Source of the DNA: Bacilli bacterium | Lineage (GTDB): Bacteria > Bacillota_I > Bacilli_A > RF39 > UBA660 | Length of the DNA stretch: 64,000 nucleotides | Assembly (NCBI GenBank): GCA_017442305.1 | Contig: JAFRZY010000001.1 | Span: 2,632-66,631, forward strand | Direction: 5' to 3' | Part shown: one piece after another, positions 1-64,000 of the stretch | Layout: each line of letters starts with the position of its first letter | Position numbering within the stretch: position 1 is the first letter of the stretch | The notes under the pieces: model-generated | The model's input: only the letters and a program-made list of their open reading frames with translations | Database searches by the model: none | Told to the model about the DNA's origin: nothing | Program-made: the position numbers and the translations under genes

Positions 1-832
1 TATATCTTATTTCGTTTGATATGGTTGCAATCTTACTTATATTAGGTGATGTAAATAACTCATTTAATCCGTCTAACAAAAGTAAGAAAGGTTTATCCGG
101 TACAATGTCATTTAAAACATATTTATAAATATCTTCCGGAACATCATTTACTTTATTTAAGTAACTTATAATATTTAAGCATTTTTCGCACTTTTGATAA
201 TATTGACTAGAAATAGGTATTAAATCTTCTTCAGTTAAAGAAACTAAATCAATAAGTTTAATTATTATAACAGCACTGTAAGCGTTAGAGCAGGTTGCTT
301 TTTCATATAATTTGTTGAAAAACAAACTTTTTCCTTGACCGCCAGGTCCTTCAACTAATATACGGTTATTTATATTAAAGTATGAAAAATCTGGATTTGA
401 TATGTTAAATTTTTCTTCCTCAGTATTTTTCTTAAAAAGTTTTTGAGAAAAATATTCGTTATCATCAACATTCTCATTTGTTAATTTATTAAATATATCA
501 GAATTAAATTTAAAATTCTTTTTATCAATATTAGTTTCTTTCAAAAACATGTAAAAGAATAATTCAAATTTATTTGGATCTTTATATTCAGTAGGCACTA
601 ATAATCCTTGTTGTTCAAGATAACTTAAAAAGTCTAACTTATTTTTATCTGTTATAAATAATATTCTACAAATTGTTGCTGGTTTAAGTTTTGCTTTTGT
701 TATAGGGTAACCTTTATCACACCAATTATCAATTGTACGTGGAGCCACATCAAGAATTGCAGCCATATCAAGCCTGCTTGAACATTCTCCTATATCTCGG
801 AAATAATTGTACAATATTTTAAAGTTTGTCAT
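1..832 (-). CDS. N-terminal part of an HTH + P-loop NACHT/STAND-like NTPase (gene runs off the window start)
   Basis: Hand translation of the minus strand from ATG 832..830 stays open to position 1 (277 codons). It is absent from the ORF track because it has no stop in the window. HTH-like RLDMAAILDVAPRTIDNWCDKG; Walker A GPGGQGKS (326..349); Walker B-like FLLLLDGLNE (~61..93). Confidence 0.6.
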   Translation of the reverse strand, partial: MTNFKILYNYFRDIGECSSRLDMAAILDVAPRTIDNWCDKGYPITKAKLKPATICRILFITDKNKLDFLSYLEQQGLLVPTEYKDPNKFELFFYMFLKETNIDKKNFKFNSDIFNKLTNENVDDNEYFSQKLFKKNTEEEKFNISNPDFSYFNINNRILVEGPGGQGKSLFFNKLYEKATCSNAYSAVIIIKLIDLVSLTEEDLIPISSQYYQKCEKCLNIISYLNKVNDVPEDIYKYVLNDIVPDKPFLLLLDGLNELFTSPNISKIATISNEIRY

Positions 833-873
833 TACTAAATCCCCCCCTGTTTTATTTTTTATATTATATCCAT

Positions 874-900
874 GTTGCGTGGATGTTGCATATAAGTTGC
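874..900. promoter_or_regulatory. Three phased GTTGC direct repeats (candidate operator) in a divergent promoter region
   Basis: ATGTTGCGTGG / ATGTTGCATAT / AAGTTGCGCGC. The GTTGC cores start at 874, 885 and 896, exactly 11 bp apart, in a locally GC-rich patch between the HTH-NTPase gene and the ABC transporter gene. Confidence 0.35.
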
Positions 901-1000
901 GCGCTTTTTAATTTTTATTACGATAAAATGTAATTACCGAAAGGGCTAAAAACATTATAACATAATGTAAAAAGCAAGTAAAACAAATGGAGGTGTTAAA

Positions 1001-2686
1001 ATGAAAATATTCAAATATCTGTCAGTACGACTTCGTACCTGCTGTGTTGCTGTTATCTTAGTTGCTATTTTCAGTGCTTGTATTGCATCGATTTGGCCTG
1101 TACTTTTAAGTAGAATCTATGATGATATATCAAGTAGTGCGATTCATAATGTGGATTCAGGCTTAATGGCTTGTATAATGTTTGGAATTGTTTTTGTAAT
1201 ATCAGAAGTTTTGGCTATATTTAGAAGAGTATGGGTTGATATTATTGCAGTATCTTTTGAAAAAGATTTACGAAATAGAAGCATTAATAAGCTTTTGCGT
1301 CTTCCGACTAAATTTTTTAATGCCAATACAAGTGGTGAATATACTGCGAAGATCAATCAATCGGTTGCAGGTGCCAGTCAGCTTGTAAAAGTAATATGCA
1401 ATAGAATTGTTCCGGCAATTTTTATTAGTATCTTTACAATAACGCAAGCAATTAGACAAGCGCCAATGCTTATCGGATTAATATTTCTATCTTTCATTGT
1501 TCTTGAGTTATTTGTTTCGATTTTACAAATAAAATCTCAAAATGGAATTAGAGAATCTTTAATATCGAGTAAAGCTTGTTTAGATGGAGAGATATGTCAG
1601 ACTATTCAAGGAATTGAAAACATAAGAGTAACAAATTCTGAAGATTGGGAATCAAAAAATAAAGCCGTTTTTACTGAAAAGATAAGATCTGTGGAAAGTA
1701 AACATCATATGTATATGGGAACTTTTGATTCAATTAAAAAGATCATTAAAGTTAGTTACACAGTATTATTGTTATTATTTGCGATTTATCTTGTATCAAA
1801 AGGCTCTATAAGTAAAGGTGTTGTTATTACTATAGTAATGTTATTCCAACAATTAAGTTCTTCAATTGATGAGGTTCATGTATTTATGGATGAATTTGCA
1901 AGTTCATCAATTAAAGTTAAGGAAATTATTTCTCTTTTCTCTAGTGTAGAAGATGATGTTTTCTCTTACAAAAGTGATGTTGAAAAATTTCCCGTTGGTG
2001 ATATTTATGTTGAGAACTTAACGGTATTTACGCCTGATAAAGAAAAGAGAATCTGTAGTAATGTTAATTTTACTTTAAAAGAAGGCGGAGTTACTGCTTT
2101 ATGTGGACCTACAGGATCAGGGAAGTCTTCGGTTATTAAAGGACTTATGCGCTTTTATCCAACAGAAGGTAGCGTAGTAGCGGGAAGTAATTCTATAAAA
2201 ACAGTTTCTCAAAAGCTATTATGTACCGGTATTTATGATATGGTGCAACAACCGGTATTTATAGTTGGAACGTTAAAGGATAACCTTGTTTATGGTCTTA
2301 ATGAAATGCCTTCTAATGAACAATTATTATTAGCGTTAAAAAGTGCATTAATCTTTGATGAACTACAAGAAAAAAATCAGGATGTTTTAGCTATTTCGGT
2401 TTCAGAAAATGCAAATAATTTTTCTGGAGGGCAACGACAAAGAATTGCTTTAGCAAGAGCTTTCTTAAGGCAACCTAAATGGTTCTTTGTTGATGAAGTT
2501 ACCGCAAATATAGATGATTATACAACAGAGAAAGCTTTTGATAATCTTATAAAACACGCTAAATCTGTCAATGCGGGAATTTTGTGTATATCACATCAAC
2601 AAAAAGTAGTAAATAAATGTGAATACATTATAGATCTAACGACAAATGAAAAATTAAAAAATAGAGAGGAGAATTATGTATGTTAA
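1001..2686 (+). CDS. ABC exporter, fused permease + ATPase
   Basis: 561 aa. N-terminal multi-TM domain. NBD with Walker A GPTGSGKSS, signature FSGGQRQRIALARA, Walker B FFVDEVTANID, H-loop CISHQ. SD ggaggtg upstream. Confidence 0.85.
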   Translation: MKIFKYLSVRLRTCCVAVILVAIFSACIASIWPVLLSRIYDDISSSAIHNVDSGLMACIMFGIVFVISEVLAIFRRVWVDIIAVSFEKDLRNRSINKLLRLPTKFFNANTSGEYTAKINQSVAGASQLVKVICNRIVPAIFISIFTITQAIRQAPMLIGLIFLSFIVLELFVSILQIKSQNGIRESLISSKACLDGEICQTIQGIENIRVTNSEDWESKNKAVFTEKIRSVESKHHMYMGTFDSIKKIIKVSYTVLLLLFAIYLVSKGSISKGVVITIVMLFQQLSSSIDEVHVFMDEFASSSIKVKEIISLFSSVEDDVFSYKSDVEKFPVGDIYVENLTVFTPDKEKRICSNVNFTLKEGGVTALCGPTGSGKSSVIKGLMRFYPTEGSVVAGSNSIKTVSQKLLCTGIYDMVQQPVFIVGTLKDNLVYGLNEMPSNEQLLLALKSALIFDELQEKNQDVLAISVSENANNFSGGQRQRIALARAFLRQPKWFFVDEVTANIDDYTTEKAFDNLIKHAKSVNAGILCISHQQKVVNKCEYIIDLTTNEKLKNREENYVC

Positions 2687-3117
2687 AATCTAACGAAAAA
2701 ACAATTGCTACACAACATCATCCGTTACCACCGCATCATCACGATCCGCTTGGAAGACATCATGTTATATCAGTAATGTATGATAGTAAAAAAATGGAAG
2801 AAGTGTATGGAGAATTATGGGAGTACCATATCGAGAAAGTTGGTCTTGAACCACCTGAAATGAAAATGTTATTTGCGTTGCAAATGGGATTTAAAGTTTA
2901 TGCTGATTCTCGCATCGCTGATATTCTTCTTGCGCAACGTGAAGAAGAAAGAAGTAGGGGTACATCTCACAAATTTATAAATGTAGCTTTAGATGAAGAA
3001 GTATTAGCCTTGCTTTCTGATAAATTAGGAATTGCTAAAGATTTGGTATCAGTTATACTTGAACATGCTCCAGAAGGTGTTGTTTCAGTTGTAATTGGTG
3101 CTGCAAAAAAGAATTAA
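2680..3117 (+). CDS. Hypothetical protein with His/Pro-rich N-terminus
   Basis: 145 aa. Overlaps the ABC gene stop by 7 nt. N-terminus HHPLPPHHHDPLGRHH. No family recognised. Confidence 0.5.
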   Translation: MLKSNEKTIATQHHPLPPHHHDPLGRHHVISVMYDSKKMEEVYGELWEYHIEKVGLEPPEMKMLFALQMGFKVYADSRIADILLAQREEERSRGTSHKFINVALDEEVLALLSDKLGIAKDLVSVILEHAPEGVVSVVIGAAKKN

Positions 3118-3170
3118 ATAAATATAAAAAAAATAAAAAAGAAGGGTCGCTCTTCTTAGGAGGTGTAAAA

Positions 3171-3746
3171 ATGACTAATATTGAAAATAATGTTACTGAA
3201 ACGGGAATAATGGAAACGTTGTGTGTTCTTAATAATCATAAACAAGATTACGAAATAATAGCTAATGCTTCACTATATTTACCGATTCCAGAAGATGATA
3301 TTCATGCTAAACTTGATGAAATTGTGGATAATCTTTGCAGGTTAAAGAAAGAAAAATTTCTTTTTCTTACTCCTGAAATTGCTATTATAGAAAAACTTTG
3401 TGATAAAAAGGACGTCAAAGAAATACTAGTATGTCTTCCTTCAGGTTATAACGAAGAAACTTATGAACGTATTTTTAATAATAAACCAACTGGGATTAAA
3501 GTTACATTTATTAATGAAAATGAAGTTCCACTTAATTTTACTGGAAATAATGCCGCTATTGTAGGATTTGGTTTTTGTGATAATGAAAGAGCAATTATAT
3601 TAAATTATAATTATCGAATGATGGAGCGCTATAAATCATTCTATGGTTATAGAATTTTAGTATCATGTGGTAAGGATATGAGTAACACACGGCCTATAGG
3701 TTGGACACCTATAAATATTTATACATTTTTCAACGAAAAAATATAA
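3171..3746 (+). CDS. Hypothetical cytoplasmic protein
   Basis: 191 aa. SD aggaggtg. Same operon as the ABC exporter and the permease. No confident family. Confidence 0.5.
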   Translation: MTNIENNVTETGIMETLCVLNNHKQDYEIIANASLYLPIPEDDIHAKLDEIVDNLCRLKKEKFLFLTPEIAIIEKLCDKKDVKEILVCLPSGYNEETYERIFNNKPTGIKVTFINENEVPLNFTGNNAAIVGFGFCDNERAIILNYNYRMMERYKSFYGYRILVSCGKDMSNTRPIGWTPINIYTFFNEKI

Positions 3747-3758
3747 AGGAGGGATAAT

Positions 3759-5033
3759 ATGTATATAAAACAAAATATAAAAAATTCAGTTCCATCTATG
3801 CTTTTAATTGCAATAGTTTTCGTGTTATCCACCATTGCTTCATTAGTTATGGGGATTCCGGTTTCCGAGATAACTCAAAAATTTAATTATTCGGTAATCG
3901 TAATACTAATTATTATGGAATTGTTTACAAATTTAATTGTGGAAACTGGAATTATGCAGTTTTTAGCCACGAAACTTGCCTTGGTATCTAAGGGTGGAAA
4001 AAAATTATGTATATTTTTATTTGGAATTTTAATGTTTTTTATTAGCGCTTTTTTAAATAATATAACGGCAGTGATGATGGTATTGCCTGTAATATTTGTT
4101 CTTTTAAAAGCCTTAAATGCTGATAAAAAATATATTGCAATATTCTTTGCAGTAATTCTAGCTTTATCAAATACAGGAGGAGCAGCTAGTCCTATTGGAG
4201 ATTTTCCTGCTATTGTGATTATGACAAGCGGAATAACTACCTTTACTGGATATTTGTTTCGAGCTTTTCCTTTATTTCTAATTACTTCAATTGTTTTATT
4301 AATTTTATGGTCATTTTTTATTAAAGATAAAAATGACTCAAAAACAAATCAAAAATTAGCTGTAGAATTACTCCAAAGTAGATATAGAAATAATAAAGTA
4401 AGACTTGATATTTTAATTCCTCTAGGAATAATTATGCTTGCGATGTTTATTGCGTGGAGTGTGGTTCCTCAAAATATAATTCCTCCAGAAATGATAGCAT
4501 TGTTAGGTTATGTTATAGGACTTGTTTTTGTGTCAGCGAAGAATGTTAGAATTAAACAAACTATTGATATGAAGTCTGTATTAATGATTTCTTCATTCTT
4601 ATTTTTAGCAACAGTAGTTAGTTCATCTGGATTATTAACATATGTAGCTAAATTTTTAGAAAAGAATATACCGAATTCTAAAATTTTATTGATAGTAATT
4701 ATGTTAATTACATCTTTAGTATCAGGATTAGTTTCAGCTGGACCGGCAGCAGCTGCAATGCTTCCTGTTATAGTAAATCTTTGCAATACAACATTAGCAG
4801 CAGAATCAGGTTGGGTTGCAATAGCTTATGCCGCAAGCATTTGTGCTGGATCTAGTTTGTTTTTGTGGAGTGCTACTGCAGGATTTATTCTTTCGAGTAA
4901 AATTGATGATGCAAATCTTGGGACGGAAAAAGAAAAGATTACTTGGGGTATAAAGGATTATTTTAAATACGGAATTGTTAATTACTTTGTTCAAATGGCA
5001 ATAGCAATTTTATGGATAATATTAATTGTATAG
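3759..5033 (+). CDS. ArsB/NhaD-type (ion transporter superfamily) permease
   Basis: 424 aa polytopic protein. Motifs FLNNITAVMMVLPV and SNTGGAASPIGDFPAIV resemble the IT-superfamily GG..PIGD hairpin motifs. Confidence 0.65.
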   Translation: MYIKQNIKNSVPSMLLIAIVFVLSTIASLVMGIPVSEITQKFNYSVIVILIIMELFTNLIVETGIMQFLATKLALVSKGGKKLCIFLFGILMFFISAFLNNITAVMMVLPVIFVLLKALNADKKYIAIFFAVILALSNTGGAASPIGDFPAIVIMTSGITTFTGYLFRAFPLFLITSIVLLILWSFFIKDKNDSKTNQKLAVELLQSRYRNNKVRLDILIPLGIIMLAMFIAWSVVPQNIIPPEMIALLGYVIGLVFVSAKNVRIKQTIDMKSVLMISSFLFLATVVSSSGLLTYVAKFLEKNIPNSKILLIVIMLITSLVSGLVSAGPAAAAMLPVIVNLCNTTLAAESGWVAIAYAASICAGSSLFLWSATAGFILSSKIDDANLGTEKEKITWGIKDYFKYGIVNYFVQMAIAILWIILIV

Positions 5034-5061
5034 AAATGTTTTAAAAACATTTCTTTTTTTA
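5033..5061 (+). terminator. Rho-independent terminator
   Basis: GAAATGTTT / AAACATTTC stem followed by a T7 run directly after the permease stop. Confidence 0.65.
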
Positions 5062-5152
5062 TTACCCTAAATCAGGAAAATAATCTTTTATTAGTACTAA
5101 TAAATATGTTATAATTATAAAAGATTAATTAAAGGGAATTGAGGAATAAAAA

Positions 5153-5575
5153 ATGCTTGAATTATATAAAAAATATAAAGAAATTATTAATTATTTAATA
5201 TTTGGTTTTTTAACAACTGTAGTCAGTTTAGTAGCTTATTATTTGGTTACAATAACAATTCTTGATCCTAATGTTAGTTTAGAATTACAAATAGCTAATG
5301 TAATTTCTTGGATAGTAGGAGTTTTATTTGCATATTTTACCAATAGAGCTTTTGTATTTAATAGTAAAAATGAAAACAAGTTAAAAGAATTTATCACATT
5401 TACTGGAGCTAGAGTATCAACTCTTTTACTTGATATGGCTGTTATGTTTATATTTGTAACTCTTTTAAAAGGCAACGATAAAGTATTTAAAATAGTTAGT
5501 CAAATTTTAGTTATAGTAGGTAATTACTTATTAAGTAAATTAATTGTATTTAAGAAGGATAAAAATGAAAAATAA
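5153..5575 (+). CDS. GtrA-family membrane protein
   Basis: 140 aa, 4 TM. NVISWIVGVLFAYFTNRAFVF is typical of the GtrA family. First gene of the gtrA / GT-C / GT2 trio. Confidence 0.8.
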   Translation: MLELYKKYKEIINYLIFGFLTTVVSLVAYYLVTITILDPNVSLELQIANVISWIVGVLFAYFTNRAFVFNSKNENKLKEFITFTGARVSTLLLDMAVMFIFVTLLKGNDKVFKIVSQILVIVGNYLLSKLIVFKKDKNEK

Positions 5576-7631
5576 GTTATTTAGTTTTATTAATAAGTTC
5601 TTAATAATATTTACAATTATCTGTTTTTCTATTTCATTAATAGGAGCAGTATTTTTCTATGTTAATAGAAGCCATGATTATTTAAATCCCTTAGTTTTAA
5701 TAGTAGGTTCTATAGTTTATTTATTTTTACTAATTAAGTTATATAAAATTATTATTAGATTAGATGAAAAGAAAAAGAAAATTATAGTATTTGTTTTACT
5801 TATATTACAGTTTTTATTACTTTTATTAAGTACATTTGTTATAAGTAGTATTCCTCAAGTAGATTTAATTCATATTTTAACTGAGATTAATAGTTTAAAT
5901 CATACAGGAACAATTTTAAATAATACGTATTTTTCTGTTTATCCAAATAATAGATTTTTATTAATTTTGTTATATGGATTGCAAAAAATTAGTCCTGAGA
6001 ATAGCTATGTGATTTTCTATTTATTAAGTAGTGTAAGTATTACAGTGATGTCTTATTTTACTTATAAAACTGTTAATAAGTTGTATGATATCAACAAAGG
6101 ATTATTGAGTTTATTTATTTGCGTGTTATCTCCAATCTTTTATTTATATGTTTCTTATTATTATACAGATGTTTTAATGCTTCCGATAGCGAGTATTATT
6201 ATTTATTTGATTGTTAAAAATAAAGATGAAGAAAATCTTAAAAGTAACATCATTTACGGTTTAGTAATTGGAGTTTTATCAATAATAGGATATAAGATTA
6301 GAGCGGTTGCAATTTTCTTGCTAGTAGCGTATTTTGTTTATTTAGTATTTACTAAAAACATATTATTTATAATAAAAAAATTCTTACCAATTGTAGTAGG
6401 AGCGTTTATAACATTATTTTGTATTGGTCAAATAGAAAATAATTTCTTTCCTAATGTTGATGCTAATAAAGAATTTCCAATGACGCACTGGATTATGATG
6501 GGAGCCAATAAAAATAATTATGGTTATTATAGTCAAGATGATTATAATCTAAGTAGTAGTGCTTTAACTAAAGAAGAAAGATCTGAACTAAATATTAAAG
6601 AAATAAAAAACAGAATAATTGGAATGACACCTTATGAAATGACTAGACAATTGGTTGTAAAATTAGTTTCAGTATGGGGTAAAGGAGATTATAGTTATCA
6701 GAAATATTTAGAGTTAGTAAATGAATTTAATCCGTCTTACCGCTATTTACTTGAAGATAAAAATATTGTTATTAATTATTTATTACAATTTTCTAAAATA
6801 GTAGTTATGTTTATGGCTATATTATCTTTAATTAATATTTATAAAAGTAATAAAGTATCAATAATGGCTATTGCCTTATTTGGAGCAGTTTTCTTTTATA
6901 TAATTTGGGAAGTTTGTCCAAGGTATGGATTATCTTTCTTGCCATGGTTAATTATAATTGGAACGAATTCTTATGACGCTTTAAAAGAAAAATGTGATAA
7001 GATTAGTCTTAATAAATATTTTAAATATACTATTTTAGGCGTAACTATATTGTTATTTATTTTGGGATTTAATTATTATACATCTATAAGTTTAAAAGAA
7101 AATATGGTAGCAAAAGATGATGTTAGTAAAATAAAATATGTTGCTCTTAATAAAGATAATTATATTACTCAATCTTTAGATTTATATGATGATTTTAATA
7201 AAATAAGATTAAAATTCAAATATACAGAACAAAGCTTAGATGATACTTATTATTTAGAACTTTTAGATGAAAAGAATAATATTGTTTATAAACATGAGTT
7301 TACTAACAAAGATTTAGTAAATGAAAAATATACTAATTTTATTTTAGACAAAACTTATGGAAAAGGAAAATACACAATTAAATTAAGTTCTAATTCCGAA
7401 AAAAATCTAGATGTTTATATTGCTTATAAAGAGGAATTTGATTATTATCCTGAAGGTGTGTTAAAATTAAATGGAGATATTGAAACAGGAGATTTAATAT
7501 TTGAAATTGTTAATCAAGAAAAAAGACCTATATATTCATATCTCGAATATTTTGGAATTATAGCTTTAACTTTAGGAGTTGAGTATATAGTTTTGTTTAG
7601 AAAGAAGGAAGATGTAAATGAAAAAAAGTAG
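5565..7631 (+). CDS. Polytopic GT-C-type (ArnT/PMT/YfhO-like) membrane glycosyltransferase
   Basis: Track ORF 5544 trimmed to ATG 5565 (aaggat SD). More than 10 hydrophobic segments, then a soluble C-terminal domain. Genomic context lies between gtrA-like and GT2 genes. Confidence 0.6.
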   Translation: MKNKLFSFINKFLIIFTIICFSISLIGAVFFYVNRSHDYLNPLVLIVGSIVYLFLLIKLYKIIIRLDEKKKKIIVFVLLILQFLLLLLSTFVISSIPQVDLIHILTEINSLNHTGTILNNTYFSVYPNNRFLLILLYGLQKISPENSYVIFYLLSSVSITVMSYFTYKTVNKLYDINKGLLSLFICVLSPIFYLYVSYYYTDVLMLPIASIIIYLIVKNKDEENLKSNIIYGLVIGVLSIIGYKIRAVAIFLLVAYFVYLVFTKNILFIIKKFLPIVVGAFITLFCIGQIENNFFPNVDANKEFPMTHWIMMGANKNNYGYYSQDDYNLSSSALTKEERSELNIKEIKNRIIGMTPYEMTRQLVVKLVSVWGKGDYSYQKYLELVNEFNPSYRYLLEDKNIVINYLLQFSKIVVMFMAILSLINIYKSNKVSIMAIALFGAVFFYIIWEVCPRYGLSFLPWLIIIGTNSYDALKEKCDKISLNKYFKYTILGVTILLFILGFNYYTSISLKENMVAKDDVSKIKYVALNKDNYITQSLDLYDDFNKIRLKFKYTEQSLDDTYYLELLDEKNNIVYKHEFTNKDLVNEKYTNFILDKTYGKGKYTIKLSSNSEKNLDVYIAYKEEFDYYPEGVLKLNGDIETGDLIFEIVNQEKRPIYSYLEYFGIIALTLGVEYIVLFRKKEDVNEKK

Positions 7632-8571
7632 TTTAGTATTAAATTTGGTAATACCTTGTTACAATGAAGAAGAAGCATTACCGCTTACTAAAAAAGAATT
7701 AGATAAAAAAATGGCCAGTTTAATGGAAGAAGGTCTAATTAGTAAGGATAGTAAAGTAGTATTAGTTAATGATGGATCTAAGGATAAAACTTGGGATGTT
7801 ATTACAAAACTACATGAAGAAAATAATATGTATGTTGGTGTTAATTTATCAAGAAATAGAGGACATCAAAATGCTTTACTTGCAGGACTTATGTATGCGA
7901 AAGATCACGCTGATATAAGTATAAGTATGGATGCGGACTTACAAGATGATATCAATGTTATGGATGATATGATAAAAAAATATAATGAAGGTGCAGATGT
8001 TGTTTACGGAGTACGTAGTTCACGTGAAAAAGATACATTCTTTAAAAAGTTTACTGCCGAAGCATTTTATAAATTAATGCATGTTATGGGAGTTGAAGTT
8101 GTATTTAATCATGCAGACTGCCGTTTGATGAGTAAAAGAGCTTTAGAGGGATTAAGTCAATATAAAGAAGTAAATTTATTCTTAAGAGGCATTGTTCCAC
8201 AAGTGGGATATAAAACGGATATTGCTTATTATGAAAGAAACGAAAGAGTTGCAGGAGATTCTAAATATCCACTTAAAAAAATGTTAGCGTTTGCGATAGA
8301 TGGAATTACTTCATTTAGTATTAAACCACTTCGTATGATTACATCGATAGGATTTATAATTTTATTACTAAGTTTTGCGGTATTAATTTATTCATTAATC
8401 ATGAAAATTATTGGTAATACTGTTTCTGGATGGACATTTATAGTTTGCTCAATTTGGTTAATTGGGGGCATTCAAACTTTATGTTTAGGAGTAATTGGGG
8501 AGTATATAGGAAAAATTTATAACGAAACTAAAGAAAGACCTAGATATATAGTTGAATCAATATTAGATTAA
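7618..8571 (+). CDS. GT2 polyprenyl-phosphate glycosyltransferase (GtrB/CsbB-like)
   Basis: 317 aa. LVIPCYNEEEAL, VLVNDGSKDKT, DxD MDADLQDD and two C-terminal TM helices. Confidence 0.85.
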   Translation: MKKSSLVLNLVIPCYNEEEALPLTKKELDKKMASLMEEGLISKDSKVVLVNDGSKDKTWDVITKLHEENNMYVGVNLSRNRGHQNALLAGLMYAKDHADISISMDADLQDDINVMDDMIKKYNEGADVVYGVRSSREKDTFFKKFTAEAFYKLMHVMGVEVVFNHADCRLMSKRALEGLSQYKEVNLFLRGIVPQVGYKTDIAYYERNERVAGDSKYPLKKMLAFAIDGITSFSIKPLRMITSIGFIILLLSFAVLIYSLIMKIIGNTVSGWTFIVCSIWLIGGIQTLCLGVIGEYIGKIYNETKERPRYIVESILD

Positions 8572-8598
8572 AGATGTTAGTTATTAACATCTTTTTAT
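8572..8598 (+). terminator. Rho-independent terminator
   Basis: Perfect 8-bp stem AGATGTTA / TAACATCT followed by TTTTTATTT. Confidence 0.65.
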
Positions 8599-8654
8599 TT
8601 GTTATAAAAGTAAAAATATGATATAATAGCCAACCAAGAAACGGGTGGAGTATT

Positions 8655-10190
8655 GTGAATGCTTACGAAAAATATTATAGAAGAAGTTATAATGCTATTA
8701 AAAGATTAACCGAAGTTTATAAAAACGGCTATGATGAAGCAAAAATGCAGCAGTTTAGAGCGTATTTAAATACTTGTGGAATCAATAGAGATGTTTTATA
8801 TGCTGAACAAGCTAATATTATGTTTACAATAGCAGTAGCATTATTAGGTTTAAATAAAGAAAGTATTGAAAAAACCGAAAAATTTACGGAATATAAAAAA
8901 GCAAATAATGCTTTAAACATTAGAAAAAGAGATATTCCTATATCTGCTCAAAGAGAAATAGCAGCATTTGATGCTAAAAGAGTTAGAGAAACTGACTTAG
9001 ATGACTGGTTAAGTATTATAATTGATATACCTGCAGATAAAACTAACGCAGATCATATTAAAAGAGTAAGAAATGGTTTGTTGCATGGTAATTTTTATGT
9101 AGATGGTGATAATCACTTATTACAAAAAGCGCATATTAAAACAAAAAGTTATTATGAATCAGAACTATTAAGTATTGAGTTTCAAACTTTTGTTTTTGAA
9201 TACTTTAGTAATTTAGAAAATTTAGGCTTGGCAGAAAAAATGCAATCATTTCTAATGGATACAGAAAATCATATTGTTGATGAACTTGATTTAACTACAA
9301 GATTGATAGAAATGTCTATTGTTGAACTTAGCTATGATAATTTAAAAACAGTGGGAGTAGATACTCCAGAATTATTATACGTTGATTCATTAGATGAAAG
9401 ATATAAAGTAGATTTAGCGTCATTTGTTAAGAAAATGACTGAAACTAATAACTATGAAAATTTTAAATCTTCGATAAGACATTTAAATACAAACGAAATA
9501 GCTAAAACTTTTGTGTTTATCACTAAAAAAATTGGAGAGGATTTTTATAAATTTGATATAGATAAACAATGTGGAATAATTACCTCTCATTTACAATTTG
9601 CTATAAATCCAAAAAAAGATATTAGCAATTGGTTGATGCATTTTTGGTACTTGTTTTCAACAATGTATAATGGACGTTTTCACATAGAGTATTTTAGGGG
9701 TGATGATTTCGCATTTGAATCTTGTTTATCAGCATTGGCCATTTTAAAAGCTTATTTAGTAATGTATCGTATGCAAGTTAAAGATTTCACAGAAATAGAA
9801 TATGATAAAATTAACTTTGATCGCAGTTTTTTAAAAAACAAATTAATATCTAGTCATACTACAACTCCGCCGACTGAAGATTATTTTGAAGCATCATTTT
9901 TAAAAGAACGCTCTAAAGATTTGGTTAGTAGTGATGATGTAATATGGAACAAGATTATTTGTGAAGTAGTAAGAAATAGTTTGGCTCATGGAAATGTTAG
10001 ACCTTATACGGATAATTCTTTAGAATCTATGATTGAACTAACGGATGTTGATCCTAAAAATGGAAGTATAAGAGCAATTCAGATGCCGCTTGAAAAATTT
10101 GAAGAATTTTTAAATTCAGAAGCATTCAGTCCTAGTAATTGTTATAAAAAAACTGATGAAAGTTTAAGTTTAAGTAGAAAGAAAAGTTAA
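8655..10190 (+). CDS. Orphan protein with two HEPN-type R-x4-H motifs (candidate RNase)
   Basis: 511 aa, GTG start with SD gggtggag. RVRNGLLHGN (R139-H144, nt 9069..9086) and VVRNSLAHGN (R440-H445, nt 9972..9989). Own extended -10 (TGATATAAT) and own terminator. Confidence 0.5.
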   Translation: MNAYEKYYRRSYNAIKRLTEVYKNGYDEAKMQQFRAYLNTCGINRDVLYAEQANIMFTIAVALLGLNKESIEKTEKFTEYKKANNALNIRKRDIPISAQREIAAFDAKRVRETDLDDWLSIIIDIPADKTNADHIKRVRNGLLHGNFYVDGDNHLLQKAHIKTKSYYESELLSIEFQTFVFEYFSNLENLGLAEKMQSFLMDTENHIVDELDLTTRLIEMSIVELSYDNLKTVGVDTPELLYVDSLDERYKVDLASFVKKMTETNNYENFKSSIRHLNTNEIAKTFVFITKKIGEDFYKFDIDKQCGIITSHLQFAINPKKDISNWLMHFWYLFSTMYNGRFHIEYFRGDDFAFESCLSALAILKAYLVMYRMQVKDFTEIEYDKINFDRSFLKNKLISSHTTTPPTEDYFEASFLKERSKDLVSSDDVIWNKIICEVVRNSLAHGNVRPYTDNSLESMIELTDVDPKNGSIRAIQMPLEKFEEFLNSEAFSPSNCYKKTDESLSLSRKKS

Positions 10191-10274
10191 AACCTTTTCT
10201 TTTTTTATTTAAGATAACAATTATTTATAAATTAATGATAATTTGATATAATGAATAAGAAAGATAGTGATAGT

Positions 10275-10538
10275 ATGAATTTGACAATAGGTAAAGTTAA
10301 AAGTTTTGATGGTTTTTCAGGAGAAATTATTACTCAAAATGCAAAATATATATTTTTAGATACGGATATCATAGAAGGTAACACTATTACTAATAATGAT
10401 TTTGTTTCTTTTAGAGGAGAAGAAATCAATGGCATTAACAGAGCTTATTTTGTAAGATTTTTTGCTAAGGATATTAATGAAGCAAAAAATAGTACAGAAA
10501 CGTTAGAGAAATTATTAAAGAAAGCGGGTGATTATTAA
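10275..10538 (+). CDS. Small cold-shock-domain/OB-fold-like protein
   Basis: Track start 10251 lies inside the extended -10 box TGATATAAT (10244..10252), so ATG 10275 is preferred. GKVKSFDGFSGEII...FVSF resembles the CspA-type GxVKWF..GFGFI pattern. Stop overlaps the next start (TAATG). Confidence 0.4.
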   Translation: MNLTIGKVKSFDGFSGEIITQNAKYIFLDTDIIEGNTITNNDFVSFRGEEINGINRAYFVRFFAKDINEAKNSTETLEKLLKKAGDY

Positions 10539-13500
10539 TGAATAATAACCGCTCTTTAATAAATTTATTAGAACAAATTAATACAAAAATTGAAAATAAT
10601 AATTTTAATTTTACTGAATTAGAAGTTAAATTTATTAGTCTTAATAAAAATTTGTATGAAAAGATATTTAATATTTTGGCTAATAATAGAGAAGAATGGA
10701 AAACTTTATCAAAGGCTGCCGAAAAATTATTAGATCTTTTTGCATACAATTATGAACTAAATGAAGATTATATTAAAAATAGTAGTATATTTATGATAGA
10801 TAAAGGTTTTTTAAATTTTAATTTTTCTGATGAAAGGATAGCCTCAGAAGTTAACTCCTATTTTGCTGAAAAATTAAAAGATGCTAGTTATAAACCAGAA
10901 TCAATTTCTATTTCTAAAGAATTACTACAAATAATTGTTTTAAATAATAGAATGGATTTATTAGACAATGTAGCGTATATATCTGGAATGGACTTAAAAA
11001 CGGCATTAGAAATTAAAGATTATTTTGTAAATAATAATAAAGAAATTTCTCCAATTTTTCATGAATATTTAAAAGAGTGTAATTTACCATTAGAGATATT
11101 AGATATTCATGCCTTAATTAGAGAGATGCTAGGTTCTAAAAAAATATCTTTTGAACTTTTAATTAATAAATTAAAAAATTCTGATTCCCTTATAAAGGAA
11201 GATCCATTTTGGAGTAAAATTTTATCTAGTTTAGAAGAGAAAGAAAGAGAAATAATTGCCGATATACTACTTGATAAACACTGTTATATAGGAGTAATAC
11301 CTTCATTAAATATAAATGAAACAAATGTAGAAAAATACGTTAATAAGTTTATTCAAATTATTGATGCTGATGATATTATTGAAGATTTTACAGATGAATA
11401 TAAAACAAATAGCAATTATCAAATACTACTTAGTAAACCTAATGTAGTTGAGGCGTTAATCAAGCAAAATAAATTTTCAATTGTATTATGTAGTCCAATA
11501 CTTAATAACTATGTTTCTAATATTATAGAAATGATTAGGAGTAATCCTGAAAGATTTAGGGAAGCAAATTTTAGTGACTATGAGTTAGAAAAGTACCCAG
11601 AAATTTATTCGGAATTAATAAAAATTGGTAACTGTTCATTATATGATTCTTTTAATTGTTCAAAGGATTTAAAAGATTATTTTAAAGAACAAGTTATAAA
11701 TGGTAATTTTAAAAAAATTCCTAGGGCTTTATTAAATGATAATGATTTTATTAATTTAATGATAAAAGAGGGACATATTGATACTATTTTTTTGACAACT
11801 AATATGTTAAGAAAAGATGGGCTATATGAATTTGATTTAGAAAGTACTAAAATAATACTTGATAAATGCGAAAATGATTTGGATTTTGCAATTGATTTTT
11901 TGATGAGAAATACTGTATCGGTAATAAAAAATCAAGAGTTATTAATTTACTTTCTGCAATGTAATTTTGTGTTCGTAGAATACTTATTAGAAAAAATGAA
12001 CCATTTGGAAGAAGATTTGAGTATTTATTCTAAAGAGGTTTTAGAGGTTCTTAAGAATTATCTTATAAAAAAATATCAATTAAACGAAGAACATTTTACT
12101 ATATTAGCAAATAACTTTGGACCATTAATAGTTCGTTATGTGGATAACGAAAATATCAAAGAAGTAATAAATTCAAACGATGAAACTTTTAATAAGATTA
12201 TTGGATTATTTCCTAAATTAGAATTTAAAATGGCTGATGTTGAGAAAATATATGATGCGTTAAAACAATATGAATTTTCTAAAATAAATGTTAATGATAT
12301 TGAAATATTTGCTAGAATTAATCATTCACTTAATGATCGAAATACTGAATATTTAAAAGACTTAGAAACTTTAGCTACTATATTTGTTAATGAAGAAGAA
12401 GCAAATAAATTTTATAAAAAGTTTATTACAGCATATCCAGAATTGTTAGATTCTTGTAAAGAGAATCCAAAATCATTTTTACTTAATATAATAAAATATA
12501 TAGAGAGTGGATCTTTAGAAGAGAAAGATTATTATATTAATGTCTTACATTTTATAACAGATTATTATATAGCTAATAAACGAGAACAATATCGTCTTAC
12601 TTATGATATGAATGAGGCTTTAAATTTACCTTATATTTTAGATGAAAAAGATAGTATAAAACAATTTATAAAATTGTGTGCATTAAGAATTCATAAAAAT
12701 CTAATTGTTTTAGAAATGATGGAAAGAGGAATAGATGAAACTCTAGCCAACGATTGTATAGATTACTATTCTTTTGATAAAAGAGATTTTTCGGATGATA
12801 GAGTAGTAGAAATTCAAAAACATATTAAACTTATGATTAATCTTGCAAACAAAATTATTAAAATAACCGGTATTTCTCCATATTTCTTGGATTCGTTAGA
12901 TAATGAGGGGAAAATTAGAAGAAAATATTATGTTGAAGCTAATGCTGATAATTTATATGCTATCTTAATGAATTTACGGATAGATGTATTAGAAAATACA
13001 ATTTTAAAACCTGAAAATAATGCTACTTATGAAGCATTATTAACTTATATTTATAAATATAAGTTGCATTTATTACCTGATTATTTTAAAAAATTATTAG
13101 CAAGTGAAAATATTGATATTTCTTTAGAGGTATCGGATGTTGCTAGCTTTATTTCCTACTTTAGTGAAATAAGTGAAACAGAAAGAAAACGTCTTGATAG
13201 TTTAGGTAGAAATTCTGAAGATTTAAATTTAGGAATTATTTCTATTATGAAATATGCCGAAGCGTATTCGGCAATGTCTAGTGTATACAGTCAAATTTTA
13301 GGAATGGAAGATTTTAGACTATTAAAATCTAATCCTAAACCTAATGCGGCTCCATATAAAACAAAAGGGGACACTAGGTTGCATGAAGGGGTTTTAAAAA
13401 CTCTTGAAAACTTTAAAAGATCAGAAGTGACAGTTCCAACATTTAATGAAGTATTAACATTACCTAATGGTAAAAAAATGCAAGTAGTTGTAGGCAATTT

Positions 13501-14308
13501 TAGTCATCCCGCTAATTTAACGATGGGTGAGAGAACTGGTTCTTGTATGCGTATTGGTGGGTTAGGTGAAACACTTTTTGATTTTGTATTAAATGACAAA
13601 AACGGTTTTAACATTCGTTTAGTAGATCCTGAAACTCAAGAATTTATTTCGCGAGTATCAGGATTTAGAAATGGTAACAGTGTGTTTTTAAATGAATTGA
13701 GATTTAGTTGTAATTTAGAAAAATATTCTAATAAAGATGTTGTGGATTTTTGTACACAGGCAGCAGAAATTATGGTTGAAAAATCAAAAGATAGTTTAAA
13801 ACCTCTTGATAATGTATTTTTACATAATGCGTACGCAACAGTTGGTCTTGGACTTAGTGAAGTGTCATTTGGCATTTCGGACTGTAAAGAAGGATTAAGT
13901 AAGTTTTATTCAGACATTAAAGATAGAGGAATTGTTTTGGCAACAACTAATAAGCCTTTTGTGCCAATCGATTTTGATAAGACTAATATTCCGGCATATC
14001 CTGTTGCAAGGGAAGAAGTTTATAGTCATGAAGATTGCAATAAACTAAGAATGGCTATTAATAGAGTTCACTCAATCAACTTAGCATTACAAGGCTTTAA
14101 TTATGAATTCATTGAACCACTTAAGTTTGCAAATGGCATAATATTTGGGTTTGCTAATCAAGACTGGTATATTTATCTTGATGAAAACGGGGATATACAT
14201 GAAGAATTAATTAATATTGATTCGCGAGCTAATGCGGAATTAACCGTTGCGCGGGATGCAATAATGAGACTAAAAACTAATTTACAATTAGATAGTGGTC
14301 GTAAATAA
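10538..14308 (+). CDS. 1256-aa cytoplasmic protein of unknown family
   Basis: Long uninterrupted ORF translationally coupled to the OB-like gene. No P-loop, TM or signal peptide seen. The C-terminal ~300 aa look globular (GNFSHPANLTMGERTGSCMRIGGLGE...). Confidence 0.6.
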   Translation: MNNNRSLINLLEQINTKIENNNFNFTELEVKFISLNKNLYEKIFNILANNREEWKTLSKAAEKLLDLFAYNYELNEDYIKNSSIFMIDKGFLNFNFSDERIASEVNSYFAEKLKDASYKPESISISKELLQIIVLNNRMDLLDNVAYISGMDLKTALEIKDYFVNNNKEISPIFHEYLKECNLPLEILDIHALIREMLGSKKISFELLINKLKNSDSLIKEDPFWSKILSSLEEKEREIIADILLDKHCYIGVIPSLNINETNVEKYVNKFIQIIDADDIIEDFTDEYKTNSNYQILLSKPNVVEALIKQNKFSIVLCSPILNNYVSNIIEMIRSNPERFREANFSDYELEKYPEIYSELIKIGNCSLYDSFNCSKDLKDYFKEQVINGNFKKIPRALLNDNDFINLMIKEGHIDTIFLTTNMLRKDGLYEFDLESTKIILDKCENDLDFAIDFLMRNTVSVIKNQELLIYFLQCNFVFVEYLLEKMNHLEEDLSIYSKEVLEVLKNYLIKKYQLNEEHFTILANNFGPLIVRYVDNENIKEVINSNDETFNKIIGLFPKLEFKMADVEKIYDALKQYEFSKINVNDIEIFARINHSLNDRNTEYLKDLETLATIFVNEEEANKFYKKFITAYPELLDSCKENPKSFLLNIIKYIESGSLEEKDYYINVLHFITDYYIANKREQYRLTYDMNEALNLPYILDEKDSIKQFIKLCALRIHKNLIVLEMMERGIDETLANDCIDYYSFDKRDFSDDRVVEIQKHIKLMINLANKIIKITGISPYFLDSLDNEGKIRRKYYVEANADNLYAILMNLRIDVLENTILKPENNATYEALLTYIYKYKLHLLPDYFKKLLASENIDISLEVSDVASFISYFSEISETERKRLDSLGRNSEDLNLGIISIMKYAEAYSAMSSVYSQILGMEDFRLLKSNPKPNAAPYKTKGDTRLHEGVLKTLENFKRSEVTVPTFNEVLTLPNGKKMQVVVGNFSHPANLTMGERTGSCMRIGGLGETLFDFVLNDKNGFNIRLVDPETQEFISRVSGFRNGNSVFLNELRFSCNLEKYSNKDVVDFCTQAAEIMVEKSKDSLKPLDNVFLHNAYATVGLGLSEVSFGISDCKEGLSKFYSDIKDRGIVLATTNKPFVPIDFDKTNIPAYPVAREEVYSHEDCNKLRMAINRVHSINLALQGFNYEFIEPLKFANGIIFGFANQDWYIYLDENGDIHEELINIDSRANAELTVARDAIMRLKTNLQLDSGRK

Positions 14309-14347
14309 TAAAAAAATACTTGGACATACTACTAATAGGTGTAGTGT

Positions 14348-14668
14348 ATGAAGAAGTATTTTTTTATTTTTATATTATTTTTAGCAATGATTTTAACTGT
14401 TTCTGCTAAAAACATTGATAGAAATTTAGATGTAAATAATTTAAATTCTCGTGATTTATTAGGGTATTTAAAAGAAATAAAACAAAATCCTAAATCAATT
14501 AAAGTTTGTAATAAGGATTATTGTGATTATTTAAAATATAATTCATTAGAAAAGTCTGTTAATACTTATATTGATGAATATATTTCTTTTGTAAAAAATA
14601 AATCTGATGAGGAAACCTCTATAAAAGTTTTATTACAGGGTTTTTTAATAACGGAAATTATTTATTAG
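14348..14668 (+). CDS. Small secreted protein
   Basis: 106 aa. Signal peptide MKKYFFIFILFLAMILTVSA/KN. Confidence 0.5.
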   Translation: MKKYFFIFILFLAMILTVSAKNIDRNLDVNNLNSRDLLGYLKEIKQNPKSIKVCNKDYCDYLKYNSLEKSVNTYIDEYISFVKNKSDEETSIKVLLQGFLITEIIY

Positions 14669-15578
14669 CTTTTATTCCTTGATATGAATTGCGGCGTTTC
14701 ATTTCTTTATCAATGTCATTTAAGACACAAAATTTTTTTAAAAGCCAATCAGGCGCAAGTAATTCTTTTGGATTTGGGTCCCCGGTAATTCTGCCAATGA
14801 CTATTTTTTCATCAATTAATTCTAATTGATCACAAACTATATCAATATATTCCTCTTTTGTTAAAACTGGAAATTTTTCTTTATTGTACATAGTAGCTAA
14901 TTCGGTATTATTCATAATATGTAACATATGGATTTTTATTTCATCAATACCTAAATTATTTAGATATTTAACTGTTTCAAGCATATCATTTTTTGTTTCA
15001 TAAGGTAGCCCGTTTATAATATGAACTACGACAAATATGTTCCTTTTTTTAAGTTCTTTTACGCAGTCTTCAAAGTTTTTTAAAGTATGTCCTCGCTTGA
15101 TTAATTTTAGTGTTTTTTCGTGAATAGTTTGAAGACCTAGTTCAATTGTTAAAAATGTTCTTTTATTTAAATCTTCTAAGTAATCCATAACATCAGGTGC
15201 TATAGCATCACTTCTTGTTGCAATTGAAAGACCAACAACATTAGGAATATTTAAAACAGTTTCATATTTTTCTTTTAGGATGTTTAATGGTGCATAAGTA
15301 TTAGTATTAGCTTGAAAATAAGCAATGTATAAACTATTTGGCCATTTTCTTTCCATGATAGTTTTAATCTCATTAAATTGAGTAACTAAATCTTTTGTTT
15401 TATCACCACCAAAATCACCACTTCCGTTAGTACAAAAAATGCAACCATTACCATTTATTTTGTTTGGGCAAGAAAAGTTGCCATTTAAACTAACTTTAAA
15501 TACTTTTTGGTTAAATTTTTGGCGATAAAAATAATTTAAGGTATGATATCTTTTATTATCTAATGTGTATTTAAACAT
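14658..15578 (-). CDS. TIGR01212-family radical SAM protein
   Basis: 306 aa. N-terminal Cys cluster CPNKINGNGCIFC. Overall architecture of the YhcC/TIGR01212 group. Confidence 0.8.
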   Translation of the reverse strand: MFKYTLDNKRYHTLNYFYRQKFNQKVFKVSLNGNFSCPNKINGNGCIFCTNGSGDFGGDKTKDLVTQFNEIKTIMERKWPNSLYIAYFQANTNTYAPLNILKEKYETVLNIPNVVGLSIATRSDAIAPDVMDYLEDLNKRTFLTIELGLQTIHEKTLKLIKRGHTLKNFEDCVKELKKRNIFVVVHIINGLPYETKNDMLETVKYLNNLGIDEIKIHMLHIMNNTELATMYNKEKFPVLTKEEYIDIVCDQLELIDEKIVIGRITGDPNPKELLAPDWLLKKFCVLNDIDKEMKRRNSYQGIKANK

Positions 15579-15696
15579 AATAATCCCTGATTTCTTTTCC
15601 TTATTCTATCAAAGTTATCTAAAAAAAGAAATATTAGAGTTATTGTTTTCAGATATAAGTTATGATATTATATTAATAGTAGAAAAGGGTGAGACA

Positions 15697-18099
15697 GTGG
15701 CTATAAACAAGTTAAGAGAAGCAGCAATTAGTAATTCGGCTGCTGTTTTTAGAGGTAAATATTACCGAATCACAGTATTAACTGAAAGATTAATTAGATT
15801 TGAATATGACATTGATGGAAATTTTATGGATGAACCTACAGAGTTTGCAATAAATAGGAACTTTCCGGTTCCAGACATGAAAGTCCAACAAGATGATAAA
15901 TATTTAGAAATTGTTACTAAATATTTTGCTATGCTTTATGTCAAAGAAAAGCCTTTTGTTGGGCCTAAATATGCGCCTGATTCAAACTTAAAAGTAATTT
16001 TAAAAAATACCGATAAAATATGGTATTTCAATCATCCTGAAGCAAGAAACTTTAAAGGAACTAATATTAGTTTAGATGAAGATAGTACTAAATCTAAGCT
16101 TCATAAAGGTCTTTATTCTACAGATGGTTTTGCTTCAATTGATGACTCCCATAATTTGATTATTAATAAAGAAGGTTTTTTAGTTCATCCAAAAAATAAA
16201 AGGATAGATACTTATTTGTTTATTTATCGTCGAGATTTTGGGTTATGTTTAAAAGATTATTTTATGCTTACTGGTAAACCTTATTTAATTCCAAGATATG
16301 CTTTAGGTATTTGGTGGAATAGAGATAAAATATATAGTTTTGAAGATACAAAAAAACTTGTTAAAACTTTTAATCGTTATGGTATTCCTTTATCAATACT
16401 TTTACTAAGTGAGTTTTGGCATATAAAAGATCCGAAAGATTATAATAAATTTAAAACCGGATATACTTTTAATCCTGCTTTATTTTCGAGTCCTACTTTA
16501 TTTACTAGTTATATGCATGAGCATGGAGTTAGAGTTGGACTTAACATCGATCCTTGTGAGGGAATTTTTCCTCATGAAGATAAATATAAAGAGCTTGGTG
16601 GGTTAATAGGTTTCCAAAAAGAACAAACAATACCATTTGCTATATTTGATAAAATGTTTATCGAAATATATATGGAAAGATTAATAAAATCTCTATCTAA
16701 TTACGGTGTAGACTTTTATTGGATTGATTACAAAAGAAAAGATTTAGATAGTTTAAAAGCTCTTAATTATTATCATATGAAAGAAAATGAGGATAATCCT
16801 GAAAAAAGAAGCTTAATATTATCTCGAAATTCTTTAGTAGCATCACATAGATATCCAGTACATTATTCAGGTGAAACTACAGTAAGTTGGGATACACTTA
16901 ATTATTTACCAGAGTTTAACGCTAGTGCTAGTAATATTGGGGTTTCATGGTGGAGTCATGATGTTGGTGGTTTTAAAGATGGTATTGAAGATAGTGAACT
17001 TTATATAAGAAATGTAGAATTTGCTACATTCAGCCCTATATTTAGATTTAGTGCTAAAAGAGGTATCTATTATAAAAGAGAACCATGGTTATGGGATATA
17101 AAAACATTCAATATCGTAAGAGATTATTGTAATTTAAGACACCGTTTAATCCCTTATTTGTATTCTGAAGCATATAAATATTCCGAAAACGGGTTACCTC
17201 TTGTTCAACCACTTTATTATTATTATCCTGAGATATATGATGAACCTGTATATAAAAATGAATATTACTTTGGAACTGAACTTTTTGTTTCACCAATTAC
17301 TCGGCCTAATGAAACTGTAATGAATCGGGCAATTGAACAAATATTTTTACCAAAAGGAATGTGGTATGATTTCAAAACTGGTAAAAAATTTCCTGGTAAT
17401 AAACGCTATGTAGTATTTTATAAGGATGAAGATTATCCGGTATTTGCTAAAAGTGGATCTATAATTCCAATGGCTGTATTAGATCAGAATTTAAATGATA
17501 CTTCACTTCCTAAAAAAATGGAGATTCATGTATTCCCTGGCAAAAGTAACGTTTATAAGTTATATGAAGATGATGGTGTAACTAGTTTAAATGAGGAAGG
17601 CTATTATACAGTAACTGCAATTGATTATAATTATTTAGCTAATAATTACACTTTAATTATAAGACCTTTAGAAGGAAAAAATGGTATATTACCAGCTAAA
17701 AGAGATTATAAAGTAAGATTCAGAAATACTAGAGGTGCAGATGATGTTATTGTATATGTAGATAATGAACGAATTAATAGTGGCATAGAATCTTATGAAG
17801 AAGATACAGATTTTATAGTAGAAGTAAAAGATGTTGATACAACAAGACAATTAACAATCAATTGTAAAGGACAAGATATTGAAATAGATGCGGTTCGTAT
17901 TATTAATGAAGATATTGCATCAATCATAACAGACTTAAAAATAAAAACATATTTAAAAGAGCGAATTCATGCTATTATATTTAGTGAGTTAGCAATCTCT
18001 CAAAAACGTATATTAATAAAGAAGCTAAAAAAAGAAGGTTTGGAGAGTCATTTTATTAGAATGTTCTTAAAACTATTAGAATATATTTCAGAAATCTAA
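15697..18099 (+). CDS. Glycoside hydrolase family 31 (alpha-glucosidase/xylosidase-like)
   Basis: Track start 15565 overlaps the divergent radical SAM start, so GTG 15697 with SD aaaagggtgag is preferred. GH31-like motifs GVDFYWIDY, HYSGETTVSWDTL, WWSHDVGGF. Confidence 0.75.
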   Translation: MAINKLREAAISNSAAVFRGKYYRITVLTERLIRFEYDIDGNFMDEPTEFAINRNFPVPDMKVQQDDKYLEIVTKYFAMLYVKEKPFVGPKYAPDSNLKVILKNTDKIWYFNHPEARNFKGTNISLDEDSTKSKLHKGLYSTDGFASIDDSHNLIINKEGFLVHPKNKRIDTYLFIYRRDFGLCLKDYFMLTGKPYLIPRYALGIWWNRDKIYSFEDTKKLVKTFNRYGIPLSILLLSEFWHIKDPKDYNKFKTGYTFNPALFSSPTLFTSYMHEHGVRVGLNIDPCEGIFPHEDKYKELGGLIGFQKEQTIPFAIFDKMFIEIYMERLIKSLSNYGVDFYWIDYKRKDLDSLKALNYYHMKENEDNPEKRSLILSRNSLVASHRYPVHYSGETTVSWDTLNYLPEFNASASNIGVSWWSHDVGGFKDGIEDSELYIRNVEFATFSPIFRFSAKRGIYYKREPWLWDIKTFNIVRDYCNLRHRLIPYLYSEAYKYSENGLPLVQPLYYYYPEIYDEPVYKNEYYFGTELFVSPITRPNETVMNRAIEQIFLPKGMWYDFKTGKKFPGNKRYVVFYKDEDYPVFAKSGSIIPMAVLDQNLNDTSLPKKMEIHVFPGKSNVYKLYEDDGVTSLNEEGYYTVTAIDYNYLANNYTLIIRPLEGKNGILPAKRDYKVRFRNTRGADDVIVYVDNERINSGIESYEEDTDFIVEVKDVDTTRQLTINCKGQDIEIDAVRIINEDIASIITDLKIKTYLKERIHAIIFSELAISQKRILIKKLKKEGLESHFIRMFLKLLEYISEI

Positions 18100-18100
18100 C

Positions 18101-18129
18101 TTGCAAAAGTATTTATTTAGTGCTATATT
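18101..18129 (+). promoter_or_regulatory. SigA-type promoter of the thrS leader
   Basis: TTGCAA (18101..18106), 17-nt spacer, TATATT (18124..18129). Confidence 0.5.
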
Positions 18130-18330
18130 ATTAGCAAAGCAATGAATTGGACATGGTTATTAACATTTGTTTTAAAGAGAGTTAGTGGTTGGTGAAAACT
18201 AATAAACGATTTAATAATTACTACCTAGGAGCTGAACTCGAAAGAGATTTCCGGTTAATGCCGTTATAAGAATTAAGTTAAATAAAGGATGGTACCGTCT
18301 ATATGACTCCTTATGTACCATTCTTTTTTT
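18130..18330 (+). promoter_or_regulatory. T-box riboswitch leader (Thr)
   Basis: Stem I AGAGAGTTAGTGGTTGGTGAAAACTAAT. ACU/ACC in the candidate specifier loop (ttACTACCta). T-box core AAGGATGGTACCG. Terminator ATGGTAC...GTACCAT plus T-run. Confidence 0.8.
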
Positions 18331-18348
18331 ATTTATAGGAGGAAATAT

Positions 18349-20094
18349 ATGAGAAATTTTAGAGAAGAAGAAAGTTTAAACACATTAAACCATAGTTGTG
18401 CTCATTTACTTGCACAAGCTGTAAAGCATTTATATCCAAATGCTAAGTTTTGGGTAGGACCGGTAGTTGATGAAGGGTTTTACTATGATATTGATTTAGG
18501 AGATACTACTTTAACAGAAGAAGATTTGCCAGCAATTGAAAAAGAAATGAAAAAATTAGCTAAGGATGGTAAAAGAATTTTTAGGGAAGAAATTTCTAAA
18601 AGTGAAGCTTTAGAAAGATTTAAAGACGATGAATATAAATTAGATTTAATTAGCAGAATGGATGAAGAAGACACTGTAATTAGTTGTTATACTCAAGGTG
18701 ACTTTACTGACCTTTGTCGTGGACCTCATGTTGAAACAGTTAAAGTATTAAAGAATTTTAAGTTATTAAAAGTTAGCGGAGCTTATTGGAAAGGTGATGC
18801 TAACAACAAAATGCTTCAAAGAATATATGGTGTTTGTTTTCCAACGGAAGAAGAACTTAATGAACATTTAACTTTCTTAGATGAAGCAAAAAAAAGAGAC
18901 CATAAAAAATTAGGTAAAGAATTAGAACTATTTATGATGAGCGAATTTGGTCCAGGGTTTCCATTCTTCTTACATAATGGAATGATTGTTAGAAATGAAC
19001 TTGAAAACTTTTGGTATCAAGAACATACTAAAGAAGGGTATGAATTTATTAAAACTCCAATAATGTTAAATAAGGAGTTATGGGAATTATCCGGACACTG
19101 GTTTAATTACCGTGAAAATATGTATGTAAGTGAAATTGATGAAAGAACATTTGCGGTTAAACCAATGAACTGTCCAGGCGGAATGTTAGTTTATAAAAAC
19201 TCTTTACATTCATATCGTGATTTACCACTACGTGTTGGGGAATTGGGTCAAGTTCATAGACATGAAGCAAGTGGAGCTTTAAATGGATTATTTAGAGTTA
19301 GAACATTTACTCAAGATGATGCCCATATATTTATGAGAGAAGATCAAATTGAAGAAGAAGTAGTTAAATTAATTAACTTTATTGATCGTGTATATAAAAT
19401 TTTTGGACTATCTTATGATATTGAATTATCAACAAGACCTGAAGAAAAATATATTGGCGATATTGCTATTTGGGAAAAAAGTGAAAAAGCTTTAGAAGAA
19501 GCATGTCACAAAGCAGGCCATGAATGCAAAATTAATCCAGGCGATGGAGCATTCTATGGACCTAAATTAGATTTCCATATTAAAGATTCTTTAGGTAGAG
19601 TATGGCAATGTGGAACAATTCAACTAGATATGAATTTACCAGAAAGATTTGATTTAAATTATATTGCTGAGGATGGAACAAAAAAACGTCCAGTTATGTT
19701 ACATCGCGTTATATTTGGTTCTATTGAAAGATTTATTGGTATATTAATTGAACATTATGCTGGAGCATTTCCTTTATGGCTTGCACCAACCCAAATTAAT
19801 ATAATTCCTGTTAATAATGAATATCATTTAGAATATGCTAAAACTGTATATAATAAATTAGTTTCATTAGGATTAAGAGTTAAACTTGATGACCGTAATG
19901 AAAAATTATCTTATAAAATGCGTGAATCTCAAACTAAAAAGACTCCAATAACTTTAATTTTAGGAGATAAAGAAAGAGATAATCAAGAAATTAGCTTTAG
20001 AAAATTTGGAAGTCAAGAAACTGTTAGTTTGAGTATGGAAGAATTTATTACTTCTGTAGAAAAGGTAGTTGAAGAAAGAACTTATAATATTTAA
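18349..20094 (+). CDS. thrS: Threonyl-tRNA synthetase (no N-terminal TGS domain)
   Basis: Start trimmed to ATG 18349 (SD aggagg). HSCAHLLAQAV editing-domain motif at residue 15. Class II core and anticodon-binding domain. Preceded by a T-box. Confidence 0.9.
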   Translation: MRNFREEESLNTLNHSCAHLLAQAVKHLYPNAKFWVGPVVDEGFYYDIDLGDTTLTEEDLPAIEKEMKKLAKDGKRIFREEISKSEALERFKDDEYKLDLISRMDEEDTVISCYTQGDFTDLCRGPHVETVKVLKNFKLLKVSGAYWKGDANNKMLQRIYGVCFPTEEELNEHLTFLDEAKKRDHKKLGKELELFMMSEFGPGFPFFLHNGMIVRNELENFWYQEHTKEGYEFIKTPIMLNKELWELSGHWFNYRENMYVSEIDERTFAVKPMNCPGGMLVYKNSLHSYRDLPLRVGELGQVHRHEASGALNGLFRVRTFTQDDAHIFMREDQIEEEVVKLINFIDRVYKIFGLSYDIELSTRPEEKYIGDIAIWEKSEKALEEACHKAGHECKINPGDGAFYGPKLDFHIKDSLGRVWQCGTIQLDMNLPERFDLNYIAEDGTKKRPVMLHRVIFGSIERFIGILIEHYAGAFPLWLAPTQINIIPVNNEYHLEYAKTVYNKLVSLGLRVKLDDRNEKLSYKMRESQTKKTPITLILGDKERDNQEISFRKFGSQETVSLSMEEFITSVEKVVEERTYNI

Positions 20095-20153
20095 GTTCTT
20101 TTTATTTGCATTTAGGTATAATTGTTAGTAAACTTATTATAGTAGGTGTTAAT

Positions 20154-21386
20154 ATGGATATAAATGAAATTTTAAATAAAGCTTATATGGAATTAAAACC
20201 GTTAATTATTTCAATAAAAGAACATAATACTTGTGAACACTGTACAGGAACATTTTTAAATGTTTCATGTAAATATTGTGGTAGTATAGATCCGGTTTTA
20301 GATCACTTAGTAACAAAATTAAATGCTGAGTTAATAAAATTAGATAATGAGTTAAGCCCATACAAAAATAGTAAAATGCCACTAAATAAATTGTTTAATT
20401 TATTTATGCTTTTATATGATCGAGAAATACCAATGCTTGATATCATGCTTGATAATTATAAATATAGGGATGTTTATTATAGCTTTTATAATGACTCACT
20501 TGAAAAAATGAATAATGGTCAAGAGTTTAGCGAATTAGAAATGGATACTATAGAAAGTATGATTAATTCTAATAATGGGAATGTTGAATTATTAAATTAT
20601 TATAATTATTTTATACGTAATACTTTCTTAAGGAGTCAAAATGTAAGCTATGAAACATTTAGAGTTATAATAAAACAATATATGGAATTAATGATAAAAA
20701 AAGTATATCCGAATGGTAAATGTATTATTGATAATAAATTAAAGGAAGAAATTGGGGGAAATGCTTTTCATGGCATAGTAAGCATTAATGAAATAGATAT
20801 TAAATATTTTTATGAGGGTTTAAGTTTCTTTTTGTTATTTACTATGACTCATGAATTACAGCATACTTATCAATATAAAGAAATATATTGTGATGAACAT
20901 TATATAACGCCATTTTTAATGGATCAAATAAAAGAATTTGCTATATTCGATCATAACGTTGAGTATTATCTTCAAAATCATGATAATATTTCTTTTGAAA
21001 AAGAAGCGGAAATGATTGGGATAGGAGATGCTGTCCAATTTATAAACTTTTTAGAAATAGAATTACCATCACTAGAATATTTTATAAAAAGAAAAGCAGA
21101 GTTTGAAGAAAAACTTTATGATAGAAAAAGAATTTTAAATGGTGAAGATACAACATTAGATGATGAATTTGCTAAAGTAATTGCTAAACACCCAGGGGTT
21201 TTAAAAAAATATAATAAACTAAATTTGCTATATAAAGTCGTTGAAGGTAAGGCAGAAGCTAAAACTATTGATGAGTTGGTGAATGATTTTAATAATATGA
21301 TGGAAAATCCTGAATTAAATGACGAGCAACGTAAATTATATATGGAGTTTTACCGACATTATATTGGGGTTAGCAGAAGAAATTAA
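20154..21386 (+). CDS. Zn-ribbon + HExxH protein (putative metallopeptidase-like)
   Basis: Start trimmed to ATG 20154 (SD aggtg). CEHCTG...CKYCGS Cys4 ribbon near the N-terminus. FTMTHELQH HExxH motif mid-protein. Confidence 0.45.
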   Translation: MDINEILNKAYMELKPLIISIKEHNTCEHCTGTFLNVSCKYCGSIDPVLDHLVTKLNAELIKLDNELSPYKNSKMPLNKLFNLFMLLYDREIPMLDIMLDNYKYRDVYYSFYNDSLEKMNNGQEFSELEMDTIESMINSNNGNVELLNYYNYFIRNTFLRSQNVSYETFRVIIKQYMELMIKKVYPNGKCIIDNKLKEEIGGNAFHGIVSINEIDIKYFYEGLSFFLLFTMTHELQHTYQYKEIYCDEHYITPFLMDQIKEFAIFDHNVEYYLQNHDNISFEKEAEMIGIGDAVQFINFLEIELPSLEYFIKRKAEFEEKLYDRKRILNGEDTTLDDEFAKVIAKHPGVLKKYNKLNLLYKVVEGKAEAKTIDELVNDFNNMMENPELNDEQRKLYMEFYRHYIGVSRRN

Positions 21387-21389
21387 ATA

Positions 21390-21418
21390 TTGATTTTAAA
21401 TCTTCAAAATAGTATAAT
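21390..21418 (+). promoter_or_regulatory. SigA-type promoter of the leuS leader
   Basis: TTGATT (21390..21395), 17-nt spacer, TATAAT (21413..21418). Confidence 0.55.
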
Positions 21419-21424
21419 ACTTTT

Positions 21425-21607
21425 AAGCAGATGAAGAAAGAGTAGTAGTAAGGGAATTTTTTAAGAGAGTTAGTGGTTGGTGCAAACTAATAAAAAGAAC
21501 TTATGAACTTGCTTTTGGATGTATTGGGGTAATCTCCCTTAAAAGATTTAGAGAACAAATTAAGGTGGTACCACGAATCTTTCGTCCTTTGGATGAGAGA
21601 TTTTTTT
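21425..21607 (+). promoter_or_regulatory. T-box riboswitch leader (Leu)
   Basis: Stem I AGAGAGTTAGTGGTTGGTGCAAACTAAT (31/32 identical to the thrS leader). CUU-A specifier candidate (aaCTTAtg). T-box AAGGTGGTACCACG. Terminator plus T7 run. Confidence 0.8.
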
Positions 21608-21625
21608 AATAGAAAGAGGGATTAT

Positions 21626-22051
21626 ATGAATACGTGGCAATTTTATTTAGGATTTTTTGGAGTGCTATATGTTTTAGTTTTTGTTGTGGATTATTTCTTT
21701 ATTAATTTAAGAAAGTATAATTTAATGTTTAAAAAAGCTAAAAATACTAAAAAGAAACTAACAAAAAAATCAACTAAGAAAAAAGAAGTTAAAGAATTTG
21801 GCGAAGTTAATTATTTGGTTGGTAAATTCAAATTAGATAAAAAGAAAATTAATTATAAATCAGTTATTTTATGGACTGCTATTATTAATTCTTTTATAAT
21901 TTCTTTTGTATCAACTGTAATAAGTGCTATACCTGCTCATATGATTTGGCAATTGTTAGTTGGGTTTGTGCTTATATTTGCACTTATTTATTCATTATAT
22001 GAAATTTACGGACGTATTTTAGTTAAGAAAGGTTGGGGTAAAGATGAATAA
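21626..22051 (+). CDS. Small membrane protein between the Leu T-box and leuS
   Basis: Track start 21593 lies in the T-box terminator, so ATG 21626 is preferred (141 aa). Hydrophobic segments flank a Lys-rich loop. Overlaps the leuS start by 8 nt. Confidence 0.55.
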   Translation: MNTWQFYLGFFGVLYVLVFVVDYFFINLRKYNLMFKKAKNTKKKLTKKSTKKKEVKEFGEVNYLVGKFKLDKKKINYKSVILWTAIINSFIISFVSTVISAIPAHMIWQLLVGFVLIFALIYSLYEIYGRILVKKGWGKDE

Positions 22052-24452
22052 TAAATTAGTAGAAGCTAAATGGCAAAAATATTGGCAAGATAATAAATGT
22101 TTTGAAGCTTTTAATGGTGGGGAAAAACCCCCTTATTATATTTTGGTAGAATTTCCTTATCCGAGTGGTTCTGGTCTTCATGTAGGACATGTTAGAAGTT
22201 ATACTGCTCAAGATGCAATGGCTCGTATGAAAAGATTGCAGGGGTACAATGTATTATATCCAATGGGCTGGGATGCTTTTGGAGCACCAGCTGAACAGTA
22301 TGCTATAAAAAATCATATTCATCCTAAGGATGCAGTTAAGGAAAATATTGCAACATTTAAAAGACAAATGGAAACTTTAGGTTTTTCATTCGACTGGTCT
22401 AGAGAGTTTTCTACAACTGATCCAGAATATTATAAATGGACTCAATGGCAATTTTTACAATTTTATAAACATAATATGGCTTACAAAGCAACTGTCCCAG
22501 TAAACTGGTGTCCAACATGTAAAACAGTTCTTTCTAATGAAGACGCTGCTGGCGGAGTTTGTGAACGTTGTGGTGATCAAGTTGTTCAAAAAGAAAAATC
22601 GCAATGGATGCTTAAAATGGCTGATTATGCTGAGGATTTACTTACTGGTCTAGAAGATACTAACTTTGCAGAAAAAGTAAAATTAGGTCAAATTAACTGG
22701 ATAGGTAAATCTAAAGGTGTAGAATTGGATGTAGATATTGTTGGTGGTGGAAGATTTTCAATTTTTACTACATGTATTGAAACAATTTATGGAATTACTT
22801 TCTTTGTAATTGCGCCGGATGGTAAATTAATAAAAGAATTAATGCCACGAGTTTTAAATAAAGAAGAAGTGGAAGCATATATTTTAGAAACACAAAAGAA
22901 ATCAGCAATGGATCGTACAGAACTTAATAAAGGTAAAACTGGCTGCATAGTTAAAGGAATTAAAGCAATCAATCCTGTTAATGGTCGTGAAGTTCCAATC
23001 TTCTTAGGAGACTTTGTTTTGGGTGATTACGGAACTGGTGCGGTTATGGCAGTTCCATCTCATGATCAAAGAGATTTCGAATACGCTAAAGTTCATAATT
23101 TAGAGATGGTTCAAGTAATTGAAGGAAGAGAAACTGAAACTTCTGCTTTTGAAAAACAAGATTATTTGGGTAAAGGATGTAAATTAATTAATTCTGAAGA
23201 ATTTACTGGATTAACTGTTGAAGAAGCTAAAGAAGCAATTACTAAAAAACTAGTTAAAGAAGGCATTGCTAGAGTTGTTAATAATTATAAGATGCGTGAT
23301 TGGATTTTCTCTAGACAAAGATTCTGGGGAGAACCTATCCCAATGATTAATTGTCCAGAATGTGGTTGGGTACCAGTTCCAGAAAACGAATTACCTTTAT
23401 TACTTCCAGATGTTGCAGAGTATGAACCGACTGATGATGGTGAAAGTCCACTTGCAAAAATCACTGATTGGGTAAATTGTAAGTGTCCTAAGTGTGGTAA
23501 ACCAGCTAAAAGAGAAACGGATACAATGCCTAACTGGGCTGGATCAAGTTGGTATTTCTTAAGATTTATGGATGCCAAAAATGATAATGCTTTTGCATCT
23601 ATGGACGCTATGAAATACTGGGGAAAAGTAGATTGGTATAATGGAGGTATGGAACATACAGCAAGACATCTATTATATGCTCGTTTCTGGGTACAATTCT
23701 TATACAATATTGGACTTGTTCCTAATAAAGAAATGATATGGACTCGTGTATCGCATGGTATGGTATTAGGTTCAAATAATGAAAAAATGAGTAAATCAAA
23801 AGGGAATGTTATTAATCCGGATGATATCGTTAATGAATTTGGTGCTGATACTTTAAGAATTTACGAAATGTTTATGGGAGATTATGAACAAGATGCGCCT
23901 TGGAGTACAGATTCGCTTAGAGGATGTAAACGTTTCTTAGATAAAGTTATAAAATTAAAAGATAGATTAAATGAAGAAACAGGAATTTCTAAAGATTTAG
24001 AAGTAATTATTAATAAGACTATTAAAAAAGTTACTAATGATTTAATAAATATGTCTTATAATACTGCTATTTCAGCATTGATGATTCTAACTAATGCTTA
24101 TTTAGATAAAGAAACCATTACAAAAGATGAGTATAGACTTTTATTAACATTATTAAATCCGATAGCGCCTCATACTACTGAAGAATTAAATGAGTTAATC
24201 GGTTATGAACCAATTGTAAATGGTAGATGGCCAGAATATGATGAGGCTAAAACTGTGGAAGATGAAAGAGAAGTAGGAGTACAAGTTAACGGTAAATTAA
24301 GGGGTACTATTAAAGTTTCTCTATCTACCACAGAAGAAGAAATGATTAATATGAGTATGGCTAATGCTAATGTAGTAAAATTTATCGAAGGTAAAGAGAT
24401 TGTAAAGACAATCGTTATTAAAGGAAAAATTGTTAATATTGTTGTAAAATAG
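22044..24452 (+). CDS. leuS: Leucyl-tRNA synthetase
   Basis: 802 aa. HVGH (HIGH) and KMSKS motifs, CP1 editing insertion, Cys clusters. Confidence 0.95.
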   Translation: MNNKLVEAKWQKYWQDNKCFEAFNGGEKPPYYILVEFPYPSGSGLHVGHVRSYTAQDAMARMKRLQGYNVLYPMGWDAFGAPAEQYAIKNHIHPKDAVKENIATFKRQMETLGFSFDWSREFSTTDPEYYKWTQWQFLQFYKHNMAYKATVPVNWCPTCKTVLSNEDAAGGVCERCGDQVVQKEKSQWMLKMADYAEDLLTGLEDTNFAEKVKLGQINWIGKSKGVELDVDIVGGGRFSIFTTCIETIYGITFFVIAPDGKLIKELMPRVLNKEEVEAYILETQKKSAMDRTELNKGKTGCIVKGIKAINPVNGREVPIFLGDFVLGDYGTGAVMAVPSHDQRDFEYAKVHNLEMVQVIEGRETETSAFEKQDYLGKGCKLINSEEFTGLTVEEAKEAITKKLVKEGIARVVNNYKMRDWIFSRQRFWGEPIPMINCPECGWVPVPENELPLLLPDVAEYEPTDDGESPLAKITDWVNCKCPKCGKPAKRETDTMPNWAGSSWYFLRFMDAKNDNAFASMDAMKYWGKVDWYNGGMEHTARHLLYARFWVQFLYNIGLVPNKEMIWTRVSHGMVLGSNNEKMSKSKGNVINPDDIVNEFGADTLRIYEMFMGDYEQDAPWSTDSLRGCKRFLDKVIKLKDRLNEETGISKDLEVIINKTIKKVTNDLINMSYNTAISALMILTNAYLDKETITKDEYRLLLTLLNPIAPHTTEELNELIGYEPIVNGRWPEYDEAKTVEDEREVGVQVNGKLRGTIKVSLSTTEEEMINMSMANANVVKFIEGKEIVKTIVIKGKIVNIVVK

Positions 24453-24453
24453 A

Positions 24454-24482
24454 AAAAGTACATTTTTATGTACTTTTTTTCA
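24454..24482 (+). terminator. Rho-independent terminator
   Basis: AAAAGTACAT / ATGTACTTTT stem plus T-run directly after leuS. Confidence 0.7.
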
Positions 24483-24534
24483 AATAATTCCAAATTTTTT
24501 AACATTTATATTTTATTATATATTTGGTGATAAT

Positions 24535-24705
24535 ATGAAAGTTAAAATGTTTGATGAAAGCCATGAAAAGGATTTAGAGACTGCAATTAATAACTTTTTA
24601 AATAATTTAAATGGTGATATAATTGATATTAAGTATAGTGTTGCTATTTCTGTATTTGGAGAAGAACAAGTTTACTGTTTTACAGCAATGGTAATATATA
24701 GTTAG
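24535..24705 (+). CDS. Cse60-like small sporulation protein (below the ORF-track size cutoff)
   Basis: 56 aa found by hand: MKVKMFDESHEKDLETAINNFLNNLNGDIIDIKYSVAISVFGEEQVYCFTAMVIYS. The pattern matches my recollection of the B. subtilis Cse60/YteV family. Confidence 0.6.
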   Translation: MKVKMFDESHEKDLETAINNFLNNLNGDIIDIKYSVAISVFGEEQVYCFTAMVIYS

Positions 24706-24713
24706 GTGATGTT

Positions 24714-26354
24714 ATGAAAAAAAGTTCTTTTATTGAAGGAACATTTATTGCGACATTTGCAATTGTTTTAACTAAAATTTTAGGAATGCTTTATGTAATA
24801 CCCTTTTACAAAATAGTAGGGTCTCAGGGTGGAGCTTTATATGCTTATGCATATACTATTTATGTTTTGTTTATTGATATATCAACAGCAGGAATTCCTA
24901 ATGCTATAAGTAAGATAACAAAAGAATATAATACTTTGGGTAAAGAAGAAGCTAAAGTTAGAGCTTTTAAATTAGGGATAAAATTAATTAGCATTATAGC
25001 GATTATATCTTTTTTAGTATTATTTATTTTTGCTGAACAAATAGGTATGATTTTACTAGAGGATATAACAGGTGGTAATACTATTAAGGATGTCGCATTA
25101 GTAATACGTTGTGTATCTTTTGCAATTTTAGTTATTCCGTTTTTAAGTGTTTCTCGTGGATTTTTACAAGGTCATAGTGTAATTAATGTATCTTCTTTTA
25201 GTCAAGTAATTGAACAAATTTTTCGTATTGCTGTAGTATTAGGTGGTAGTTATTTAACTTTAAATATTTTAGGATTATCTTTAACTACTGCTGTTGGAGT
25301 AGCAATGTTTGGAGCTTTCGCAGGAGGTATTGCATCCGTTATATATATAGGAACTAATATAATAAAGAATAAAAAAGAATTAAGTTTAGATACAAAATTC
25401 GAAAGAGAAGATGCAGTTACTAACAAAGAAATAATAAAGAAGATTATTACTTATGCGATACCAGTAATAATTGTTAGTGTAGCAGTATCGATATATAACA
25501 TTATTGATATGCTTATTATTTTAAATACTATCAGTAAATTAGGATTTACTGGTCCCGAAACAGAATTTATTGCTAGTGCTATTAATACGTGGTCTAGTAA
25601 AATTAATATGATTGTAACATCAGTTGGGACAGGTATGACTGCTAGTTTAATTCCAACAATTGTTAAAGCTTACACTTTAGGAGATTATAATGATGTTAAC
25701 AATAAATGTAATAAAGCATTACAAATAATTATTTTAATTTGCTTGCCAATGGTAGTAGGTATATCTTTACTTGCTAAACCAATTTGGACAATTTTTTACG
25801 GTTATAATAGTATAGGAGTTACTATATTATCATTAAATATTTTTGTAGCATTATTTTTAAATTTATTCATGGTTACTAATTTTACTTTACAAAGTGTTAA
25901 TAAGTTTAAAGTTGTCTACATTAGTGCTTTAACAGGATTTATTCTAAATGCCTTATTAGACGCACCACTTATGATTATTTTTTCTAAAATTGGAATTCCG
26001 GCATATTTAGGTGCAACAGTAGCTACCTTGATTGGTTATACAGCTTCTGTTTTAATTGCGTTATTAACACTAAAAAAACAACACAATTTTAAATATATGG
26101 AAACTATAAAAGTGTTATTTAAAACTTTACTAGCAATTATAATAATGGCTGCTGTAGTAATTTTACTTAAATCAATAATTCCAGTTAATTTAAGTAGTAC
26201 TATGAGTATTATTATCTACATTGGTGTGATTGCTTTATTTGGAGCATTAGTATACTTATTTGTTATTTGGAAGTTAAATTTAATTAATGATGTACTAGGT
26301 AAAGAGTATGTGAAAAAAATTATAAAAAAACTTACTTTTGGTAAAGTAAGTTAG
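24714..26354 (+). CDS. MOP-superfamily flippase (YtgP/SpoVB/MurJ-like)
   Basis: 546 aa, ~14 TM. N-terminus FIEGTFIATFAIVLTKILGMLYVIPFYKIVGSQGGALYAYAY resembles YtgP/SpoVB. Confidence 0.75.
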   Translation: MKKSSFIEGTFIATFAIVLTKILGMLYVIPFYKIVGSQGGALYAYAYTIYVLFIDISTAGIPNAISKITKEYNTLGKEEAKVRAFKLGIKLISIIAIISFLVLFIFAEQIGMILLEDITGGNTIKDVALVIRCVSFAILVIPFLSVSRGFLQGHSVINVSSFSQVIEQIFRIAVVLGGSYLTLNILGLSLTTAVGVAMFGAFAGGIASVIYIGTNIIKNKKELSLDTKFEREDAVTNKEIIKKIITYAIPVIIVSVAVSIYNIIDMLIILNTISKLGFTGPETEFIASAINTWSSKINMIVTSVGTGMTASLIPTIVKAYTLGDYNDVNNKCNKALQIIILICLPMVVGISLLAKPIWTIFYGYNSIGVTILSLNIFVALFLNLFMVTNFTLQSVNKFKVVYISALTGFILNALLDAPLMIIFSKIGIPAYLGATVATLIGYTASVLIALLTLKKQHNFKYMETIKVLFKTLLAIIIMAAVVILLKSIIPVNLSSTMSIIIYIGVIALFGALVYLFVIWKLNLINDVLGKEYVKKIIKKLTFGKVS

Positions 26355-26695
26355 ACCATATACATGGTATCATTTCCTGAGTTATAGTCATCTGTTGAAT
26401 AAAAAGTTTGAGATTCTAGTTTGTTAACTCTTGATTCTAAACGATTTATTTGTCTTTCAATTTTTGCAATACGATTTTCTATTTCGGTAAAAGCATTATA
26501 ATCGTAATTACCGTAGTTATTAGTTGGAAAATTCATAGCGTTTGGATTGATAGCAGATCCTGCATAAAAGCTTTGCGAAGCTTGAGCACTTTGGAATGGT
26601 TGGTTAGCAATCGGTATATTCAAGTTAGGATTAGCAAAATAACTTTGAGTACTCATGCCAGCTTCACTAAAAAACGTGTTTCGGTCTTTTTTCAT
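26351..26695 (-). CDS. Hypothetical Q/N/Y-rich protein with C-terminal coiled coil
   Basis: 114 aa. Strong SD (rc: aagggaggaactataATG). IENRIAKIERQINRLESRVNKLES heptads. Confidence 0.55.
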   Translation of the reverse strand: MKKDRNTFFSEAGMSTQSYFANPNLNIPIANQPFQSAQASQSFYAGSAINPNAMNFPTNNYGNYDYNAFTEIENRIAKIERQINRLESRVNKLESQTFYSTDDYNSGNDTMYMV

Positions 26696-26742
26696 TATAG
26701 TTCCTCCCTTACTGTTTATTATATGAAGAAATATAGAAAGTA

Positions 26743-27384
26743 GTGATATTTGTGAGATTAAGAAATATTAAAAATAAAAATGAATTAATAGAAAATTGTG
26801 AATATTTAATAGAAGATGCTAGTATTTTAAAAAATAATTGGCAAGAAGAATTTGGAAATAATAATCCTATTCATTTAGAGATTGGTATGGGTAAAGGTTC
26901 TTTTCTTCTTGGAATGGCAAAAAAGTATCCTAATATTAATTTTATTGGTGTTGAAAGATATACAGGAGTACTGGCTCGTGCTATTAATAAAATTAACAAA
27001 GAAGAAATAACTAACTTAAGAGTTATAAACATTGATGCAATAAAGCTAAATGAGGTATTCGATCATGAAATCGATACTATTTATTTAAATTTCTCTGATC
27101 CATGGCCTAAAAAAAGACATGCTAAAAGAAGATTAACTAGCGAAGATTTCTTACGTGTATATGATAATTTATTTAAAGGAGATAATTTGATTATACAAAA
27201 AACTGATAATGTTGGTTTATTTGAAAGCAGTATAGTTTCTCTTAGTACTTATGGCTATAAAATTGAAGATATTTCTCTAGATTTAGCTAACACTGATAAA
27301 GAAAATGTAATGACTGAATATGAAGAGAAGTTTGTTAACCTAGGAGTTAAGATTAATTATTTATACGCTACTAAAAAAAGATAA
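26743..27384 (+). CDS. trmB: tRNA (guanine-N7)-methyltransferase
   Basis: 213 aa. LEIGMGKGSF SAM-binding motif and FSDPWPKKRHAKRRL. Confidence 0.9.
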   Translation: MIFVRLRNIKNKNELIENCEYLIEDASILKNNWQEEFGNNNPIHLEIGMGKGSFLLGMAKKYPNINFIGVERYTGVLARAINKINKEEITNLRVINIDAIKLNEVFDHEIDTIYLNFSDPWPKKRHAKRRLTSEDFLRVYDNLFKGDNLIIQKTDNVGLFESSIVSLSTYGYKIEDISLDLANTDKENVMTEYEEKFVNLGVKINYLYATKKR

Positions 27385-27437
27385 TATTTTAATTTAATAA
27401 AAAGTCTGTTATAATGAAATAGTCTAGGAGGATTATA

Positions 27438-28076
27438 ATGAAGAAGTTATTAATACTTGGTTGTATATTAGTTTTATTAACTGGATGTACTAATCTTAAA
27501 GACAATTCTGTTGAAGATATTATTAGTGAATCTTTAGCTAGTAGAGTGGATAGTACAAATGTTAATAGAAAAGGATATCGTTATTATTTGCCTCGAGGTC
27601 TAAAAGTTATAGATAGTACGGATTATAATGAAGTGTTTAAAGATACTAAATATAAGTATTATTTATATGTCGATATAATTAGTAAGTATAATAAAATATC
27701 TGAAGAATATAAGATAAATAATAATTCCTTTATTTCTCGCAATATAAAAAATGGAGAAAAAAGAGGATATTTGGAAGTTAATGAATATGAAAATTCAAAA
27801 TATTTAATTGAAATTATGTATAATTATGCTAAAATAGAAGTAATGGTAGATGAAAATGATATTAATAAAGTTATAGCATACGCCGTTGGCATTCTGTCTT
27901 CAATTACGTATAATGATAGTGTAATTGAAAACTTGATGGGCGATGATGTTCTTAACTTTATGGAAGAAGAATTTAATATATTTGAAACTGTTAGTTCTGA
28001 TAGTAATTATTTACAATATGAAGAAGAATATAAATATGTCGAAGAAGATATACCAGATACAGATCTAGTTAATTAG
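27438..28076 (+). CDS. Lipoprotein
   Basis: Signal peptide with lipobox LLTGC. SD aggagg. Confidence 0.65.
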   Translation: MKKLLILGCILVLLTGCTNLKDNSVEDIISESLASRVDSTNVNRKGYRYYLPRGLKVIDSTDYNEVFKDTKYKYYLYVDIISKYNKISEEYKINNNSFISRNIKNGEKRGYLEVNEYENSKYLIEIMYNYAKIEVMVDENDINKVIAYAVGILSSITYNDSVIENLMGDDVLNFMEEEFNIFETVSSDSNYLQYEEEYKYVEEDIPDTDLVN

Positions 28077-28090
28077 GAAGAGGTAAAATT

Positions 28091-28984
28091 ATGGGATTCA
28101 TGAGTAAAATTAAAAACATCCTTTTTGAAGAGGAAGAAATCGAAGAACCAATAAAAAAAGAAGAAGTTATTGAAAAACCTGTAGTAAAAAAGGAAGTAAT
28201 GGAAAGAGAAGTTGTTGATACTACTGAATACGCTAAGCCTAAAGAAGAAAAAATGGCTCATCCAGTAGAAGAATTAAGTGATAGAGAATTATTTAAATCT
28301 GAATCAACTTTCAAATTTCCGGCTTTTGATGAAGAAGAGTTTGAACAAACTATGCCAAAGGTTCGTCCAACTAATGTTTTAGCATATGAAAAGAAGAAAG
28401 AAAAACCAAGAAGAGTAGAATATAATAGATATGATAGAACAGAAACTGTTCCAGTAGTAGAAAAGAAAAAGTTTAAACCTTCACCAATTATATCTCCGGT
28501 ATATGGTATCTTAGATAAAGATTATAAACCAGAAGATATTATGCCAAAAAGAAAGGATTCTGACATTGCTAGACCTAAAGTATTAGATGTTGATAGTGTT
28601 AGAAAAAAAGCTTTTGGTACATTGGAAGATGATATTGAAAAAACTTTAGCAGAACCAACGGTATCTTTCTATGAAGAACCAGAAGAAGTAAAATTAGCTA
28701 AAAAAGAAGAATCTTTAAAAAGAGAATTAGAAGAAAAAGTAAAAACTATTGATGAATTATTAGAAGATAGTGCAACTGATGAAATCCCTGTAAGTTTGGA
28801 AGCTACCAAAGAGATGAATATAGAAGAAATAGAAAATGAACTTGAAAATTATGAAGAAGAAGAAACATTAGCTATTTTAGATGGTATTGATGATGTAGAA
28901 CCTAATTTAGAAGAAGATACTTTGGAAAGTGATTTATTTGATTTAATAGATTCGATGTACGAGAGTAGAGAGGGAGAAGAATAA
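28091..28984 (+). CDS. Highly acidic E/K-rich protein
   Basis: 297 aa. Amphipathic N-terminus MGFMSKIKNILF, then low-complexity E/K/P-rich sequence. Confidence 0.5.
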   Translation: MGFMSKIKNILFEEEEIEEPIKKEEVIEKPVVKKEVMEREVVDTTEYAKPKEEKMAHPVEELSDRELFKSESTFKFPAFDEEEFEQTMPKVRPTNVLAYEKKKEKPRRVEYNRYDRTETVPVVEKKKFKPSPIISPVYGILDKDYKPEDIMPKRKDSDIARPKVLDVDSVRKKAFGTLEDDIEKTLAEPTVSFYEEPEEVKLAKKEESLKRELEEKVKTIDELLEDSATDEIPVSLEATKEMNIEEIENELENYEEEETLAILDGIDDVEPNLEEDTLESDLFDLIDSMYESREGEE

Positions 28985-28986
28985 AA

Positions 28987-29292
28987 ATGGAATTCTTATT
29001 AAGTTTTTTGCCGATAGTAATATATTTTCTACTTATTATAATTTTAATCATAGGTATAATTTTTGGATTAAAAGCTATAAAAACTATGGATAAAGTTGAT
29101 AAAATTGTAGATAATGTTAATGAGAAGATGGAATCATTAGATTCGATGTTTAATATAATTGATTTTATAACAGAGAAATTATCAACTATTTCTGATAAAG
29201 TAGTAGACTTTATTAGTAGTTGGGTTTCGAAATTATGGTTTCAAAGAAGCAAAAAAAATATTAAGGAGGAAGAAATAGAAGATTATGAGTAA
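28987..29292 (+). CDS. DUF948/YtxG-like membrane-anchored coiled-coil protein
   Basis: 101 aa. One N-terminal TM plus a helical domain. Sits directly upstream of the ytxH-like gene, as in the B. subtilis ytxG-ytxH pair. Confidence 0.5.
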   Translation: MEFLLSFLPIVIYFLLIIILIIGIIFGLKAIKTMDKVDKIVDNVNEKMESLDSMFNIIDFITEKLSTISDKVVDFISSWVSKLWFQRSKKNIKEEEIEDYE

Positions 29293-29737
29293 AAAGAGTG
29301 GTTTAGGAAGCCTTTTATTAGGTTTAGGTATTGGTGCTGGTCTAGGAATTTTATTTGCACCTAAAAGTGGAAAAGAAACTAGAGCTGAATTAAAAGAAAA
29401 AATAGATGATTTTGTTAATAAAGTAAAAAATATAGATATAGAAGAAGTTAAAGAATCATTAGAAGAAAAAATTGAAGATTTAAAAGCTGAATTAAAAGAT
29501 TTAGATAAAGAAAAAGTAGTTGCAGTAGTTAAAAAGAAAGCTAAGGCTATTTCTAAAAAGGCTGATGAATTAGTTAAATTAGCTATCGAAAAAGGCACTC
29601 CAGTAGTTGAAAAAGCTGCTAGAGAAGTTAAAGCCAAAACTGCAGCGGTTTTAAAAGCAGCAGTAGAAAAATTAGAAGAAACTGAAGAAACACCTAAAAA
29701 GGTTGTTAAAAAAACTACCAAAAAAGCTACTAATTAA
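29285..29737 (+). CDS. YtxH-family general stress protein
   Basis: LLLGLGIGAGLGILFAPKSGKETRAELKEK N-terminus followed by a K/E-rich helical region. Confidence 0.75.
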   Translation: MSKKSGLGSLLLGLGIGAGLGILFAPKSGKETRAELKEKIDDFVNKVKNIDIEEVKESLEEKIEDLKAELKDLDKEKVVAVVKKKAKAISKKADELVKLAIEKGTPVVEKAAREVKAKTAAVLKAAVEKLEETEETPKKVVKKTTKKATN

Positions 29738-29739
29738 AC

Positions 29740-29768
29740 TAGACAAAAACTTATGTTTTTATTATAAT
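29740..29768 (+). promoter_or_regulatory. SigA-type promoter of the tyrS leader
   Basis: TAGACA (29740..29745), 17-nt spacer, TATAAT (29763..29768). Confidence 0.45.
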
Positions 29769-29774
29769 AACATT

Positions 29775-29909
29775 ATTCAATGTTGAAGGAACTTACAACC
29801 CCGGAGTTGAAACGTTTTATCGCGTTAAGATTAAAGTGTATGATTAATTCATAAATTAAGGTGGTACCGCGGGTTTATACTCGTCCTTATCTTATTTATG
29901 AATTTTTTT
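29775..29909 (+). promoter_or_regulatory. Short T-box leader (Tyr)
   Basis: T-box core AAGGTGGTACCGCGG. UAC-A candidate specifier (cTTACAAcc). Helix TTCATAAAT...ATTTATGAA followed by a T7 run. Lacks the AGAGAG...GGTGNAA platform seen in the thrS and leuS leaders. Confidence 0.6.
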
Positions 29910-29926
29910 ATTTAGGAGGAATTATT

Positions 29927-31153
29927 ATGAATTTATATGAAGATTTAAAATGGCGTGGACTTATTCAAGATATCAGTAGTCCAGAATTAATTGACAAGTT
30001 AAATAATGGGTCTTTAACATTTTATATAGGTACTGATCCAACAGCTGATTCTATGCATATTGGACATTATTCATCATTTTTAATTTCAAAAAGATTAGCT
30101 CGTTTTGGACATAAACCTTTATTATTGGTTGGAGGGGCAACTGGTTTGATAGGAGATCCTAAACCGACTGCAGAAAGACCAATGATAACTAAAGAAGAAG
30201 TAGAAAAAAATATAGCAGGTTTAAAACGTCAAGCAGAAGAAATTTTTGGATTTGAAGTTGTTAATAACTATGATTGGACTAAAGATATTAATGTAATAGA
30301 TTTCTTAAGAGATTATGGTAAATTCTTTAATGTCAACTATATGCTTGCCAAAGATAAAGTAAAGAAAAGATTAGAAAGTGGTATAACTTATGCTGAATTT
30401 TCTTATATGATTTTACAAGCTTTGGATTTCCTATATTTATTCGAAAATAGAGATTGTGTTTTACAAGTAGCAGGTTCAGACCAATGGGGAAATATTACCT
30501 CAGGTATTGAACTTATAAAGAGAAAACTTGGAAAAGAAGCTTATGGAATGGTTATGCCTTTAGTAACTGATTCAACTGGTAAAAAGTTTGGTAAAACTGA
30601 AGGTAATGCTCTATGGCTTGATAAAAATAAAACTACTAGTTACGAGTTATATCAATATTTAATTAATTTAGAAGATTCAATGATTATTGATTATTTAAAG
30701 AAATTAACATTCTTAACAAAAGAAGAAATAGAAGATTTAGAACAAAAACACAATGCGGCACCTCATTTAAGAGAAGCTCATAAAGCTTTAGCTCGTGAAA
30801 TTATTACTGACTTACATGGGGAAGAAGAGTATGCAAAAGCTCTTATGATAAGTGAAGCGTTATTTACGGAAAAAATTAATGAGTTGACCGCTAATGATAT
30901 TTTAAACAACTTAAAAGATATTCCGAGTTTCAATATAAATTCTGATATTAATATTATAGATTTACTTGTTAATAACAATATTTGTAGTAGTAAAAGAGAA
31001 GCTCGTGAGATGGTATTAGGTAATGCAATTTCTATCAATAATAAAAAAATTACGGACTTAGAATATGTTATTAGTAAAGAACAAGCAATTGAAAAACAAG
31101 TATTACTAATTAAAAAAGGTAAAAAGAACTATTTCTTAGGTATTTATAACTAA
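29927..31153 (+). CDS. tyrS: Tyrosyl-tRNA synthetase
   Basis: Start trimmed to ATG 29927 (SD aggagg). HIGH (SMHIGHY), KFGKT, C-terminal S4 domain. Confidence 0.95.
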   Translation: MNLYEDLKWRGLIQDISSPELIDKLNNGSLTFYIGTDPTADSMHIGHYSSFLISKRLARFGHKPLLLVGGATGLIGDPKPTAERPMITKEEVEKNIAGLKRQAEEIFGFEVVNNYDWTKDINVIDFLRDYGKFFNVNYMLAKDKVKKRLESGITYAEFSYMILQALDFLYLFENRDCVLQVAGSDQWGNITSGIELIKRKLGKEAYGMVMPLVTDSTGKKFGKTEGNALWLDKNKTTSYELYQYLINLEDSMIIDYLKKLTFLTKEEIEDLEQKHNAAPHLREAHKALAREIITDLHGEEEYAKALMISEALFTEKINELTANDILNNLKDIPSFNINSDINIIDLLVNNNICSSKREAREMVLGNAISINNKKITDLEYVISKEQAIEKQVLLIKKGKKNYFLGIYN

Positions 31154-31199
31154 TTAAAAAATCTCCATTTCATAACATATAGTGAAAGGAGATTTTTTT

Positions 31200-31439
31200 A
31201 TGATTAATTATCCGGGAAATTCGCAATATATTAATTATGGTATGCCAAATAAAAATGCTGGAGATAGGCAGTTTTTATTTCCATTTTTATTAGGAGGCTT
31301 AGCAGGAGGTGCAGCTGTCGGTTTAACTAGACCTCGACCTATTTATAATGTTGCGCCTTATCCACAACCATATCCGCCATATTATCCAGGAAGACCATTT
31401 TATTATAATTCCTATGGTGGTTATATCCCTTATAGATAG
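31200..31439 (+). CDS. Small P/Y/G-rich protein
   Basis: Start trimmed to ATG 31200 (SD aaaggag). 79 aa with one hydrophobic segment and a PYPQPYPPYYPGRPFYY tail. Confidence 0.45.
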   Translation: MINYPGNSQYINYGMPNKNAGDRQFLFPFLLGGLAGGAAVGLTRPRPIYNVAPYPQPYPPYYPGRPFYYNSYGGYIPYR

Positions 31440-32560
31440 CAGAAAGATAAATCTTTCTGTTTTTTAAATTTTAAAATGATTCCTATAAACATAAAATAAA
31501 TTAAAATAGTAGTTCCGCCATAACTCAAAAATGGCAGGGGAATTCCTATAATAGGCATAAGACCAATATTCATTAAAATATTTTCAAATTGTTGGAAATA
31601 AAATATTGCTATAAAAGAAATAAAGAAATATTTATATGAATTATTAGTATTAAAGTAAGTTTTTAATAAAAAAATATCTATAATTAAATATGCTAATAAA
31701 ATTAGAAAAATTGTTATTAAACCAAAATTTTCTATGGTAAATGCAACAATAAAGTCAGTTGGAGCTTCGGGAATATAGATGCTTACTTTTCCTATTCCGC
31801 TTCCAAAAAAACTTGCCGAACCAATGGCTACAAGAGCGTTTTCAAGTTGCAAGCCAATTCCGTTAGTAAAAGAAAGTAGTCTTTCAACGCGATAGAAAAA
31901 ACTAGTTCCAATTAATTTTATTAAAACATCAGGATTATTAAAGTAATAATAGAAAAAAATTAATAAAAAGATCATTGTTATTAGTGATATTATAATAAAC
32001 CAGCGTTTACGAATTTTAGAAGTTAATAAAATACTACCTGCAATTAATAAATAAATTATAATGGCACCTGTATCGGGTTCTAAAAATACAAGTATTGAAG
32101 GAATAAATGTAATAAGTAAAACTTTAAGTATTAAAATAAATTCATCTTTTGTTTTTTCTATTTTTGTGTTAGCAACTATTTTGGTTAAATATAAAGCTAG
32201 AGAAAGTTTAGCAAGTTCGCTAGGTTGAAAAGAAAAATATTTTAAATTAAACCAAGCTTTAGCGCCGTTAATTTCTTCGCCAAATATAAGGACTAGAATT
32301 AATAAAATAATACTTCCTAAATAAAAAATAAAACTATATTTAAAAATGGATTTTAAATCAATTTTAGAAATTATAAACATAATTAAAAAACCTAATATGT
32401 ACCAAATTATTTGCTTTATTAAATGATTTTGGTAATTTAATGCTAAAACTTTTGCATTATACATATTAAGAAAGCTAATAAACATTATGAATATTAAGGG
32501 AATAAAAAAATATAGTAATTTATAGTCAAATTTCCTTTTCATATTTTTAGTATGTCTCAA
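31430..32560 (-). CDS. FtsW/RodA/SpoVE-family SEDS protein
   Basis: 376 aa polytopic protein. FQPSELAKLSLALYL and C-terminal GIPLPFLSYGGT motifs. Confidence 0.9.
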   Translation of the reverse strand: MRHTKNMKRKFDYKLLYFFIPLIFIMFISFLNMYNAKVLALNYQNHLIKQIIWYILGFLIMFIISKIDLKSIFKYSFIFYLGSIILLILVLIFGEEINGAKAWFNLKYFSFQPSELAKLSLALYLTKIVANTKIEKTKDEFILILKVLLITFIPSILVFLEPDTGAIIIYLLIAGSILLTSKIRKRWFIIISLITMIFLLIFFYYYFNNPDVLIKLIGTSFFYRVERLLSFTNGIGLQLENALVAIGSASFFGSGIGKVSIYIPEAPTDFIVAFTIENFGLITIFLILLAYLIIDIFLLKTYFNTNNSYKYFFISFIAIFYFQQFENILMNIGLMPIIGIPLPFLSYGGTTILIYFMFIGIILKFKKQKDLSFCYL

Positions 32561-32600
32561 ATTTCTTTGATTATCATAAAATGTAATAGAGGTGTTCTGT

Positions 32601-32906
32601 ATGAAAAAAGATTTGCCGGGAGTATTTGCAAATCCATTAAATAAAGATTTTAAAAATGTTCAAGAAATATACTACAGTAAAAATGATTTAACTTTAAGAA
32701 ACTCTTCAGTCAGCATTGATTCTATTTTAACTAAAATAAATAGAATATTTAATTCTAGTCATCATGTTTATAAAAGTAAAGTTAAAATAACTACTAATAA
32801 TGGTATATTAGTAAAAGAAATAGTAGGTAAGTCTAGTGGTAATTTATTAACTTTAGACGGGGAAGTAATAAAAATAATTGATATATTAGATATTGAAAAA
32901 ATGTAA
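32601..32906 (+). CDS. Hypothetical small protein
   Basis: Start trimmed to ATG 32601 (SD agaggtg). 101 aa. No family recognised. Confidence 0.45.
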   Translation: MKKDLPGVFANPLNKDFKNVQEIYYSKNDLTLRNSSVSIDSILTKINRIFNSSHHVYKSKVKITTNNGILVKEIVGKSSGNLLTLDGEVIKIIDILDIEKM

Positions 32907-32930
32907 TAAAAAAGAACTTTTTAGAAGTTC

Positions 32931-33248
32931 TTAAATTATGTCATCAATATATTTTTTTAATTGTTTGGCATTAGAACCAAAAACAATTTTTAGTTGATTG
33001 TCAATTTCAACTACGCCTTTAGCTCCTAATTTTTGAATAGCATCTTTATCAACTTTAGAAACATCATGTAAGATAACTTTAAATCTTGACATGTTACATT
33101 CAGCATTAATTATGTTTTCTTTTCCGCCTAAATAACCAATTAGTTTATTTGCTTCAATGTTAAAATCTCTTTTTGATAATTTAATAATGATTAAAGATAT
33201 TAGTACTAATACTGCGATTATAATAATATATTGAATTAATTGACTCAT
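32931..33248 (-). CDS. Membrane-anchored PTS EIIB-like domain protein
   Basis: Start trimmed to ATG 33248 (SD aggtga). N-terminal TM, then LGGKENIINAECNMSRFKVILHD..., which resembles the glucose-family EIIB fold (C-x-T-R-L-R position occupied by C-N-M-S-R-F). Confidence 0.55.
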   Translation of the reverse strand: MSQLIQYIIIIAVLVLISLIIIKLSKRDFNIEANKLIGYLGGKENIINAECNMSRFKVILHDVSKVDKDAIQKLGAKGVVEIDNQLKIVFGSNAKQLKKYIDDII

Positions 33249-33375
33249 TTTTATCACCTGATAAAATTATACTATAGATTTTAAAAAATTAAAACAAATT
33301 TGTTTATGATAATTAAGAACAAAATATAAAAAGAAACATAAATTATTAATGAGAATACATGAAAGGGTGAATGAT

Positions 33376-33822
33376 ATGTGTAATAATGAAAATAATACTT
33401 GCAAAAATTGTGTTAACGAAATATTAAGTGTTATTCTAGTATTACAAGAAAATGCTTGTCCAGAAAATTGTTTAGATACGTGTGATCGTCCAGTTTTAGG
33501 TGGAGGGCCAAATTGTCTAATTTGTAATACAAGACCAGTAATGCTTTATACTTGTTGTGCGAATGGTTCTCCTTGGAGTATGCCAACAACTAAAGACAGT
33601 ACTGTTACTTGTGCGGTAGGAACTGTGTCAGATACTTGTTCTACAGTATTTAGAGTTGAAAAAATCGAAGGCAATTGTGCAACATTTAGAGTACTGGCTG
33701 ATAATCCAGATACAACAAGTTTAAATCCTTATGTTGCAACTAATTCTTTCTTTACAATGGATACTGGTTGCTTATGTGCAATTAGATGTTTAACAGATAC
33801 TTTTGTAGACTGTGTTTGTTAA
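33376..33822 (+). CDS. CotZ/CotY/ExsY-family Cys-rich spore coat/crust protein
   Basis: Start trimmed to ATG 33376 (SD aaagggtga). TVFRVEKIEGNCATFRVL and GCLCAIRCL match the B. subtilis CotZ segments TVFFRVERVHGSCATLSLL and DCFCAINCL. Confidence 0.8.
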   Translation: MCNNENNTCKNCVNEILSVILVLQENACPENCLDTCDRPVLGGGPNCLICNTRPVMLYTCCANGSPWSMPTTKDSTVTCAVGTVSDTCSTVFRVEKIEGNCATFRVLADNPDTTSLNPYVATNSFFTMDTGCLCAIRCLTDTFVDCVC

Positions 33823-33850
33823 AAAAATACAAGATTTAATCTTGTATTTT

Positions 33851-34687
33851 TTATTTGTTATAAATACGATACAAATTGATTGAAGGTTTATTAAACACTC
33901 TTAATTTTAGGTTTTCTGTACCAATACCACTAGAAACATAATAGTCAGTATCATTTACTTTATAATAGCCATCAATATACTTTTCTGAACCTTCCTTTTT
34001 GATAATACCACCTAGGAATGGGACTTTTATTTGACCTCCTAAAGAGTGTCCAGCAAAAGCCATATCAACGCGATAGCTAGATAAATTATCAATATTATCA
34101 GATTCATGTATTAAAACTATACTAAATGATGGTTCAATATTTTCTTCCTTAAAGGAAATATCTAGTTCTTTAGAATCAGTAAGTCCAACAATTTTAATTG
34201 GTTCAGTTCCTTTATAATATAAAAGTTCATTACTATTGTTTAAAAGGATGAAGTCAGCATCTTCTAAAGTTGTTTTGTATTCATTATAATTTTTTAAATC
34301 AGCATCTCCACTAATGGCATATTTATATAATGCTGGTTTAATCTTTTTAAGTTCTTTAGTAATTTTTTTTAAATCCTCATTTGTTAGTTTTATATTGTTA
34401 TTAAATAAATCTCCTGTAAAGAACACCACATCTGGTTTTAATTCGTTTATTTTTTTTACTATTTTTTCTAAATCATTAAAATTTGTCGTTTGTCCAAAAT
34501 GGATGTCTGAAAAATGAATAATTTTTAAACCATGAAAGTTATTAGGTAACTTTTCATTTGTTATAGCGTATTCTTTTATATTTAAACCTTTGGTGTTAAT
34601 GTATCTTGCCCATACAAATAGTAGCGCAAATATAATTATTATTATAAAAATAATGGATTTGAATTTAAATTTTCTTTTTTCTTTCAT
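33851..34687 (-). CDS. Membrane-anchored metallophosphoesterase (YkuE-like)
   Basis: IHFSDIHFG, FTGDLF, GHSLGGQ calcineurin-like motifs. N-terminal TM. Confidence 0.8.
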   Translation of the reverse strand: MKEKRKFKFKSIIFIIIIIFALLFVWARYINTKGLNIKEYAITNEKLPNNFHGLKIIHFSDIHFGQTTNFNDLEKIVKKINELKPDVVFFTGDLFNNNIKLTNEDLKKITKELKKIKPALYKYAISGDADLKNYNEYKTTLEDADFILLNNSNELLYYKGTEPIKIVGLTDSKELDISFKEENIEPSFSIVLIHESDNIDNLSSYRVDMAFAGHSLGGQIKVPFLGGIIKKEGSEKYIDGYYKVNDTDYYVSSGIGTENLKLRVFNKPSINLYRIYNK

Positions 34688-34690
34688 AAG

Positions 34691-35374
34691 TTACCCCAAT
34701 AAAGCCATATAAGCAAGAATTACCGCCACTGTATTATGAATCATGTGAGTTGAAATAGAAGAAAAAATATTGTTTGTTTCATAGTAACTTTTAGCAAAGA
34801 AAAATCCTAAAGCACCATAAGGAATTACGTATAATAATTCAATTAACGATGTGCTCGATAAAAGGTGCATTGCTCCAAAAAATATTGCTGAGTAAATCAA
34901 ATAGGGCATTTTTTTATTAAAAGCTTTTCTCGGAGATAATCTAAAAATTATTTCTTCGGTTATAGGCGCTATAAAAACCATAGCAGTTATAGCATATAGA
35001 GGTGTAGAAACTAGTAAGCTTCTGTTCATTTCTTCATTATTTGCTATATTACCAGTTATAAAACTTATGATTACGTTACTTACAAGCATAACTATTAATC
35101 CGATGATCCAATTTTTTAAGGAAGTACTCATAATATTTTTAATGTTATTTTTGTATTCTTTGAAATCCACAATAATTCTTTTGCGATATATGAGAAAAAG
35201 AACAAATAAAACTATTAATTCTACTAATATTGCAATTAAGTTGCTAATCCAAAAATTAGAACTTTTAATAAGATTTTTAAAAGCGTTTGATAAGATTAAT
35301 ACTAATCCTAAATATAAAAGAAAAACTAATAAGCTTTTTCCGATTTCTTTAAAAAAATTTTTGATTTTTTCCAT
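34691..35374 (-). CDS. CPBP-family intramembrane glutamic endopeptidase
   Basis: Start trimmed to ATG 35374. Motifs EEIIFRL, FGAMHL, HMIHN in TM helices. Divergent from the first gene of the pilus/T4SS array. Confidence 0.75.
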   Translation of the reverse strand: MEKIKNFFKEIGKSLLVFLLYLGLVLILSNAFKNLIKSSNFWISNLIAILVELIVLFVLFLIYRKRIIVDFKEYKNNIKNIMSTSLKNWIIGLIVMLVSNVIISFITGNIANNEEMNRSLLVSTPLYAITAMVFIAPITEEIIFRLSPRKAFNKKMPYLIYSAIFFGAMHLLSSTSLIELLYVIPYGALGFFFAKSYYETNNIFSSISTHMIHNTVAVILAYMALLG

Positions 35375-35433
35375 ATGTTCACCATCCAGTATCTTAAATA
35401 TATCATAAAAGGGTATCCTAATCAATTTTTTAA

Positions 35434-35462
35434 TTGAAAGAGTAGACTTTTTATGTTAATAT
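35434..35462 (+). promoter_or_regulatory. Candidate SigA promoter of the 35.5-43.5 kb operon
   Basis: TTGAAA (35434..35439), 17-nt spacer, TAATAT (35457..35462). Confidence 0.35.
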
Positions 35463-35487
35463 TTTATATAGAGGTTGGTGTAATACT

Positions 35488-36243
35488 ATGAGGAAAATTT
35501 CGAGGATGTTATTAATAATTTTAGCAGTCATTTTTTTACAAATAAATGTTGTATCAGCAGCATCAAAATGTGATTACAATGAACAAGTTGAACTTAATAA
35601 TACTGCTGCTAACATTAAAGTTTCTTATGAAGAAGCAGTTGGTGTAGATAACAGTGATATCGGTCTTGAAAGTGATAGTGGAGAGATGCCAAATAATGAA
35701 TATTTATATTTTAAAGTACAAATATTCAATGTTACTGAAGAAGTATATGTTAAAGTAACAAATTCACAAAATAATGATGTTAAATATTTAAACTATAATG
35801 AAAGTCAAAGTGGCGTATTAACACTTGATTGGAAAGATTTAGATAATGTTGTAGATTTTACCATCACGGTATATACAAGTGCTTCTACAGGGTGTCCTAA
35901 TGAAGAATTAAGAATTATTAATTTAACGTTACCAAGATATAATTGGCTATCTGAAATAGCTAAATGTATCGGCAATGAAGAGTTCTATTATTGTCAAAAA
36001 TATATCTTAAGTAAAGATGATATTAGTGAAAATGAATTTGCGGTCAAATTAGAAGAATATTTAAATAAAAAAAATAAAGATGAAATTCAAAATGAAGAAG
36101 AACATTTAAGTTTTGGAGATAAAATTAATAATTTTATTAAAGAGAATAAAGTTACAATTATTGTAATTTCTACAATTGTCGTTGTTGGTGGGGTTGTTGC
36201 TAGTGTAATAGTGATTAAAAAACGAAGGAGTAGATTAATATGA
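35488..36243 (+). CDS. Secreted, C-terminally membrane-anchored protein
   Basis: 251 aa. Signal peptide ...VVSA/ASK. C-terminal TM plus KKRRSRLI tail without LPXTG. ATGA overlap with the next gene. Confidence 0.6.
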   Translation: MRKISRMLLIILAVIFLQINVVSAASKCDYNEQVELNNTAANIKVSYEEAVGVDNSDIGLESDSGEMPNNEYLYFKVQIFNVTEEVYVKVTNSQNNDVKYLNYNESQSGVLTLDWKDLDNVVDFTITVYTSASTGCPNEELRIINLTLPRYNWLSEIAKCIGNEEFYYCQKYILSKDDISENEFAVKLEEYLNKKNKDEIQNEEEHLSFGDKINNFIKENKVTIIVISTIVVVGGVVASVIVIKKRRSRLI

Positions 36244-39200
36244 AAAAAATCTTAAAAGCTGTATTGGTTGTATTTACTTTTGTTTGCGTTACAAATGTTA
36301 ATGCAGCAAACATTATTGATAAAGGAAAATATGATACTGGTTTAGATTATGGTTTTTCCGGAAAAGGAACTAGTGGTGGCGGTTATGATATGCCAGCAAC
36401 ATTAAGAAAATATATTCTACAAAAAGATGGAAAAGAATATAGTGCATTTTGTATGGACGTTACATACAAGCCAGTAAGTGATAGTCAATCTGTTTCTTGT
36501 ACTAAGATGGCAATAAATTCTGCTTACAATGCAGGTTTGATTGCGATTGGTAAAAATGGTTATAATATAAAAACTCAAACATCAAATACAATTAATGGGA
36601 TTACGGTAAGTGGTGATAATTATTACAGTGCAACAAATATTGCATTACGTTTATATAAAATGGCAATGGGAAATGCCAAGACCGATAACTCTTATGCAAG
36701 TATGTCCGCTGATTATAACTATAGTATGTTAAATACTGCTGTTGATTGGATGTATAGTAATTTTGAGTTATTTAAAAAAGCAACGGGATACACAGGTAAG
36801 AAAGATAAAAGTGAATTGTTTAAATATACTGGGTTATCAGGTACCGCTGCTATAGGTCAAAATACTCAATATGCAAAAACTACGGATCATCATGATAACA
36901 AAATGTCTGATAATTTCTATACTTTAAGAAGTGCTGATAGTTCAGTTTACAAAGCTGCAAAGGAATTATTTAAAATAGGTTTAGAAGAGGCTGCAGCTTA
37001 CAGAAGTAATCCTACAGCGTATAAAGAAAAATATAATGATAATACTGACGGTAAAAAAGCTAGTATTGTAGTTTCTAATATAAATAATAATAGTAATTCA
37101 TCGGTTGCAGGTGGAACATCTTCAAGACAAGATAATAATACTCATTTAGTAAGTTTAGATTATGTTACTATAGAATTAAAAGATTTTACTGCAACCGATA
37201 AAATTAGTGACATTTCAATAAGTTGTATTAATTGTAGTGAAGTTGCAAGAGGTACTGCTTCTGTTGCGATTTCAAGATATTCATTAGACGGAGGAAATAC
37301 TTATATTAATGGTGCTCCAACAAATGATAAATTAAATGGTTTAACTGGTAATAAAAAAATAGTGTTAGAAATCACTACTAAAGTAAAAAAAGATAATCTT
37401 TATAGTTGTGATGATATTAAATTCAAAGTATCTTACAACTCAAATTTAACAAGTTCGACAAACTCATCAGAGGATGATTCGAATATAAAAGGTATTTATA
37501 GTTGTTTAGCAGCTAATAAACCAGGAGATCATCAAGAATTTTATCAAATTGAAGCATGGCCTAATGAATCAGCAACTAATCCTGATGAGAATCCTGGAGG
37601 TACTGATGGTAGTCCTGCATCAGCTTCAAAAGAATTTAAGGTTAATTTCTGTCCGCCTACTGGTTCTTGTATTGCAAAAGATCCTGCTACTATGACTGAT
37701 GAAGAAAAACAAGAATGCTGTGATGAATGGGAAGATGCATGTGTAAACGGTAACAATTATTGTACATATGTTGGAGAATATTGTGTTACATGTGATACTA
37801 AAATTGATCATCCTACAGCTTGTACCGATTTTGATGATGCTGGTGTATCTGAAGGAGAAGTAGTAGAAGCTTTAGATGAAAATGGTAATGATAATACTAA
37901 GCTTTGTCTATTAATGCGAAAAAAAGATGAAGCGGGTAATAGCATCTTAAGCAGTTCAAATAGCTATTGTGAGATATATTGTAAAGAAGAATTTAAATAT
38001 AATCTTCCGGGAGCTGTATCTATAAATAGTGGTACATATTTCCAATTAGAAGCTACAATAACAGGTACTAAGAGTTGTTATACTTCAAAAATAGATACAA
38101 ATAAATTTAAAACGGATTTAGAAGCCCTTAAGGCCGATAAAGATGCTGGTAGAATTTCAGCCGCCGAATATAATACTAAACGTGATGATGTTGTAAAACA
38201 ATATAATTCTTGTGTCAATTTAGATGAAGAATATAGTTGTTTTGAACCAAAGATAAAGTATGAATATGATGAATCTTATGATAACGGAATTAATGAAGGT
38301 AGTAAGGAATTTACTCGTACTAATGTTACAGTATCTAATGACGAAACTGAATATTGTACTGGTGAAGTAAATGATAGTTATGCTTGTCAAGGTTCTAATA
38401 GAAAAGGAACTATAACAATAAATGGTGTAACATATAGTACTGCAGATTATGTAAAGACTACTATTACTAAAACTGCTAATTATAAAACACCATCAGTGTT
38501 CTATACAAAGACTCCGACTGGTGCTATAGTTTCACAAGAAGAGTATGATCGTTTAGCTGAAAGTCAAAAAAATAATTATAATAAAATAGATGGTTTACCT
38601 GTATCAATTAAAACTGAAAGTGGAAATCATAAGTTTACTTTAACATTATCGAATGTTGGAGAATTCTATGCATTAAGTAAACCTGGAGCTTGTGTAACAG
38701 GTAGATTAATCGGTGCAGATAATAGTGTTTTTGATAAAAATAAAAATACAAAAGCAGAGTATGATTGTAAGTACTTTGTAAATTGTCCAGAGTGTGATTT
38801 TGATTGTGTTGGACCTTTATGTAATATTGAAACATGTGATGGACCAAATTGTGTTCCTACATGTATAGGTTATGGATGTGCTTATACTAATGGTGGTTTA
38901 AGCTATGCTTACAGAACTATTTCTTTAGTTAACTTAAATCCAACTAATAGAGAACTAGGTTATAACTGGAATACTAATAGTTCTAAGAATAAAGCTGCTG
39001 CTAAAGCAACTGCAGCAATTACTGAAATTACTGGAGAAAAAGAAGATATTTATGAAGATGAACCAATATATTCATTTAAGATTACGCCAGCTTTACAAAG
39101 AAAAATTAAAGAATATAATAAAACTCAACTTAATAAAGGTGGATTTGCAAATGAATCATTAGTGTGTGAAGATTACACATACAACGGTAAAACTTATGAA

Positions 39201-39374
39201 AATGTTAATTGTAAAAGTACATTTATCGAAGATTTAAATAGTGGAGAATTTGCAAACAATGTTGTTGTTCCTTCTGAAAAGAGTAAACCAACATTTACTA
39301 ACTGGTTTGAAAGTGACTATTGTCAAAATAATGTTTGTACAACAGGAAAAGGAATAGGACCTTCATATAAATAG
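36240..39374 (+). CDS. 1044-aa Cys-rich secreted protein (candidate adhesin / pilus-associated protein or substrate)
   Basis: Signal peptide ...VNA/ANI. Many Cys residues, including CPECDFDCVGPLCNIETCDGPNCVPTCIGYGCAY (38782..38884). No LPXTG and no TM. Confidence 0.55.
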   Translation: MKKILKAVLVVFTFVCVTNVNAANIIDKGKYDTGLDYGFSGKGTSGGGYDMPATLRKYILQKDGKEYSAFCMDVTYKPVSDSQSVSCTKMAINSAYNAGLIAIGKNGYNIKTQTSNTINGITVSGDNYYSATNIALRLYKMAMGNAKTDNSYASMSADYNYSMLNTAVDWMYSNFELFKKATGYTGKKDKSELFKYTGLSGTAAIGQNTQYAKTTDHHDNKMSDNFYTLRSADSSVYKAAKELFKIGLEEAAAYRSNPTAYKEKYNDNTDGKKASIVVSNINNNSNSSVAGGTSSRQDNNTHLVSLDYVTIELKDFTATDKISDISISCINCSEVARGTASVAISRYSLDGGNTYINGAPTNDKLNGLTGNKKIVLEITTKVKKDNLYSCDDIKFKVSYNSNLTSSTNSSEDDSNIKGIYSCLAANKPGDHQEFYQIEAWPNESATNPDENPGGTDGSPASASKEFKVNFCPPTGSCIAKDPATMTDEEKQECCDEWEDACVNGNNYCTYVGEYCVTCDTKIDHPTACTDFDDAGVSEGEVVEALDENGNDNTKLCLLMRKKDEAGNSILSSSNSYCEIYCKEEFKYNLPGAVSINSGTYFQLEATITGTKSCYTSKIDTNKFKTDLEALKADKDAGRISAAEYNTKRDDVVKQYNSCVNLDEEYSCFEPKIKYEYDESYDNGINEGSKEFTRTNVTVSNDETEYCTGEVNDSYACQGSNRKGTITINGVTYSTADYVKTTITKTANYKTPSVFYTKTPTGAIVSQEEYDRLAESQKNNYNKIDGLPVSIKTESGNHKFTLTLSNVGEFYALSKPGACVTGRLIGADNSVFDKNKNTKAEYDCKYFVNCPECDFDCVGPLCNIETCDGPNCVPTCIGYGCAYTNGGLSYAYRTISLVNLNPTNRELGYNWNTNSSKNKAAAKATAAITEITGEKEDIYEDEPIYSFKITPALQRKIKEYNKTQLNKGGFANESLVCEDYTYNGKTYENVNCKSTFIEDLNSGEFANNVVVPSEKSKPTFTNWFESDYCQNNVCTTGKGIGPSYK

Positions 39375-39395
39375 AAGAGGAAAGGATTTGCTTAT

Positions 39396-39815
39396 ATGAA
39401 AGAATCATATTGGGGTTATTGGTTAATAGTTCTTGGTATTTTTGTTATAGTTGTAATGATGTTAATTTCAAATTTAACTTCTACTAATACGCAAGATTAC
39501 TATTTGATAAAAGAAATAACACAAGCTTCTATGTTAGATTCTGTAGATTATGCTTACTATCGTGAGTATGAAGAAGTAAAAATAAATAAAGAAAAGTTTG
39601 TGGAAAGTTTTATAAGAAGATTTACTGATTCAGCAACATTAAGTTCAACTTATGAAGTATCTTTTTATGAAATTTATGAAGCACCCCCAAAAGTAAGTGT
39701 TAAAGTTTCTAGTTCATCTAATACCTTTAATATAGCAGGTGATGCAGAATCATTTGATATTGTTAATAAATTAGATGCAATCCTAGAAATGGGTGTATTA
39801 AAGGTAGATAATTAG
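39396..39815 (+). CDS. Pseudopilin-like protein (paralog of the 44108 and 44603 genes)
   Basis: N-terminus MKESYWGYWLIVLGIFVIVVMMLIS matches the MKE[AS]..G + hydrophobic helix pattern of the downstream pilin and pseudopilin genes. Confidence 0.45.
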   Translation: MKESYWGYWLIVLGIFVIVVMMLISNLTSTNTQDYYLIKEITQASMLDSVDYAYYREYEEVKINKEKFVESFIRRFTDSATLSSTYEVSFYEIYEAPPKVSVKVSSSSNTFNIAGDAESFDIVNKLDAILEMGVLKVDN

Positions 39816-39825
39816 GAGGAATAAA

Positions 39826-40632
39826 ATGGGTAATTTAATGACAAATTTAAAAAAATTTATTAGTAATAAAAATACTGTTACTATATTAGGTGTAATATTA
39901 GGGGTAGTAGTTTTATATATCGGATATAATTATCGTGTAAAACAAGCTATAGAATTAGTTTCTATTCCTTATGCTACTCAAGCTATTGCTGGTAAGACTA
40001 AAATTACATCTGAAATGATTAGTACCGTTGAAGTAAATAGATCATTTTTAAGAAATAATCCTAATGTTATTACAGATATTAATAAATTAATAGATCAATA
40101 TGTTAATTATGGTATGCCTGTACCAAATGGAGCTTTCTTCTATACTGATCAAGTTGTAGCAGAAAAACAATTAAATGATTCAGCATTTAATGATATACCA
40201 GATGGCTATACAATATTTACTTTAAAGGTTGATTTACATACAACTTATGGTAATTCTATATACCCTGGTAATTATATAGATTTATATTTAAAAGCAATTG
40301 ATGATACTAATAGATTAATATATGGACAATTTATTACAAGTATCGAAGTATTGGCAGTTAAAGATAGTGCTGGAAATCATGTGTTTGAAGGTGCTTCAAC
40401 TGGTACTCCTGCAGAACTTTTATTTGCAGTACCAGACGAAATGTATAAATTGTTAATGAAAGCAGACTTATTAACATCAAATTCTATTGAAATAATCCCT
40501 GTACCTAGAAATGCTAGTTATACTTCTAATAAAGGAGAAACTAGTGTAACAAGTGAATATTTAAAGAATTTTATCTTATCTAAATCTGCGACAATCCCTG
40601 ATGAATTTGTAAATAATACAGTAACTGAATAA
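39826..40632 (+). CDS. cpaB: CpaB/RcpC-like pilus assembly protein (SAF domain)
   Basis: 268 aa. N-terminal TM, then VSIPYATQAIAGKTKITSEMIS, a SAF-like beta-clip. Position immediately upstream of the CpaF-like ATPase. Confidence 0.6.
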   Translation: MGNLMTNLKKFISNKNTVTILGVILGVVVLYIGYNYRVKQAIELVSIPYATQAIAGKTKITSEMISTVEVNRSFLRNNPNVITDINKLIDQYVNYGMPVPNGAFFYTDQVVAEKQLNDSAFNDIPDGYTIFTLKVDLHTTYGNSIYPGNYIDLYLKAIDDTNRLIYGQFITSIEVLAVKDSAGNHVFEGASTGTPAELLFAVPDEMYKLLMKADLLTSNSIEIIPVPRNASYTSNKGETSVTSEYLKNFILSKSATIPDEFVNNTVTE

Positions 40633-40646
40633 AAAAGAGTAAAGAG

Positions 40647-41768
40647 GTGAGATTTGTGAATGATGCTATATTTTCACAAATAGACTTTGGACCAATTAAA
40701 GAATTTTTAGAACAAGACAATATAACCGATATTTCCTACAGTAATGGTGGTCAAATATGGTTAAAGTCTTTGGATAAAGGTGTTTATAAAGTTGAGCGTC
40801 CAGAAATAAATAATGCGTTAATCGAAAAATTAGCTTTTCAATGTTCTAATGTAATGGGTAAGACATTTAATATGGCTCATCCATTCTTAGATGCTGAAAG
40901 TGCAGAATTACGTTTAAATTTTATTCATGACTCCATTGCAACCAATGGAGTAGCTCTAGTTATACGTAAAACTCCGGCTAAAATAAGATTAAATAAAGAA
41001 AAATTATTAAATGAAAAGTATGTTACTGAAGAACTTTTGAATTTCTTATTACTATGTGTTCGTGCTCATTGCAACATAATTGTAAGTGGTGAAACTGGTT
41101 CCGGTAAAACAGAATTAGTAAAATACCTAGCTAGTCATACACTAGAAAACGAAAAAATTATTACTATTGAAGATACCTTAGAGTTACATTTAGATAGAAT
41201 TTTTCCGCATCGTGATATTGTAGCTATGAAGACAAATAATATTGCTGATTATTCTGATGTGTTAGTAACATGTATGCGTCAAAATCCACGTTGGATTTTA
41301 CTTTCGGAAGTTCGTAGTGCAGAAGCAGTTATGGCTGTAAGAAACTCAATTTCTTCAGGGCATAATATTATTTCAACAATTCACTCTGATAGTGCTGCTA
41401 ATATACCAATGCGTATGTATAGTTTGCTTGAATCGAATTTAGACATTGACCAATTCTTAAAATCAATTCATCGTTATGTACAATTAGGAATTCATGTAAA
41501 AGGTTATATGAGTAAAGAATTAGGTCGATTCCAAAGAGAGATTGTCGAAGTGACAGAATTTTATGTTGATGAAGAAAATAAAGCTGGTCATAATACAATA
41601 TTTAAAAAAGGCTTAGATGGAAAAATATGTTTTAAAAATCCATCTAAATATATTAGAAATTATATGGGGGCTCAAGGAGTAGATGTTCCTGAAATAGTAT
41701 TTAAGGAAACTATTAGTGCAGAGGATAATACTACGTCAGATTATATAAATGAAATAGAAACTTTATAA
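40647..41768 (+). CDS. tadA: CpaF/TadA-family secretion ATPase
   Basis: Walker A SGETGSGKTE, IEDTLEL (Asp box), MRQNPRWILLSEVRSAEA, His box GHNIISTIHSDSA. An alternative GTG start at 40656 is better spaced from SD agaggtga. Confidence 0.85.
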   Translation: MRFVNDAIFSQIDFGPIKEFLEQDNITDISYSNGGQIWLKSLDKGVYKVERPEINNALIEKLAFQCSNVMGKTFNMAHPFLDAESAELRLNFIHDSIATNGVALVIRKTPAKIRLNKEKLLNEKYVTEELLNFLLLCVRAHCNIIVSGETGSGKTELVKYLASHTLENEKIITIEDTLELHLDRIFPHRDIVAMKTNNIADYSDVLVTCMRQNPRWILLSEVRSAEAVMAVRNSISSGHNIISTIHSDSAANIPMRMYSLLESNLDIDQFLKSIHRYVQLGIHVKGYMSKELGRFQREIVEVTEFYVDEENKAGHNTIFKKGLDGKICFKNPSKYIRNYMGAQGVDVPEIVFKETISAEDNTTSDYINEIETL

Positions 41769-41781
41769 AAGGAGGATATTT

Positions 41782-42675
41782 GTGGAACTTATTATATTAT
41801 TAGCTATAACAATATTTGTCATTACTTATAGAAAAAACACTGGCGAAAATGTTTATAAATTTTTTGTTTCGCAAGTGTCTAATATGTATGAAAAATATGC
41901 TCCTTATAGTTTTAAAACAGTTAGAGAAAAAACTAAAGAATTAGGACAAGAATACACTACTAAACAATATACTATTCAAGTTGTTTTATTTGCTGCTATA
42001 GGTGGCGGTATTGCTTATATGTATTTTTATAGTATTATATGGGCTTTAATATATGCATGCATTGCAGTTGCATTTATCCCATATCTAGCGTATTTAAGAT
42101 GCCAAAGAGTTTATAGTGAATATATATTTGAACAAATTCAGGTATATACAACAAATGTAATAATGGAATTTAATACAACTCAAAGTTTTGTTAAGTCTTT
42201 AGAGGGAGTTAGAGATTCAGGAATTTTAGAAAATCCTGTATTAGATGATGTAAAAACTATGATTGAGATGTCATATCAAAATGGTACGATAGATGAATCC
42301 ATTGAATTTTTCAATAGTAAGTACCCTTATTATATGGTAAAAAATATGCATCAATTATTTTTACAAATCACTAAAGAAGGTGCAAGAGATTCAGGAGAGT
42401 CTTTAGAAAACATGTCAATGGATATCGACGCTTTGGTTGAAGGTGTATATCGTGATCAAATGGATCGTAAAAATTTCCATAAAAGATTTATTACTTTTGG
42501 TCTTGTATTATTCTTCTTAGTAATGGTTATGCAATTTTTACTTGGAAGAGAAAGTTATATTGAATTACTAGACTTATGGTATGTAAAAATTATATTGCAT
42601 GCAATAATTATTATAAATAGTTATTTCCTTATCACTGGTGAAAAATATTATAATGAAGATGTGGGGGGAGAATAA
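41782..42675 (+). CDS. tadB: TadB-like T2SS-F-family platform protein
   Basis: 297 aa. N-terminal TMs, ~130-aa cytoplasmic helical domain, C-terminal TM pair. Follows the ATPase gene. Confidence 0.6.
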   Translation: MELIILLAITIFVITYRKNTGENVYKFFVSQVSNMYEKYAPYSFKTVREKTKELGQEYTTKQYTIQVVLFAAIGGGIAYMYFYSIIWALIYACIAVAFIPYLAYLRCQRVYSEYIFEQIQVYTTNVIMEFNTTQSFVKSLEGVRDSGILENPVLDDVKTMIEMSYQNGTIDESIEFFNSKYPYYMVKNMHQLFLQITKEGARDSGESLENMSMDIDALVEGVYRDQMDRKNFHKRFITFGLVLFFLVMVMQFLLGRESYIELLDLWYVKIILHAIIIINSYFLITGEKYYNEDVGGE

Positions 42676-43463
42676 TGTATTTAGAAATTATTATTATTGG
42701 TATTATTGTTATTTTCTTAATGGTTTATACTGGGCGAATTAATTCTAATAAGTTTTTTTCAGATAATGAAGTATATTTAAGAAAATTAAAAGAAGAAGAT
42801 TGGGATTTCTATGTAAAAGCTAAATATGGTGATAATGTTAATTCTGATATTCTATTTAATAGAAGAATCCGTAATGGAGTGATGATAGCCGCGTTAGTAC
42901 TATGTTTAATGCTTGGTAATTTAAGTTATATTACTTTTCTATTTGCTATTATTGTAGGTTTCTTCACTTTTAAATTAGATTATATTAATATTAAAAGTTA
43001 TTATAAGAAACATCTACATCAAATAGATGCTATGCTACCGCATTATTTAAAAAGTATAGAAATTTTAATACAACACTATACAGTACCGGTAGCTATTGGT
43101 AAATCAATGAATGATGCTCCAGCAATATTTAAAGATGGACTTCAAGAATTAATAAATGAAATTAATGCTGGTAATGATACTATTGAACCTTATATGAATT
43201 TTGCTAAAACATATCCGGTAAGAGATTCAATGCGTATGATGCGTTTATTATATCGTTTGAGTTTAGGACGCCAAGAAAGAAAGCAAGAACAATTACTAGC
43301 TTTTTCAAGATCAATTTCAAATTTGCAACAAAAAGCTAGGGAAACCAAATATAAAGAAAGACTTGAAAAAATGGAAAGTAAGACCATGGCAATGTTGATA
43401 ACTACCGGTTTAGGGGTTATGATATTACTTATCTTAGCTGTTCTATTAATAATGAATGTTTAA
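42675..43463 (+). CDS. tadC: TadC-like T2SS-F-family platform protein
   Basis: 262 aa with the same topology class. TAATG overlap with the TadB-like gene. Confidence 0.6.
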   Translation: MYLEIIIIGIIVIFLMVYTGRINSNKFFSDNEVYLRKLKEEDWDFYVKAKYGDNVNSDILFNRRIRNGVMIAALVLCLMLGNLSYITFLFAIIVGFFTFKLDYINIKSYYKKHLHQIDAMLPHYLKSIEILIQHYTVPVAIGKSMNDAPAIFKDGLQELINEINAGNDTIEPYMNFAKTYPVRDSMRMMRLLYRLSLGRQERKQEQLLAFSRSISNLQQKARETKYKERLEKMESKTMAMLITTGLGVMILLILAVLLIMNV

Positions 43464-43487
43464 AAACTGTCTTTTGACAGTTTTTTT
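43463..43487 (+). terminator. Rho-independent terminator
   Basis: AAAACTGTC TTTT GACAGTTTTTTT. Confidence 0.65.
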
Positions 43488-43512
43488 GCTTCGTAAAGTA
43501 AAAATATTCTTG

Positions 43513-43541
43513 TTGATAAAAATATAAAAAAAAGTTATAAT
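43513..43541 (+). promoter_or_regulatory. Near-consensus SigA promoter of the pilin operon
   Basis: TTGATA (43513..43518), 17-nt spacer, TATAAT (43536..43541). Confidence 0.55.
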
Positions 43542-43572
43542 AATTATGTAATAATAAAGGAGGAATTTAATA

Positions 43573-43836
43573 ATGAAGGAAGCAACTGGAGAATTAAATA
43601 TGACAGTTATAACAGTAGTGGCTATTGCAGCAGTAGGAGCATTCTTTTACGCATTTGTATGGCCTGCTATAAAAGGAAATATTACTAGCTCTACTAGATG
43701 TGCTAATGCTGTATGTACAAGTTGTTCTACTGCTAATGGAAGAAGAAGTTGTACTGGATGTTCGTTTGATACAAATGGAGATGGAGTAGTTTCAGGTACT
43801 GATGAAACTGGTTTTTCTTGCACATATAACGATTAA
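43573..43836 (+). CDS. Small pilin-like protein 1 (Cys-rich head)
   Basis: 87 aa. MKEATGELNMTVITVVAIAAVGAFFYAFVW, then a 6-Cys C-terminal domain. SD aaaggagg. Confidence 0.6.
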   Translation: MKEATGELNMTVITVVAIAAVGAFFYAFVWPAIKGNITSSTRCANAVCTSCSTANGRRSCTGCSFDTNGDGVVSGTDETGFSCTYND

Positions 43837-43849
43837 TTAGGTGATATAA

Positions 43850-44092
43850 ATGAAAGAGGCTACAGGAGAACTAAATATGACAGTAATTGTATTAACGTTG
43901 GTAGGGCTTCTAATAGCTCTTTTCTTTTATACTGTCTGGCCAATGTTAAGAGGAAATTTTGTTAGTGAAACAAATTGCAGTAAAGCAATTTGTGAACCTT
44001 GTCCTAGTATTGCAGGAAATACTTGTAAAACTAGGGTATGTCATATGCCAGGCGATGAAGCTAATACATTTGAATGTGTTAATAAAGGATAA
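43850..44092 (+). CDS. Small pilin-like protein 2 (Cys-rich head)
   Basis: 80 aa. The first 13 residues are identical to pilin 1 (MKEATGELNMTVI) despite synonymous nucleotide differences. 6 Cys in the C-terminal part. Confidence 0.6.
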   Translation: MKEATGELNMTVIVLTLVGLLIALFFYTVWPMLRGNFVSETNCSKAICEPCPSIAGNTCKTRVCHMPGDEANTFECVNKG

Positions 44093-44107
44093 AAGTAGGT
44101 GATATAA

Positions 44108-44593
44108 TTGAAAGAAGCAATAGGTGGTAATTGGTTATTTAATATTGTGATTTTTTTCGTTGTATTGTTTACTGGGTATTTATGTCTATCAATTAATCAT
44201 ACAAAGGCGTTTAATGTAAAAGACGATATAGTTAAAATTATTGAGCGTGAAAATGGATTTGAAGATTTAAGTGCTGTTAGTTCTTTGCATGATAAAAAAA
44301 TAATAAATGATATAGTTGATAGTTTACAAACTTTTGGATATCGTAATACTAGTGTTTGTCCTGTTAATGAATCAGGAACTACATGGTATGGCTTTGATAG
44401 AGAAGGAAACAGAGATCATAGTAACAGGAATTCGGCTTTTTGTATTCGAAAAATAGATGTTTCTAAGAATAGAGATGATGCACCTGATACTGGATATTAT
44501 CAAGTTGTTGTTTTCTATCAATTAGATTTACCAATATTTAATAGTTTATTTAATTTTAATATAAAAGGCGATACTAAGCTTTTATATAGGTAG
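44108..44593 (+). CDS. Pseudopilin/TadE-position protein
   Basis: 161 aa, TTG start. MKEAIGGNWLFNIVIFFVVLFTGYL. Paralog of the 44603 gene (shared FCIRK/YCIRK and F.I.G C-terminal strands). Confidence 0.5.
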   Translation: MKEAIGGNWLFNIVIFFVVLFTGYLCLSINHTKAFNVKDDIVKIIERENGFEDLSAVSSLHDKKIINDIVDSLQTFGYRNTSVCPVNESGTTWYGFDREGNRDHSNRNSAFCIRKIDVSKNRDDAPDTGYYQVVVFYQLDLPIFNSLFNFNIKGDTKLLYR

Positions 44594-44602
44594 GGTGAAT
44601 AT

Positions 44603-45079
44603 ATGAGAGAATCAATAGGAACCACATGGATTTTACAATTGGTAATAGTGTTTATTTTATTGTTTGTTAGTTTTTTAACTCTTTCATTAAATTATTCGAA
44701 AGCTTATAAAACTAAAAATGAAATGTTAAGTATAATAGAAAAGTATGAGGGATTAAATTCTGATTCTATAAAAATTATTAATAATTATTTAAGTTACAAT
44801 AATTATAAAGTTAAAAGCAAATGCCCGACTGATGGTATTTGGTATGGGCAAACAGATATATCTGGTAATAATGGAGTGTTAGAGCAAGCCGTTTCTAATC
44901 AAGAATATTATTATTGTATTCGAAAAAGAAGTTCGAATAGATATCATTATTACCATTTTTACGAAGTAAAAGTTTTCTTGACTTTTAATTTACCTGTTTT
45001 TGGTGATTTTGCTAAATTTACGATAAACGGGTCTACCGCAGATGTATTAACAAAAGATACATATACTGCATCAAATTAA
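44603..45079 (+). CDS. Pseudopilin/TadF-position protein
   Basis: 158 aa. MRESIGTTWILQLVIVFILLFVSFL. Paralog of the 44108 gene. Confidence 0.5.
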   Translation: MRESIGTTWILQLVIVFILLFVSFLTLSLNYSKAYKTKNEMLSIIEKYEGLNSDSIKIINNYLSYNNYKVKSKCPTDGIWYGQTDISGNNGVLEQAVSNQEYYYCIRKRSSNRYHYYHFYEVKVFLTFNLPVFGDFAKFTINGSTADVLTKDTYTASN

Positions 45080-45090
45080 GGAGGATTAAA

Positions 45091-46089
45091 ATGAATGTTA
45101 TAGTATCAAATAAGTTTCAACCATTACTTGCTACTTTAGATATTGATTTAATAAAAAGTATTAATGGTGAATTTACACCATCAGAATTAGCAAGTCAATT
45201 TAGTAATTTTTTCTTTAATAAGATGGTTTTAGATATTACAGCAATTAAAGATTATATGGATATTACTGTAATTCAAGAATTATCAGTTTCTATCGATATG
45301 AATAAAATAGTATTATTATTAGATGATTCTGAAATTGTTAATTCGCCAACTTATTTGTCACAACTTGTATCGATGGGTATTTATAATTTTACTAGAAGTA
45401 TTGATGCTGTTAAGTTTTTAATTGATAATCCTAATTCATATAAAGATGTAGCAAGTTATCATAATTTAAATAATACATATATTCCTACAGCTAGTACTGG
45501 AGATGGTGCTGTAAATCCTGTTCAGCCTATGGGATTAAGAGTTATTGGATTTAAAAATATTACTGAACATGCAGGGGCTACAACTTTGGTATATATGTTA
45601 AAGAAAAACTTGGAAAGAATGTATCAAGTAAAGGCAGTAGAAGTTGATAAACATGATTTTACATATTTAAATGATAAATCATTAGAATGTACAACAGCTG
45701 CAGATTTACCTGCTTATATAGCAAAAAATCAAAATAAAGAAGTAATTTTAGTTGATTTAAATGAAGAAGGTTCAGAAGGTGCTTGTTCTGAGGTTATTTA
45801 TTTAATTGAACCTGGATTAATAAAATTAAATAAATTAATAAGAAGAGATCAAGCGATTTTTGATAAATTAAAAAGCAAGAAAATAGTTTTAAATCGTAGC
45901 ATATTATCTAATAAGGATGTAGCAGATTTTGAATTTGAAAGTAGAAGTAGAGTATTCTTTAATATTCCTTATTTAGATGATAAGAAAGATTATCAAAAAG
46001 TATTAGATGACTTTTTGGCAGCATTAGGATTTTCTAGATTAAAAGATTCTGGTGACAATAAGAGTAAACTATTTAACATTTTCAAGTGA
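45091..46089 (+). CDS. TadZ/CpaE-like ParA/MinD-fold protein with a degenerate P-loop
   Basis: 332 aa. N-terminal receiver-like region. RVIGFKNITEHAGATTLVYML (45538..45600) occupies the position of the KGGxGxTT deviant Walker A. Confidence 0.5.
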   Translation: MNVIVSNKFQPLLATLDIDLIKSINGEFTPSELASQFSNFFFNKMVLDITAIKDYMDITVIQELSVSIDMNKIVLLLDDSEIVNSPTYLSQLVSMGIYNFTRSIDAVKFLIDNPNSYKDVASYHNLNNTYIPTASTGDGAVNPVQPMGLRVIGFKNITEHAGATTLVYMLKKNLERMYQVKAVEVDKHDFTYLNDKSLECTTAADLPAYIAKNQNKEVILVDLNEEGSEGACSEVIYLIEPGLIKLNKLIRRDQAIFDKLKSKKIVLNRSILSNKDVADFEFESRSRVFFNIPYLDDKKDYQKVLDDFLAALGFSRLKDSGDNKSKLFNIFK

Positions 46090-46095
46090 TATAAC

Positions 46096-46124
46096 TTGAC
46101 ATTGTTTTTTTGTTTAGTTACAAT
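46096..46124 (+). promoter_or_regulatory. Consensus-like SigA promoter
   Basis: TTGACA (46096..46101), 17-nt spacer, TACAAT (46119..46124). Confidence 0.65.
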
Positions 46125-46150
46125 ATAAATATGAAAAGGAGAGGTATTTT

Positions 46151-46531
46151 ATGTTAATTATGGCAGGTGCAAATCAATTTTGTGCAGATACTTGGGAAAT
46201 TTGGCAATTTGTTGGTTATATTTTAATGATCTTTAAAATCGTAATTCCTCTATTATTATTAATCTTAGGAATGTTTGATTTAGGAAAGGCTGTAGTTGCT
46301 AGTGATGATAAGGCTATTAAGAAAGCAACTACTCAACTTGCATATCGTGCAGTTGCTGCAATCGTTATTTTCTTTGTTCCAACAATAATTGGTTTTGTAT
46401 TCTCAATTGTTAATGGATTTAATAATGATGCTGCAGTAAAAGCTAATTATACAAAATGTAAAGATTGTTTAGTTTCACCTACAAATAATACTAAATGTAA
46501 TGGTAATGCTGTAGTAATTAATGCTAACTAA
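46151..46531 (+). CDS. VirB2/TrbC/Maff2-like two-TM hairpin protein (candidate T4SS pilin-like subunit)
   Basis: 126 aa. Two hydrophobic helices separated by the polar loop DLGKAVVASDDKAIKKATTQ. Monocistronic, between a consensus promoter and a terminator. Confidence 0.5.
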   Translation: MLIMAGANQFCADTWEIWQFVGYILMIFKIVIPLLLLILGMFDLGKAVVASDDKAIKKATTQLAYRAVAAIVIFFVPTIIGFVFSIVNGFNNDAAVKANYTKCKDCLVSPTNNTKCNGNAVVINAN

Positions 46532-46563
46532 TATCATTTAGAGTTTTAAGAGTGTTATTTCTA

Positions 46564-46599
46564 AAAAGAGATGGAATTTTATTTACCATTTCTTTTTTT
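46564..46599 (+). terminator. Rho-independent terminator
   Basis: AGAGATGG (46567..46574) / CCATTTCT (46586..46593, one G-U pair) plus a T-run. Confidence 0.55.
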
Positions 46600-46642
46600 A
46601 ATGTTATAATTATTCTGTATATTATAGTGTCAGAGGTGTAAG

Positions 46643-47866
46643 ATGAAAAAAAGTTTTATATATTTATTTATAACATTATTATTATTTGTTAGTTTTTCTA
46701 GTTTGGTTAATGCTGCGCTTCCACTTCCTGGGGAAACATTTACTCCTCCTGCTGGATCGCAACAAGTTGTTTGTAATATAGGATATACCGATGGTTTACT
46801 TTATGATCAAGATTGGCATTTTATAATTACAAATATTTGTAAAGCAGAAAAACAATTAAATGAATGGAAATATGATTGCTCAAATGTTAATCTTGCTTGG
46901 TCAATAAAATACGGTGGTGTTTATATATGTCCTGCTACTGGATGTACGGATGTTTATAATGCTAATTCAGGTGGGATAGGTTTGGATTCTCTATTTTCAA
47001 ACAGTAACTTTGTAAATTTATATGCAAATGATGATAGCACAAATAAAGATTTATATACAAATTCAGAACTAAAGAATATTTTAACCTCAAAGAAATGTCC
47101 GAGTTATATTTATATAGCAACTAATCCGACAAATCAACATTTAGGTTTTATATTTTCGTCTTCGCCTGTAAATAATGCCAGTCAAATATTTAAAAATTCT
47201 GGTTATAAAGTTGAGTTTATGTCTGAAAATGCTGGAGAAGATTTATCTGCAGTTAATAAAACTAATTTTGAAAATCATCTAAAAAAAATGAAAGATAATA
47301 TCCAAAAATTTAAAGATAATGATTGGGGAAATGTTTATTCTGAAGAATGTTCAAAATTTGGTGTGTTTGGAGGTATTTTTCACATTGGAACTGGGGATTA
47401 TACAGAAAATACAACTTTAAAATATTATGAAAAATACAAAGAAGAATTACAAAAATCGGATTCGAGTTATAATTTCACGGAAGCAGATTCGTTATTTGAT
47501 GAATACAAAACAAAATATGTTTGTGCACCAAAACCTATTGATACTGGTGAAATAAATGAAATAAAATTAAATAGGGTAACTTGTGAAACTTTGTTTATGA
47601 ATGGATCTGAATATAATGATACTTGGAAGTTATTGAGCACAACTTTAAAATTTATGCAATATATGGCTGTTACACTTGCTTTAGTGCTATCAATAGTAGA
47701 TTTTATAAAAGTTGTTCCAACTAATGATAAAGATGCTATAAAAAAGTCTGCATTCAAGGCTGTAACTAGGGTAGGAATAGCTATTGTGATATTTTTTGTG
47801 CCAATAATTTTAGATTTTATTTTGGAGTTAGTTGGCTTTAGTAATCCAACTTGTGGATTAATATAA
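46643..47866 (+). CDS. Secreted ectodomain fused to a VirB2/Maff2-like C-terminal hairpin
   Basis: 407 aa. Signal peptide ...LVNA/ALP. C-terminal FMQYMAVTLALVLSIVDFIKVVPTNDKDAIKKSAFKAVTRVGIAIVIFFVPIILDF aligns to the 46151 protein. Confidence 0.5.
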   Translation: MKKSFIYLFITLLLFVSFSSLVNAALPLPGETFTPPAGSQQVVCNIGYTDGLLYDQDWHFIITNICKAEKQLNEWKYDCSNVNLAWSIKYGGVYICPATGCTDVYNANSGGIGLDSLFSNSNFVNLYANDDSTNKDLYTNSELKNILTSKKCPSYIYIATNPTNQHLGFIFSSSPVNNASQIFKNSGYKVEFMSENAGEDLSAVNKTNFENHLKKMKDNIQKFKDNDWGNVYSEECSKFGVFGGIFHIGTGDYTENTTLKYYEKYKEELQKSDSSYNFTEADSLFDEYKTKYVCAPKPIDTGEINEIKLNRVTCETLFMNGSEYNDTWKLLSTTLKFMQYMAVTLALVLSIVDFIKVVPTNDKDAIKKSAFKAVTRVGIAIVIFFVPIILDFILELVGFSNPTCGLI

Positions 47867-47890
47867 TAGAATAATAGGATGTGATATTTT

Positions 47891-50137
47891 ATGTGGAAAT
47901 CAATTGAGGTAGGTTTAGTTAGACTACTATTGTTAATTGATTCTGTTATTTATGGATTTGTAGCTGATTTGTTTGAAATATTTGTTGAGTTAGCGAATGC
48001 AAGTAGTAAAATATTTACTGAGTCTGCGATTTCTTCCTTTGCCAATAGGATTTATGTTATAGTTGGGGTGGTAGCTTTATTTATTATTTCTTATCAGCTA
48101 ATAAACGCAATTATAAATCCAGATAATTTAACAAAAGGTAATAATTCTGGTGCTAAATTAGTTATGAATTTAGTAACATCAATTGTATTAGTGGCTTTAG
48201 TTCCTACTATATTTAATTATGCTTATAAGCTGCAAGATGTAATTTTAAATGATAATATCGTAGGTAAAGTATTTTTAGGAAATTTTTCAAATCAAGAAAA
48301 TTTGATTAACACAGATACTGGTGAAGTTATTGATAATTCGTATGTTGTAAAACAATATGGCTCACAACTTTCGTGGTCTGTTTTAAATGCTTTCTTTTAC
48401 ACAACTAATGAAGATTTATATACATCATGGAGTCCTTGGGGGGAATATAAGACAATTTCTGATGGCGTTAATTTTGTTGCTTGTGGTGGTGCTATACTTT
48501 TGGTAATTGGTTCTGGGGTAGCGACTTATTTTTCTGCTGGGGCTGCATCTGGAACTATTCCTACATCGGTTGGGGTAGCTGTAGCAGCTTGTGGCGCAAC
48601 GACTGTTAATAGCTTAGTTGCAAATACCGGTCATTTAATAACTTCTGATACTATTTATTGGAAAGGAATGACTGCTGTAGCACAATTAGGAGATTTTGGA
48701 TTAATTACTGCTTTTGCGGAAGAGATACTGAATGGTAATGTAATATATATGCCAATAATTTCTACAATAGTGGGGTTGATTTTATTATACATGATTTTCA
48801 GTTATTGTTTGGATTTGGGGTTGCGTGCAGTGAAATTGGCTTTTTATCAAATGATTGCTCCTATCCCAATATTTTCTAGAATAATTCCAAATAATAAGAT
48901 ATTTAATAATTGGATAAGATTAACTTTAACAACATTCATGGAAGTTTTCATAAGAATGATAGTTTTATTTACTGTAATATTTTTATCTTCTAATATAGGA
49001 GAATTAAATATTCCGGGTGGTCTATTAGTGAAAATGATTATAATTATGGGAATCGTTACTTTTGCGAGACAGGCTCCTAAATTAATTAGTGACTTAACTG
49101 GTATTGATAGTGGAAATATGAAGCTTGGTATTATGGAAAAATTAGGTGCAGGTGGTGCTTTGGCCGCTGGTGCGCTAATAGGTGGTGGAATAACTGCCGG
49201 AGTTAAGAATTTTACTAATAGCTGGAGAAATACAAATGGAAACAGATGGCAAAAACTTGGAGCTGGTTTAAAAAGTGGATTTGCTGGTACAGTATCTGGA
49301 GGTGTTAGAAGTGCCAAAGGAGCTGGTTTTAAAGCAAAAAGTTGGGGCGATATGAAAAACGCCGCTTCTGCGGGTAGTAAAGCTGCTCATAACAAATCTA
49401 AAGATAGAGCTGCTTATAAAGCATCGCATGGCGGAACTTTAGGCGGAGTTATTAAAGGTCATGCAAGTGACGCTTGGTCAGGAGTTAAGAATTGGGCTGG
49501 TGTTACTAGTGGTGTTCTTGAAAAAGTTGATTATCAAGAGGAATATTTAGCAGGATTTGATGATTATAAGTCTCTTTATAATAATGGATCATATCAAGCT
49601 ATGGAAGCACAATTAAATCAATATGAAGCTCGTATTGCAGCTGAGGGAGGAAGTGCTGAAACTTATAGTGGTTCAGGTATTACTTTAGATAGCGCACGTA
49701 AGTCGTTAGAGGAACAAATGCGTTTGAAAAGATTGGAAGCAATTGAAAAGAATACAGATGGGGCAGCATACACTATGTATAATTTAGCAATGCAAGTTAG
49801 AAATAATCAGGCTTTAGCTGCTGCAGCTGGAGTAGATCCAAACTTTATTAAAAATGCTGATGATTTTGAATTAAGAAACGGTAAAATTTATCATAAAAAT
49901 GGTGGAACAGTTTGGACTCATGAAGAATTACAAAAATTGTTAGAAGGAAGAGTTGCAACGCATGATCCGGTAACAGGAAAGATTAATGGAGATATTAATG
50001 ACCCTACTACTAAGATGTATGGAATGTCTAAAGGTTTGGGTGAATCTAAAAAAGATGTTGCAAAAGACAAAAACCAAACAAAAAGAAGTATTGCTTATAA
50101 AGAAGCTAAGAAAGCTAAAGATAGTCAAAAATCTTAG
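47891..50137 (+). CDS. VirB6/TcpH/PrgH-like polytopic T4SS channel protein
   Basis: 748 aa. About 7-8 TM helices in the first ~430 aa, a Gly/Lys/Trp-rich segment, then a soluble C-terminal domain. Position is upstream of the VirB3- and VirB4-like genes. Confidence 0.55.
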   Translation: MWKSIEVGLVRLLLLIDSVIYGFVADLFEIFVELANASSKIFTESAISSFANRIYVIVGVVALFIISYQLINAIINPDNLTKGNNSGAKLVMNLVTSIVLVALVPTIFNYAYKLQDVILNDNIVGKVFLGNFSNQENLINTDTGEVIDNSYVVKQYGSQLSWSVLNAFFYTTNEDLYTSWSPWGEYKTISDGVNFVACGGAILLVIGSGVATYFSAGAASGTIPTSVGVAVAACGATTVNSLVANTGHLITSDTIYWKGMTAVAQLGDFGLITAFAEEILNGNVIYMPIISTIVGLILLYMIFSYCLDLGLRAVKLAFYQMIAPIPIFSRIIPNNKIFNNWIRLTLTTFMEVFIRMIVLFTVIFLSSNIGELNIPGGLLVKMIIIMGIVTFARQAPKLISDLTGIDSGNMKLGIMEKLGAGGALAAGALIGGGITAGVKNFTNSWRNTNGNRWQKLGAGLKSGFAGTVSGGVRSAKGAGFKAKSWGDMKNAASAGSKAAHNKSKDRAAYKASHGGTLGGVIKGHASDAWSGVKNWAGVTSGVLEKVDYQEEYLAGFDDYKSLYNNGSYQAMEAQLNQYEARIAAEGGSAETYSGSGITLDSARKSLEEQMRLKRLEAIEKNTDGAAYTMYNLAMQVRNNQALAAAAGVDPNFIKNADDFELRNGKIYHKNGGTVWTHEELQKLLEGRVATHDPVTGKINGDINDPTTKMYGMSKGLGESKKDVAKDKNQTKRSIAYKEAKKAKDSQKS

Positions 50138-50157
50138 TTTAGAAAGGATAAAAAGGA

Positions 50158-50460
50158 ATGAAAATGTATTTAATACCTGCCAATTCTAAGAAGTCTCAAT
50201 TGATTTTGGGCTTCTTTACCCCATTTGATTTAGTGGTATTTGGAATTGGAGCAATTATAACAATTATTTTGTTGTTGGTAATAAGAAGTTCAGATTTAAC
50301 TGTAATGATATTGATACTTTTACCGTTATTAATATCTACTTTGTTAGTTATGCCTGTTGTTTATTATCACAATGTAATGCAATTGTTAACAAATATAATT
50401 ATGTTTTTTATAAATAGACGAAGGTATTATTGGAAAGGCTGGTGTATTAATGAAGAATAG
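50158..50460 (+). CDS. VirB3/PrgI/TcpE-like small 2-TM protein
   Basis: 100 aa. Two TM helices. Immediately precedes and overlaps the VirB4 N-terminal-domain ORF. Confidence 0.5.
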   Translation: MKMYLIPANSKKSQLILGFFTPFDLVVFGIGAIITIILLLVIRSSDLTVMILILLPLLISTLLVMPVVYYHNVMQLLTNIIMFFINRRRYYWKGWCINEE

Positions 50461-51001
50461 TAAGGAAAGTTCTTTTACAGAAGATTGGTTACCTGTAAAA
50501 CAAATAATAAACGGGATGATTTTGACAGATGATGGTTATTATGTAACGGGGATTAAAGTTGCGCCTAAAAACATCTTCATTATGGATAGTGTTGCGCAAG
50601 ATGCAATTGTTAATAATTTAACAAATGTTTATAACATGTTAGATTTTGAATTTTGGTTGATGATTGCAGATAGACCTGTAGATTTAAGTGTTTATTTAGC
50701 GCAAATGCAAATGTTATATAATGATTCTAGTGATGCTTTAGAAAGAAAGCTAATTATGCAAGATATTAATAAAGCTAATATGTTTATGAGTAGTGAATAT
50801 AATGTTGTTGATACTGAATATTATATCTTGTTTAAAGAAAAGAAAATGGAATTAGTCCAAAAGAAACTACATAATTTAATTAGTGGTTTTGCAAGTTGTG
50901 GTTTAAATTCAACACAAACTTCAAATTCAGATTTAAGAATGATATTAGATAATTTCTTAAATGGTGGGGTTAGTACTACAGTTGGGACGGTGATGCCATA
51001 A
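50450..51001 (+). CDS. VirB4 N-terminal domain encoded as a separate ORF
   Basis: 183 aa. EDWLPVKQIINGMILTDDGYYVTGIKVAPKNIF resembles the N-termini of Gram-positive VirB4/TraE/Orf16-type ATPases. The stop overlaps the next ATG (TAATG at 50999..51003). Confidence 0.5.
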   Translation: MKNSKESSFTEDWLPVKQIINGMILTDDGYYVTGIKVAPKNIFIMDSVAQDAIVNNLTNVYNMLDFEFWLMIADRPVDLSVYLAQMQMLYNDSSDALERKLIMQDINKANMFMSSEYNVVDTEYYILFKEKKMELVQKKLHNLISGFASCGLNSTQTSNSDLRMILDNFLNGGVSTTVGTVMP

Positions 51002-52785
51002 TGGCCTTAAAGAGTGAAGTAGCACCTAAAGGTATGCAATTTAATGCAACAGATTTCATAATAAGTGGAAAATATTCTACAATTATGACAATTGTAACTT
51101 ATCCAAAAAATATTTATCCGGGTTATTTATCTGATTTAACAAGTTTAAGTGGTGTTAAAGTTGTTGTTAAACATATTCCTATTCCATTTAGTACTTTACA
51201 AAAAATGCTAAATAAAGAAATTGCTGATTTAAAAGCGCGTTATCAAACAGAAAAGGATTTAACATTTCAAGAAAAAATTCGTCAAGATTATGAATCCTTA
51301 GAACAGTTTATTTCAATGCTTGCTGCAACACAAGCAAGAATTTATGATTTTCAATTACATATAATGATTTCTGGGGATAATAAAGAAGAATTAGAAATGC
51401 GTAAGATGCAAGTTCGTAGCCATTTAGAAGCTATGGGTATGCGGGGAGTGTCATTAATGTTTGAACAGGAGAAAGTGTTAAAATCAATTCTACCGATTTT
51501 CCCTAAACAAGATATTGAAGATAGAATTGGTACTCCGGTTCCATCCGTTACAGTATCAGCGATGTATCCATTTGTGTTTGATAGTGTAAAAGATCCAGGT
51601 AATTCTATGTTATTTGGTGTGGATTTTTCCGGTGGAGTTGTATTATTTAATCAATTCTTATATCAATTAAAAAAAGAGCATAATAGAAATAATGCTAATA
51701 TGATTCTTTTAGGTACTTCTGGTACTGGTAAATCTACAGCAGCAAAATTATTAATTAGAAGTCATTTAAGAAATGGTTATAAAGTTGTATGTATTGACCC
51801 AGAAGGTGAACTTGGTGAAATGGTTAATAATATGGGCGGTAATTTCTTAGATTTAGGAAAAGGTGGAGAATATGGTATGATTAATCCACTTGAAGTAATT
51901 GTTGATGCTGATGAAGAGGAAATTGCTCAAGGTTTAGGTTATACAATTCTTACTCGTACGTTACAACAGTTAAAAGCATTTTTGAAATACTATTCACCTA
52001 GTATTGAGGAAGATGTACTTACAATGTTTAGTGAAGTAGTTCAAGATACTTATAAACGTTATAAAATAGATTTTGATACAGATTTTACAAAATTTACAAG
52101 TGCTGATTTTCCAACATTTGATGATGTTTATGCAACAATTAAAGGAAGATTGCTTTCAATGGTTGATGCAACTCACGAAAGAGATGTAATGGAAAGATTA
52201 GAATTAAAAATCAGACCACTAGTTAAAGAATTACGTTATTACTTTACAGGTCATACAACATTAGATATTGATAGTGATTTTATTGTGTTTAATATCAGAG
52301 AATTAATGAATAGCGATGAAAACATTAAAAATGCATTGTTCTTTAATATATTAAAATATGCATGGGGTGAATGTTTAGATAAATCTGTTAATACAGTAAT
52401 GATGGTTGATGAAGCGCATGTACTTCTATCTAGTCATAATGAATTAGGTGCGGAATTCTTAGCCCAAATTCAAAGACGTAGTAGAAAATATAATACTGGT
52501 ACAATCATAATTACTCAACAACCTACAGATTTTGCTGCTCCAAATATAATTACTCATGGTAAAGCAATATTTGATAATGCTGCTTATTATCTAGTAATGG
52601 GATTAAAAAAACAAGCTGTAGAAGACTTGTCTAAATTAATAGATTTAAATGAATCTGAAAAAGAAGGTATTAAATATTATAATCAAGGTGAAGCATTGTT
52701 TATTTGCGGAAGCCGTAGAATGAGAATAAATATAGTAGCCACTCAAGAAGAATTAGATTCTTTTGGTACAGGTGGTGGATTATAA
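51001..52785 (+). CDS. virB4: VirB4-family T4SS ATPase (C-terminal 594 aa)
   Basis: Walker A LLGTSGTGKST, Walker B VMMVDEAHVLL, downstream IIITQQP. The N-terminal part YSTIMTIVTYPKNIYPGYLSDL is typical of VirB4. Confidence 0.85.
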   Translation: MALKSEVAPKGMQFNATDFIISGKYSTIMTIVTYPKNIYPGYLSDLTSLSGVKVVVKHIPIPFSTLQKMLNKEIADLKARYQTEKDLTFQEKIRQDYESLEQFISMLAATQARIYDFQLHIMISGDNKEELEMRKMQVRSHLEAMGMRGVSLMFEQEKVLKSILPIFPKQDIEDRIGTPVPSVTVSAMYPFVFDSVKDPGNSMLFGVDFSGGVVLFNQFLYQLKKEHNRNNANMILLGTSGTGKSTAAKLLIRSHLRNGYKVVCIDPEGELGEMVNNMGGNFLDLGKGGEYGMINPLEVIVDADEEEIAQGLGYTILTRTLQQLKAFLKYYSPSIEEDVLTMFSEVVQDTYKRYKIDFDTDFTKFTSADFPTFDDVYATIKGRLLSMVDATHERDVMERLELKIRPLVKELRYYFTGHTTLDIDSDFIVFNIRELMNSDENIKNALFFNILKYAWGECLDKSVNTVMMVDEAHVLLSSHNELGAEFLAQIQRRSRKYNTGTIIITQQPTDFAAPNIITHGKAIFDNAAYYLVMGLKKQAVEDLSKLIDLNESEKEGIKYYNQGEALFICGSRRMRINIVATQEELDSFGTGGGL

Positions 52786-52786
52786 G

Positions 52787-52816
52787 GGACTTAACAATTG
52801 TTAAGCCTTTTTTTTT
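52787..52816 (+). terminator. Rho-independent terminator
   Basis: CTTAAC AATT GTTAAG palindrome plus a T9 run. Followed by an extended -10, TGATATAAT. Confidence 0.6.
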
Positions 52817-52857
52817 GTGATATAATTTTTACAGAATTATAAATAGTGGTGATAATT

Positions 52858-54981
52858 ATGTATAGACCAAATAATAAATTTAAAAATAATAGTGCTTATC
52901 GCAATAATTTAGATGCATTAGAAGAGAGGAAAAATTATAGAAGAAATCAATTAATGCAACAACAATATTATGAACAAGCCGATGATGAAGAAGATGAAAA
53001 TATTGAGAATGAAGATGTTAATAATACACAAGATTTAGAAAATACTGAGAAACCAGTTAATGGGTCTTCTAAACCGCAAAATAGTTCTATACAACCTAAA
53101 CGAAATAGTATTGGGAATCGCGGCTTAAAACTTCCCGGTTTAAAAAGTAGGAAACCTACACAAGCCATTGCTAAAGGCGTAAAAAATATAAAAGGGATTG
53201 GTGTTTTTCTAGGAAAATACAAGATTGTTATCTTAATTGGTGCAATTTTCATATTTATGTTTTTTTTGTTAATTTTAATGTCATTAGATATGTTTGGTGA
53301 TTCAAGTGACACTTCTGGTGTAGGAGGTAAGAATCAAGGGTATTTTGATTTAGCGTGTAACTTTAATAAAACTGTTGTAAATTATAAAGATGAAAATAGT
53401 AATCATGAAAATATAAGTTTAGAAGATTTTATTATAGGAACTACATATGCTTATGTTCAAGATAAGAGCTATTCAGATACTGTTTTAAAATCTTTAATTA
53501 TAATTTTAAAAACCAACGCATTAAGTCAGGGAAATTATAGTAATTTACTTCAAAAATTAACATTAGATAATTTTGAAAAAGGTTATATATCGCAAGATAA
53601 TATGACTAATCAATCACTAAAAAATCAGATTACTAATATATATAATTCTACAGCTGATGAAATATATGTTTCGGAGTCATATAAAGGTACAATTAAAAGT
53701 TTAAATTCATCTGATATTTTGAATTTATCTGATGAGGTTATCCAAAAAATCGTAAACCTTGCATCAAACAAGAATTATGAGCAAATATTAAATGAATTAT
53801 ATAATTCCAATGCTGAAAACAAAAAGTTATATAAAATAGCAGATAATTGTACATATTATTCATTAACTGAAAATGATGCTTTTTGGTGGCCAATTGGTGG
53901 CGGTGTCGATACTGGTGATAATATTTATAGTGGTCAGCCTACAGCTACTTATATTTCTTCAAATTATGGTTTAAGAGTAATTGATGGAAAAAGATCATAT
54001 CATCAAGGGATAGATATAGCTGCTTCTTGTCAAAGTAATGTTGTTATAGCGGTTAAAGCCGGAAAAGTAAAAAAAAGCTATAATGGGTGTGATAATAATG
54101 GTTATTATCAGAGTAAATGTGGTGGAGGTTACGGAAATTACATTTATATTGAGCATGAAGATGGGACAATGAGTCGTTATGCTCATTTGTATCCAGATTC
54201 TATAACCTTAAAAAGTGGTGATACAGTCAAACAAGGTGAAAAAATAGGTTTGATGGGTAATTCTGGTTCATCTACTGGTTGTCATTTGCATTTTGAAATT
54301 TTAATTAATGGTTCTAATGTGGATCCTTTAAATCATGTAAGTGCAACTAATCCAAGACCACAAAGTCATCAAAGTTCTTTAATAGTTAATGATAACGTGG
54401 CCAATGCTGAAGAAACCAAAAGAGAGATATGTAGATCTTTAAAAAATGGTGGCTATTCTGATGATGCAGTAGCAGGAATGTTAGTAAATATTGAGGCCGA
54501 AGGAAGCTTTAAATTAAATAATCTTGAGGGTTGTTATGAGAAAGATAATTGTTGTTATGATGGTACATATGGTTATTGTAAACATCCTGAAATAGGTGAT
54601 TTTGGTTCTGATGAAGCTTATACTAATGGTGTTGATTCTGGGGCTTATCCTAAATCCAAATTTGTTAATGATAGAGCGGGGTATGGGTTAATTCAATGGA
54701 CATCATCAGGAAGAAAATCTAATTTATATGACACTGCAAAAAAAGTTGATAAATCTATAGCGTCTTTAAGTGTTCAGTTAGGATATTTACTAACGGAAAT
54801 AAAGAGTGGTGCTTATTCTATAACTAATAAATATGTTACGGGTAATTATTCAGCTTATGAAATAGCAAACAATTTTTGTTTAGATTTTGAAAGACCAAAA
54901 GATAAAGAAAATACTTGTCCTACAAGGGCTTCAAATAGGGCTTCTGTTATGTTGGACTATGTACAAAATAATTGTAGTTAG
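52858..54981 (+). CDS. Multidomain cell-wall hydrolase (SpoIID-like region + M23 peptidase + phage-tail-lysozyme-like domain)
   Basis: Start trimmed to ATG 52858. TM at ~aa 120. ISLEDFIIGTTYAYV...LKSLIIILKTNAL (SpoIID-like). M23 motifs HQGIDIA and GNSGSSTGCHLHFEI. C-terminal GMLVNIEAEGSF...GYGLIQWTSSGR. Confidence 0.75.
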   Translation: MYRPNNKFKNNSAYRNNLDALEERKNYRRNQLMQQQYYEQADDEEDENIENEDVNNTQDLENTEKPVNGSSKPQNSSIQPKRNSIGNRGLKLPGLKSRKPTQAIAKGVKNIKGIGVFLGKYKIVILIGAIFIFMFFLLILMSLDMFGDSSDTSGVGGKNQGYFDLACNFNKTVVNYKDENSNHENISLEDFIIGTTYAYVQDKSYSDTVLKSLIIILKTNALSQGNYSNLLQKLTLDNFEKGYISQDNMTNQSLKNQITNIYNSTADEIYVSESYKGTIKSLNSSDILNLSDEVIQKIVNLASNKNYEQILNELYNSNAENKKLYKIADNCTYYSLTENDAFWWPIGGGVDTGDNIYSGQPTATYISSNYGLRVIDGKRSYHQGIDIAASCQSNVVIAVKAGKVKKSYNGCDNNGYYQSKCGGGYGNYIYIEHEDGTMSRYAHLYPDSITLKSGDTVKQGEKIGLMGNSGSSTGCHLHFEILINGSNVDPLNHVSATNPRPQSHQSSLIVNDNVANAEETKREICRSLKNGGYSDDAVAGMLVNIEAEGSFKLNNLEGCYEKDNCCYDGTYGYCKHPEIGDFGSDEAYTNGVDSGAYPKSKFVNDRAGYGLIQWTSSGRKSNLYDTAKKVDKSIASLSVQLGYLLTEIKSGAYSITNKYVTGNYSAYEIANNFCLDFERPKDKENTCPTRASNRASVMLDYVQNNCS

Positions 54982-54990
54982 GAGAATTTT

Positions 54991-55758
54991 ATGCAAAAAA
55001 ACAAAAAAATAATTTTAGGGATATTACTATTAATATTTTTTCTTATAGTTGTTATAGCTGTAGTTTTAGGAAATAAAACTGGTAATAATGAAAATCCTAA
55101 TACTGGGATTGAAACAGAAGAAAAAGATAGAATGGAATTAGTAGATGATTATGAAGAATTTTTTTCTGTTCAAGCTACTATAAACGATATTGATAACGTT
55201 GAAATGGACTCATCTTATGTTGCAAAAGAAATTTATATACATTCTATTTCTAAAACTAGATATTATTTTATAAGGTGTATCAAAATGTCTGAATTTGATG
55301 ATTCAACTGATGTTTATTTATTATTAATTGTGGATGGTAAAAATAATTCTTATGAGTTAGAAGAAATAAAAGAACATATTGATGATTTACAAAAGTATGC
55401 TGCAGATTATAATGTTGTTATTAAAAATATAAATTCTTCAAATATATTACTAAGTGGTAGTAGTGAACCGAAAAATGTTTTAACAAGTTATTTAGAATTT
55501 TTTAAAAAATTATTAATTAAAGATTCATATGCTGCTTATAATATGCTACACACTGATACAAAAAGTAAATATATTGATTACAATGATTTTGATGCGAATG
55601 TAGTAAATATTTATCAAAAGCTATCATCTGGTATTTTTTCATATAGCGTTAAAGATAGCAATGATAGTGAAATAAAGACTTATTATTTCGAAGATGATAA
55701 TCGTAACAAAATTGTAATTTATGAAGAAAGTATAATGAATTTTAAAATTTCTTTTTAA
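54991..55758 (+). CDS. Bitopic protein in VirB8/TcpC position
   Basis: 255 aa. One N-terminal TM, then a ~220-aa extracytoplasmic alpha/beta region. Assignment is by position and topology only. Confidence 0.3.
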   Translation: MQKNKKIILGILLLIFFLIVVIAVVLGNKTGNNENPNTGIETEEKDRMELVDDYEEFFSVQATINDIDNVEMDSSYVAKEIYIHSISKTRYYFIRCIKMSEFDDSTDVYLLLIVDGKNNSYELEEIKEHIDDLQKYAADYNVVIKNINSSNILLSGSSEPKNVLTSYLEFFKKLLIKDSYAAYNMLHTDTKSKYIDYNDFDANVVNIYQKLSSGIFSYSVKDSNDSEIKTYYFEDDNRNKIVIYEESIMNFKISF

Positions 55759-55846
55759 TCTACAAATCAATTAAAGTAAAGATAATACTCTTTGCTTTTC
55801 TTTATATTTTATAGTATAATATTTTTGTTAAACTGGAGGAATCAAA

Positions 55847-58099
55847 ATGAAATTTAAGGTTGAACCAAAAGATTTTTTCTTATTTTGTTTGTATTGTATT
55901 TTATTGTTATATTTATGTTGTATTGCAGTCTTAAATTTTGCATCATTATCAAATGATGGTACATTTTATGGTTTGATTCCATTCAAGGCTTTTACTATGC
56001 CTTATTTACCAGTAACTTTGGGAATGTTTTTTGTCGCGTTAATAATAATTTTTACTAGTGTTTCTTCTTATATTTTTAATAAAGAAAAAGGTTCAGGTAT
56101 GGGACTTTCTTTTGGCGGAAAAAAAGAAAGTGGATACTCTAGATGGGCAAAAGATAAAGAAATAAAAAATGGTACAGATGTGGTAAAAGTAAATATTAGT
56201 GATCCAGTAGCTAAAGCGGCTGGTATACCACTTATTAATAATGGTAAAGAAGTATGGGTGGATAATGGTGAATACCATAGTTTAGTAATAGGTTCTACTG
56301 GTTCAGGTAAATCTCAAACAGTTGTTAATCCATTAGTAAATTTACTTGCCAAAAAGGGCGAAAGTATGATTATTACTGACCCTAAAGGTGAGTTATATAG
56401 ATATTGTAGTGGAGCACTAAAAAAACGTGGTTATAAAATAGTATTACTTAATTTTCGTGAGCCATTAAATGGCAATGCATGGAATCCTCTTAATTTACCT
56501 TATCAATATTATAAAAAAGGTAATACAGACAAAGCAACTGAATTATTAGATGACGTTGCACTAAATATTTTATATGATCCAAGTAGTGGTAAAGATTCTG
56601 ACTTCTGGGAAAAAAGTGCTGCTGACTATTTTTCAGGTTTAGCATTAGGTTTATTCATGGATGCTCAAGAAAAAGAAGTTAATTTAAATAGTATTAATTT
56701 AATGAGTACTGTTGGTGAAGAAAGATACGCTACTAGTAATTATGTTAAAGAATACTTTGGTTTAAAAGGAGAGCAATCTAACGCTTATGTATTTGCATCT
56801 AATACTATAAACGCTCCAGCAGAAACTAAGGGTGGTATATTATCAACATTTAGACAAAAGATAAGATTATTTTCATCTCGTGAAGAATTAAGCGAAATGT
56901 TATCATATAGTGATTTTGATATGAGAGCGGTAGGTAAGGAAAAGACTGCTGTATTCTTGATAATTCATGATGAAAAGAAAACATATCATAGTTTACTTAC
57001 AATTTTTATTAAGCAAATATATGAAACATTAATTGATGTAGCCCAAGAAAACGGTGGTAAGTTACAATATCGTACAAACTTTATTTTAGATGAGTTTGCT
57101 AATATGCCACCTCTTAAAGATGTTGATTCAATGGTATCGGCAGCTCGTAGCCGTGATATTAGATTTACTTTTATCATTCAAAACTTTGCGCAATTAAATG
57201 ATGTATATGGCAAAGAGGTTGCAGAAATTATTAAAGGTAACTGTGGTAATATAATTTACTTAATTAGTACCGAAATTGCGGCATTAGAAGAAATTAGTAA
57301 GATGTGTGGAGAGGTTAAATCAAGCGAAAAAGATAAAACGGCATCAACACCATTAGTTACCGTTACAGATTTACAAAAAATGAAATTGTTTGAAGTTATT
57401 ATTAAAAGGCTTAGAACGGATCCTTTTAAAACACAATTTGTTCCAGATTTTAAAATAGACTGGGGACTTGAAAAAGCACCTGCAGAGTTTCCAAAAAGAG
57501 AAAGACAAGAAATTCAACTTTTCGATTTAAAACAATATGTTACAGAAGAAAAGAAGAAAAGAATGATGGAAAATTTTGAAAAAAACAAAGATAATAATAT
57601 TGGATTAAATCCTGGTATGCCAAATCCATTTGGTATGGGAGGTGGAATGAATTCTCCATTCGGAGGTCCTTCACCATTTGGAGGAAATAATCCATTTGAA
57701 AATCAAGTACCAAATCCGTTTAATTCTGGGCCGATGCCAAATCCACTTGGTGGTAGTCCATTAAATAATATGGATATCGATGCCATGATGAAGGATATTG
57801 ACCGTAAGTTAAAAGAATTAGATGAAGAAGAAGCTAAACAAAAAGAATTGTTAGAGAAGAATAATGTAGATAAAGAAAACAAACAAGTTAATAAAGTTTT
57901 TGATATTTTTGCAGAAGATAATGTAGTATCGCCTGAAGCAAAAATAGAAGAACCAATAAAAGAAGAAGTTAAAGAAAATATATCTGTTAAACAAAGTGAT
58001 AGTAAACCAATAATTAATATTGATGCTGATAGTATTATTGTAAATGAAAATGTAATTACAGATGATGAATTTTTTGACGATTTCTTTGGAGATGAATAA
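55847..58099 (+). CDS. virD4: VirD4/TraG-family type IV coupling protein
   Basis: 750 aa. Two N-terminal TMs. Walker A VIGSTGSGKSQ, Walker B FILDEFANMP, FTFIIQNFAQL. NPF/PFG-repeat and acidic C-terminal tail. Confidence 0.85.
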   Translation: MKFKVEPKDFFLFCLYCILLLYLCCIAVLNFASLSNDGTFYGLIPFKAFTMPYLPVTLGMFFVALIIIFTSVSSYIFNKEKGSGMGLSFGGKKESGYSRWAKDKEIKNGTDVVKVNISDPVAKAAGIPLINNGKEVWVDNGEYHSLVIGSTGSGKSQTVVNPLVNLLAKKGESMIITDPKGELYRYCSGALKKRGYKIVLLNFREPLNGNAWNPLNLPYQYYKKGNTDKATELLDDVALNILYDPSSGKDSDFWEKSAADYFSGLALGLFMDAQEKEVNLNSINLMSTVGEERYATSNYVKEYFGLKGEQSNAYVFASNTINAPAETKGGILSTFRQKIRLFSSREELSEMLSYSDFDMRAVGKEKTAVFLIIHDEKKTYHSLLTIFIKQIYETLIDVAQENGGKLQYRTNFILDEFANMPPLKDVDSMVSAARSRDIRFTFIIQNFAQLNDVYGKEVAEIIKGNCGNIIYLISTEIAALEEISKMCGEVKSSEKDKTASTPLVTVTDLQKMKLFEVIIKRLRTDPFKTQFVPDFKIDWGLEKAPAEFPKRERQEIQLFDLKQYVTEEKKKRMMENFEKNKDNNIGLNPGMPNPFGMGGGMNSPFGGPSPFGGNNPFENQVPNPFNSGPMPNPLGGSPLNNMDIDAMMKDIDRKLKELDEEEAKQKELLEKNNVDKENKQVNKVFDIFAEDNVVSPEAKIEEPIKEEVKENISVKQSDSKPIINIDADSIIVNENVITDDEFFDDFFGDE

Positions 58100-58129
58100 A
58101 AACAAGAAATATATTATTTCTTGTTTTTT
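58098..58129 (+). terminator. Rho-independent terminator
   Basis: AACAAGAAAT (58101..58110) / ATTTCTTGTT (58116..58125) plus a T-run. Confidence 0.7.
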
Positions 58130-58186
58130 AATGGTTTTTAATTACCCAACAATTCTTTTTATTCATATTATATAGTGGTGTTATAT

Positions 58187-58444
58187 ATGAAAAGAATAAA
58201 AATAACTGATTATAAGGGAAATATGGGAAAATTAATTGATGTACAAGATGCAACTTCTTATCTTGAAGAGCATCACCCCTTAAGTGTAAATATCTATTAT
58301 GATACACTTTTACTACACCATAGTGATTTGCTTAATAAAAATGATAAATATTATATTATTTGTCGTAAAGGTCATAAGAGTAAAAAAGCTGTAAGTATAT
58401 TAGAATTTTATGGTTATGATGTAACTCAAGTATATTATGAGTGA
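58187..58444 (+). CDS. Single-domain rhodanese-like protein
   Basis: Start trimmed to ATG 58187. Active-site loop CRKGHKS in a ~85-aa protein. Confidence 0.65.
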   Translation: MKRIKITDYKGNMGKLIDVQDATSYLEEHHPLSVNIYYDTLLLHHSDLLNKNDKYYIICRKGHKSKKAVSILEFYGYDVTQVYYE

Positions 58445-58495
58445 AAAATATTAGATTTTGTATTATAATATTACTTAGGTAAAGTAGGTGTAATA

Positions 58496-59581
58496 ATGGA
58501 TTATGTAATAATTGGATTATTAATATTAGTTGTAATTATACTTATTATTATTTTATGTAAAAATAATGGTAGTAATGTAATGTTGGAACGAATGGGAAGA
58601 TTAGAAACTGATTTAACTAAAGAAATAGGTGAGTTTAAAGTAGGCTTTTCTAATGATCTACGAAATGATTTTGATAAATTAAATGAAAAAATTGATACGA
58701 GATTAAATCTGATTAATGAACGAGTTAATGCAAGACTTGATCAAAATTTTGAAAAAACTAATAAAACATTTAGTAGTATTTTAGAAAGACTTTCTAAAAT
58801 TGATGAAGCCCAAAAGAAAATTGATGGCTTATCTACTGAAATAGTGTCTTTACAAAGCGTTTTAACTGATAAAAAAACTCGTGGTATCTTTGGCGAGGTA
58901 AATTTAAATTACATATTAAGTAATGTTTTTGGTGAAGAGAATAAAGGTATTTATGATATTCAACATAAGATGAGTAATGGTTTTATAGCAGACGCCCTTT
59001 TATACGCTCCTGCACCTTTAGGCACAATTGCAATTGATTCAAAATTCCCTTTAGAAAATTATCAAAGAATGACCGATAAATCTTTAAGTAAAGAAGAAAG
59101 AGTGCTTGCTGAAAAACAATTTAAATTAGATGTAAAAAAACATATTGATGCAATAAGTAGTAAATATATTATTCCTGGAGAAACTAGTAATGAAGCTATT
59201 ATGTTTTTACCAGCTGAAGCAATATTTGCAGAAATAAATGCCTATCATCCAGAACTACTCAAAGAAGCTTATAATAAAAAAGTATGGATTACTAGTCCAA
59301 CTACTTTAATGAGTACGTTATCTATTATAGGTATGATACTTAAAAATATGGAAAGAGATAAATACGCAAAAGTAATTCATGAAGAATTAAATAAATTAAG
59401 TTTTGAATTTGATAGATATAAAGATCGTTGGGATAAATTATCAAGAAATATTGATACGGTTAATAGAAGTGTCAAAGAACTTCATACAACCAGCGAAAAG
59501 ATATCTCGTAGATTTGAATCAATTAACAAAGTAGATATTGGTAATATAGATCATGAAACTATTGAATATATAGAAGAGTAG
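58496..59581 (+). CDS. rmuC: DNA recombination protein RmuC
   Basis: 361 aa. N-terminal TM, long coiled coil, C-terminal nuclease-like domain (AIDSKFPLE..., MFLPAEAIF, ITSPTTLM). Confidence 0.85.
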   Translation: MDYVIIGLLILVVIILIIILCKNNGSNVMLERMGRLETDLTKEIGEFKVGFSNDLRNDFDKLNEKIDTRLNLINERVNARLDQNFEKTNKTFSSILERLSKIDEAQKKIDGLSTEIVSLQSVLTDKKTRGIFGEVNLNYILSNVFGEENKGIYDIQHKMSNGFIADALLYAPAPLGTIAIDSKFPLENYQRMTDKSLSKEERVLAEKQFKLDVKKHIDAISSKYIIPGETSNEAIMFLPAEAIFAEINAYHPELLKEAYNKKVWITSPTTLMSTLSIIGMILKNMERDKYAKVIHEELNKLSFEFDRYKDRWDKLSRNIDTVNRSVKELHTTSEKISRRFESINKVDIGNIDHETIEYIEE

Positions 59582-59643
59582 TGTTTTATATGGAAATTTA
59601 TATAAAATAATGTTATACTAATTTTAATAGAGTGGTGATATAA

Positions 59644-60762
59644 ATGAAAAAATATATTATATTTTTTATAGGAATATTTATGTGTTTAATTCCTTTAAGA
59701 GTAAATGCAGAAGATAAATATTCAAAAGATGAAACATGGATAGAGTGTATTTATAATATTGGAACTGCAGCTACTTATAATTATTATTACAATTTAACGA
59801 ATAATACTTTTACACCAGTTGCTTCACCATTGGTTACACATTTAAATGTGGTTTCGAATTTGAAAAGTAGTGATTTTGTTGATAAAACCAATAATCAGTT
59901 GTATTGTCCAAATATATATGTTGCGGTATCATCTAATAGTGCTGGCGCAACTTATTCAGCTCGTGCTGAAAAGGAAGGAAATGCTCAATTATATAAGGTA
60001 ACAACGGAGAAAAAAAATATTGTTGCTAGTAACCAAAATAATTCAATAACGAAAAAACATTGTGTTTACGGAAATGTTTCTTTTACTTTGGATATGACTA
60101 ATAAAAAAGTATTAAGTGCGGAGATTCCGAATTATGTAATTTCTAGTTTTCAACACAGCTTTTCAGATATATATGATGAAAATAAAAAAGAATGTAAATG
60201 TGTTCAGATAAATTCCGTATGTACAGATCGAGGTGGTAGTTATTGTTCTATTTATAAGTCAGGAAAAGAAGTGTGTTATGAAGGGTATGTTGAGGAAGAA
60301 ACTCAAACTCCCAATACTTCAACATCAATAACTGAAAAAGAAAAAATTGACTTTAAATTTTGTGAAGAAGATGGAGTTTTAAAAACGTTCCAAATTGTTA
60401 GTTATCTAATAATGATTATAAAGATTTTAGTTCCATTGTTATTAATTATATTTGGATCTATTGATTTAGGAAAGGCAGTTATAGCTGGAGACGATAAAGC
60501 GATTCAAGCGGCTAGTAAGATGTTAGTGACTAGAGCAATAGGTGGAATAATAATCTTCTTTATTCCAACAATCATAAATTTTGCTGTTGGTTTGGTGGCA
60601 AGTTGGTCATCTGTTAAAAATGAATTTATTAATTGTCAGACTTGTTTAAATAGTGCTAGTGAATGTATAACAAAGAGAAAAGAAATTTGTTCTAAAGAAT
60701 ATACTGATAAAACTTGTACATGGGATGATCAATTAGGTTCATGTAATTGCGATGATAAATAA
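59644..60762 (+). CDS. Third paralog: secreted ectodomain + VirB2/Maff2-like hairpin + Cys-rich tail
   Basis: 372 aa. Signal peptide ...RVNA/EDK. Hairpin region 60388..60606 (IVSYLIMIIKILVPLLLIIFGSIDLGKAVIAGDDKAIQAASKMLVTRAIGGIIIFFIPTIINF) is closely similar to the 46151 protein. Confidence 0.5.
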   Translation: MKKYIIFFIGIFMCLIPLRVNAEDKYSKDETWIECIYNIGTAATYNYYYNLTNNTFTPVASPLVTHLNVVSNLKSSDFVDKTNNQLYCPNIYVAVSSNSAGATYSARAEKEGNAQLYKVTTEKKNIVASNQNNSITKKHCVYGNVSFTLDMTNKKVLSAEIPNYVISSFQHSFSDIYDENKKECKCVQINSVCTDRGGSYCSIYKSGKEVCYEGYVEEETQTPNTSTSITEKEKIDFKFCEEDGVLKTFQIVSYLIMIIKILVPLLLIIFGSIDLGKAVIAGDDKAIQAASKMLVTRAIGGIIIFFIPTIINFAVGLVASWSSVKNEFINCQTCLNSASECITKRKEICSKEYTDKTCTWDDQLGSCNCDDK

Positions 60763-60788
60763 AAAAACAGATTTTAATCTGTTTTTTA
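60761..60788. terminator. Bidirectional terminator
   Basis: A7 CAGAT TTTA ATCTG T6 between convergent genes. Confidence 0.65.
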
Positions 60789-60790
60789 TT

Positions 60791-61600
60791 TTATCTAAAA
60801 TATATAAATATAAATATTACTAATAACAAACAATATATCGAGAACTTCCATAATTTGCCTTTTTTAACCCATTCACTAAGCCATTTATATGAGAAGAATG
60901 TAACTATGCCAGCTGCTATCATTCCGATTGTATATGGCATTAAAAGTTTGTTTAAATTTCCTGCTTCTATTATATCAAATACTCCTAAAGTCATTGAGGC
61001 CATACTTACAGGGAAATATAACATAAATGTATATTTAAGAGCCGTTTCGCGACTTAATCCGCATATTAAACAACCTACTAGTACTGTACCGCTTCTACTA
61101 ATTCCAGGGAATATTGTAACGGCTTGTAGTAATCCAATAATGATGGCATCTTTGTAAGTTAAATCATCATCTTTTTTATTACCATTTAAATTTCTAACTA
61201 AGAATAAAGCAATTGCGGTTATTAAAAAAGCTATTCCTAATACTTTTGGAGAATTGTAATTATCAACTATATCTTTAAAAATAATTCCTGTAACACCTAC
61301 TGGGATAGTGCCAATGATAATTAATAAACAATATTTAAATTTGTTATATAATTTTTTTCTTGTTTCTTTTTTGAATATGTAACTAAAAAATGCTTTTATA
61401 AGTTCTATTATATCTTTCCAAAAAATAATTAATATTGCTATAAATGATCCAAAGTTTGAAATAATTAAAAAATTCGCATCATCAAAAATTCCTGTATTAA
61501 ATATTTGTTTAAATAATGTTAAGTGTCCACTACTGGAAATAGGGAGCGGTTCTGTAAATCCTTGTAATAATCCTAATATAATATAATAAATTAATTTCAT
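60791..61600 (-). CDS. uppP: Undecaprenyl-diphosphate phosphatase
   Basis: 269 aa polytopic protein. GFTEPLPISSSGHL and PGISRSG motifs. Confidence 0.9.
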   Translation of the reverse strand: MKLIYYIILGLLQGFTEPLPISSSGHLTLFKQIFNTGIFDDANFLIISNFGSFIAILIIFWKDIIELIKAFFSYIFKKETRKKLYNKFKYCLLIIIGTIPVGVTGIIFKDIVDNYNSPKVLGIAFLITAIALFLVRNLNGNKKDDDLTYKDAIIIGLLQAVTIFPGISRSGTVLVGCLICGLSRETALKYTFMLYFPVSMASMTLGVFDIIEAGNLNKLLMPYTIGMIAAGIVTFFSYKWLSEWVKKGKLWKFSIYCLLLVIFIFIYFR

Positions 61601-61671
61601 TTATAATCACCTATTAAATTATATAATAAATTTTAAATTTAATAAATAAAATATTGATAGGAGTTTTTTAA

Positions 61672-61914
61672 ATGTACAGAATAATATTATTTTTAATCGG
61701 TATACTACTTATGAGTGTGGGTTTATTTTTTTTAATAATTTATCTTAATTTATTTACTTTAGGGTATAGTTTTTTTGAATTTGTTAAATTTATTAGTGTA
61801 AGATTTGAGTGTTTAATTTTTTTGATAGGTTTTTTATTTTTAATTTTAGCATTAAGGAAGGAAAGATTAAATGGATTATTGTCACGATATTTTAATAAAC
61901 ATGGAAGAAGATAA
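61672..61914 (+). CDS. Small membrane protein
   Basis: 80 aa with 2-3 hydrophobic helices. Confidence 0.45.
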   Translation: MYRIILFLIGILLMSVGLFFLIIYLNLFTLGYSFFEFVKFISVRFECLIFLIGFLFLILALRKERLNGLLSRYFNKHGRR

Positions 61915-62512
61915 TGTATTTAAGTTTTATGAATGGGAGAATTATGATCCAATTGAATTAATAAAAAAAATTCCTATATTTAGAGTAAATAGTAAAACTT
62001 TACACGATTTTTATTTATATGATGTTTTAGTTTCTTTAACTTTTTTAGAAAGCTTAAAAGATAAAACAATTCTTAAGAACAACAAACTTAATAAAACGTT
62101 AAAATATGCTTGCTTATTATGTGATTGTAAAAATGTTTTAGTGGTAGAGTTTAATGATTCAGGTAAGATAATTGGCCGCAGTAATTTATTACTAGATGAT
62201 GAAGCTAATATAATTGAGTTTATATATAATTATAAAGAAAGTAAAATGTTATATCAAAAAGAAGATAAAATAAAAATTACAAATTCGTTAAGGCAAGAAG
62301 AAATGATAAAAAAAGTAATTAGATTAGAATTAAAAACTGTCGCAGATAAAAAAAATGCTAGTAAATTAAAATATTTATTTAATGAGCTTTTTGGCTATGA
62401 AGAAAATAATATAAACAAAATAAAGGAATTAATAGAAGCTGAGTTAAAATTAGGAATAAATATTAATCTAAAAAAAATTTATGATTTAATCGTGTTGTCA
62501 TATAATAATTAA
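61871..62512 (+). CDS. Hypothetical protein
   Basis: 213 aa. An alternative start at ATG 61901 would reduce the overlap with the upstream gene. No family recognised. Confidence 0.5.
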   Translation: MDYCHDILINMEEDNVFKFYEWENYDPIELIKKIPIFRVNSKTLHDFYLYDVLVSLTFLESLKDKTILKNNKLNKTLKYACLLCDCKNVLVVEFNDSGKIIGRSNLLLDDEANIIEFIYNYKESKMLYQKEDKIKITNSLRQEEMIKKVIRLELKTVADKKNASKLKYLFNELFGYEENNINKIKELIEAELKLGININLKKIYDLIVLSYNN

Positions 62513-62527
62513 AAATAGGTCTTGGAT

Positions 62528-63514
62528 TTATCTTCCAAGGCCTATTTTTTTGTATACTTCTTTAACTTTAGCTTCTGCAATTGGTAAAACTTTATTAATA
62601 CCGTTATTTAAAACTTCATCAACTAGATTACTATTAATAATTTCGTTATATTTTGTTTGAATATTTGTAAGTAATTCTACTACGACATCAGCAACTCGAG
62701 TTTTAAAGGTGCCATAGTTGCATCCTGAAAATTCTTTTTCAATTTCAGCAAATGATTTATTGGTTAATGTACTATAGATTGTCATCAAGTTTGATATTCC
62801 TGGTTTATTGATTTCATCATATTTAACGATTGCTTCGCTATCAGTTACAGCACTCATTATTTTTTTGCGAGCTATTTCTGGTTCTTCCAATAGTAAAATG
62901 TATCCTTTAGGATTTTCTTCAGTTTTACTCATTTTTTTAGTTGGATTTTGCAAGTCTTTAATTTTTTCTCCAACTTTTGGAATAACAGGTTTAGGTATTT
63001 TAAAAGTTTCTCCATATTTGTGGTTAAAACGTTCTGCTATATTACGAGCAAGTTCTACGTGTTGTTTTTGGTCAATTCCTGTTGGAACAACATCAGCATC
63101 ATAAATGATAATATCACTTGCCATTAGTACTGGATAAGTATAAAGTCCGCAACCAATTGATTCATTATTCTTTCCCTGACTTTTATCTTTAAATTGAGTC
63201 ATTCTATTTAATTCCCCAATATATGAATTACACTCTAAAACCCATGATAGAGCTGTATGATATAAATTTTCTGATTGTAAAAATATAGTATTTTCTTTAG
63301 GATCTAAGCCGCATGCTAAATATAAAGCTACAAGTTTTTTAATTCTTTCTTTTAAAATTTCTGGGTCATTGTGTACAGTTATAGCATGTAGATCTGCTAC
63401 AAAAATAAATGATTCATAATTCTTTTGCATTTCAATAAATTGTCTTATTGAACCAATATAATTTCCTAATGTTAATTCTCCTGTTGGTTTAATACCACTA
63501 AGTAATCTTTCCAT
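62528..63514 (-). CDS. trpS: Tryptophanyl-tRNA synthetase
   Basis: 328 aa. GIKPTGELTLGNYIG (HIGH-class motif) and KMSKT. The upstream region is too short for a T-box. Confidence 0.95.
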   Translation of the reverse strand: MERLLSGIKPTGELTLGNYIGSIRQFIEMQKNYESFIFVADLHAITVHNDPEILKERIKKLVALYLACGLDPKENTIFLQSENLYHTALSWVLECNSYIGELNRMTQFKDKSQGKNNESIGCGLYTYPVLMASDIIIYDADVVPTGIDQKQHVELARNIAERFNHKYGETFKIPKPVIPKVGEKIKDLQNPTKKMSKTEENPKGYILLLEEPEIARKKIMSAVTDSEAIVKYDEINKPGISNLMTIYSTLTNKSFAEIEKEFSGCNYGTFKTRVADVVVELLTNIQTKYNEIINSNLVDEVLNNGINKVLPIAEAKVKEVYKKIGLGR

Positions 63515-63594
63515 AACATCACCTTTAATAATTTTACCATAAAATGTATAAAAATTAAATAGGAATACATAATAATAACAAAAGGAGAATAGAA

Positions 63595-64000
63595 ATGAAA
63601 AAAATATTTATTATGGTAGTTTCTTGTTTATTATTAGTAGGATGCAGTTTGACTGAAGAAAAAGCTTCTGATGCAGTTAAAAAATATTTGCATCAATATA
63701 ACAATTTAGGTGATATAGTTTTAGCGGATATAGCAACGTTAGTAGATAGTGAAGAGTTAAATGATGAACAGAAGAAAGTATATGAGGACGTATTAAAAAA
63801 ACAATATCAAGATTTAAGTTATGAAATTGTTAATGAAGAATATAATGGAGATACAGCAGAAGTAGAAGTTAATATTACGGTTTATGATTTATATAAGGCT
63901 CAAACTGATGCTGCCACATATTTGTCAAATAATTTAGATGAATTTAATGACGAAACTGGTTCATATGACAATGAAAAATATTTAGATTATAAACTAGAAC
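63595..64000 (+). CDS. Lipoprotein (5' part, runs off the window end)
   Basis: ATG 63595 with SD aaaggag. MKKIFIMVVSCLLLVGC lipobox. Open to the window end, hence absent from the ORF track. Confidence 0.6.
   Translation, partial: MKKIFIMVVSCLLLVGCSLTEEKASDAVKKYLHQYNNLGDIVLADIATLVDSEELNDEQKKVYEDVLKKQYQDLSYEIVNEEYNGDTAEVEVNITVYDLYKAQTDAATYLSNNLDEFNDETGSYDNEKYLDYKLE

Follow-up and report, generated by a model that had tools for sequence, protein, structure and literature searches.

The nearest known relatives of the protein described here belong to the pEK499_p136 family (PF18736), whose founder WP_000528932.1 is a 166-aa protein of the E. coli plasmid pEK499. These proteins have 150-170 aa and one domain, must pair to unite two motifs, and occur mostly in Proteobacteria and on plasmids. 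The family was assigned to HEPN by profile comparisons and is linked to R-M and Pgl defence loci (PMC3710099). No solved structure was found for it. In HEPN domains the Rx4H motif is located at the C-terminal end of helix 3 and the start of the next loop, and helix 2 typically bears an acidic Ex3[KR] motif (PMC3710099). Outside Cas13, HEPN RNases are thought to form their active site by dimerising (PMC12165695). Las1, RNase L/Ire1 KEN, Csm6 and HepT have a composite site requiring two Rx4-6H motifs and obtain the second one by dimerisation, with Grc3, 2-5A, cOA and MNT as partners or activators. AbiF contains one HEPN domain, forms a homodimer and has an RNA encoded in cis as its antitoxin (PMC12737573). 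In Cas13, including the compact Cas13an, two HEPN Rx4H motifs lie in one polypeptide and are expected to pair intramolecularly.

The window, i.e. the whole 64-kb stretch of DNA analysed, encodes a 511-aa protein which we predict to be a tandem pEK499_p136-type HEPN protein, as a distant relative of that family (Table 1). In contrast to pEK499_p136, two diverged copies and a 100-aa insert are present in one chain, and the family is chromosomal and found in uncultured low-GC Bacilli. The protein shares the two motifs per polypeptide with Cas13 but lacks its CRISPR array or guide RNA, and resembles no Cas13 structure either in sequence or by Foldseek. AbiD and AbiF (Abi_2, PF07751) are likewise stand-alone HEPN defence RNases of Firmicutes; the window protein differs from AbiF by its two domains, by the lack of an Abi_2 match and by the lack of an associated RNA (RF03085 was not found). 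No counterpart of Grc3, 2-5A, cOA or MNT was found for the window protein, and a HEPN-MNT test revealed no nucleotidyltransferase beside the window gene or in any related locus.

Table 1. Features of the 511-aa gene and its surroundings (positions in the window).
Feature	Position	Strand	Remarks
A/T-rich hairpin and T run, end of upstream GT2 gene	8571..8600	+	AAGATGTTA..TAACATCTT, then TTTTATTT
Promoter	8599..8627	+	-35 TTGTTA (8599-8604), 17-nt spacer, extended -10 TGaTATAAT (TG 8619-8620, TATAAT 8622-8627); 10/12 matches
Ribosome-binding site	8643..8650	+	GGGTGGAG, 4 nt 5' of GTG start
CDS, 511 aa	8655..10190	+	GTG start, TAA stop; NCBI MBQ6686898.1, annotated hypothetical protein
HEPN-like domain 1 (predicted), ~aa 28-195	8736..9239	+	AF2 secondary structure; PF18736 matches in relatives; hhalign
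Helix-2 motif of domain 1, LLGLNKESIEK	8841..8873	+	L63, G65, N67, K68, E69 invariant
Rx4H motif 1, RNGLLHGN, aa 139-146	9069..9092	+	R139-H144 = nt 9069-9086
Middle alpha/beta region, aa 196-301	9240..9557	+	AF2 secondary structure
HEPN-like domain 2 (predicted), ~aa 302-500	9558..10154	+	AF2 secondary structure; PF18736 matches in relatives; hhalign
Helix-2 motif of domain 2, YLvmYRmQ	9753..9776	+	Y367, Y371, R372 invariant, Q374 nearly
Rx4H motif 2, RNSLAHGN, aa 440-447	9972..9995	+	R440-H445 = nt 9972-9989
Weak A/U-rich hairpin across stop codon, then U run (terminator-like)	10169..10213	+	-13.3 kcal/mol, z -2.4
Separate promoter of next gene	10224-10252		TGATATAAT; promoter scan

An earlier note, made from the DNA letters alone, had reported the open reading frame with its two RNxxxHGN motifs, and both the reading frame and the positions proved exact. 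The two R..H pairs are invariant in an alignment of 42 family members (R139, N140, H144, R440, H445 and G446, with N or D at position 441), and even the most distant members that a search of 1.84 billion representatives brought up retain both motifs. This invariance suggests that both motifs are needed. RNxxxH has two matches in the window (61 ORFs of at least 100 aa, 20,386 aa), both in this gene, and two or more arose by chance in 0.04% of 200,000 shuffles of the 511-aa protein.

According to the AF2 model, domain 1 consists of helices 28-40, 45-73 and 131-143, a three-strand beta-meander and helix 173-184, and domain 2 of helices 302-335, 354-374 and 427-444, a three-strand beta-meander and helix 479-486. 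Motif 1 ends helix 131-143 and motif 2 ends helix 427-444, where the following loop begins. An LLGL..KE helix, R-N-x3-H at a helix end, three short strands and a terminal helix are common to pEK499_p136 in the same order, and LLGLNKESIEK of domain 1 aligns with CLLGLIVLPKE of that family. Within this motif E69-x3-K73 resembles the acidic Ex3[KR] motif of HEPN domains, E69 being invariant and the +4 position being K, R or N; E72, in the same helix 45-73, is nearly invariant. The corresponding motif of domain 2 (Y371-R372-x-Q374) has no acidic residue. For the middle region no family or fold match was obtained, and it is a candidate sensor or substrate-binding module.

Direct assignment of the window protein by Pfam, NCBIfam, PADLOC and PHROGs yielded nothing usable (no Pfam family at E ≤ 10, no NCBIfam or PADLOC match at E ≤ 1 except RTasHEPN), and PF18736 emerged from the relatives alone. 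In the PADLOC search, which the earlier note had proposed for the neighbourhood, the protein stayed below every threshold, with RTasHEPN (E = 0.028) as the sole match. PF18736 (HEPN pEK499_p136) matches 9/42 family members at E ≤ 10, on either half, and two of them, P0080 (34.2 bits, both halves) and P0199 (28.8 bits), pass its Pfam gathering threshold of 26.6 bits. The matches correspond to domain 1 in P0050, P0065, P0057 and P0059, and to domain 2 in P0080, P0199 and others. By hhalign, the N-terminal half aligns with the C-terminal half (P = 8e-4) and with the pEK499_p136 family (P = 1.8e-3), and the C-terminal half with the same family (P = 1.2e-4 to 1.9e-4); the alignments are collinear across 114-136 columns. 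Since relatives pass the threshold and hhalign agrees, the window protein is regarded as a distant relative of PF18736 and not as a direct member. Judged by sequence homology, both halves are distant copies of the 166-aa single-domain family and homologous to each other, and the internal duplication is regarded as shown. Other HEPN models gave weak independent matches, namely RTasHEPN (best 6.2e-5; 2/42 members in PADLOC-DB 2.0, which matched no other model) and HEPN_Swt1 (0.005). A sub-threshold match of Ribonuc_2-5A to the middle region of P0076 was treated as noise.

The AF2 model of the full protein is confident (pLDDT 91.7, pTM 0.92), as is that of the C-terminal domain predicted separately (pLDDT 90.4). 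Nevertheless, Foldseek returned no match at E ≤ 0.001 for the full model in PDB and BFVD or for the C-terminal domain in PDB, and the best weak matches are unrelated alpha/beta sensor-like folds. The Foldseek comparison with HEPN families that the earlier note had proposed found no HEPN, Cas13 or AbiF chain among the best 50 matches, despite two confident models. The dual-HEPN chain postulated there is supported by the homology of both halves to pEK499_p136, but not by a structural neighbour. Small helical domains are frequently missed by Foldseek. Neither domain is a plain four-helix HEPN, as a three-strand beta-meander separates the motif helix from the final one. No Cas13 was found with phmmer and hmmsearch among the PDB sequences; matches to RelI and TMPRSS11D, the latter at the string 'RVRN.L.H.N', are attributed to chance. 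A solved structure would be of value, since the confident model has no neighbour in the PDB according to Foldseek.

The 511-aa gene is monocistronic, and its extended -10 promoter is close to the consensus. As read from the sequence, the hairpin at the end of the upstream GT2 gene forms the 5' boundary of the transcription unit; it does not appear in the output of the consensus terminator scan. TGnTATAAT and a GGGG-type ribosome-binding site precede the homologue in 12/12 loci compared, the N-termini of the homologues align from residue 1, and the 5' UTR of the 511-aa gene has about 25 nt. Hence the gene's own promoter, as claimed in the earlier note, is confirmed. Of the terminator claimed alongside it, only the weak A/U-rich hairpin with its U run was recovered, and this hairpin, too, is absent from the consensus terminator scan.

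The label 'orphan' given to the protein has to be dropped, since homologues of similar length form about 95 clusters at 90% identity (134 at 50%). A metagenome scan contributed 7 further loci, all short. Wherever a source is named, it is a MAG of uncultured gut Bacilli/Bacillota, and collections of phages, plasmids and viral contigs yielded no homologues. Deep synteny (RecG, LysM-amidase, CorA, NUDIX-GNAT), which can be chained across members with 26-63% identity, suggests that the family is passed on vertically at a fixed locus and is not mobile. Such a pattern is unlike that of most defence genes.

The gene occupies a fixed position in a variable, defence-type island. In agreement with its description as a stand-alone gene, it forms its own transcription unit, and relatives repeatedly have defence genes next to it. 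A type II R-M system and AIPR adjoin the homologue in locus L005, a type II methyltransferase lies beside it in L001 with PDC-M33 A/B/C one gene further upstream, and an Abi_2 gene is found three genes upstream in L027 and L028. GmrSD and a D12 methylase are present at the locus in L031, and the gene call P0206 includes a fused HsdM C-terminus. The homologues of the window and L001 are 62% identical, with flanking core genes at 86-89%; for L015 and L016 these values are 66% and 77-96%. In L031 and L032 the flanking CitMHS, GtrA, GT2, MnmL and GH31 genes are 85-92% identical to those of the window (ThrRS is 92% identical in L031 only), and the same position is taken by a 578-aa protein with two Rx4H motifs, for which tblastn found no match to the window protein. 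In the window, the gene is accompanied by GT2 and by unknown 95-aa and 1256-aa proteins. The two downstream genes, found only in the window and L001, were rejected as partners, as they are absent at the same locus of L031 and L032 and unrelated to the large neighbours in L008 and L015.

Taken together, we propose, with a probability of roughly 0.55, that the protein is a stand-alone, guide-independent, single-chain tandem-HEPN conflict RNase. An anti-phage or toxin-type RNase is most likely in view of genomic context and evolutionary rate, because the gene stands alone at a fixed spot, has defence genes around it and evolves far faster than its neighbours. We infer a HEPN fold, an intramolecular active site, RNase activity, a trigger and a defence phenotype. 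Presumably, a pEK499_p136-type HEPN domain was duplicated and the copies were joined through the alpha/beta middle region of about 100 aa. In that case, both invariant R-N-x3-H motifs would contribute to a single composite RNase site within the polypeptide, one that would work without metal and, as expected of HEPN RNases, leave 2',3'-cyclic phosphate ends. This would be the arrangement of Cas13, reached by a separate fusion and without guide RNA; the fusion is probably independent of that of Cas13, since the domains appear to stem from the pEK499_p136 lineage and not from AbiD/F. Its gene diversifies extremely fast at one unchanging spot of the variable, defence-type island. The protein most likely acts in conflicts with phages or other mobile elements, as a latent RNase that an infection cue would switch on. 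This cue may be sensed by the middle region or by other variable surfaces, and infection would be aborted through cleavage of cellular or phage RNA. Only tentatively do we suggest a more specific scenario, in which a guide-independent, single-chain double-HEPN immune sensor-effector, derived by Cas13-independent duplication and fusion and diversified at a fixed chromosomal site, itself recognises phage-derived triggers and hypervariable surfaces set its specificity.

Among the alternatives, all of them unlikely, the one to be taken most seriously is an endoribonuclease with a housekeeping or regulatory role specific to the lineage, inherited vertically and corresponding in bacteria to the Las1-type HEPN processing enzymes. 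A neighbouring NUDIX protein (RppH-like 5'-end conversion) or kinase/phosphatase end-healing enzymes might act with it. The uniform length of the family, its own strong promoter at all loci, the chained synteny, which argues for vertical descent, the lack of an antitoxin and the absence from phages and plasmids are consistent with this. Moreover, a NUDIX gene starts 8-11 nt downstream of the homologue in L016, L027 and L028, NUDIX genes are nearby in L001, L005/L012/L013 and L006, and HAD_PNKP and HD+AAA_28 genes lie directly upstream in L006. However, the NUDIX subfamilies differ and the window has no NUDIX gene in this stretch, so that NUDIX was rejected as an obligate partner. Divergence is far above that of the flanking core genes and even goes beyond BLAST detection at flanks of 85-92%; about 95 clusters at 90% identity compare with at least 74% identity for all of the best 120 MnmL matches listed. 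In L018, one species representative, the homologue carries an in-frame stop and is consequently dispensable there, and in L033 no copy lies within 10 kb of the syntenic MnmL gene. Furthermore, the characterised bacterial HEPN RNases all belong to conflict systems (PMC3710099).

A toxin of a toxin-antitoxin-like or two-component module, with a variable adjacent gene, an unlinked antitoxin or a NUDIX/GNAT neutraliser as partner, is improbable. Protein or RNA antitoxins are common for HEPN toxins (PMC3710099, PMC12737573), the founder of pEK499_p136 has a 257-aa gene 13 nt downstream and VapBC modules on its flanks, and one subclade has NUDIX and GNAT genes in tight succession downstream. On the other hand, no neighbour is common to the whole family, the 95-aa and 1256-aa genes being as restricted as described above, and the gene has its own promoter and terminator-like hairpin while the next gene is separately promoted. 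No antitoxin or regulator of the 511-aa gene was found, despite the strong promoter. The intergenic gaps at the 12 loci compared are too short to leave room for an RNA antitoxin array, and at most of these loci the promoter and the neighbour's terminator fill them. The same gaps, together with the short 5' UTR, speak against an RNA-guided or RNA-regulated double-HEPN effector, be it compact and Cas13-like or AbiF-type with a cis-encoded RNA. Since the 64-kb window contains no tandem or CRISPR-like array, as the earlier note had observed, an Rfam gathering scan of it yielded a distant T-box alone and no guide-like or AbiF-type RNA near the gene, and neither Abi_2 in Pfam nor a Cas13 or AbiF chain in Foldseek was matched, this reading is largely refuted and very improbable. 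About as doubtful as the toxin module is the idea that the RNxxxH alpha+beta domains are not HEPN RNases and serve nucleic-acid binding or other hydrolytic chemistry in a fold new to the PDB. The Foldseek results and the beta-meander after each motif helix fit such an idea, and so does the derivation of the HEPN status of pEK499_p136 from profile comparisons; the profile of that family also has a sub-threshold match (E = 0.25) to a ribosome hibernation factor (HPF), which we treated as noise. Conversely, the signature R-[ND]-x3-H is exact, with a polar residue after R and at the helix end and loop start, Ex3K lies upstream, and RTasHEPN and HEPN_Swt1 were matched independently.

If the tandem-HEPN reading is true, it would add a second, independent single-chain double-HEPN lineage, and the architecture would have arisen more than once, here from a different HEPN family than that of Cas13 and in a compact (511 aa), guide-free form. 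How HEPN pairing within one chain is silenced and activated could then be compared between natural systems. Fixed position, defence neighbours and divergence beyond BLAST recognition between well-conserved flanks are a signature used to find new immune genes, and the family is limited to uncultured gut Bacilli, whose defence systems are poorly charted.

Two minor observations concern the locus. The 511-aa and 578-aa types are mutually unrecognisable by BLAST between genomes with 85-92% identical flanks. A recurring 420-aa neighbour was treated as a syntenic passenger; as read from its sequence, it has a signal-like N-terminus and a hydrophobic C-terminal anchor and resembles a secreted, membrane-anchored surface protein.

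The two RNxxxH motifs that the earlier note described in one 511-aa protein are confirmed. Of the window's ORFs (G+C of the window 27.7%), 61 reach 100 aa or more (20,386 aa), and the motif occurs in them twice, both times in this protein. When this protein was shuffled 200,000 times, two or more such motifs arose in 0.04% of cases. The extended -10 promoter ascribed to the gene was also found. Its supposed own terminator amounts to no more than a weak A/U hairpin across the stop codon with a U run; the gene downstream has a separate TGATATAAT promoter. A repeat array was not detected anywhere in the 64-kb window, in line with the claimed absence of CRISPR, and Rfam yielded a single match, a T-box lying 11 kb from the gene.

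Coordinates of features in the window and in the numbered loci (L) compared with it
Feature	Location	Strand	Remark
Double-Rx4H ORF, GTG start, 511 aa	window 8655-10190	+	NCBI MBQ6686898.1, 'hypothetical protein', Bacilli bacterium MAG
RNGLLHGN motif	window 9069-9092 (aa 139-146)	+	in 511-aa ORF
RNSLAHGN motif	window 9972-9995 (aa 440-447)	+	in 511-aa ORF
Promoter TTGTTA, 17 nt, TGaTATAAT	window 8599-8627	+	then GGGTGGAG ribosome-binding site
Overlapping genes, 95 aa then 1256 aa	window 10251-14308		stop/start overlap ATGA
GtrA / PMT_2 (695 aa) / GT2 cluster	window 5153-8571		
T-box leader (103.7 bits) and 152-aa ORF	window 21422-24452		
578-aa protein, two Rx4H motifs	L031 13500-15236	-	position corresponding to window's 511-aa gene
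578-aa protein, two Rx4H motifs	L032 13788-15524	-	position corresponding to window's 511-aa gene
NUDIX, then GNAT	L016 11539-12575; L027 7536-9377; L028 7539-8567		
HD+AAA_28 protein (871 aa), HAD_PNKP phosphatase (155 aa)	L006 3607-6702		
Abi_2 gene (AbiD/F-type HEPN)	L027 2853-3800; L028 2853-3803		
Homologue split by one in-frame TAA	L018 9992-11557		226-aa and 278-aa ORFs
Founder HEPN gene (166 aa), 257-aa hypothetical gene	L019, plasmid pEK499, 41727-43013 (NC_013122 111726-113012)		

The protein is not the orphan that the earlier note supposed: 95 relatives at E<=1e-3 were found among 90%-identity clusters, almost all of 490-530 aa. When a profile was run against 1.84 billion representatives at 50% identity, it gave 134 matches, nearly all full-length or fragments, and no clear single-domain relative. 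Wherever a source is named, it is an uncultured Bacilli or Bacillota MAG, and the species-representative genomes with the family come from gut samples of goat, sheep, water-deer and human (Hadza). Residues that are invariant in an alignment of 42 members (26-63% identity) include R139, N140, H144, R440, H445 and G446 as well as L63, G65, N67, K68, E69, W118, L119, Y367, Y371 and R372. Both R-[ND]-x3-H motifs are kept in the most distant relatives (P0136, P0164, P0199, P0206, P0210 and P0215).

None of the Pfam, NCBIfam or PHROG models matched the window protein; of the PADLOC models, only the HEPN model RTasHEPN did so, weakly (E=0.028). PF18736 (HEPN pEK499 p136) is matched by nine of the 42 family members (best E=2.5e-8), on the N-terminal motif region in P0050, P0065, P0057 and P0059 and on the C-terminal one in P0005, P0062, P0047, P0084 and P0199; in P0080 it covers both halves (34.2 bits vs a 26.6-bit threshold). 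The founder of this family, which was defined in the HEPN survey PMC3710099, is a 'HEPN family nuclease' of 166 aa on plasmid pEK499. Each half of the window protein resembles its string ...CLLGLIVLPKE...KMRNSVAHF... together with the short strands and the terminal helix that come after it. In profile-profile comparison the N-half aligned with the C-half (P 8e-4, 114 columns), and the N-half (P 1.8e-3, 132 columns) and the C-half (P 1.2e-4, 136 columns) aligned with the pEK499_p136 family. On these grounds the window protein is best seen as a pEK499_p136-type domain duplicated in tandem, with an insert of about 100 aa. In domain 2, Y-x3-Y-R-x-Q stands where the acidic motif would be. The closest family is pEK499_p136, to which the protein, judged by the Pfam threshold, is distantly related without being a member; that family is single-domain, about 160 aa long and mostly proteobacterial or plasmid-borne. 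Its profile found no solved relative in the PDB. The best sequence match there, ribosome hibernation promoting factor, lies below significance (E=0.25) and spans the 'R/N-x-V-A-H + strands + helix' stretch. On pEK499 the 257-aa gene begins 13 nt after the founder gene, with two VapBC modules just upstream; this suggests a two-gene module for the single-domain family.

In the AF2 model (pLDDT 91.7, pTM 0.92) the Rx4H motifs are located at the C-termini of helices 131-143 and 427-444, and helix 45-73 ends with E69-x3-K73. Since a three-strand beta-meander separates the motif helix from the last helix in both domains, these are not plain four-helix bundles. Foldseek returned nothing at E<=0.001 for the full model against PDB and BFVD or for the C-terminal domain modelled on its own (aa 296-500, pLDDT 90.4) against PDB, and HEPN, Cas13 or AbiF chains were absent from the best 50 matches of both.

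In all 12 loci compared, TGnTATAAT about 25-30 nt 5' of the start and a GGGG-type ribosome-binding site precede the gene, and a hairpin with a T run usually follows where no other gene comes immediately after. The upstream gaps measure mostly 58-130 nt (about 190-360 nt in L012 and L005) and are occupied in most of these loci by the neighbour's terminator and the TGnTATAAT promoter; thus most loci offer no space for an RNA antitoxin array. A neighbour gene common to the whole family was not found in the related loci. In the L016/L027/L028 subclade the double-HEPN, NUDIX and GNAT genes are probably co-transcribed, because the NUDIX gene starts 8-11 nt past the double-HEPN stop. Other NUDIX subfamilies occur within 4 kb of the gene in L001, L005/L012/L013 and L006. 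The HD+AAA_28 and HAD_PNKP proteins of L006, encoded immediately upstream of the homologue, and an HD_4+AAA_28 protein downstream of it in L005 are possibly RNA-end-healing enzymes adjoining a predicted cyclic-phosphate-leaving RNase. The Abi_2 gene of L027 and L028, three genes upstream of the double-HEPN gene, belongs to a conserved block of SpoIID, Zn_dep_PLPC, Abi_2, HtrA-like protease and CorA.

The loci are connected by stretches of shared gene order that overlap one another: RecG upstream of the homologue (L003, L005, L012), DUF5661, Endonuclease_NS_2 and ABC genes (L003, L006, L010), CorA upstream with NUDIX-GNAT downstream (L016, L027, L028), and LysM-amidase (L015, L017, L018, L027, L028). 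This suggests long vertical residence of the gene rather than frequent transfer; phage, plasmid and viral-contig collections held no family homologue. The double-HEPN gene evolves much faster than its surroundings, with 62% identity between window and L001 (MnmL and GH31, 86-89%) and 66% between L015 and L016 (flanking genes, 77-96%). The clearest case comes from related loci located via the flanking MnmL gene. Two of them, L031 and L032, have the gene order of the window (CitMHS / GtrA-PMT_2-GT2 ... p106-MnmL-GH31-ThrRS), with identities of 91% for CitMHS and GtrA, 92% for GT2, 85-87% for MnmL and GH31, 92% (L031) or 67% (L032) for ThrRS, and 68% for PMT_2 of L032. At the position of the 511-aa gene, tblastn with the window protein found nothing. 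The 578-aa proteins encoded there are 52% identical to each other, match PF18736 faintly (precomputed) and carry RTRHALAHSNY and LRNSLAHGYIK at a distance of about 320 residues; their connection with the 511-aa protein is limited to HMM matches at the level of the motifs and to hhalign (P=0.005). The more distant L033 (MnmL 77%) has no double-Rx4H gene within 10 kb. In L018, from a Hadza-gut species representative, the in-frame TAA reflects either a pseudogene or an assembly error.

The region around the gene is a cargo site. L005 has an insertion between RecG and the homologue that encodes a type II methylase, a type II restriction enzyme and an AIPR abortive-infection protein; L001 has a type II methylase and the candidate system PDC-M33 A/B/C at a distance of one gene upstream; GmrSD and a D12 methylase adjoin the double-Rx4H gene in L031; and the P0206 gene call starts with the C-terminus of an HsdM methylase. 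The window's own cargo is the surface-glycosylation cluster, which resembles Gtr-type surface-glycan modification modules. Family members match no system catalogued in PADLOC, save weak RTasHEPN matches in 2 of 42.

The best-supported reading is a predicted stand-alone, guide-independent, single-chain double-HEPN RNase. Since its gene stays at one place in a defence-type island and seems to be under strong pressure to diversify, the protein is best regarded as a candidate conflict effector, anti-phage or toxin-like. The two invariant Rx4H motifs would form one intramolecular active site, presumably silenced by autoinhibition until a trigger releases it, possibly via the unassigned middle region. 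A lineage-specific housekeeping RNase would agree with the vertical inheritance and the NUDIX adjacency, but is contradicted by the hypervariability, the absence of the gene from L033 and the L018 pseudogene, if the latter is not an assembly error. A toxin whose partner went unrecognised is a further rival, and the Foldseek negatives keep alive a non-HEPN function of the alpha+beta domains. An RNA-guided enzyme is essentially excluded.

For the double-HEPN family, Cas13 is the closest functional analogue. It is reported to have arisen when two AbiD/F-type HEPN genes fused; HEPN proteins other than Cas13 usually form homodimers (PMC12165695). Having no arrays and no similarity to Cas13 or AbiF, and coming from a HEPN lineage different from that of Cas13, the family appears to have reached the single-chain solution independently. 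What makes it notable is its architecture, the hypervariability of the locus and the lack of a structural neighbour in Foldseek.

The 95-aa and 1256-aa genes downstream match nothing in Pfam, NCBIfam, PADLOC or PHROG, and large neighbours in other loci are unrelated to them. The pair is confined to the window and L001, where its identity is 49-55% vs 86-89% for nearby core genes, and is missing at the same locus of L031 and L032; it is therefore a fast-evolving insertion. Because the promoter -10 box overlaps the annotated ATG, the true start of the 95-aa gene may be Met9. Elsewhere in the window, the T-box leader lies directly 5' of a 152-aa ORF without family match, and this ORF and the start of leucyl-tRNA synthetase overlap. 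In L031, L032 and L033, too, the synthetase gene follows small unannotated ORFs (140, 137 and 123 aa).

Follow-up and report, generated by a model that had tools for sequence, protein, structure and literature searches.

The 21 genes at positions 35488–58099 of the stretch of DNA analysed here (64 kb; hereafter the window) are, on balance, probably a vertically inherited chromosomal descendant of a pLS20-/pBMB67/pAW63-type conjugation apparatus that has lost its DNA-processing genes and serves the cell. The host lineage consists of uncultured, small-genome gut Bacilli, probably of the GTDB order RF39. At least 545 species genomes have the pilus-like module with its ATPase (g05), in a shared chromosomal context. 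Because the cluster is fixed in the chromosome without a DNA-processing gene, it probably benefits the cell and not a mobile element. An idea in a preliminary description of this DNA, that the machinery may be domesticated, gains strong support from the shared context in hundreds of species and from conservation far above that of housekeeping neighbours.

The ORF listing of the window places 21 plus-strand ORFs (g01–g21) over 35488–58099, with no intervening minus-strand genes. The uninterrupted same-strand array described earlier is thus present, with 21 proteins counted here versus the 23 given before, and the pilus-like and T4SS modules said to be adjacent are both real and adjoin each other in the window. 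The pilus-like half contains Cys-rich surface proteins, a DUF5411 protein, a CpaB-like protein, a VirB11/CpaF-class ATPase, two polytopic and five pilin-like proteins; the T4SS half follows with VirB2-like hairpins, VirB6, VirB3, a split VirB4, a wall hydrolase and VirD4. The GC content of the array is about that of its flanks, with no distinct composition. Contrary to the earlier description, housekeeping genes do not make up the whole right flank: past a rhodanese and RmuC lies an outlying secreted Cys-rich protein (h372, 59644–60762, plus strand) with a C-terminal VirB2-like hairpin. This hairpin is 48% identical to that of g13 (T4SS_pilin 0.002), the two genes share a DNA repeat (46205–46318 and 60391–60504, 72% identical), and relatives of the h372 N-domain sit within the array in other loci.

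Nearly all window ORFs of at least 90 aa and several shorter ones were scanned, all with Pfam and 20 with NCBIfam, and no relaxase, integrase, transposase or Rep family was found among them. MobP2 and MobP3 relaxases gave no tblastn match in 1.7 Mb of related loci (87 loci). The 64-kb window contains no tRNA and no att-like repeat, and its longest boundary direct repeat is a chance-like, AT-rich match of 29 nt. The absence of relaxase, integrase, tRNA and flanking repeats noted earlier therefore holds for the 64-kb window, and no DNA-processing or integration gene was found in the 87 related loci. These searches covered ∼64 kb of the host's own genome and, in relatives, 10 kb on each side of the marker gene; a relaxase or rolling-circle initiator may lie at a distant site in the genome.

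The pilus-like module begins with two surface proteins that vary strongly between species. The g01 gene (35488–36243) encodes a 251-aa secreted protein with a visible signal peptide and a C-terminal membrane anchor; it matches no Pfam or NCBIfam family and keeps its position in 67–68 of 80 related loci at an identity of only 32%. The g02 gene (36240–39374) encodes a 1044-aa Cys-rich secreted protein, likewise without a Pfam or NCBIfam match and with a median identity of 29% across species. It is probably a surface adhesin, since pLS20 has its thioester adhesin Tie at this position (PMC8557374), and pBMB67 and pAW63 have large surface proteins there (PMC1196294). Next comes g03 (39396–39815), a DUF5411 protein (Pfam 1e-57) with a pilin-like N-terminus (MKESYWG and a hydrophobic helix), whose family profile matches pBMB67 at 30236–30664 (3.5e-6) and pLS20 gene 36 (6.7e-6). 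The CpaB/RcpC-like SAF-domain protein (g04, 39826–40632) had been proposed as such before. Its RcpC (6.8e-5) and TIGR03177 (5.7e-8) scores are both under the cut-off in the window protein, but the RcpC domain is found in 18 of ∼20 orthologues, and the family profile matches the SAF protein of pBMB67 at 9e-39.

The secretion ATPase g05 (40647–41768, probably starting at 40656) belongs to the VirB11/CpaF (T2SSE) class (Pfam T2SSE 2.5e-29) and is 34% identical to 'tadA'/gene 37 of pLS20. The earlier CpaF/TadA assignment stands at the level of the class, but the best NCBIfam matches, VirB11 (4e-33) and the conjugal-transfer-associated TadA (4e-29), stay under their cut-offs, and VirB11 and TrbB (1e-26) models score at least as well. 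Two polytopic membrane proteins follow in the TadB (g06, 41782–42675) and TadC (g07, 42675–43463) positions, with profile matches to pBMB67 homologues of 4e-11 and 1.7e-8, respectively. Their identification as TadB/TadC is not supported: only size and topology fit, and no T2SSF signal was obtained for g06 with Pfam, a PDB profile, hhalign or Foldseek on a pLDDT-66 model, nor for g07 with Pfam.

Two small Cys-containing pilin-like proteins (g08 and g09, 87 and 80 aa, 43573–44092) match no Pfam family and start with MKEATGELNMTV and then a hydrophobic helix; across 73 orthologues, E3, A4, G6, E7, L8 and T11 of this start are invariant. A promoter-like site lies ahead of g08 at 43513–43541 and is not significant alone. 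The minor-pilin-like proteins g10 and g11 (161 and 158 aa, 44108–45079) also have an M-K/R-E-A/S-x-G start and a hydrophobic helix, and this start is common to all five pilin-like proteins of the module. The best plasmid matches of g10 and g11 are weak (E 0.07) but fall on the positional counterparts, pBMB67 DUF4320 and pLS20 gene 40. The 332-aa cytoplasmic protein g12 (45091–46089; median identity 60%) is possibly a degenerate ParA/MinD-like (TadZ-like) protein. It weakly matches the ParA-like ATPase of pBMB67 (hhalign E 0.0024, hmmsearch 0.005), and CbiA is matched by one of 14 orthologues; it has no PDB match, and its single-sequence structure model reaches a pLDDT of only 32. These signals do not sustain the TadZ/CpaE-like assignment made before. 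Since neither TadB/TadC (T2SSF) homology nor an Flp motif or a prepilin peptidase was seen, and a type IV filament platform protein was likewise not found, the original 'Tad' label is too specific.

The T4SS module starts with g13 (46151–46531), a two-helix hairpin protein of the VirB2-like T4SS_pilin family (PF18895). Its window score is under threshold (3e-4), E is below 0.01 in 11 of 21 orthologues, and some orthologues pass, among them L171 with 31.8 bits (cut-off 26.6). One or two g13 copies terminate the pilus-like module even in loci with no T4SS after it. The secreted Cys-rich protein g14 (46643–47866) carries a C-terminal hairpin 35% identical to g13 and belongs to a variable array, whose genes differ in count and size from locus to locus. 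The extended VirB6-like channel protein g15 (47891–50137) matches TrbL_4 (4e-4) and the NCBIfam families Mbov_0396 and MMCAP2_0566 (∼4e-5), its N-terminal hairpin resembles T4SS_pilin (7e-5), and it weakly matches pLS20 p028. The 100-aa VirB3-like (PrgI) 2-TM protein g16 (50158–50460) has a sub-threshold PrgI score (0.012) in the window, and its profile matches the PrgI of pBMB67 at 4e-5. Each of the VirB2-, VirB6- and VirB3-like identities put forward earlier is thus backed by family signals, with window scores below threshold.

The VirB4 ATPase, recognized at the outset, is borne out. It is encoded by two ORFs (50450–52785), an N-terminal one of 183 aa (g17, 50450–51001) and an ATPase of 594 aa (g18, 51001–52785). 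The latter matches P-loop_TraG/AAA_10 and Mbov_0397 (7e-107, 358 bits, family cut-off 590), the former Mbov_0397 at 8e-16; g16, g17 and g18 are collinear on the 894-aa mycoplasma VirB4 model (aa 2–96, 97–276 and 295–891). Because pBMB67 and pLS20 contain the same two-ORF split, this VirB4 is not a pseudogene, and its length is 594 aa (593–595) in all of the 120 best homologues. The membrane-anchored wall hydrolase g19 (52846–54981), a VirB1 analogue, has both domains ascribed to it, M23 peptidase (7.5e-26) and lysozyme (Phage_lysozyme2, 3.1e-22); relatives carry other catalytic domains in exchange (SpoIID or SpoIID+CHAP). The bitopic or lipoprotein-like g20 (54991–55758, 255 aa) has no Pfam or PDB match. 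In 45 of 47 loci, the hydrolase and VirD4 genes enclose one for a protein of 230–323 aa, and the consensus of the positional orthologues has a lipobox-like LxGC; g20 is a possible VirB8 analogue. The last gene, g21 (55847–58099), is the VirD4-type coupling protein previously proposed (T4SS-DNA_transf 1.3e-57, TraG-D_C 1.4e-23), scoring above the cut-off of the NCBIfam CD1115 family (289 versus 250 bits).

We then compared the cluster among related species. Median identity is 81% for g05, 75% for g06 and 68% for g07 (80 species loci), 79% for VirB4 (83 loci) and 64% for VirD4, which was found in 47 of 83 VirB4 loci, those with sequence extending that far. These values are above those of the neighbouring metallophosphoesterase (43%), CAAX protease (39%) and FtsW (49%). 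In at least 51 of 80 loci the genes run from g01 to g13 in the window's order, next to a left flank that comprises the metallophosphoesterase and often the CAAX protease. At the right end of the T4SS, a rhodanese is next in most loci reaching there, often followed by RmuC and sometimes by BacA. In one locus (L085), both outer flanks surround a truncated module.

This reduced-genome lineage is probably auxotrophic (PMC12306168). In Patescibacteria, a monoderm T4SS that has VirB2-like arrays and lacks a relaxase has been co-opted throughout the lineage, which sets a precedent (PMC12102498, PMC12857230). By analogy with them, the favoured function of the cluster would be a contact-dependent exchange that helps these auxotrophs to grow on partner cells or next to them. 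In such a machine, the fast-evolving large Cys-rich surface proteins would act as adhesins, and the VirB11/CpaF-class ATPase, the two polytopic proteins and the CpaB-like protein would act together, perhaps building a short fibre from the five pilin-like proteins. Fibre assembly is conjecture because neither a platform protein nor a prepilin peptidase was seen. The hydrolase would open the wall, VirB6, VirB3 and VirB4 would form a channel, which the variable VirB2-like hairpin array may decorate, and VirD4 would choose cytoplasmic cargo to be passed to the contacted cell. The two modules may work independently, because the T4SS is not beside the pilus-like module in three quarters of the species loci.

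This separation bears on the alternative that two independent systems, a T4SS and an adhesive pilus of a distinct kind, are mere neighbours here. Of 49 species loci that could be scored, 12 have the two halves joined and 37 have no T4SS after the pilus-like module, and pilus genes are missing upstream in 24 of 47 T4SS loci, where other genes are found instead (e.g. glycosyltransferases in L087). However, the module tree has contiguous loci on scattered deep branches, both modules lie together in one conjugation region on pLS20 and pBMB67, and the pairwise distances of g12 and VirB4 co-vary (Spearman 0.69). VirB2-like genes flank the breakpoint on both sides, which suggests that one ancestral locus was split. 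Accidental adjacency, a test set for the original claim, thus receives a divided answer: the halves are often apart, but their adjacency is ancestral rather than accidental because it is seen again on plasmids and in several deep clades. With no more than 12 joined loci among the 49, the fusion is probably ancestral and not obligatory. Full independence is decidedly unlikely. An ordinary ICE, moving itself between genomes with relaxase, integrase and att sites just beyond the window, is extremely improbable and largely refuted. The structural conjugation genes, including VirD4, are all present and intact, and the closest characterized relatives are self-transmissible plasmids, but the same housekeeping genes flank both sides in many species, the composition is that of the flanks, the cluster is conserved above neighbouring housekeeping genes, and the 64 kb supplied none of the missing parts and the 87 related loci no relaxase.

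After contact-dependent, growth-supporting exchange, the function ranked second is DNA exchange that either needs no relaxase or uses a distal one. Here the T4SS and VirD4 would export chromosomal DNA to neighbours via an unrecognized or distal nickase, comparable to Mycoplasma chromosomal transfer or Neisseria DNA secretion; we regard this as rather unlikely. Descent from a conjugation system is in its favour, as are a VirD4 with TraG-D_C kept at 64% identity in T4SS loci reaching it, the best scores of VirB4 and VirB6 against Mycoplasma ICE families, and the DNA recombination protein RmuC downstream of VirD4–rhodanese in many loci, although this linkage may be mere conserved gene order. Against it, no Pfam or NCBIfam relaxase family was seen in the window and related loci, and the pilus-like module is so extremely conserved and apparently universal that a growth-linked function fits better than occasional gene exchange. 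A competence organelle, with a fibre that captures DNA and a VirB4/VirB6 channel for its import (compare Helicobacter ComB and archaeal Ced), is very unlikely. We know of no DNA import system with a VirD4 coupling protein, whereas VirD4 is conserved and linked in this cluster, and ComEA- or ComEC-like genes are absent from the locus. VirB4 weakly resembles CedD (1.9e-10), Tad pili in DNA uptake (PMC8513845) and T4SS-like import (PMC9905601) are precedents, and the reduced-genome, probably auxotrophic lineage (PMC12306168) would suit import; however, ComEC-dependent competence of Saccharibacteria is separable from T4SS essentiality (PMC12857230).

Turning from these alternatives to known systems, the closest parallel to the window T4SS is the chromosomal T4SS of Patescibacteria (e.g. 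Southlakia epibionticum). Both are monoderm, MPF_FATA-related, chromosomal and lineage-wide systems without a relaxase, with divergent VirB2-like (PF18895) arrays in reduced genomes (PMC12102498, PMC12857230). Patescibacteria belong to another phylum, their VirD4 is rarely near virB4 and is not essential, whereas VirD4 is linked and conserved here, and no VirB11/CpaF module is reported for them, type IV pili being encoded separately. Tn-seq established that their T4SS is essential. The Tad/Flp pilus (a type IVc filament) shares with the window a CpaB-like protein, a CpaF/TadA-class ATPase directly followed by two ∼260–300-aa polytopic proteins, small pilin-like and minor-pilin-like proteins and a possible ParA-like protein. 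By contrast, the polytopic proteins of the window lack T2SSF, its locus has no TadV peptidase, its ATPase scores at least equally with VirB11 and TrbB models, and its motif is MKEATG-ELN instead of the G/XXXXEY Flp motif.

The T4SS of Mycoplasma ICEs (Mbov_0396/0397) gives the best NCBIfam matches for the window VirB6 and VirB4, with a fused protein where VirB3, VirB4-N and VirB4 are separate but collinear in the window. The Mycoplasma elements are mobile and have a DDE transposase, and we know of no wall hydrolase or ATPase/pilin module in them.

The preliminary description held that this architecture is undescribed for Bacillota, which is wrong at the gene level. Family profiles match both modules on pBMB67 (g03–g07, g16, g17 at 3e-22, g18 and g21) and also on pLS20 (g03, g05, g18 and g21), and the gene maps of both plasmids agree. 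These are published conjugation operons, in whose papers the ATPase is named VirB11 and the genes around it are given as unknown (PMC1196294, PMC8557374). pBMB67, a B. thuringiensis plasmid with the pAW63-like tra order published for pAW63/pXO2/pBT9727 (PMC1196294), shares with the window DUF5411-like and SAF/CpaB proteins, the T2SSE ATPase, two polytopic proteins, VirD4 (CD1115), VirB3/PrgI, a separate VirB4 N-terminal ORF and VirB4, as well as a large surface protein ahead of the ATPase module (PMC1196294). In contrast to the window, it has a MobP3 relaxase, partition and replication genes, IS/intron insertions, a ParA-like ATPase between SAF protein and ATPase, and a different module order. 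The conjugation operon of pLS20 (Bacillus subtilis natto; genes 34–54) likewise contains an adhesin, the DUF5411-like gene 36, the 'VirB11' gene 37, membrane proteins 38 and 39 and small membrane proteins, followed by the T4SS_pilin gene 45 (above the Pfam threshold), VirD4, an extended VirB6, VirB3, VirB4-N and VirB4 (PMC8557374). Genes 36 and 38–47 are listed there as unknown, and pilus homologues are stated to be absent (PMC8557374). Unlike the window, pLS20 can transfer itself and encodes a MobP2 relaxase; it uses a thioester protein as adhesin, and no CpaB-like protein was found on it by family profile. Protein identities between pBMB67 and the window are only ∼28–34%, and the window differs from this plasmid in being chromosomal and relaxase-free, with an enlarged array of Cys-rich VirB2-like fusion proteins. 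What appears to be new is the setting: the chromosome of an uncultured gut Bacilli lineage, where the pilus-like module keeps its surroundings across species and both halves are strongly conserved.

The array at window positions 35488–58099 comprises 21 ORFs, all on the + strand, with gaps of 0–112 bp or overlaps between them and the same composition as the flanks. Family assignments are secure for the DUF5411 protein (39396–39815, +; 1e-57), the T2SSE-family ATPase g05 (40647–41768, +; Pfam 2.5e-29), the main VirB4 ORF (51001–52785, +), the M23 + Phage_lysozyme2 hydrolase g19 (52846–54981, +) and the VirD4 protein g21 (55847–58099, +; NCBIfam CD1115 family, 289 bits against a cut-off of 250). 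Weaker, consistent signals mark a CpaB/RcpC-like protein (g04; 39826–40632, +), a T4SS_pilin (PF18895) protein (g13; 46151–46531, +), a 748-aa polytopic VirB6-like protein (47891–50137, +; TrbL_4 and Mbov_0396) and a 100-aa VirB3-like protein (50158–50460, +; PrgI). The ORF map and these assignments confirm the two-module array, a pilus-like module followed by a T4SS, that the preliminary description had observed. A promoter scan of the window did not rise above shuffled expectation, and the window scan for intergenic terminators found none.

The left flank of the window encodes LeuRS, ThrRS, TyrRS, FtsW, a metallophosphoesterase and a CAAX protease, and the right flank rhodanese, RmuC, BacA and TrpRS. 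Both had been described as purely housekeeping, which fails on the right, where an ORF beyond rhodanese and RmuC (59644–60762) encodes a system-related secreted Cys-rich protein. Besides a signal peptide and a Cys-rich domain, this protein has a two-helix hairpin at its C-terminus, paralogous to the protein at 46151–46531 (48% identical; at the DNA level 72% over 114 nt). It belongs to the system, and in other genomes relatives of its N-terminal domain sit within the array. VirB2-like (PF18895) hairpins occur in the window in g13, at the C-terminus of the Cys-rich g14, at the N-terminus of the VirB6-like g15 and in the outlying ORF, and the copy number of this VirB2-like array differs between relatives.

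Several observations concern the neighbourhood of the cluster. A CotZ-like (spore coat protein Z) Cys-rich protein (33349–33822; Pfam 4e-13) is 76% identical over 10 related loci, compared with 49% for the neighbouring FtsW. Such strong conservation is odd in a reduced-genome lineage for which, to our knowledge, sporulation has not been recorded. The CAAX/Rce1-like intramembrane protease (34691–35425, − strand) divergently adjoins the cluster in 35–36 of 80 loci. In one related locus (L172, 1714–2154) a PedC-like/thioredoxin gene, absent from the window, separates the CAAX protease from the cluster's first gene; its product might help the many Cys-rich secreted proteins to form disulfides. Further upstream, two large ORFs of 511 and 1256 aa (8655–10190 and 10538–14308) adjoin glycosyltransferase and GtrA genes and have no Pfam match.

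The pilus-like module (g01–g13) had been called Tad-like, a name that holds only loosely: the ATPase superfamily and CpaB agree with it, but T2SSF-type TadB/TadC proteins, the Flp motif and an A24 peptidase were not detected in the window. Like the CpaF/TadA (T2SSE) ATPase of Tad/Flp systems, g05 is of the right superfamily, but VirB11/TrbB models score at least as well as TadA. The NCBIfam ranking is VirB11 (115 bits), TadA-conjugal (102) and TrbB (94), all below their cut-offs. A CpaB/RcpC counterpart is provided by g04, which is sub-threshold in the window (RcpC 6.8e-5; TIGR03177 5.7e-8); 18 of about 20 orthologues carry the RcpC domain, which makes the CpaB-like assignment a robust one among orthologues.

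The two polytopic proteins, g06 and g07, resemble TadB/TadC in size and topology only. Pfam found no T2SSF (GspF) platform domain in the window proteins, in some 30 orthologues and four homologues from plasmids, or in remote homologues, and a PDB profile search was empty. Alignment by hhalign with Rhizobium TadB and TadC gave E values of 0.12 and 0.5, and Foldseek with a mediocre AlphaFold model (pLDDT 66) returned nothing at E 0.001 or better. A profile search of 1.84 billion representatives yielded only 302 matches, mostly fragments of the same family. With each of the Pfam, PDB profile, hhalign and Foldseek tests negative or inconclusive, we do not retain the TadB/TadC assignment. Nor was a dedicated prepilin peptidase (TadV, A24) found among the window ORFs. 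A dedicated role in pilin processing is unlikely for the CAAX protease, since the CAG:609-like clade lacks it at that position. For g12, the candidate TadZ/CpaE (a receiver-like plus a ParA-like domain), the signals are weak: its hhalign match to Rhizobium TadZ is weak (E 0.19), as is that to a pBMB67 ParA-like ATPase (E 0.0024, P-loop region only), its sequence lacks the Walker A lysine, its PDB profile search was empty and its single-sequence AlphaFold model (pLDDT 32.5) is unusable.

A short motif at the N-terminus, with a hydrophobic helix after it, is common to five proteins of the module (starts 39396, 43573, 43850, 44108 and 44603). The 87-aa protein begins MKEATGELNMTV, in which E3, A4, G6, E7, L8 and T11 are invariant in 73 orthologues, and the minor pilin-like proteins begin M-K/R-E-A/S-x-G. 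In contrast to Flp pilins with their G/XXXXEY motif, these N-termini lack the EY, and no Flp or TadE Pfam match was obtained. One leader common to the major and several minor subunits has the look of a pilin or pseudopilin set.

In the T4SS half, the ORFs at 50158–50460 and 50450–51001 are collinear with residues 2–96 and 97–276 of an 894-residue fused mycoplasma VirB3–VirB4 model, and the main VirB4 ORF aligns with residues 295–891. This collinearity indicates that VirB4 is naturally split rather than broken. For VirB4 the homologues number more than 7000; the top 120 are all at least 81% identical and 593–595 aa long. Across 83 loci around VirB4 the order is kept as VirB2-like/Cys-rich array, VirB6, VirB3, VirB4-N, VirB4, hydrolase, a ∼250-aa protein and VirD4. 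Most of the loci that extend so far have rhodanese after VirD4, often then RmuC and sometimes BacA. Median identities are 79% for VirB4, 66% for VirB4-N, 64% for VirD4, 55% for VirB3 and 32% for VirB6, and the catalytic domains of the hydrolase interchange among loci (M23 + lysozyme, SpoIID or SpoIID + CHAP). A VirB8-like identity of the ∼250-aa protein (g20) gained no support: a profile of 24 positional orthologues had no PDB match. Two of the proteins carry further features. The VirB6-like protein has a T4SS_pilin-like hairpin at its N-terminus (aa 46–110, E 7e-5) and a ∼330-aa Gly/Ala/Lys-rich C-terminal extension, where GC content reaches 0.34. In the final ∼190 residues of VirD4 (57500–58099) an NPF/Gly-rich low-complexity stretch occurs, and the protein closes with the acidic tail DDEFFDDFFGDE; this region may be a docking site for cargo or an adaptor.

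RF39-like Bacilli are widespread and uncultured in animal and human gut microbiomes, with small genomes and many auxotrophies. Exact matches to the window proteins were found in MAGs labelled 'Bacilli bacterium', and a scan of one genome per species confirmed at least 545 relatives of the ATPase. The best 80 of these are 76–85% identical and carry the record titles uncultured Bacilli, Tenericutes or Mycoplasma, Clostridium sp. CAG:609 and Ca. Onthocola, the last placed by NCBI in Bacilli incertae sedis; we take this lineage to be the GTDB order RF39. In the 80 corresponding loci (10 kb either side of the marker gene) the order g01–g13 is kept, and at least 51 of them share the left flank of metallophosphoesterase, usually CAAX protease, then CotZ-like gene and FtsW. 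Relative to the window, median amino-acid identity over the 80 loci is 81% for the ATPase, 75% for g06, 68% for g07, 63% for DUF5411, 60% for g12, 48% for the CpaB-like protein, 39–47% for the pilin-like proteins, 32% for g01 and 29% for g02; in the flank it is 49% for FtsW, 43% for the metallophosphoesterase and 39% for the CAAX protease. These values indicate that the motor and membrane core is more constrained than its housekeeping neighbours, while the surface proteins evolve fast. The cluster is under strong purifying selection and fixed in the chromosome.

The two halves had been described as fused. The fusion is probably ancestral, but the arrangement is often broken: the T4SS directly follows the pilus-like module in 12 of the 49 species loci with enough downstream sequence, and in the other 37 unrelated genes (e.g. 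UvrA) come next, usually after one or two VirB2-like genes. Seen from the T4SS, pilus genes lie upstream in 23 of the 47 loci with full upstream sequence and not in 24; one locus (L087) has glycosyltransferases there. In a tree built from the ATPase, g06 and g07, contiguous loci turn up scattered among deep branches, and separated halves each retain their own outer flank. In L085 (12013–17000) a truncated module lies between both outer flanks, with g07 directly followed by rhodanese–RmuC–BacA; L065, L084, L067 and L068 have g01–g07 and one VirB2-like gene without the pilin-like genes and g12; and in L086 g07 and the pilin genes are separated by an inserted 4 kb. The pairwise distances of g12 correlate with those of VirB4 (Spearman 0.69, a descriptive value only). 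Most simply, the halves would descend from a single contiguous ancestral locus that passed down vertically and was split or partly lost several times, with breakpoints that would fall in the paralogous VirB2-like array.

No relaxase, integrase, transposase or replication families were found among the window ORFs scanned (Pfam, NCBIfam), no tRNA occurs in the 64-kb window, and the cluster boundaries share just short AT-rich matches rather than flanking att repeats. The statement that relaxase, integrase, tRNA and flanking repeats are missing therefore holds in the window, and for relaxases it extends further, since tblastn found no MobP2/MobP3 homologues in 87 related loci (1.7 Mb). Near-identical DNA was not found in plasmid and phage collections. 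An integrative conjugative element has an integrase or recombinase, att repeats and often a tRNA target; none of these was found for the window cluster, whose flanks are syntenic between species in a conserved chromosomal context. The suggestion that the system is domesticated thus stands, given chromosomal fixation, the same context across species, conservation above that of the neighbours and the lack of DNA-processing genes nearby.

The cluster is homologous in gene content to a working conjugation apparatus. The ATPase module would assemble a fibre from the pilin-like proteins, the Cys-rich proteins may serve as adhesins, the hydrolase with VirB6, VirB3 and VirB4 would form a wall-spanning channel decorated with VirB2-like proteins, and VirD4 would pass cytoplasmic cargo to the contacted cell. 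Because VirD4 is conserved and linked, we argue for export rather than pure uptake. That cargo could be DNA exchanged occasionally between cells, or the contact could be linked to growth; in our judgement the latter is somewhat more likely, because conservation is very high and auxotrophies are among the traits reported for RF39 (PMC12306168). A stronger proposal, which we regard as rather improbable, is that RF39-like gut Bacilli are obligately contact-dependent (epibionts or tight partners) and that they attach to the partner and exchange material with it through the conserved fibre-plus-T4SS machine, as an essential organelle. If true, a Gram-positive conjugation system would have been domesticated a second time, independently of and in parallel with the Patescibacteria, and a VirB11-class ATPase with pilin-like and VirB2-like proteins would build an extracellular fibre in a walled monoderm. 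In any case, this surface machine derived from conjugation exceeds housekeeping neighbours such as FtsW in conservation, is present in at least 545 species and had no DNA-processing genes nearby in the loci searched; it is a testable candidate for dependence on other cells or for gene exchange.

The claim that this architecture is undescribed in Bacillota is wrong at the gene level. Searches of plasmids with VirB4 and the ATPase (tblastn) led to the conjugative plasmids pBMB67 of B. thuringiensis and pLS20 of B. subtilis. Profile HMMs built from the window families and their relatives match proteins of both modules in pBMB67: the DUF5411-like protein (3.5e-6), the SAF protein (9e-39), the ATPase (4e-40), the two polytopic proteins (4e-11 and 2e-8), PrgI (4e-5), the VirB4 N-terminal ORF (3e-22), VirB4 (9e-82) and VirD4 (7e-68). 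In pLS20 they match gene 36, gene 37, VirB4 and VirD4, and the weak best plasmid matches of g10, g11, g12 and VirB6 are positional counterparts. The tra gene order of pBMB67 agrees with that published for pAW63 (PMC1196294). Published accounts name the plasmid ATPase 'VirB11', call its neighbours unknown and state that pilus homologues are absent (PMC8557374, PMC1196294, PMC9673590). A 2025 review holds VirB11 to be universally missing from Gram-positive T4SSs, and VirB2 too, Patescibacteria aside (PMC12857230). However, pLS20 gene 45 (14035–14265 of the plasmid locus, 76 aa) scores 32.1 bits for T4SS_pilin against a Pfam gathering threshold of 26.6, contrary to the published lack of VirB2 homologues in Gram-positive conjugation systems (PMC8557374, PMC12857230). 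Contrary to current reviews, pLS20/pBMB67-type systems and their chromosomal derivative carry VirB11 and VirB2 genes with a pilin-like set, so that fibre formation by some monoderm T4SSs deserves to be reconsidered. The pilus reading of such gene sets is absent from the literature searched, where we found nothing relevant on RF39 together with T4SS, pili or conjugation, and nothing on 'Tad-like' and conjugation in Firmicutes.

With the monoderm conjugative T4SSs of the pLS20 and pBMB67/pAW63 types, the window cluster shares VirB4, VirD4, VirB6, VirB3 and a wall hydrolase in one cluster and a VirB11-class ATPase module (DUF5411-like protein, ATPase and two polytopic proteins). It differs from them in being chromosomal with no relaxase found, whereas they bear a relaxase and an oriT and are carried on plasmids or ICEs. 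As a concept, the nearest precedent is the T4SS of Patescibacteria, which is chromosomal, relaxase-less and lineage-wide, with divergent VirB2-like arrays, and without which Saccharibacteria cannot grow as epibionts (PMC12102498, PMC12857230). The window cluster is likewise chromosomal, relaxase-less and lineage-wide, and has a divergent VirB2-like (PF18895) array near virB4. It is a variant of two known kinds, the pLS20/pBMB67-type conjugation apparatus and the co-opted monoderm T4SS; what appears new is not the gene combination but the host lineage and the mode of inheritance, namely lineage-wide fixation in an abundant uncultured gut clade.

Follow-up and report, generated by a model that had tools for sequence, protein, structure and literature searches.

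What do five proteins that begin with nearly the same residues, encoded close together in a 64-kb stretch of DNA (the window, analysed over its full length), do for the cell? The first-pass annotation had read their shared start, MKE[AS]xG, as a non-canonical pilin leader placed ahead of Cys-rich heads, and had remarked on the absence of a prepilin peptidase gene. This raises the questions of whether the five are pilins, which machine would assemble them and how their leader would be processed. Our answer, to which we assign a probability of roughly one half, is that the region encodes the subunits and the machine of a divergent Tad-like type IV filament, predicted from sequence, whose leader would be cut by an unlinked A24 peptidase. 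The features of the region are collected in Table 1, and related loci are cited by number (L004, etc.).

Table 1. Features of the filament locus and its surroundings; positions are those of the window.
Feature	Position	Strand	Description
Rce1-like CPBP intramembrane protease	34691..35425	-	PF02517, E = 2.4e-15; divergent from the module, 62-bp gap; a neighbour, at most a candidate member of the system
251-aa protein	35488..36243	+	Sec-type signal peptide, C-terminal anchor, TM 1-19 and 219-237; no Pfam match
1044-aa secreted Cys-rich protein	36240..39374	+	Sec signal peptide ending VNA/AN; no Pfam match; conserved in 44 loci
DUF5411 protein, fifth motif carrier	39396..39815	+	139 aa, MKESYWGYW; PF17424, E = 9.6e-58; pilin-like architecture
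CpaB/RcpC-like protein	39826..40632	+	one N-terminal TM, 11-29
Secretion ATPase, CpaF/VirB11/FlaI branch	40647..41768	+	373 aa; PF00437 T2SSE, E = 2.5e-29
297-aa polytopic membrane protein, putative TadB-like platform subunit	41782..42675	+	no Pfam or PDB sequence match
262-aa polytopic membrane protein, putative TadC-like platform subunit	42675..43463	+	TM pattern as in TadC of L009; no Pfam or PDB sequence match
Terminator-like hairpin with T-tract	43462-43489	+	-12.9 kcal/mol, z = -5.5; ahead of the pilin genes
Promoter-like TTGATA-17-TATAAT	43513-43541	+	11/12 consensus matches; consensus match only
Major-pilin-like protein 1	43573..43836	+	87 aa, MKEATGELNMTVI start, MKEATG leader, ~25 hydrophobic residues ending W-P, 6-Cys head
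Major-pilin-like protein 2	43850..44092	+	80 aa, MKEATGELNMTVI start; paralogue with the same first 13 residues, divergent 6-Cys head
Minor-pilin-like protein 1	44108..44593	+	161 aa, TTG start, (M)KEAIGGNW
Minor-pilin-like protein 2	44603..45079	+	158 aa, MRESIGTTW; found in 76 loci
332-aa cytoplasmic protein, last module gene	45091..46089	+	no Pfam, NCBIfam or PDB match; in 83 loci
Monoderm-type T4SS	46151..58099	+	PF18895-like pilin, VirB6/TrbL-like, VirB3-like, TraC-like, VirB4, M23+lysozyme hydrolase, VirD4 coupling protein

Scanning all six frames of the window for [MLVI][KR][ED][AS] at an ATG, GTG or TTG start with at least 60 aa downstream, we obtained M-[KR]-[ED]-[AS] at a start codon five times, and these five occurrences were the five flagged proteins, with the reading frames and N-termini originally described for them. 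The scan excludes chance as the source of the fivefold motif. A hydrophobic stretch of about 20–25 residues follows the motif in each of the five ORFs, as had also been claimed, and is the single N-terminal hydrophobic segment of each protein. Comparison of relatives narrowed the strictly common part to M-[KR]-[EDQ]-[AST]. This portion of the proposed motif thus stood, but a universal Gly6 did not: DUF5411 proteins have W6-G7 in its place, and in some relatives of the 158-aa protein position 6 is Ser, Ala or Arg, Ala mostly occupying 6 or 7. Of all variants without Gly6, the majority offer Ala or Gly at one of these two positions.

Flp pilins are cut at G/XXXXEY, and type IVa/b pilins at G/F(M)xxxE, with Glu at +5. 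Neither of these patterns, nor G/xxxxE[FL], occurs in any of the five proteins, in agreement with the first-pass annotation on the Flp and type IVa/b sites. If Gly6 is taken as −1, Glu occupies +1 and Thr +5 in the major pilins, and the minor subunits have no acidic residue from +1 to +10; Glu3 is present in all five proteins, an acidic residue after Gly6 in the major pilins only. This does not put the leader beyond the class III signal peptides, as the label of a non-canonical leader had implied. By definition, these have a hydrophilic leader with Gly or Ala as its last residue, followed by 20–25 hydrophobic residues, and carry Glu5 'often, but not always' (PMC10191384). The leader found here ends in Gly6 (Gly7 in the DUF5411 protein) and is followed directly by hydrophobic residues of this number; the Glu at +5, frequent but not obligatory, is missing. 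The motif leader therefore fits the broad published definition.

The two major-pilin-like genes had attracted attention through identical starts encoded by differing codons and through six Cys residues per head, and both observations are correct. Seven of their first 13 codons differ, all synonymously (AAG/AAA, GAA/GAG, GCA/GCT, ACT/ACA, TTA/CTA, GTT/GTA, ATA/ATT). The second protein is 58% identical to the first over residues 1–31 and 30% over the remainder, and the six Cys of each, which include two CxxC pairs, all lie within the C-terminal head, whose Cys spacing is C-x4-C-x2-C-x8-C-x2-C. Among pilin relatives, mean pairwise identity is 88% in residues 1–31 vs 35% in the head, and 248 out of 268 have four or six Cys; the length of the leader is constant in all 268, every match beginning at residue 1. 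Position by position, M1, A4, G6, E7, L8 and N9 were invariant in the 120 close relatives, while a few distant representatives of the 50% clusters have Ser at position 6. Such a fixed N-terminus joined to a variable, Cys-rich head is, by sequence, the pattern of a major type IV pilin. The hairpin and the promoter-like site ahead of the two tandem paralogues suggest that they form an expression unit of their own.

Known pilin families did not claim these sequences. In Pfam and NCBIfam searches at E ≤ 1, none of the five window proteins matched Flp_Fap, TadE, N_methyl, ComG or archaeal class III models above noise; the sole weak profile match was that of the DUF5411 protein to ComGE (E = 0.007, 16.5 bits vs a cut-off of 49). 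Neither PF04964 (Flp) nor PF07811 (TadE/TadF) recognized any of the five, and the signature profiles of type IV pilins (IPR012902), N_methyl (PF07963) and TIGR02532, matched neither them nor their relatives. Likewise, no pilin family of Pfam or NCBIfam was matched in 63 minor-subunit relatives and 27 pilin relatives. This profile check had been set beforehand as the refuting test for a new pilin class, and no described pilin family lays claim to the five proteins. What survives of that proposal is that they are pilin-like and missed by existing profiles; a leader outside the class III definition does not. Judged by their sequences, the five proteins mark a widespread family of predicted pilins that current profiles miss. 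As this family is invisible to every curated pilin model, current annotation labels all parts of the system 'hypothetical'.

The same lack of any profile or fold match to a pilin, together with CxxC pairs that recall small metal-binding or disulfide-knotted peptides, would also suit a different view of the 80–87-aa proteins: that they are not fibre subunits, but signal-anchored or Sec-cleaved, Cys-rich small secreted proteins, or membrane accessories of the adjoining T4SS. We consider this improbable. Conservation of their first 31 residues far exceeds that of any Sec signal peptide, the true Sec signals encoded in this operon have another appearance, with A-x-A-type sites, and the ~25-residue hydrophobic stretch ending in W-P has the length of a pilin α1N. 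The extreme N-terminal conservation and the length of this stretch led us to reject a Sec-cleaved secreted peptide as the main reading.

The predicted minor subunits were compared with their own relatives. For the 161-aa protein, 179 relatives with a conserved N-terminus were found; M-[KR]-E-A-I-G-G is kept in 118 relatives, with Gly6 at about 98%. Its AF2 model (pLDDT 86) consists of a helix at residues 4–47, a second helix at 60–76 and a four-stranded sheet, and this modelled succession of a 44-residue N-terminal helix, another helix and a sheet corresponds to the 'lollipop' order of pilins. When the model was compared with PDB structures by Foldseek, nothing significant emerged (best E = 0.22; a competence pilin of Thermus at E = 3.5), and a profile search of PDB sequences with the minor-subunit alignment returned nothing meaningful. 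The fifth motif carrier is a DUF5411 protein, scoring 194 bits against PF17424 (cut-off 30) over profile positions 1–132, and its N-terminal motif is conserved in relatives. In a low-confidence AF2 model (pLDDT 64), it is predicted to have helices at residues 3–49 and 65–79, followed by three strands.

Which machine would assemble such subunits? The genes belong to a module of 12, comprising a CpaF/VirB11-class ATPase, a CpaB-like protein, a pair with TadB/TadC topology, the DUF5411 protein, the pilins, the minor-pilin-like pair and others. The gene for the 251-aa protein comes first, and holds the same position in 35 related loci. The nearest solved relatives of the ATPase are CpaF (E = 2.3e-20), VirB11 (5e-16) and archaeal GspE2/FlaI (1e-15 to 1e-14), which makes it an ATPase of the CpaF/TadA class used by Tad machinery; its scores stay below the cut-offs of TadA, VirB11 and every other NCBIfam subfamily, and it thus represents a separate clade. 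The CpaB-like protein matched TIGR03177 (E = 5.7e-8, 32 bits, cut-off 71) and PF16976 (E = 6.8e-5, 23 bits, cut-off 28.8), both below cut-off. The 297-aa membrane protein, 64–83% identical across loci, has a TM hairpin at 64–101, ~130 soluble residues and two further TMs, the pattern of the Pfam-T2SSF-positive TadB of L009. Neither the 297-aa nor the 262-aa protein matched T2SSF (PF00482) in Pfam at E ≤ 1 or any PDB profile. Since hhalign comparisons of the two families with one another, and of both with TadB/TadC of L009, were not significant, we claim for the pair a match in topology and not T2SSF homology. The 332-aa protein aligned locally with TadZ of L009 near a Walker-B-like region (hhalign, pairwise E = 0.008, probability 5%), a weak match that would allow it to be TadZ/CpaE-like. 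The 1044-aa protein is a candidate adhesin or tip-associated protein.

With Tad/Flp (type IVc) systems, the module has in common CpaF as the nearest solved relative of its ATPase, the CpaB-like protein, the TadB/TadC-topology pair and a compact operon, as well as small tandem major pilin genes followed by two larger minor-subunit genes (cf. flp-tadE-tadF). It departs from them in that its pilins lack both G/XXXXEY and a Flp_Fap/TadE match, carry a Cys-rich head of about 45–50 residues and have a fixed six-residue leader, whereas Flp leaders are long and variable; moreover, its locus contains no TadV/CpaA, no recognisable T2SSF domain and no recognisable TadZ. In L009, a true Tad locus with canonical Flp and TadE genes of its own coexists beside the module. 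Type IVa and Com pilins (G/FTLIE) resemble the module pilins in having a six-residue leader that starts with M-K and ends in Gly (the type IVa leader MKAQKG is as long as MKEAxG), then a ~25-residue hydrophobic α1N ending at Pro (W-P at +24/+25 here vs P22 in type IVa), and a conserved N-terminus with a variable, Cys-containing head; their peptidase, too, is often unlinked in monoderms. The module pilins differ from these by Glu at +1 instead of +5, by the lack of Phe or Met at +1 and of an N_methyl/TIGR02532 match, and by an ATPase that is not of the PilB/ComGA type. Finally, an operon of DUF5411, CpaF and PilC/GspF was predicted computationally in the Clostridia Roseburia, Ruminococcus and Eubacterium (Miller et al. 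2022, PMC9523054). It shares with our module the DUF5411 protein, a CpaF-type ATPase, a membrane platform protein and a large surface protein, but neither pilins nor a leader motif were described there, and the platform proteins of the window have no PilC/GspF match. Our own DUF5411 homologue search, with only close relatives among the best 120 matches listed, did not reach these Clostridia systems.

To locate an enzyme for the leader, we searched for A24 peptidases. The first-pass annotation had seen none in the 64 kb, and we concur: the window had no A24 match in Pfam among the scanned ORFs of ≥ 90 aa, no GxGD[x][KR] in any frame and no unannotated polytopic candidate. Nor did the 10-kb surroundings of the pilin genes contain one in 80 related loci, where the motif was sought in 86 sequences and Pfam domains in 34 flank proteins (22 of them multi-TM, up to 480 aa), the Pfam search being based on the 25 best of 41 matched families. 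This absence had been read as telling; it is in fact nothing unusual in monoderms, whose comC and comG genes usually lie apart. In L009, the Tad locus that adjoins the module encodes a canonical G/QALVEY Flp pilin, so that a conventional peptidase acting in trans is plausible in this lineage. An unlinked A24 peptidase is the most likely enzyme for the leader; no cleavage at all, or cleavage by the adjacent CPBP protease, is possible.

Several properties of the locus sit awkwardly with an A24-processed, Tad-like filament. Neither the length nor the sequence of the leader varies, and major and minor subunits have it in common, which is unusual for a disposable leader; Gly6 is missing in the DUF5411 protein and in some relatives of minor subunit 2, and there is no Glu at +5; and the locus offers no A24 gene, no T2SSF similarity in its membrane pair and no Foldseek pilin match. 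Alternatively, type IV pilin-like subunits may stay uncleaved, with M-[KR]-E-[AS] as the mature N-terminus and Glu3 neutralizing charge as Glu5 does elsewhere, and no peptidase would then be needed. Consistent with this, the five families have only M1, [KR]2, [EDQ]3 and [AST]4 in common and not Gly6, Glu3 is more general than any acidic residue beyond Gly6, the leader of the pilin relatives is fixed in length, and an otherwise complete 12-gene module occurs without a peptidase gene in 80 loci. Retention of the leader nevertheless appears unlikely to us, given that leader removal is required in all characterised type IV filaments (PMC10191384) and that Gly6, at 100% in the 120 close pilin relatives and ~98% in minor subunit 1, is conserved as expected for a −1 residue. 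Moreover, most variants that lack it offer Ala or Gly at 6 or 7, and the core of the fibre would have to bury a charged Lys-Glu pair at the tip of α1N.

The leader could also be cut by a dedicated enzyme other than A24, the different processing enzyme that the first-pass annotation had considered, and the candidate is the CPBP (Rce1-like) metalloprotease, whose gene begins 62 bp away from the start of the module. Of its three catalytic motifs, EExxFR and FxxxH are intact in 19/19 homologues, and HxxxN in 15/19, being degenerate or missing in four. The gene lies next to the module in most loci with a visible upstream flank, in L057, L066 and L084, which lack the assembly genes, it lies immediately beside the pilin genes, and a leader as constant as MKEA points to a partner that recognizes it specifically. 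However, the gene belongs to a conserved stretch of chromosome that extends further, TyrRS-FtsW-EIIB-CotZ-Metallophos-Rce1, present in the window and in a relative without a T4SS (L086), and its adjacency is thus explained by vertical synteny. Because the whole upstream block is syntenic in L086, we gave CPBP less weight as a pilin peptidase, and in L008 and L012, at least, the gene upstream of the module is a different one. The titles and abstracts of literature on 'prepilin peptidase' together with 'CPBP' suggest no link between the two, and we know of no CPBP protein that processes pilins. With its adjacency explained by synteny and no positive evidence in its favour, CPBP is a very doubtful candidate.

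To determine how widespread the system is, we followed the pilin family and the order of the module genes through related genomes. The 12-gene order is kept in dozens of species-level genomes. The 80–87-aa pilin family comprises 2164 clusters at 90% identity and 692 at 50%, with matches in at least 559 species-representative genomes, all of uncultured gut Bacilli; the carriers come from human, rodent, rabbit, chicken and ruminant guts. Megablast of positions 39000–47000 gave no match to plasmids or phages, and tblastn with the pilin or the DUF5411 protein none to plasmids, so the module is not a known mobile element. It is chromosomal and is shared, as a conserved feature, by many uncultured low-GC species of gut Bacilli. 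Where the module is split (L014–L017, L027, L029, L079), it is the T4SS and not the ATPase genes that the pilin, minor-subunit and 332-aa genes accompany, as would suit membrane accessories of the T4SS better than fibre subunits; yet the module also occurs without any T4SS (L004, L086), and a CpaF-class ATPase and a CpaB-like protein are co-encoded with the pilins.

For the divergent Tad-like filament that we favour, assembly would proceed as follows. The subunits would be inserted N-in, C-out via SRP/Sec, and a conventional A24 peptidase encoded elsewhere would remove the leader after Gly6 (Gly7 in DUF5411), leaving the major pilin with Glu at +1. Homology and gene order suggest that the CpaF-class ATPase, the TadB/TadC-like pair and the CpaB-like protein would then extract and polymerise the subunits. 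The minor subunits and the DUF5411 protein may prime or cap the fibre, and the Cys-rich heads, with the 1044-aa Cys-rich protein, may confer a variable surface and adhesive functions. Recognition of the family gives uncultured, small-genome Bacilli a probable surface fibre, as an apparatus for colonisation or cell contact, and widens the sequence space of class III signal peptides by Glu at +1 and an invariant leader common to major and minor subunits.

The module usually lies against a Gram-positive-type T4SS, which follows the gene for the 332-aa protein in 54 of 83 loci, and it is thereby well suited for testing, on a concrete example, whether a pilus can serve monoderm T4SSs. No relaxase was detected in the T4SS cluster of the window (46151..58099). 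This linkage suggests that the fibre probably acts with the adjoining relaxase-less T4SS in cell–cell contact. A bolder and rather unlikely scenario combines this with A24-independent maturation: the subunits would stay uncleaved, with Glu3 standing in for Glu5, or be cut by a dedicated enzyme such as CPBP. They would then be the first type IV-like pilins to mature in this way, and in genome-reduced gut Bacilli their fibre would serve a chromosomal monoderm T4SS that lacks a relaxase as its contact pilus. If maturation were indeed A24-independent, one of the rules that define type IV filament biology would have to be revised. The relaxase-less MPF-FATA-type T4SS of Patescibacteria likewise has arrays of VirB2-like (PF18895) pilins and homologues of VirB6, VirB3, VirB4 and VirD4 (PMC12102498); no linked Tad-like module was reported for it, and the host here is a low-GC member of the Bacillota. 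The likeness concerns the neighbouring cluster and not the pilin genes.

The open reading frames and N-termini of the five proteins that the first-pass annotation had grouped by a shared MKEAxG-type leader were borne out. When all six frames of the whole 64 kb were scanned for [MLVI][KR][ED][AS] beginning at a start codon and followed by 60 residues or more, these five ORFs alone matched. A strongly hydrophobic 20-residue stretch follows the motif in all five, and their starts are fixed by upstream stops and good ribosome-binding sites (the 161-aa protein gene at 44108 starts with TTG). The shared N-terminal motif is therefore real, and neither a chance match nor a gene-calling effect. As annotated earlier, pilins 1 and 2 are identical over their first 13 residues, with seven synonymous codon differences between the genes, and each of these small proteins carries six Cys in its C-terminal head.

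Relatives of pilin 1 form 2164 clusters at 90% identity, and at the 50% level a profile search returned 692. Of the 150 clusters listed from that search, 149 align from residue 1 onward; the single exception begins at Met10, probably a mis-called start. Scanning one genome per species gave at least 599 pattern matches and at least 559 confirmed ones. All sources among the matches listed are uncultured gut MAGs, labelled Bacilli, Tenericutes, Mollicutes, Erysipelotrichaceae, Candidatus Coprovivens (Bacilli incertae sedis at NCBI), Ventrenecus or Caccenecus. Many MAG records with the locus (L007, L008, L012, L013, L018-L020, L022 and others) are titled 'uncultured Muribaculaceae bacterium', a Bacteroidota family; these labels look wrong, because gene content and order match those of low-GC Bacilli loci.

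Residues 1-31 of the pilin family are near-invariant (MKEATGELNMTV[VI]TVVAIAAV.AFFYAF[VI]WP), with a mean pairwise identity of 88% as against 35% in the remainder; a constant N-terminal helix joined to a variable head is the hallmark of major type IV pilins. Four or six Cys occur in 248 of 268 relatives, most commonly spaced C-x4-C-x2-C-x8-C-x2-C-x10-14-C, which includes two CxxC pairs. The head cysteines could all pair, giving three disulfides; alternatively, there could be a Cys4 metal site and a single disulfide. Both arrangements would be notable in extracellular proteins of presumably strict anaerobes. Cys-richness recurs in other secreted proteins of the module and of the adjoining type IV secretion system (T4SS), most clearly in those of 1044 and 372 aa.

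Relatives of the 161-aa minor subunit retain M-[KR]-E-A-I-G-G-[TN]-W, while those of the 158-aa minor subunit and of DUF5411 retain M-[KR]-[EQD]-[AST] and Gly6 is not constant: DUF5411 has W6-G7, and some 158-aa relatives have Ser, Ala or Arg at position 6, in most cases with an Ala at one of positions 6 and 7. In the MAG 'Bacilli bacterium', IJN03_00225 and IJN03_00190 are 100% identical to the minor subunit and the DUF5411 protein respectively. An AlphaFold2 model of the 161-aa protein built with 63 relatives is confident (pLDDT 86): an N-terminal helix of 44 residues is followed by a second helix and then by a sheet of four strands, a predicted order of elements that is that of the pilin 'lollipop'. 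The DUF5411 model shows this order too, at low confidence (pLDDT 64). Foldseek of the 161-aa model against the PDB gave nothing significant, and a minor-subunit profile searched against PDB sequences found nothing.

Every sequence-based membership test placed the MKEAxG-class proteins outside Flp, TadE, N_methyl and ComG. One related locus in another genome, L009, has a canonical Tad locus close to its MKEAxG module; this coexistence sets the MKEAxG class apart from true Flp and, by the predicted genes, shows conventional class III processing to be present in the L009 lineage.

The gene order of the module is conserved across 85 related loci. Its ATPase is a T2SSE protein (E 2.5e-29) whose nearest solved relatives are, in order, CpaF, VirB11 and archaeal GspE2/FlaI, and it lies below the cut-off of every NCBIfam subfamily. 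The CpaB-like assignment, made from sequence, is weak but consistent, and a TadZ-like role of the 332-aa protein is only hinted at. Neither the 297-aa nor the 262-aa membrane protein gave a match by Pfam, PDB profile or hhalign. Their topology (a hairpin, a soluble part of ∼130 residues and, at the C-terminus, two TMs or one) pairs with that of TadB and TadC of L009, both T2SSF-positive, and we regard them as putative platform proteins. A candidate adhesin or tip protein is the 1044-aa secreted protein, which lacks a Pfam match and is conserved, with relatives reaching about 1800 aa, near the start of the module. Between the assembly genes and the pilin genes lie a strong T-tract hairpin (-12.9 kcal/mol, z -5.5) and, after it, a promoter-like site close to consensus, which suggests that the pilin genes may be transcribed separately and at a high level. 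In 12 loci whose pilin genes have no assembly genes upstream, the pilin operon is directly preceded by a gene for a YfhO-family (GT-C-like) membrane protein of about 820 aa (e.g. L009 7441-9918, L046 1672-4233 and about 10 others).

Features of the pilus module, its surroundings and the L009 Tad locus
Feature	Location	Remarks
Pilus module	35488-46089 (+)	251-aa anchored protein, Cys-rich secreted protein (about 1000-1100 aa), DUF5411, CpaB-like, ATPase, 297-aa membrane, 262-aa membrane, 1-3 pilin genes, two minor-subunit genes, 332-aa protein
1044-aa secreted protein	36240-39374	Many Cys clusters, e.g. CPECDFDCVGPLCNIETCDGPNCVPTCIGYGC
A-tract/hairpin/T-tract, then TTGATA-17-TATAAT	43462-43541	Between platform and pilin genes
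Pilin heads	43690-43833 and 43960-44089	Cys-rich
Monoderm-type T4SS	46151-58099, also 59644-60762	Between housekeeping genes, downstream of module; PF18895-like pilin, VirB6/TrbL-like, VirB3-like, TraC-like, VirB4, M23 plus lysozyme hydrolase, VirD4
Canonical Tad locus of L009	L009 15315-20156	About 3 kb downstream of MKEAxG module; Flp 'MGKRG/QALVEYILI', two TadE-like, TadZ with KGGVGKT, 487-aa CpaF, TadB/TadC (Pfam T2SSF)

Tad (type IVc) systems are the closest to the machine of the module, and type IVa and Com leaders the closest in length to the MKEAxG leader. In Clostridia, DUF5411 has been linked computationally to a CpaF/PilC operon, with no pilin class or leader described (PMC9523054). 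We consider the MKEAxG proteins to be filament subunits of a type IV filament-like machine, with a probability of roughly 0.8. Of the new pilin class proposed earlier, a large unannotated type-IV-pilin-like family with a distinctive fixed leader stands, but not a categorically new system: judged by its genes, the module is a divergent Tad-like set, conserved in the chromosomes of uncultured gut Bacilli.

Class III signal peptides, broadly defined, have a hydrophilic leader whose last residue is Gly or Ala, followed by 20-25 mainly hydrophobic residues, and often, not always, Glu5 (PMC10191384). The MKEAxG-class proteins fall within this definition; what is unusual is a leader constant in length and sequence and common to major and minor subunits. 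A cut at Gly6 is predicted to leave the major pilin with Glu first and Thr at +5. In the minor subunits no residue after the Gly is acidic, whereas Glu3 is present in all five proteins. Among the alternatives compatible with the data, the most interesting is that the N-terminus stays uncleaved. The reported lack of an A24 prepilin peptidase gene in the 64 kb was borne out, and in 80 loci none was found up to 10 kb from the pilin genes, either by motif scan or by Pfam on 34 flank proteins, 22 of them multi-TM, among the best 25 of 41 matched families. Since monoderm Com peptidases are usually unlinked, and L009 has a conventional Tad locus, an A24 peptidase acting in trans would be the default expectation. 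Such an unlinked enzyme is the most likely processor of the leader; that it cuts the subunits after Gly6 we rate at close to, if anything just under, an even chance. The earlier suggestion of a different processing enzyme found no positive support.

The window, at about 28% G+C, is chromosomal and carries housekeeping genes (ThrRS, LeuRS, TyrRS, TrpRS, FtsW, BacA, CotZ); plasmid and phage collections contained nothing similar to the module region. The upstream order TyrRS, FtsW(-), PTS EIIB(-), CotZ, metallophosphoesterase(-), CPBP(-) is kept between the window (29861-35425) and L086 (1-4824), a distant relative whose module lacks a T4SS. Because of this conservation, the pilus module looks to occupy a fixed chromosomal site and to be vertically inherited rather than mobile. 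The same synteny bears on the Rce1-like CPBP protease as a processing enzyme. Its gene is divergent from the module across a 62 bp gap and recurs beside the module, or directly beside pilin genes, in many loci; EExxFR and FxxxH are intact in 19/19 homologues and HxxxN in 15/19. However, at least two loci have a different gene upstream of the module, and the adjacency is explained by conserved chromosomal position, so that CPBP is kept as a low-probability candidate only.

In 54 of the 83 loci the T4SS comes after the 332-aa gene, and where modules are split the pilin, minor-subunit and 332-aa genes remain with the T4SS; besides L086, the related locus L004 has a module without any T4SS. No relaxase or integrase was detected in the T4SS cluster, which is similar to the MPF-FATA systems reported in Patescibacteria that have PF18895 pilin arrays and lack a relaxase (PMC12102498). 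By eye, its 126-aa, 407-aa and 372-aa proteins have a common C-terminal two-TM 'T4SS_pilin' module and differing, Cys-rich N-terminal parts.
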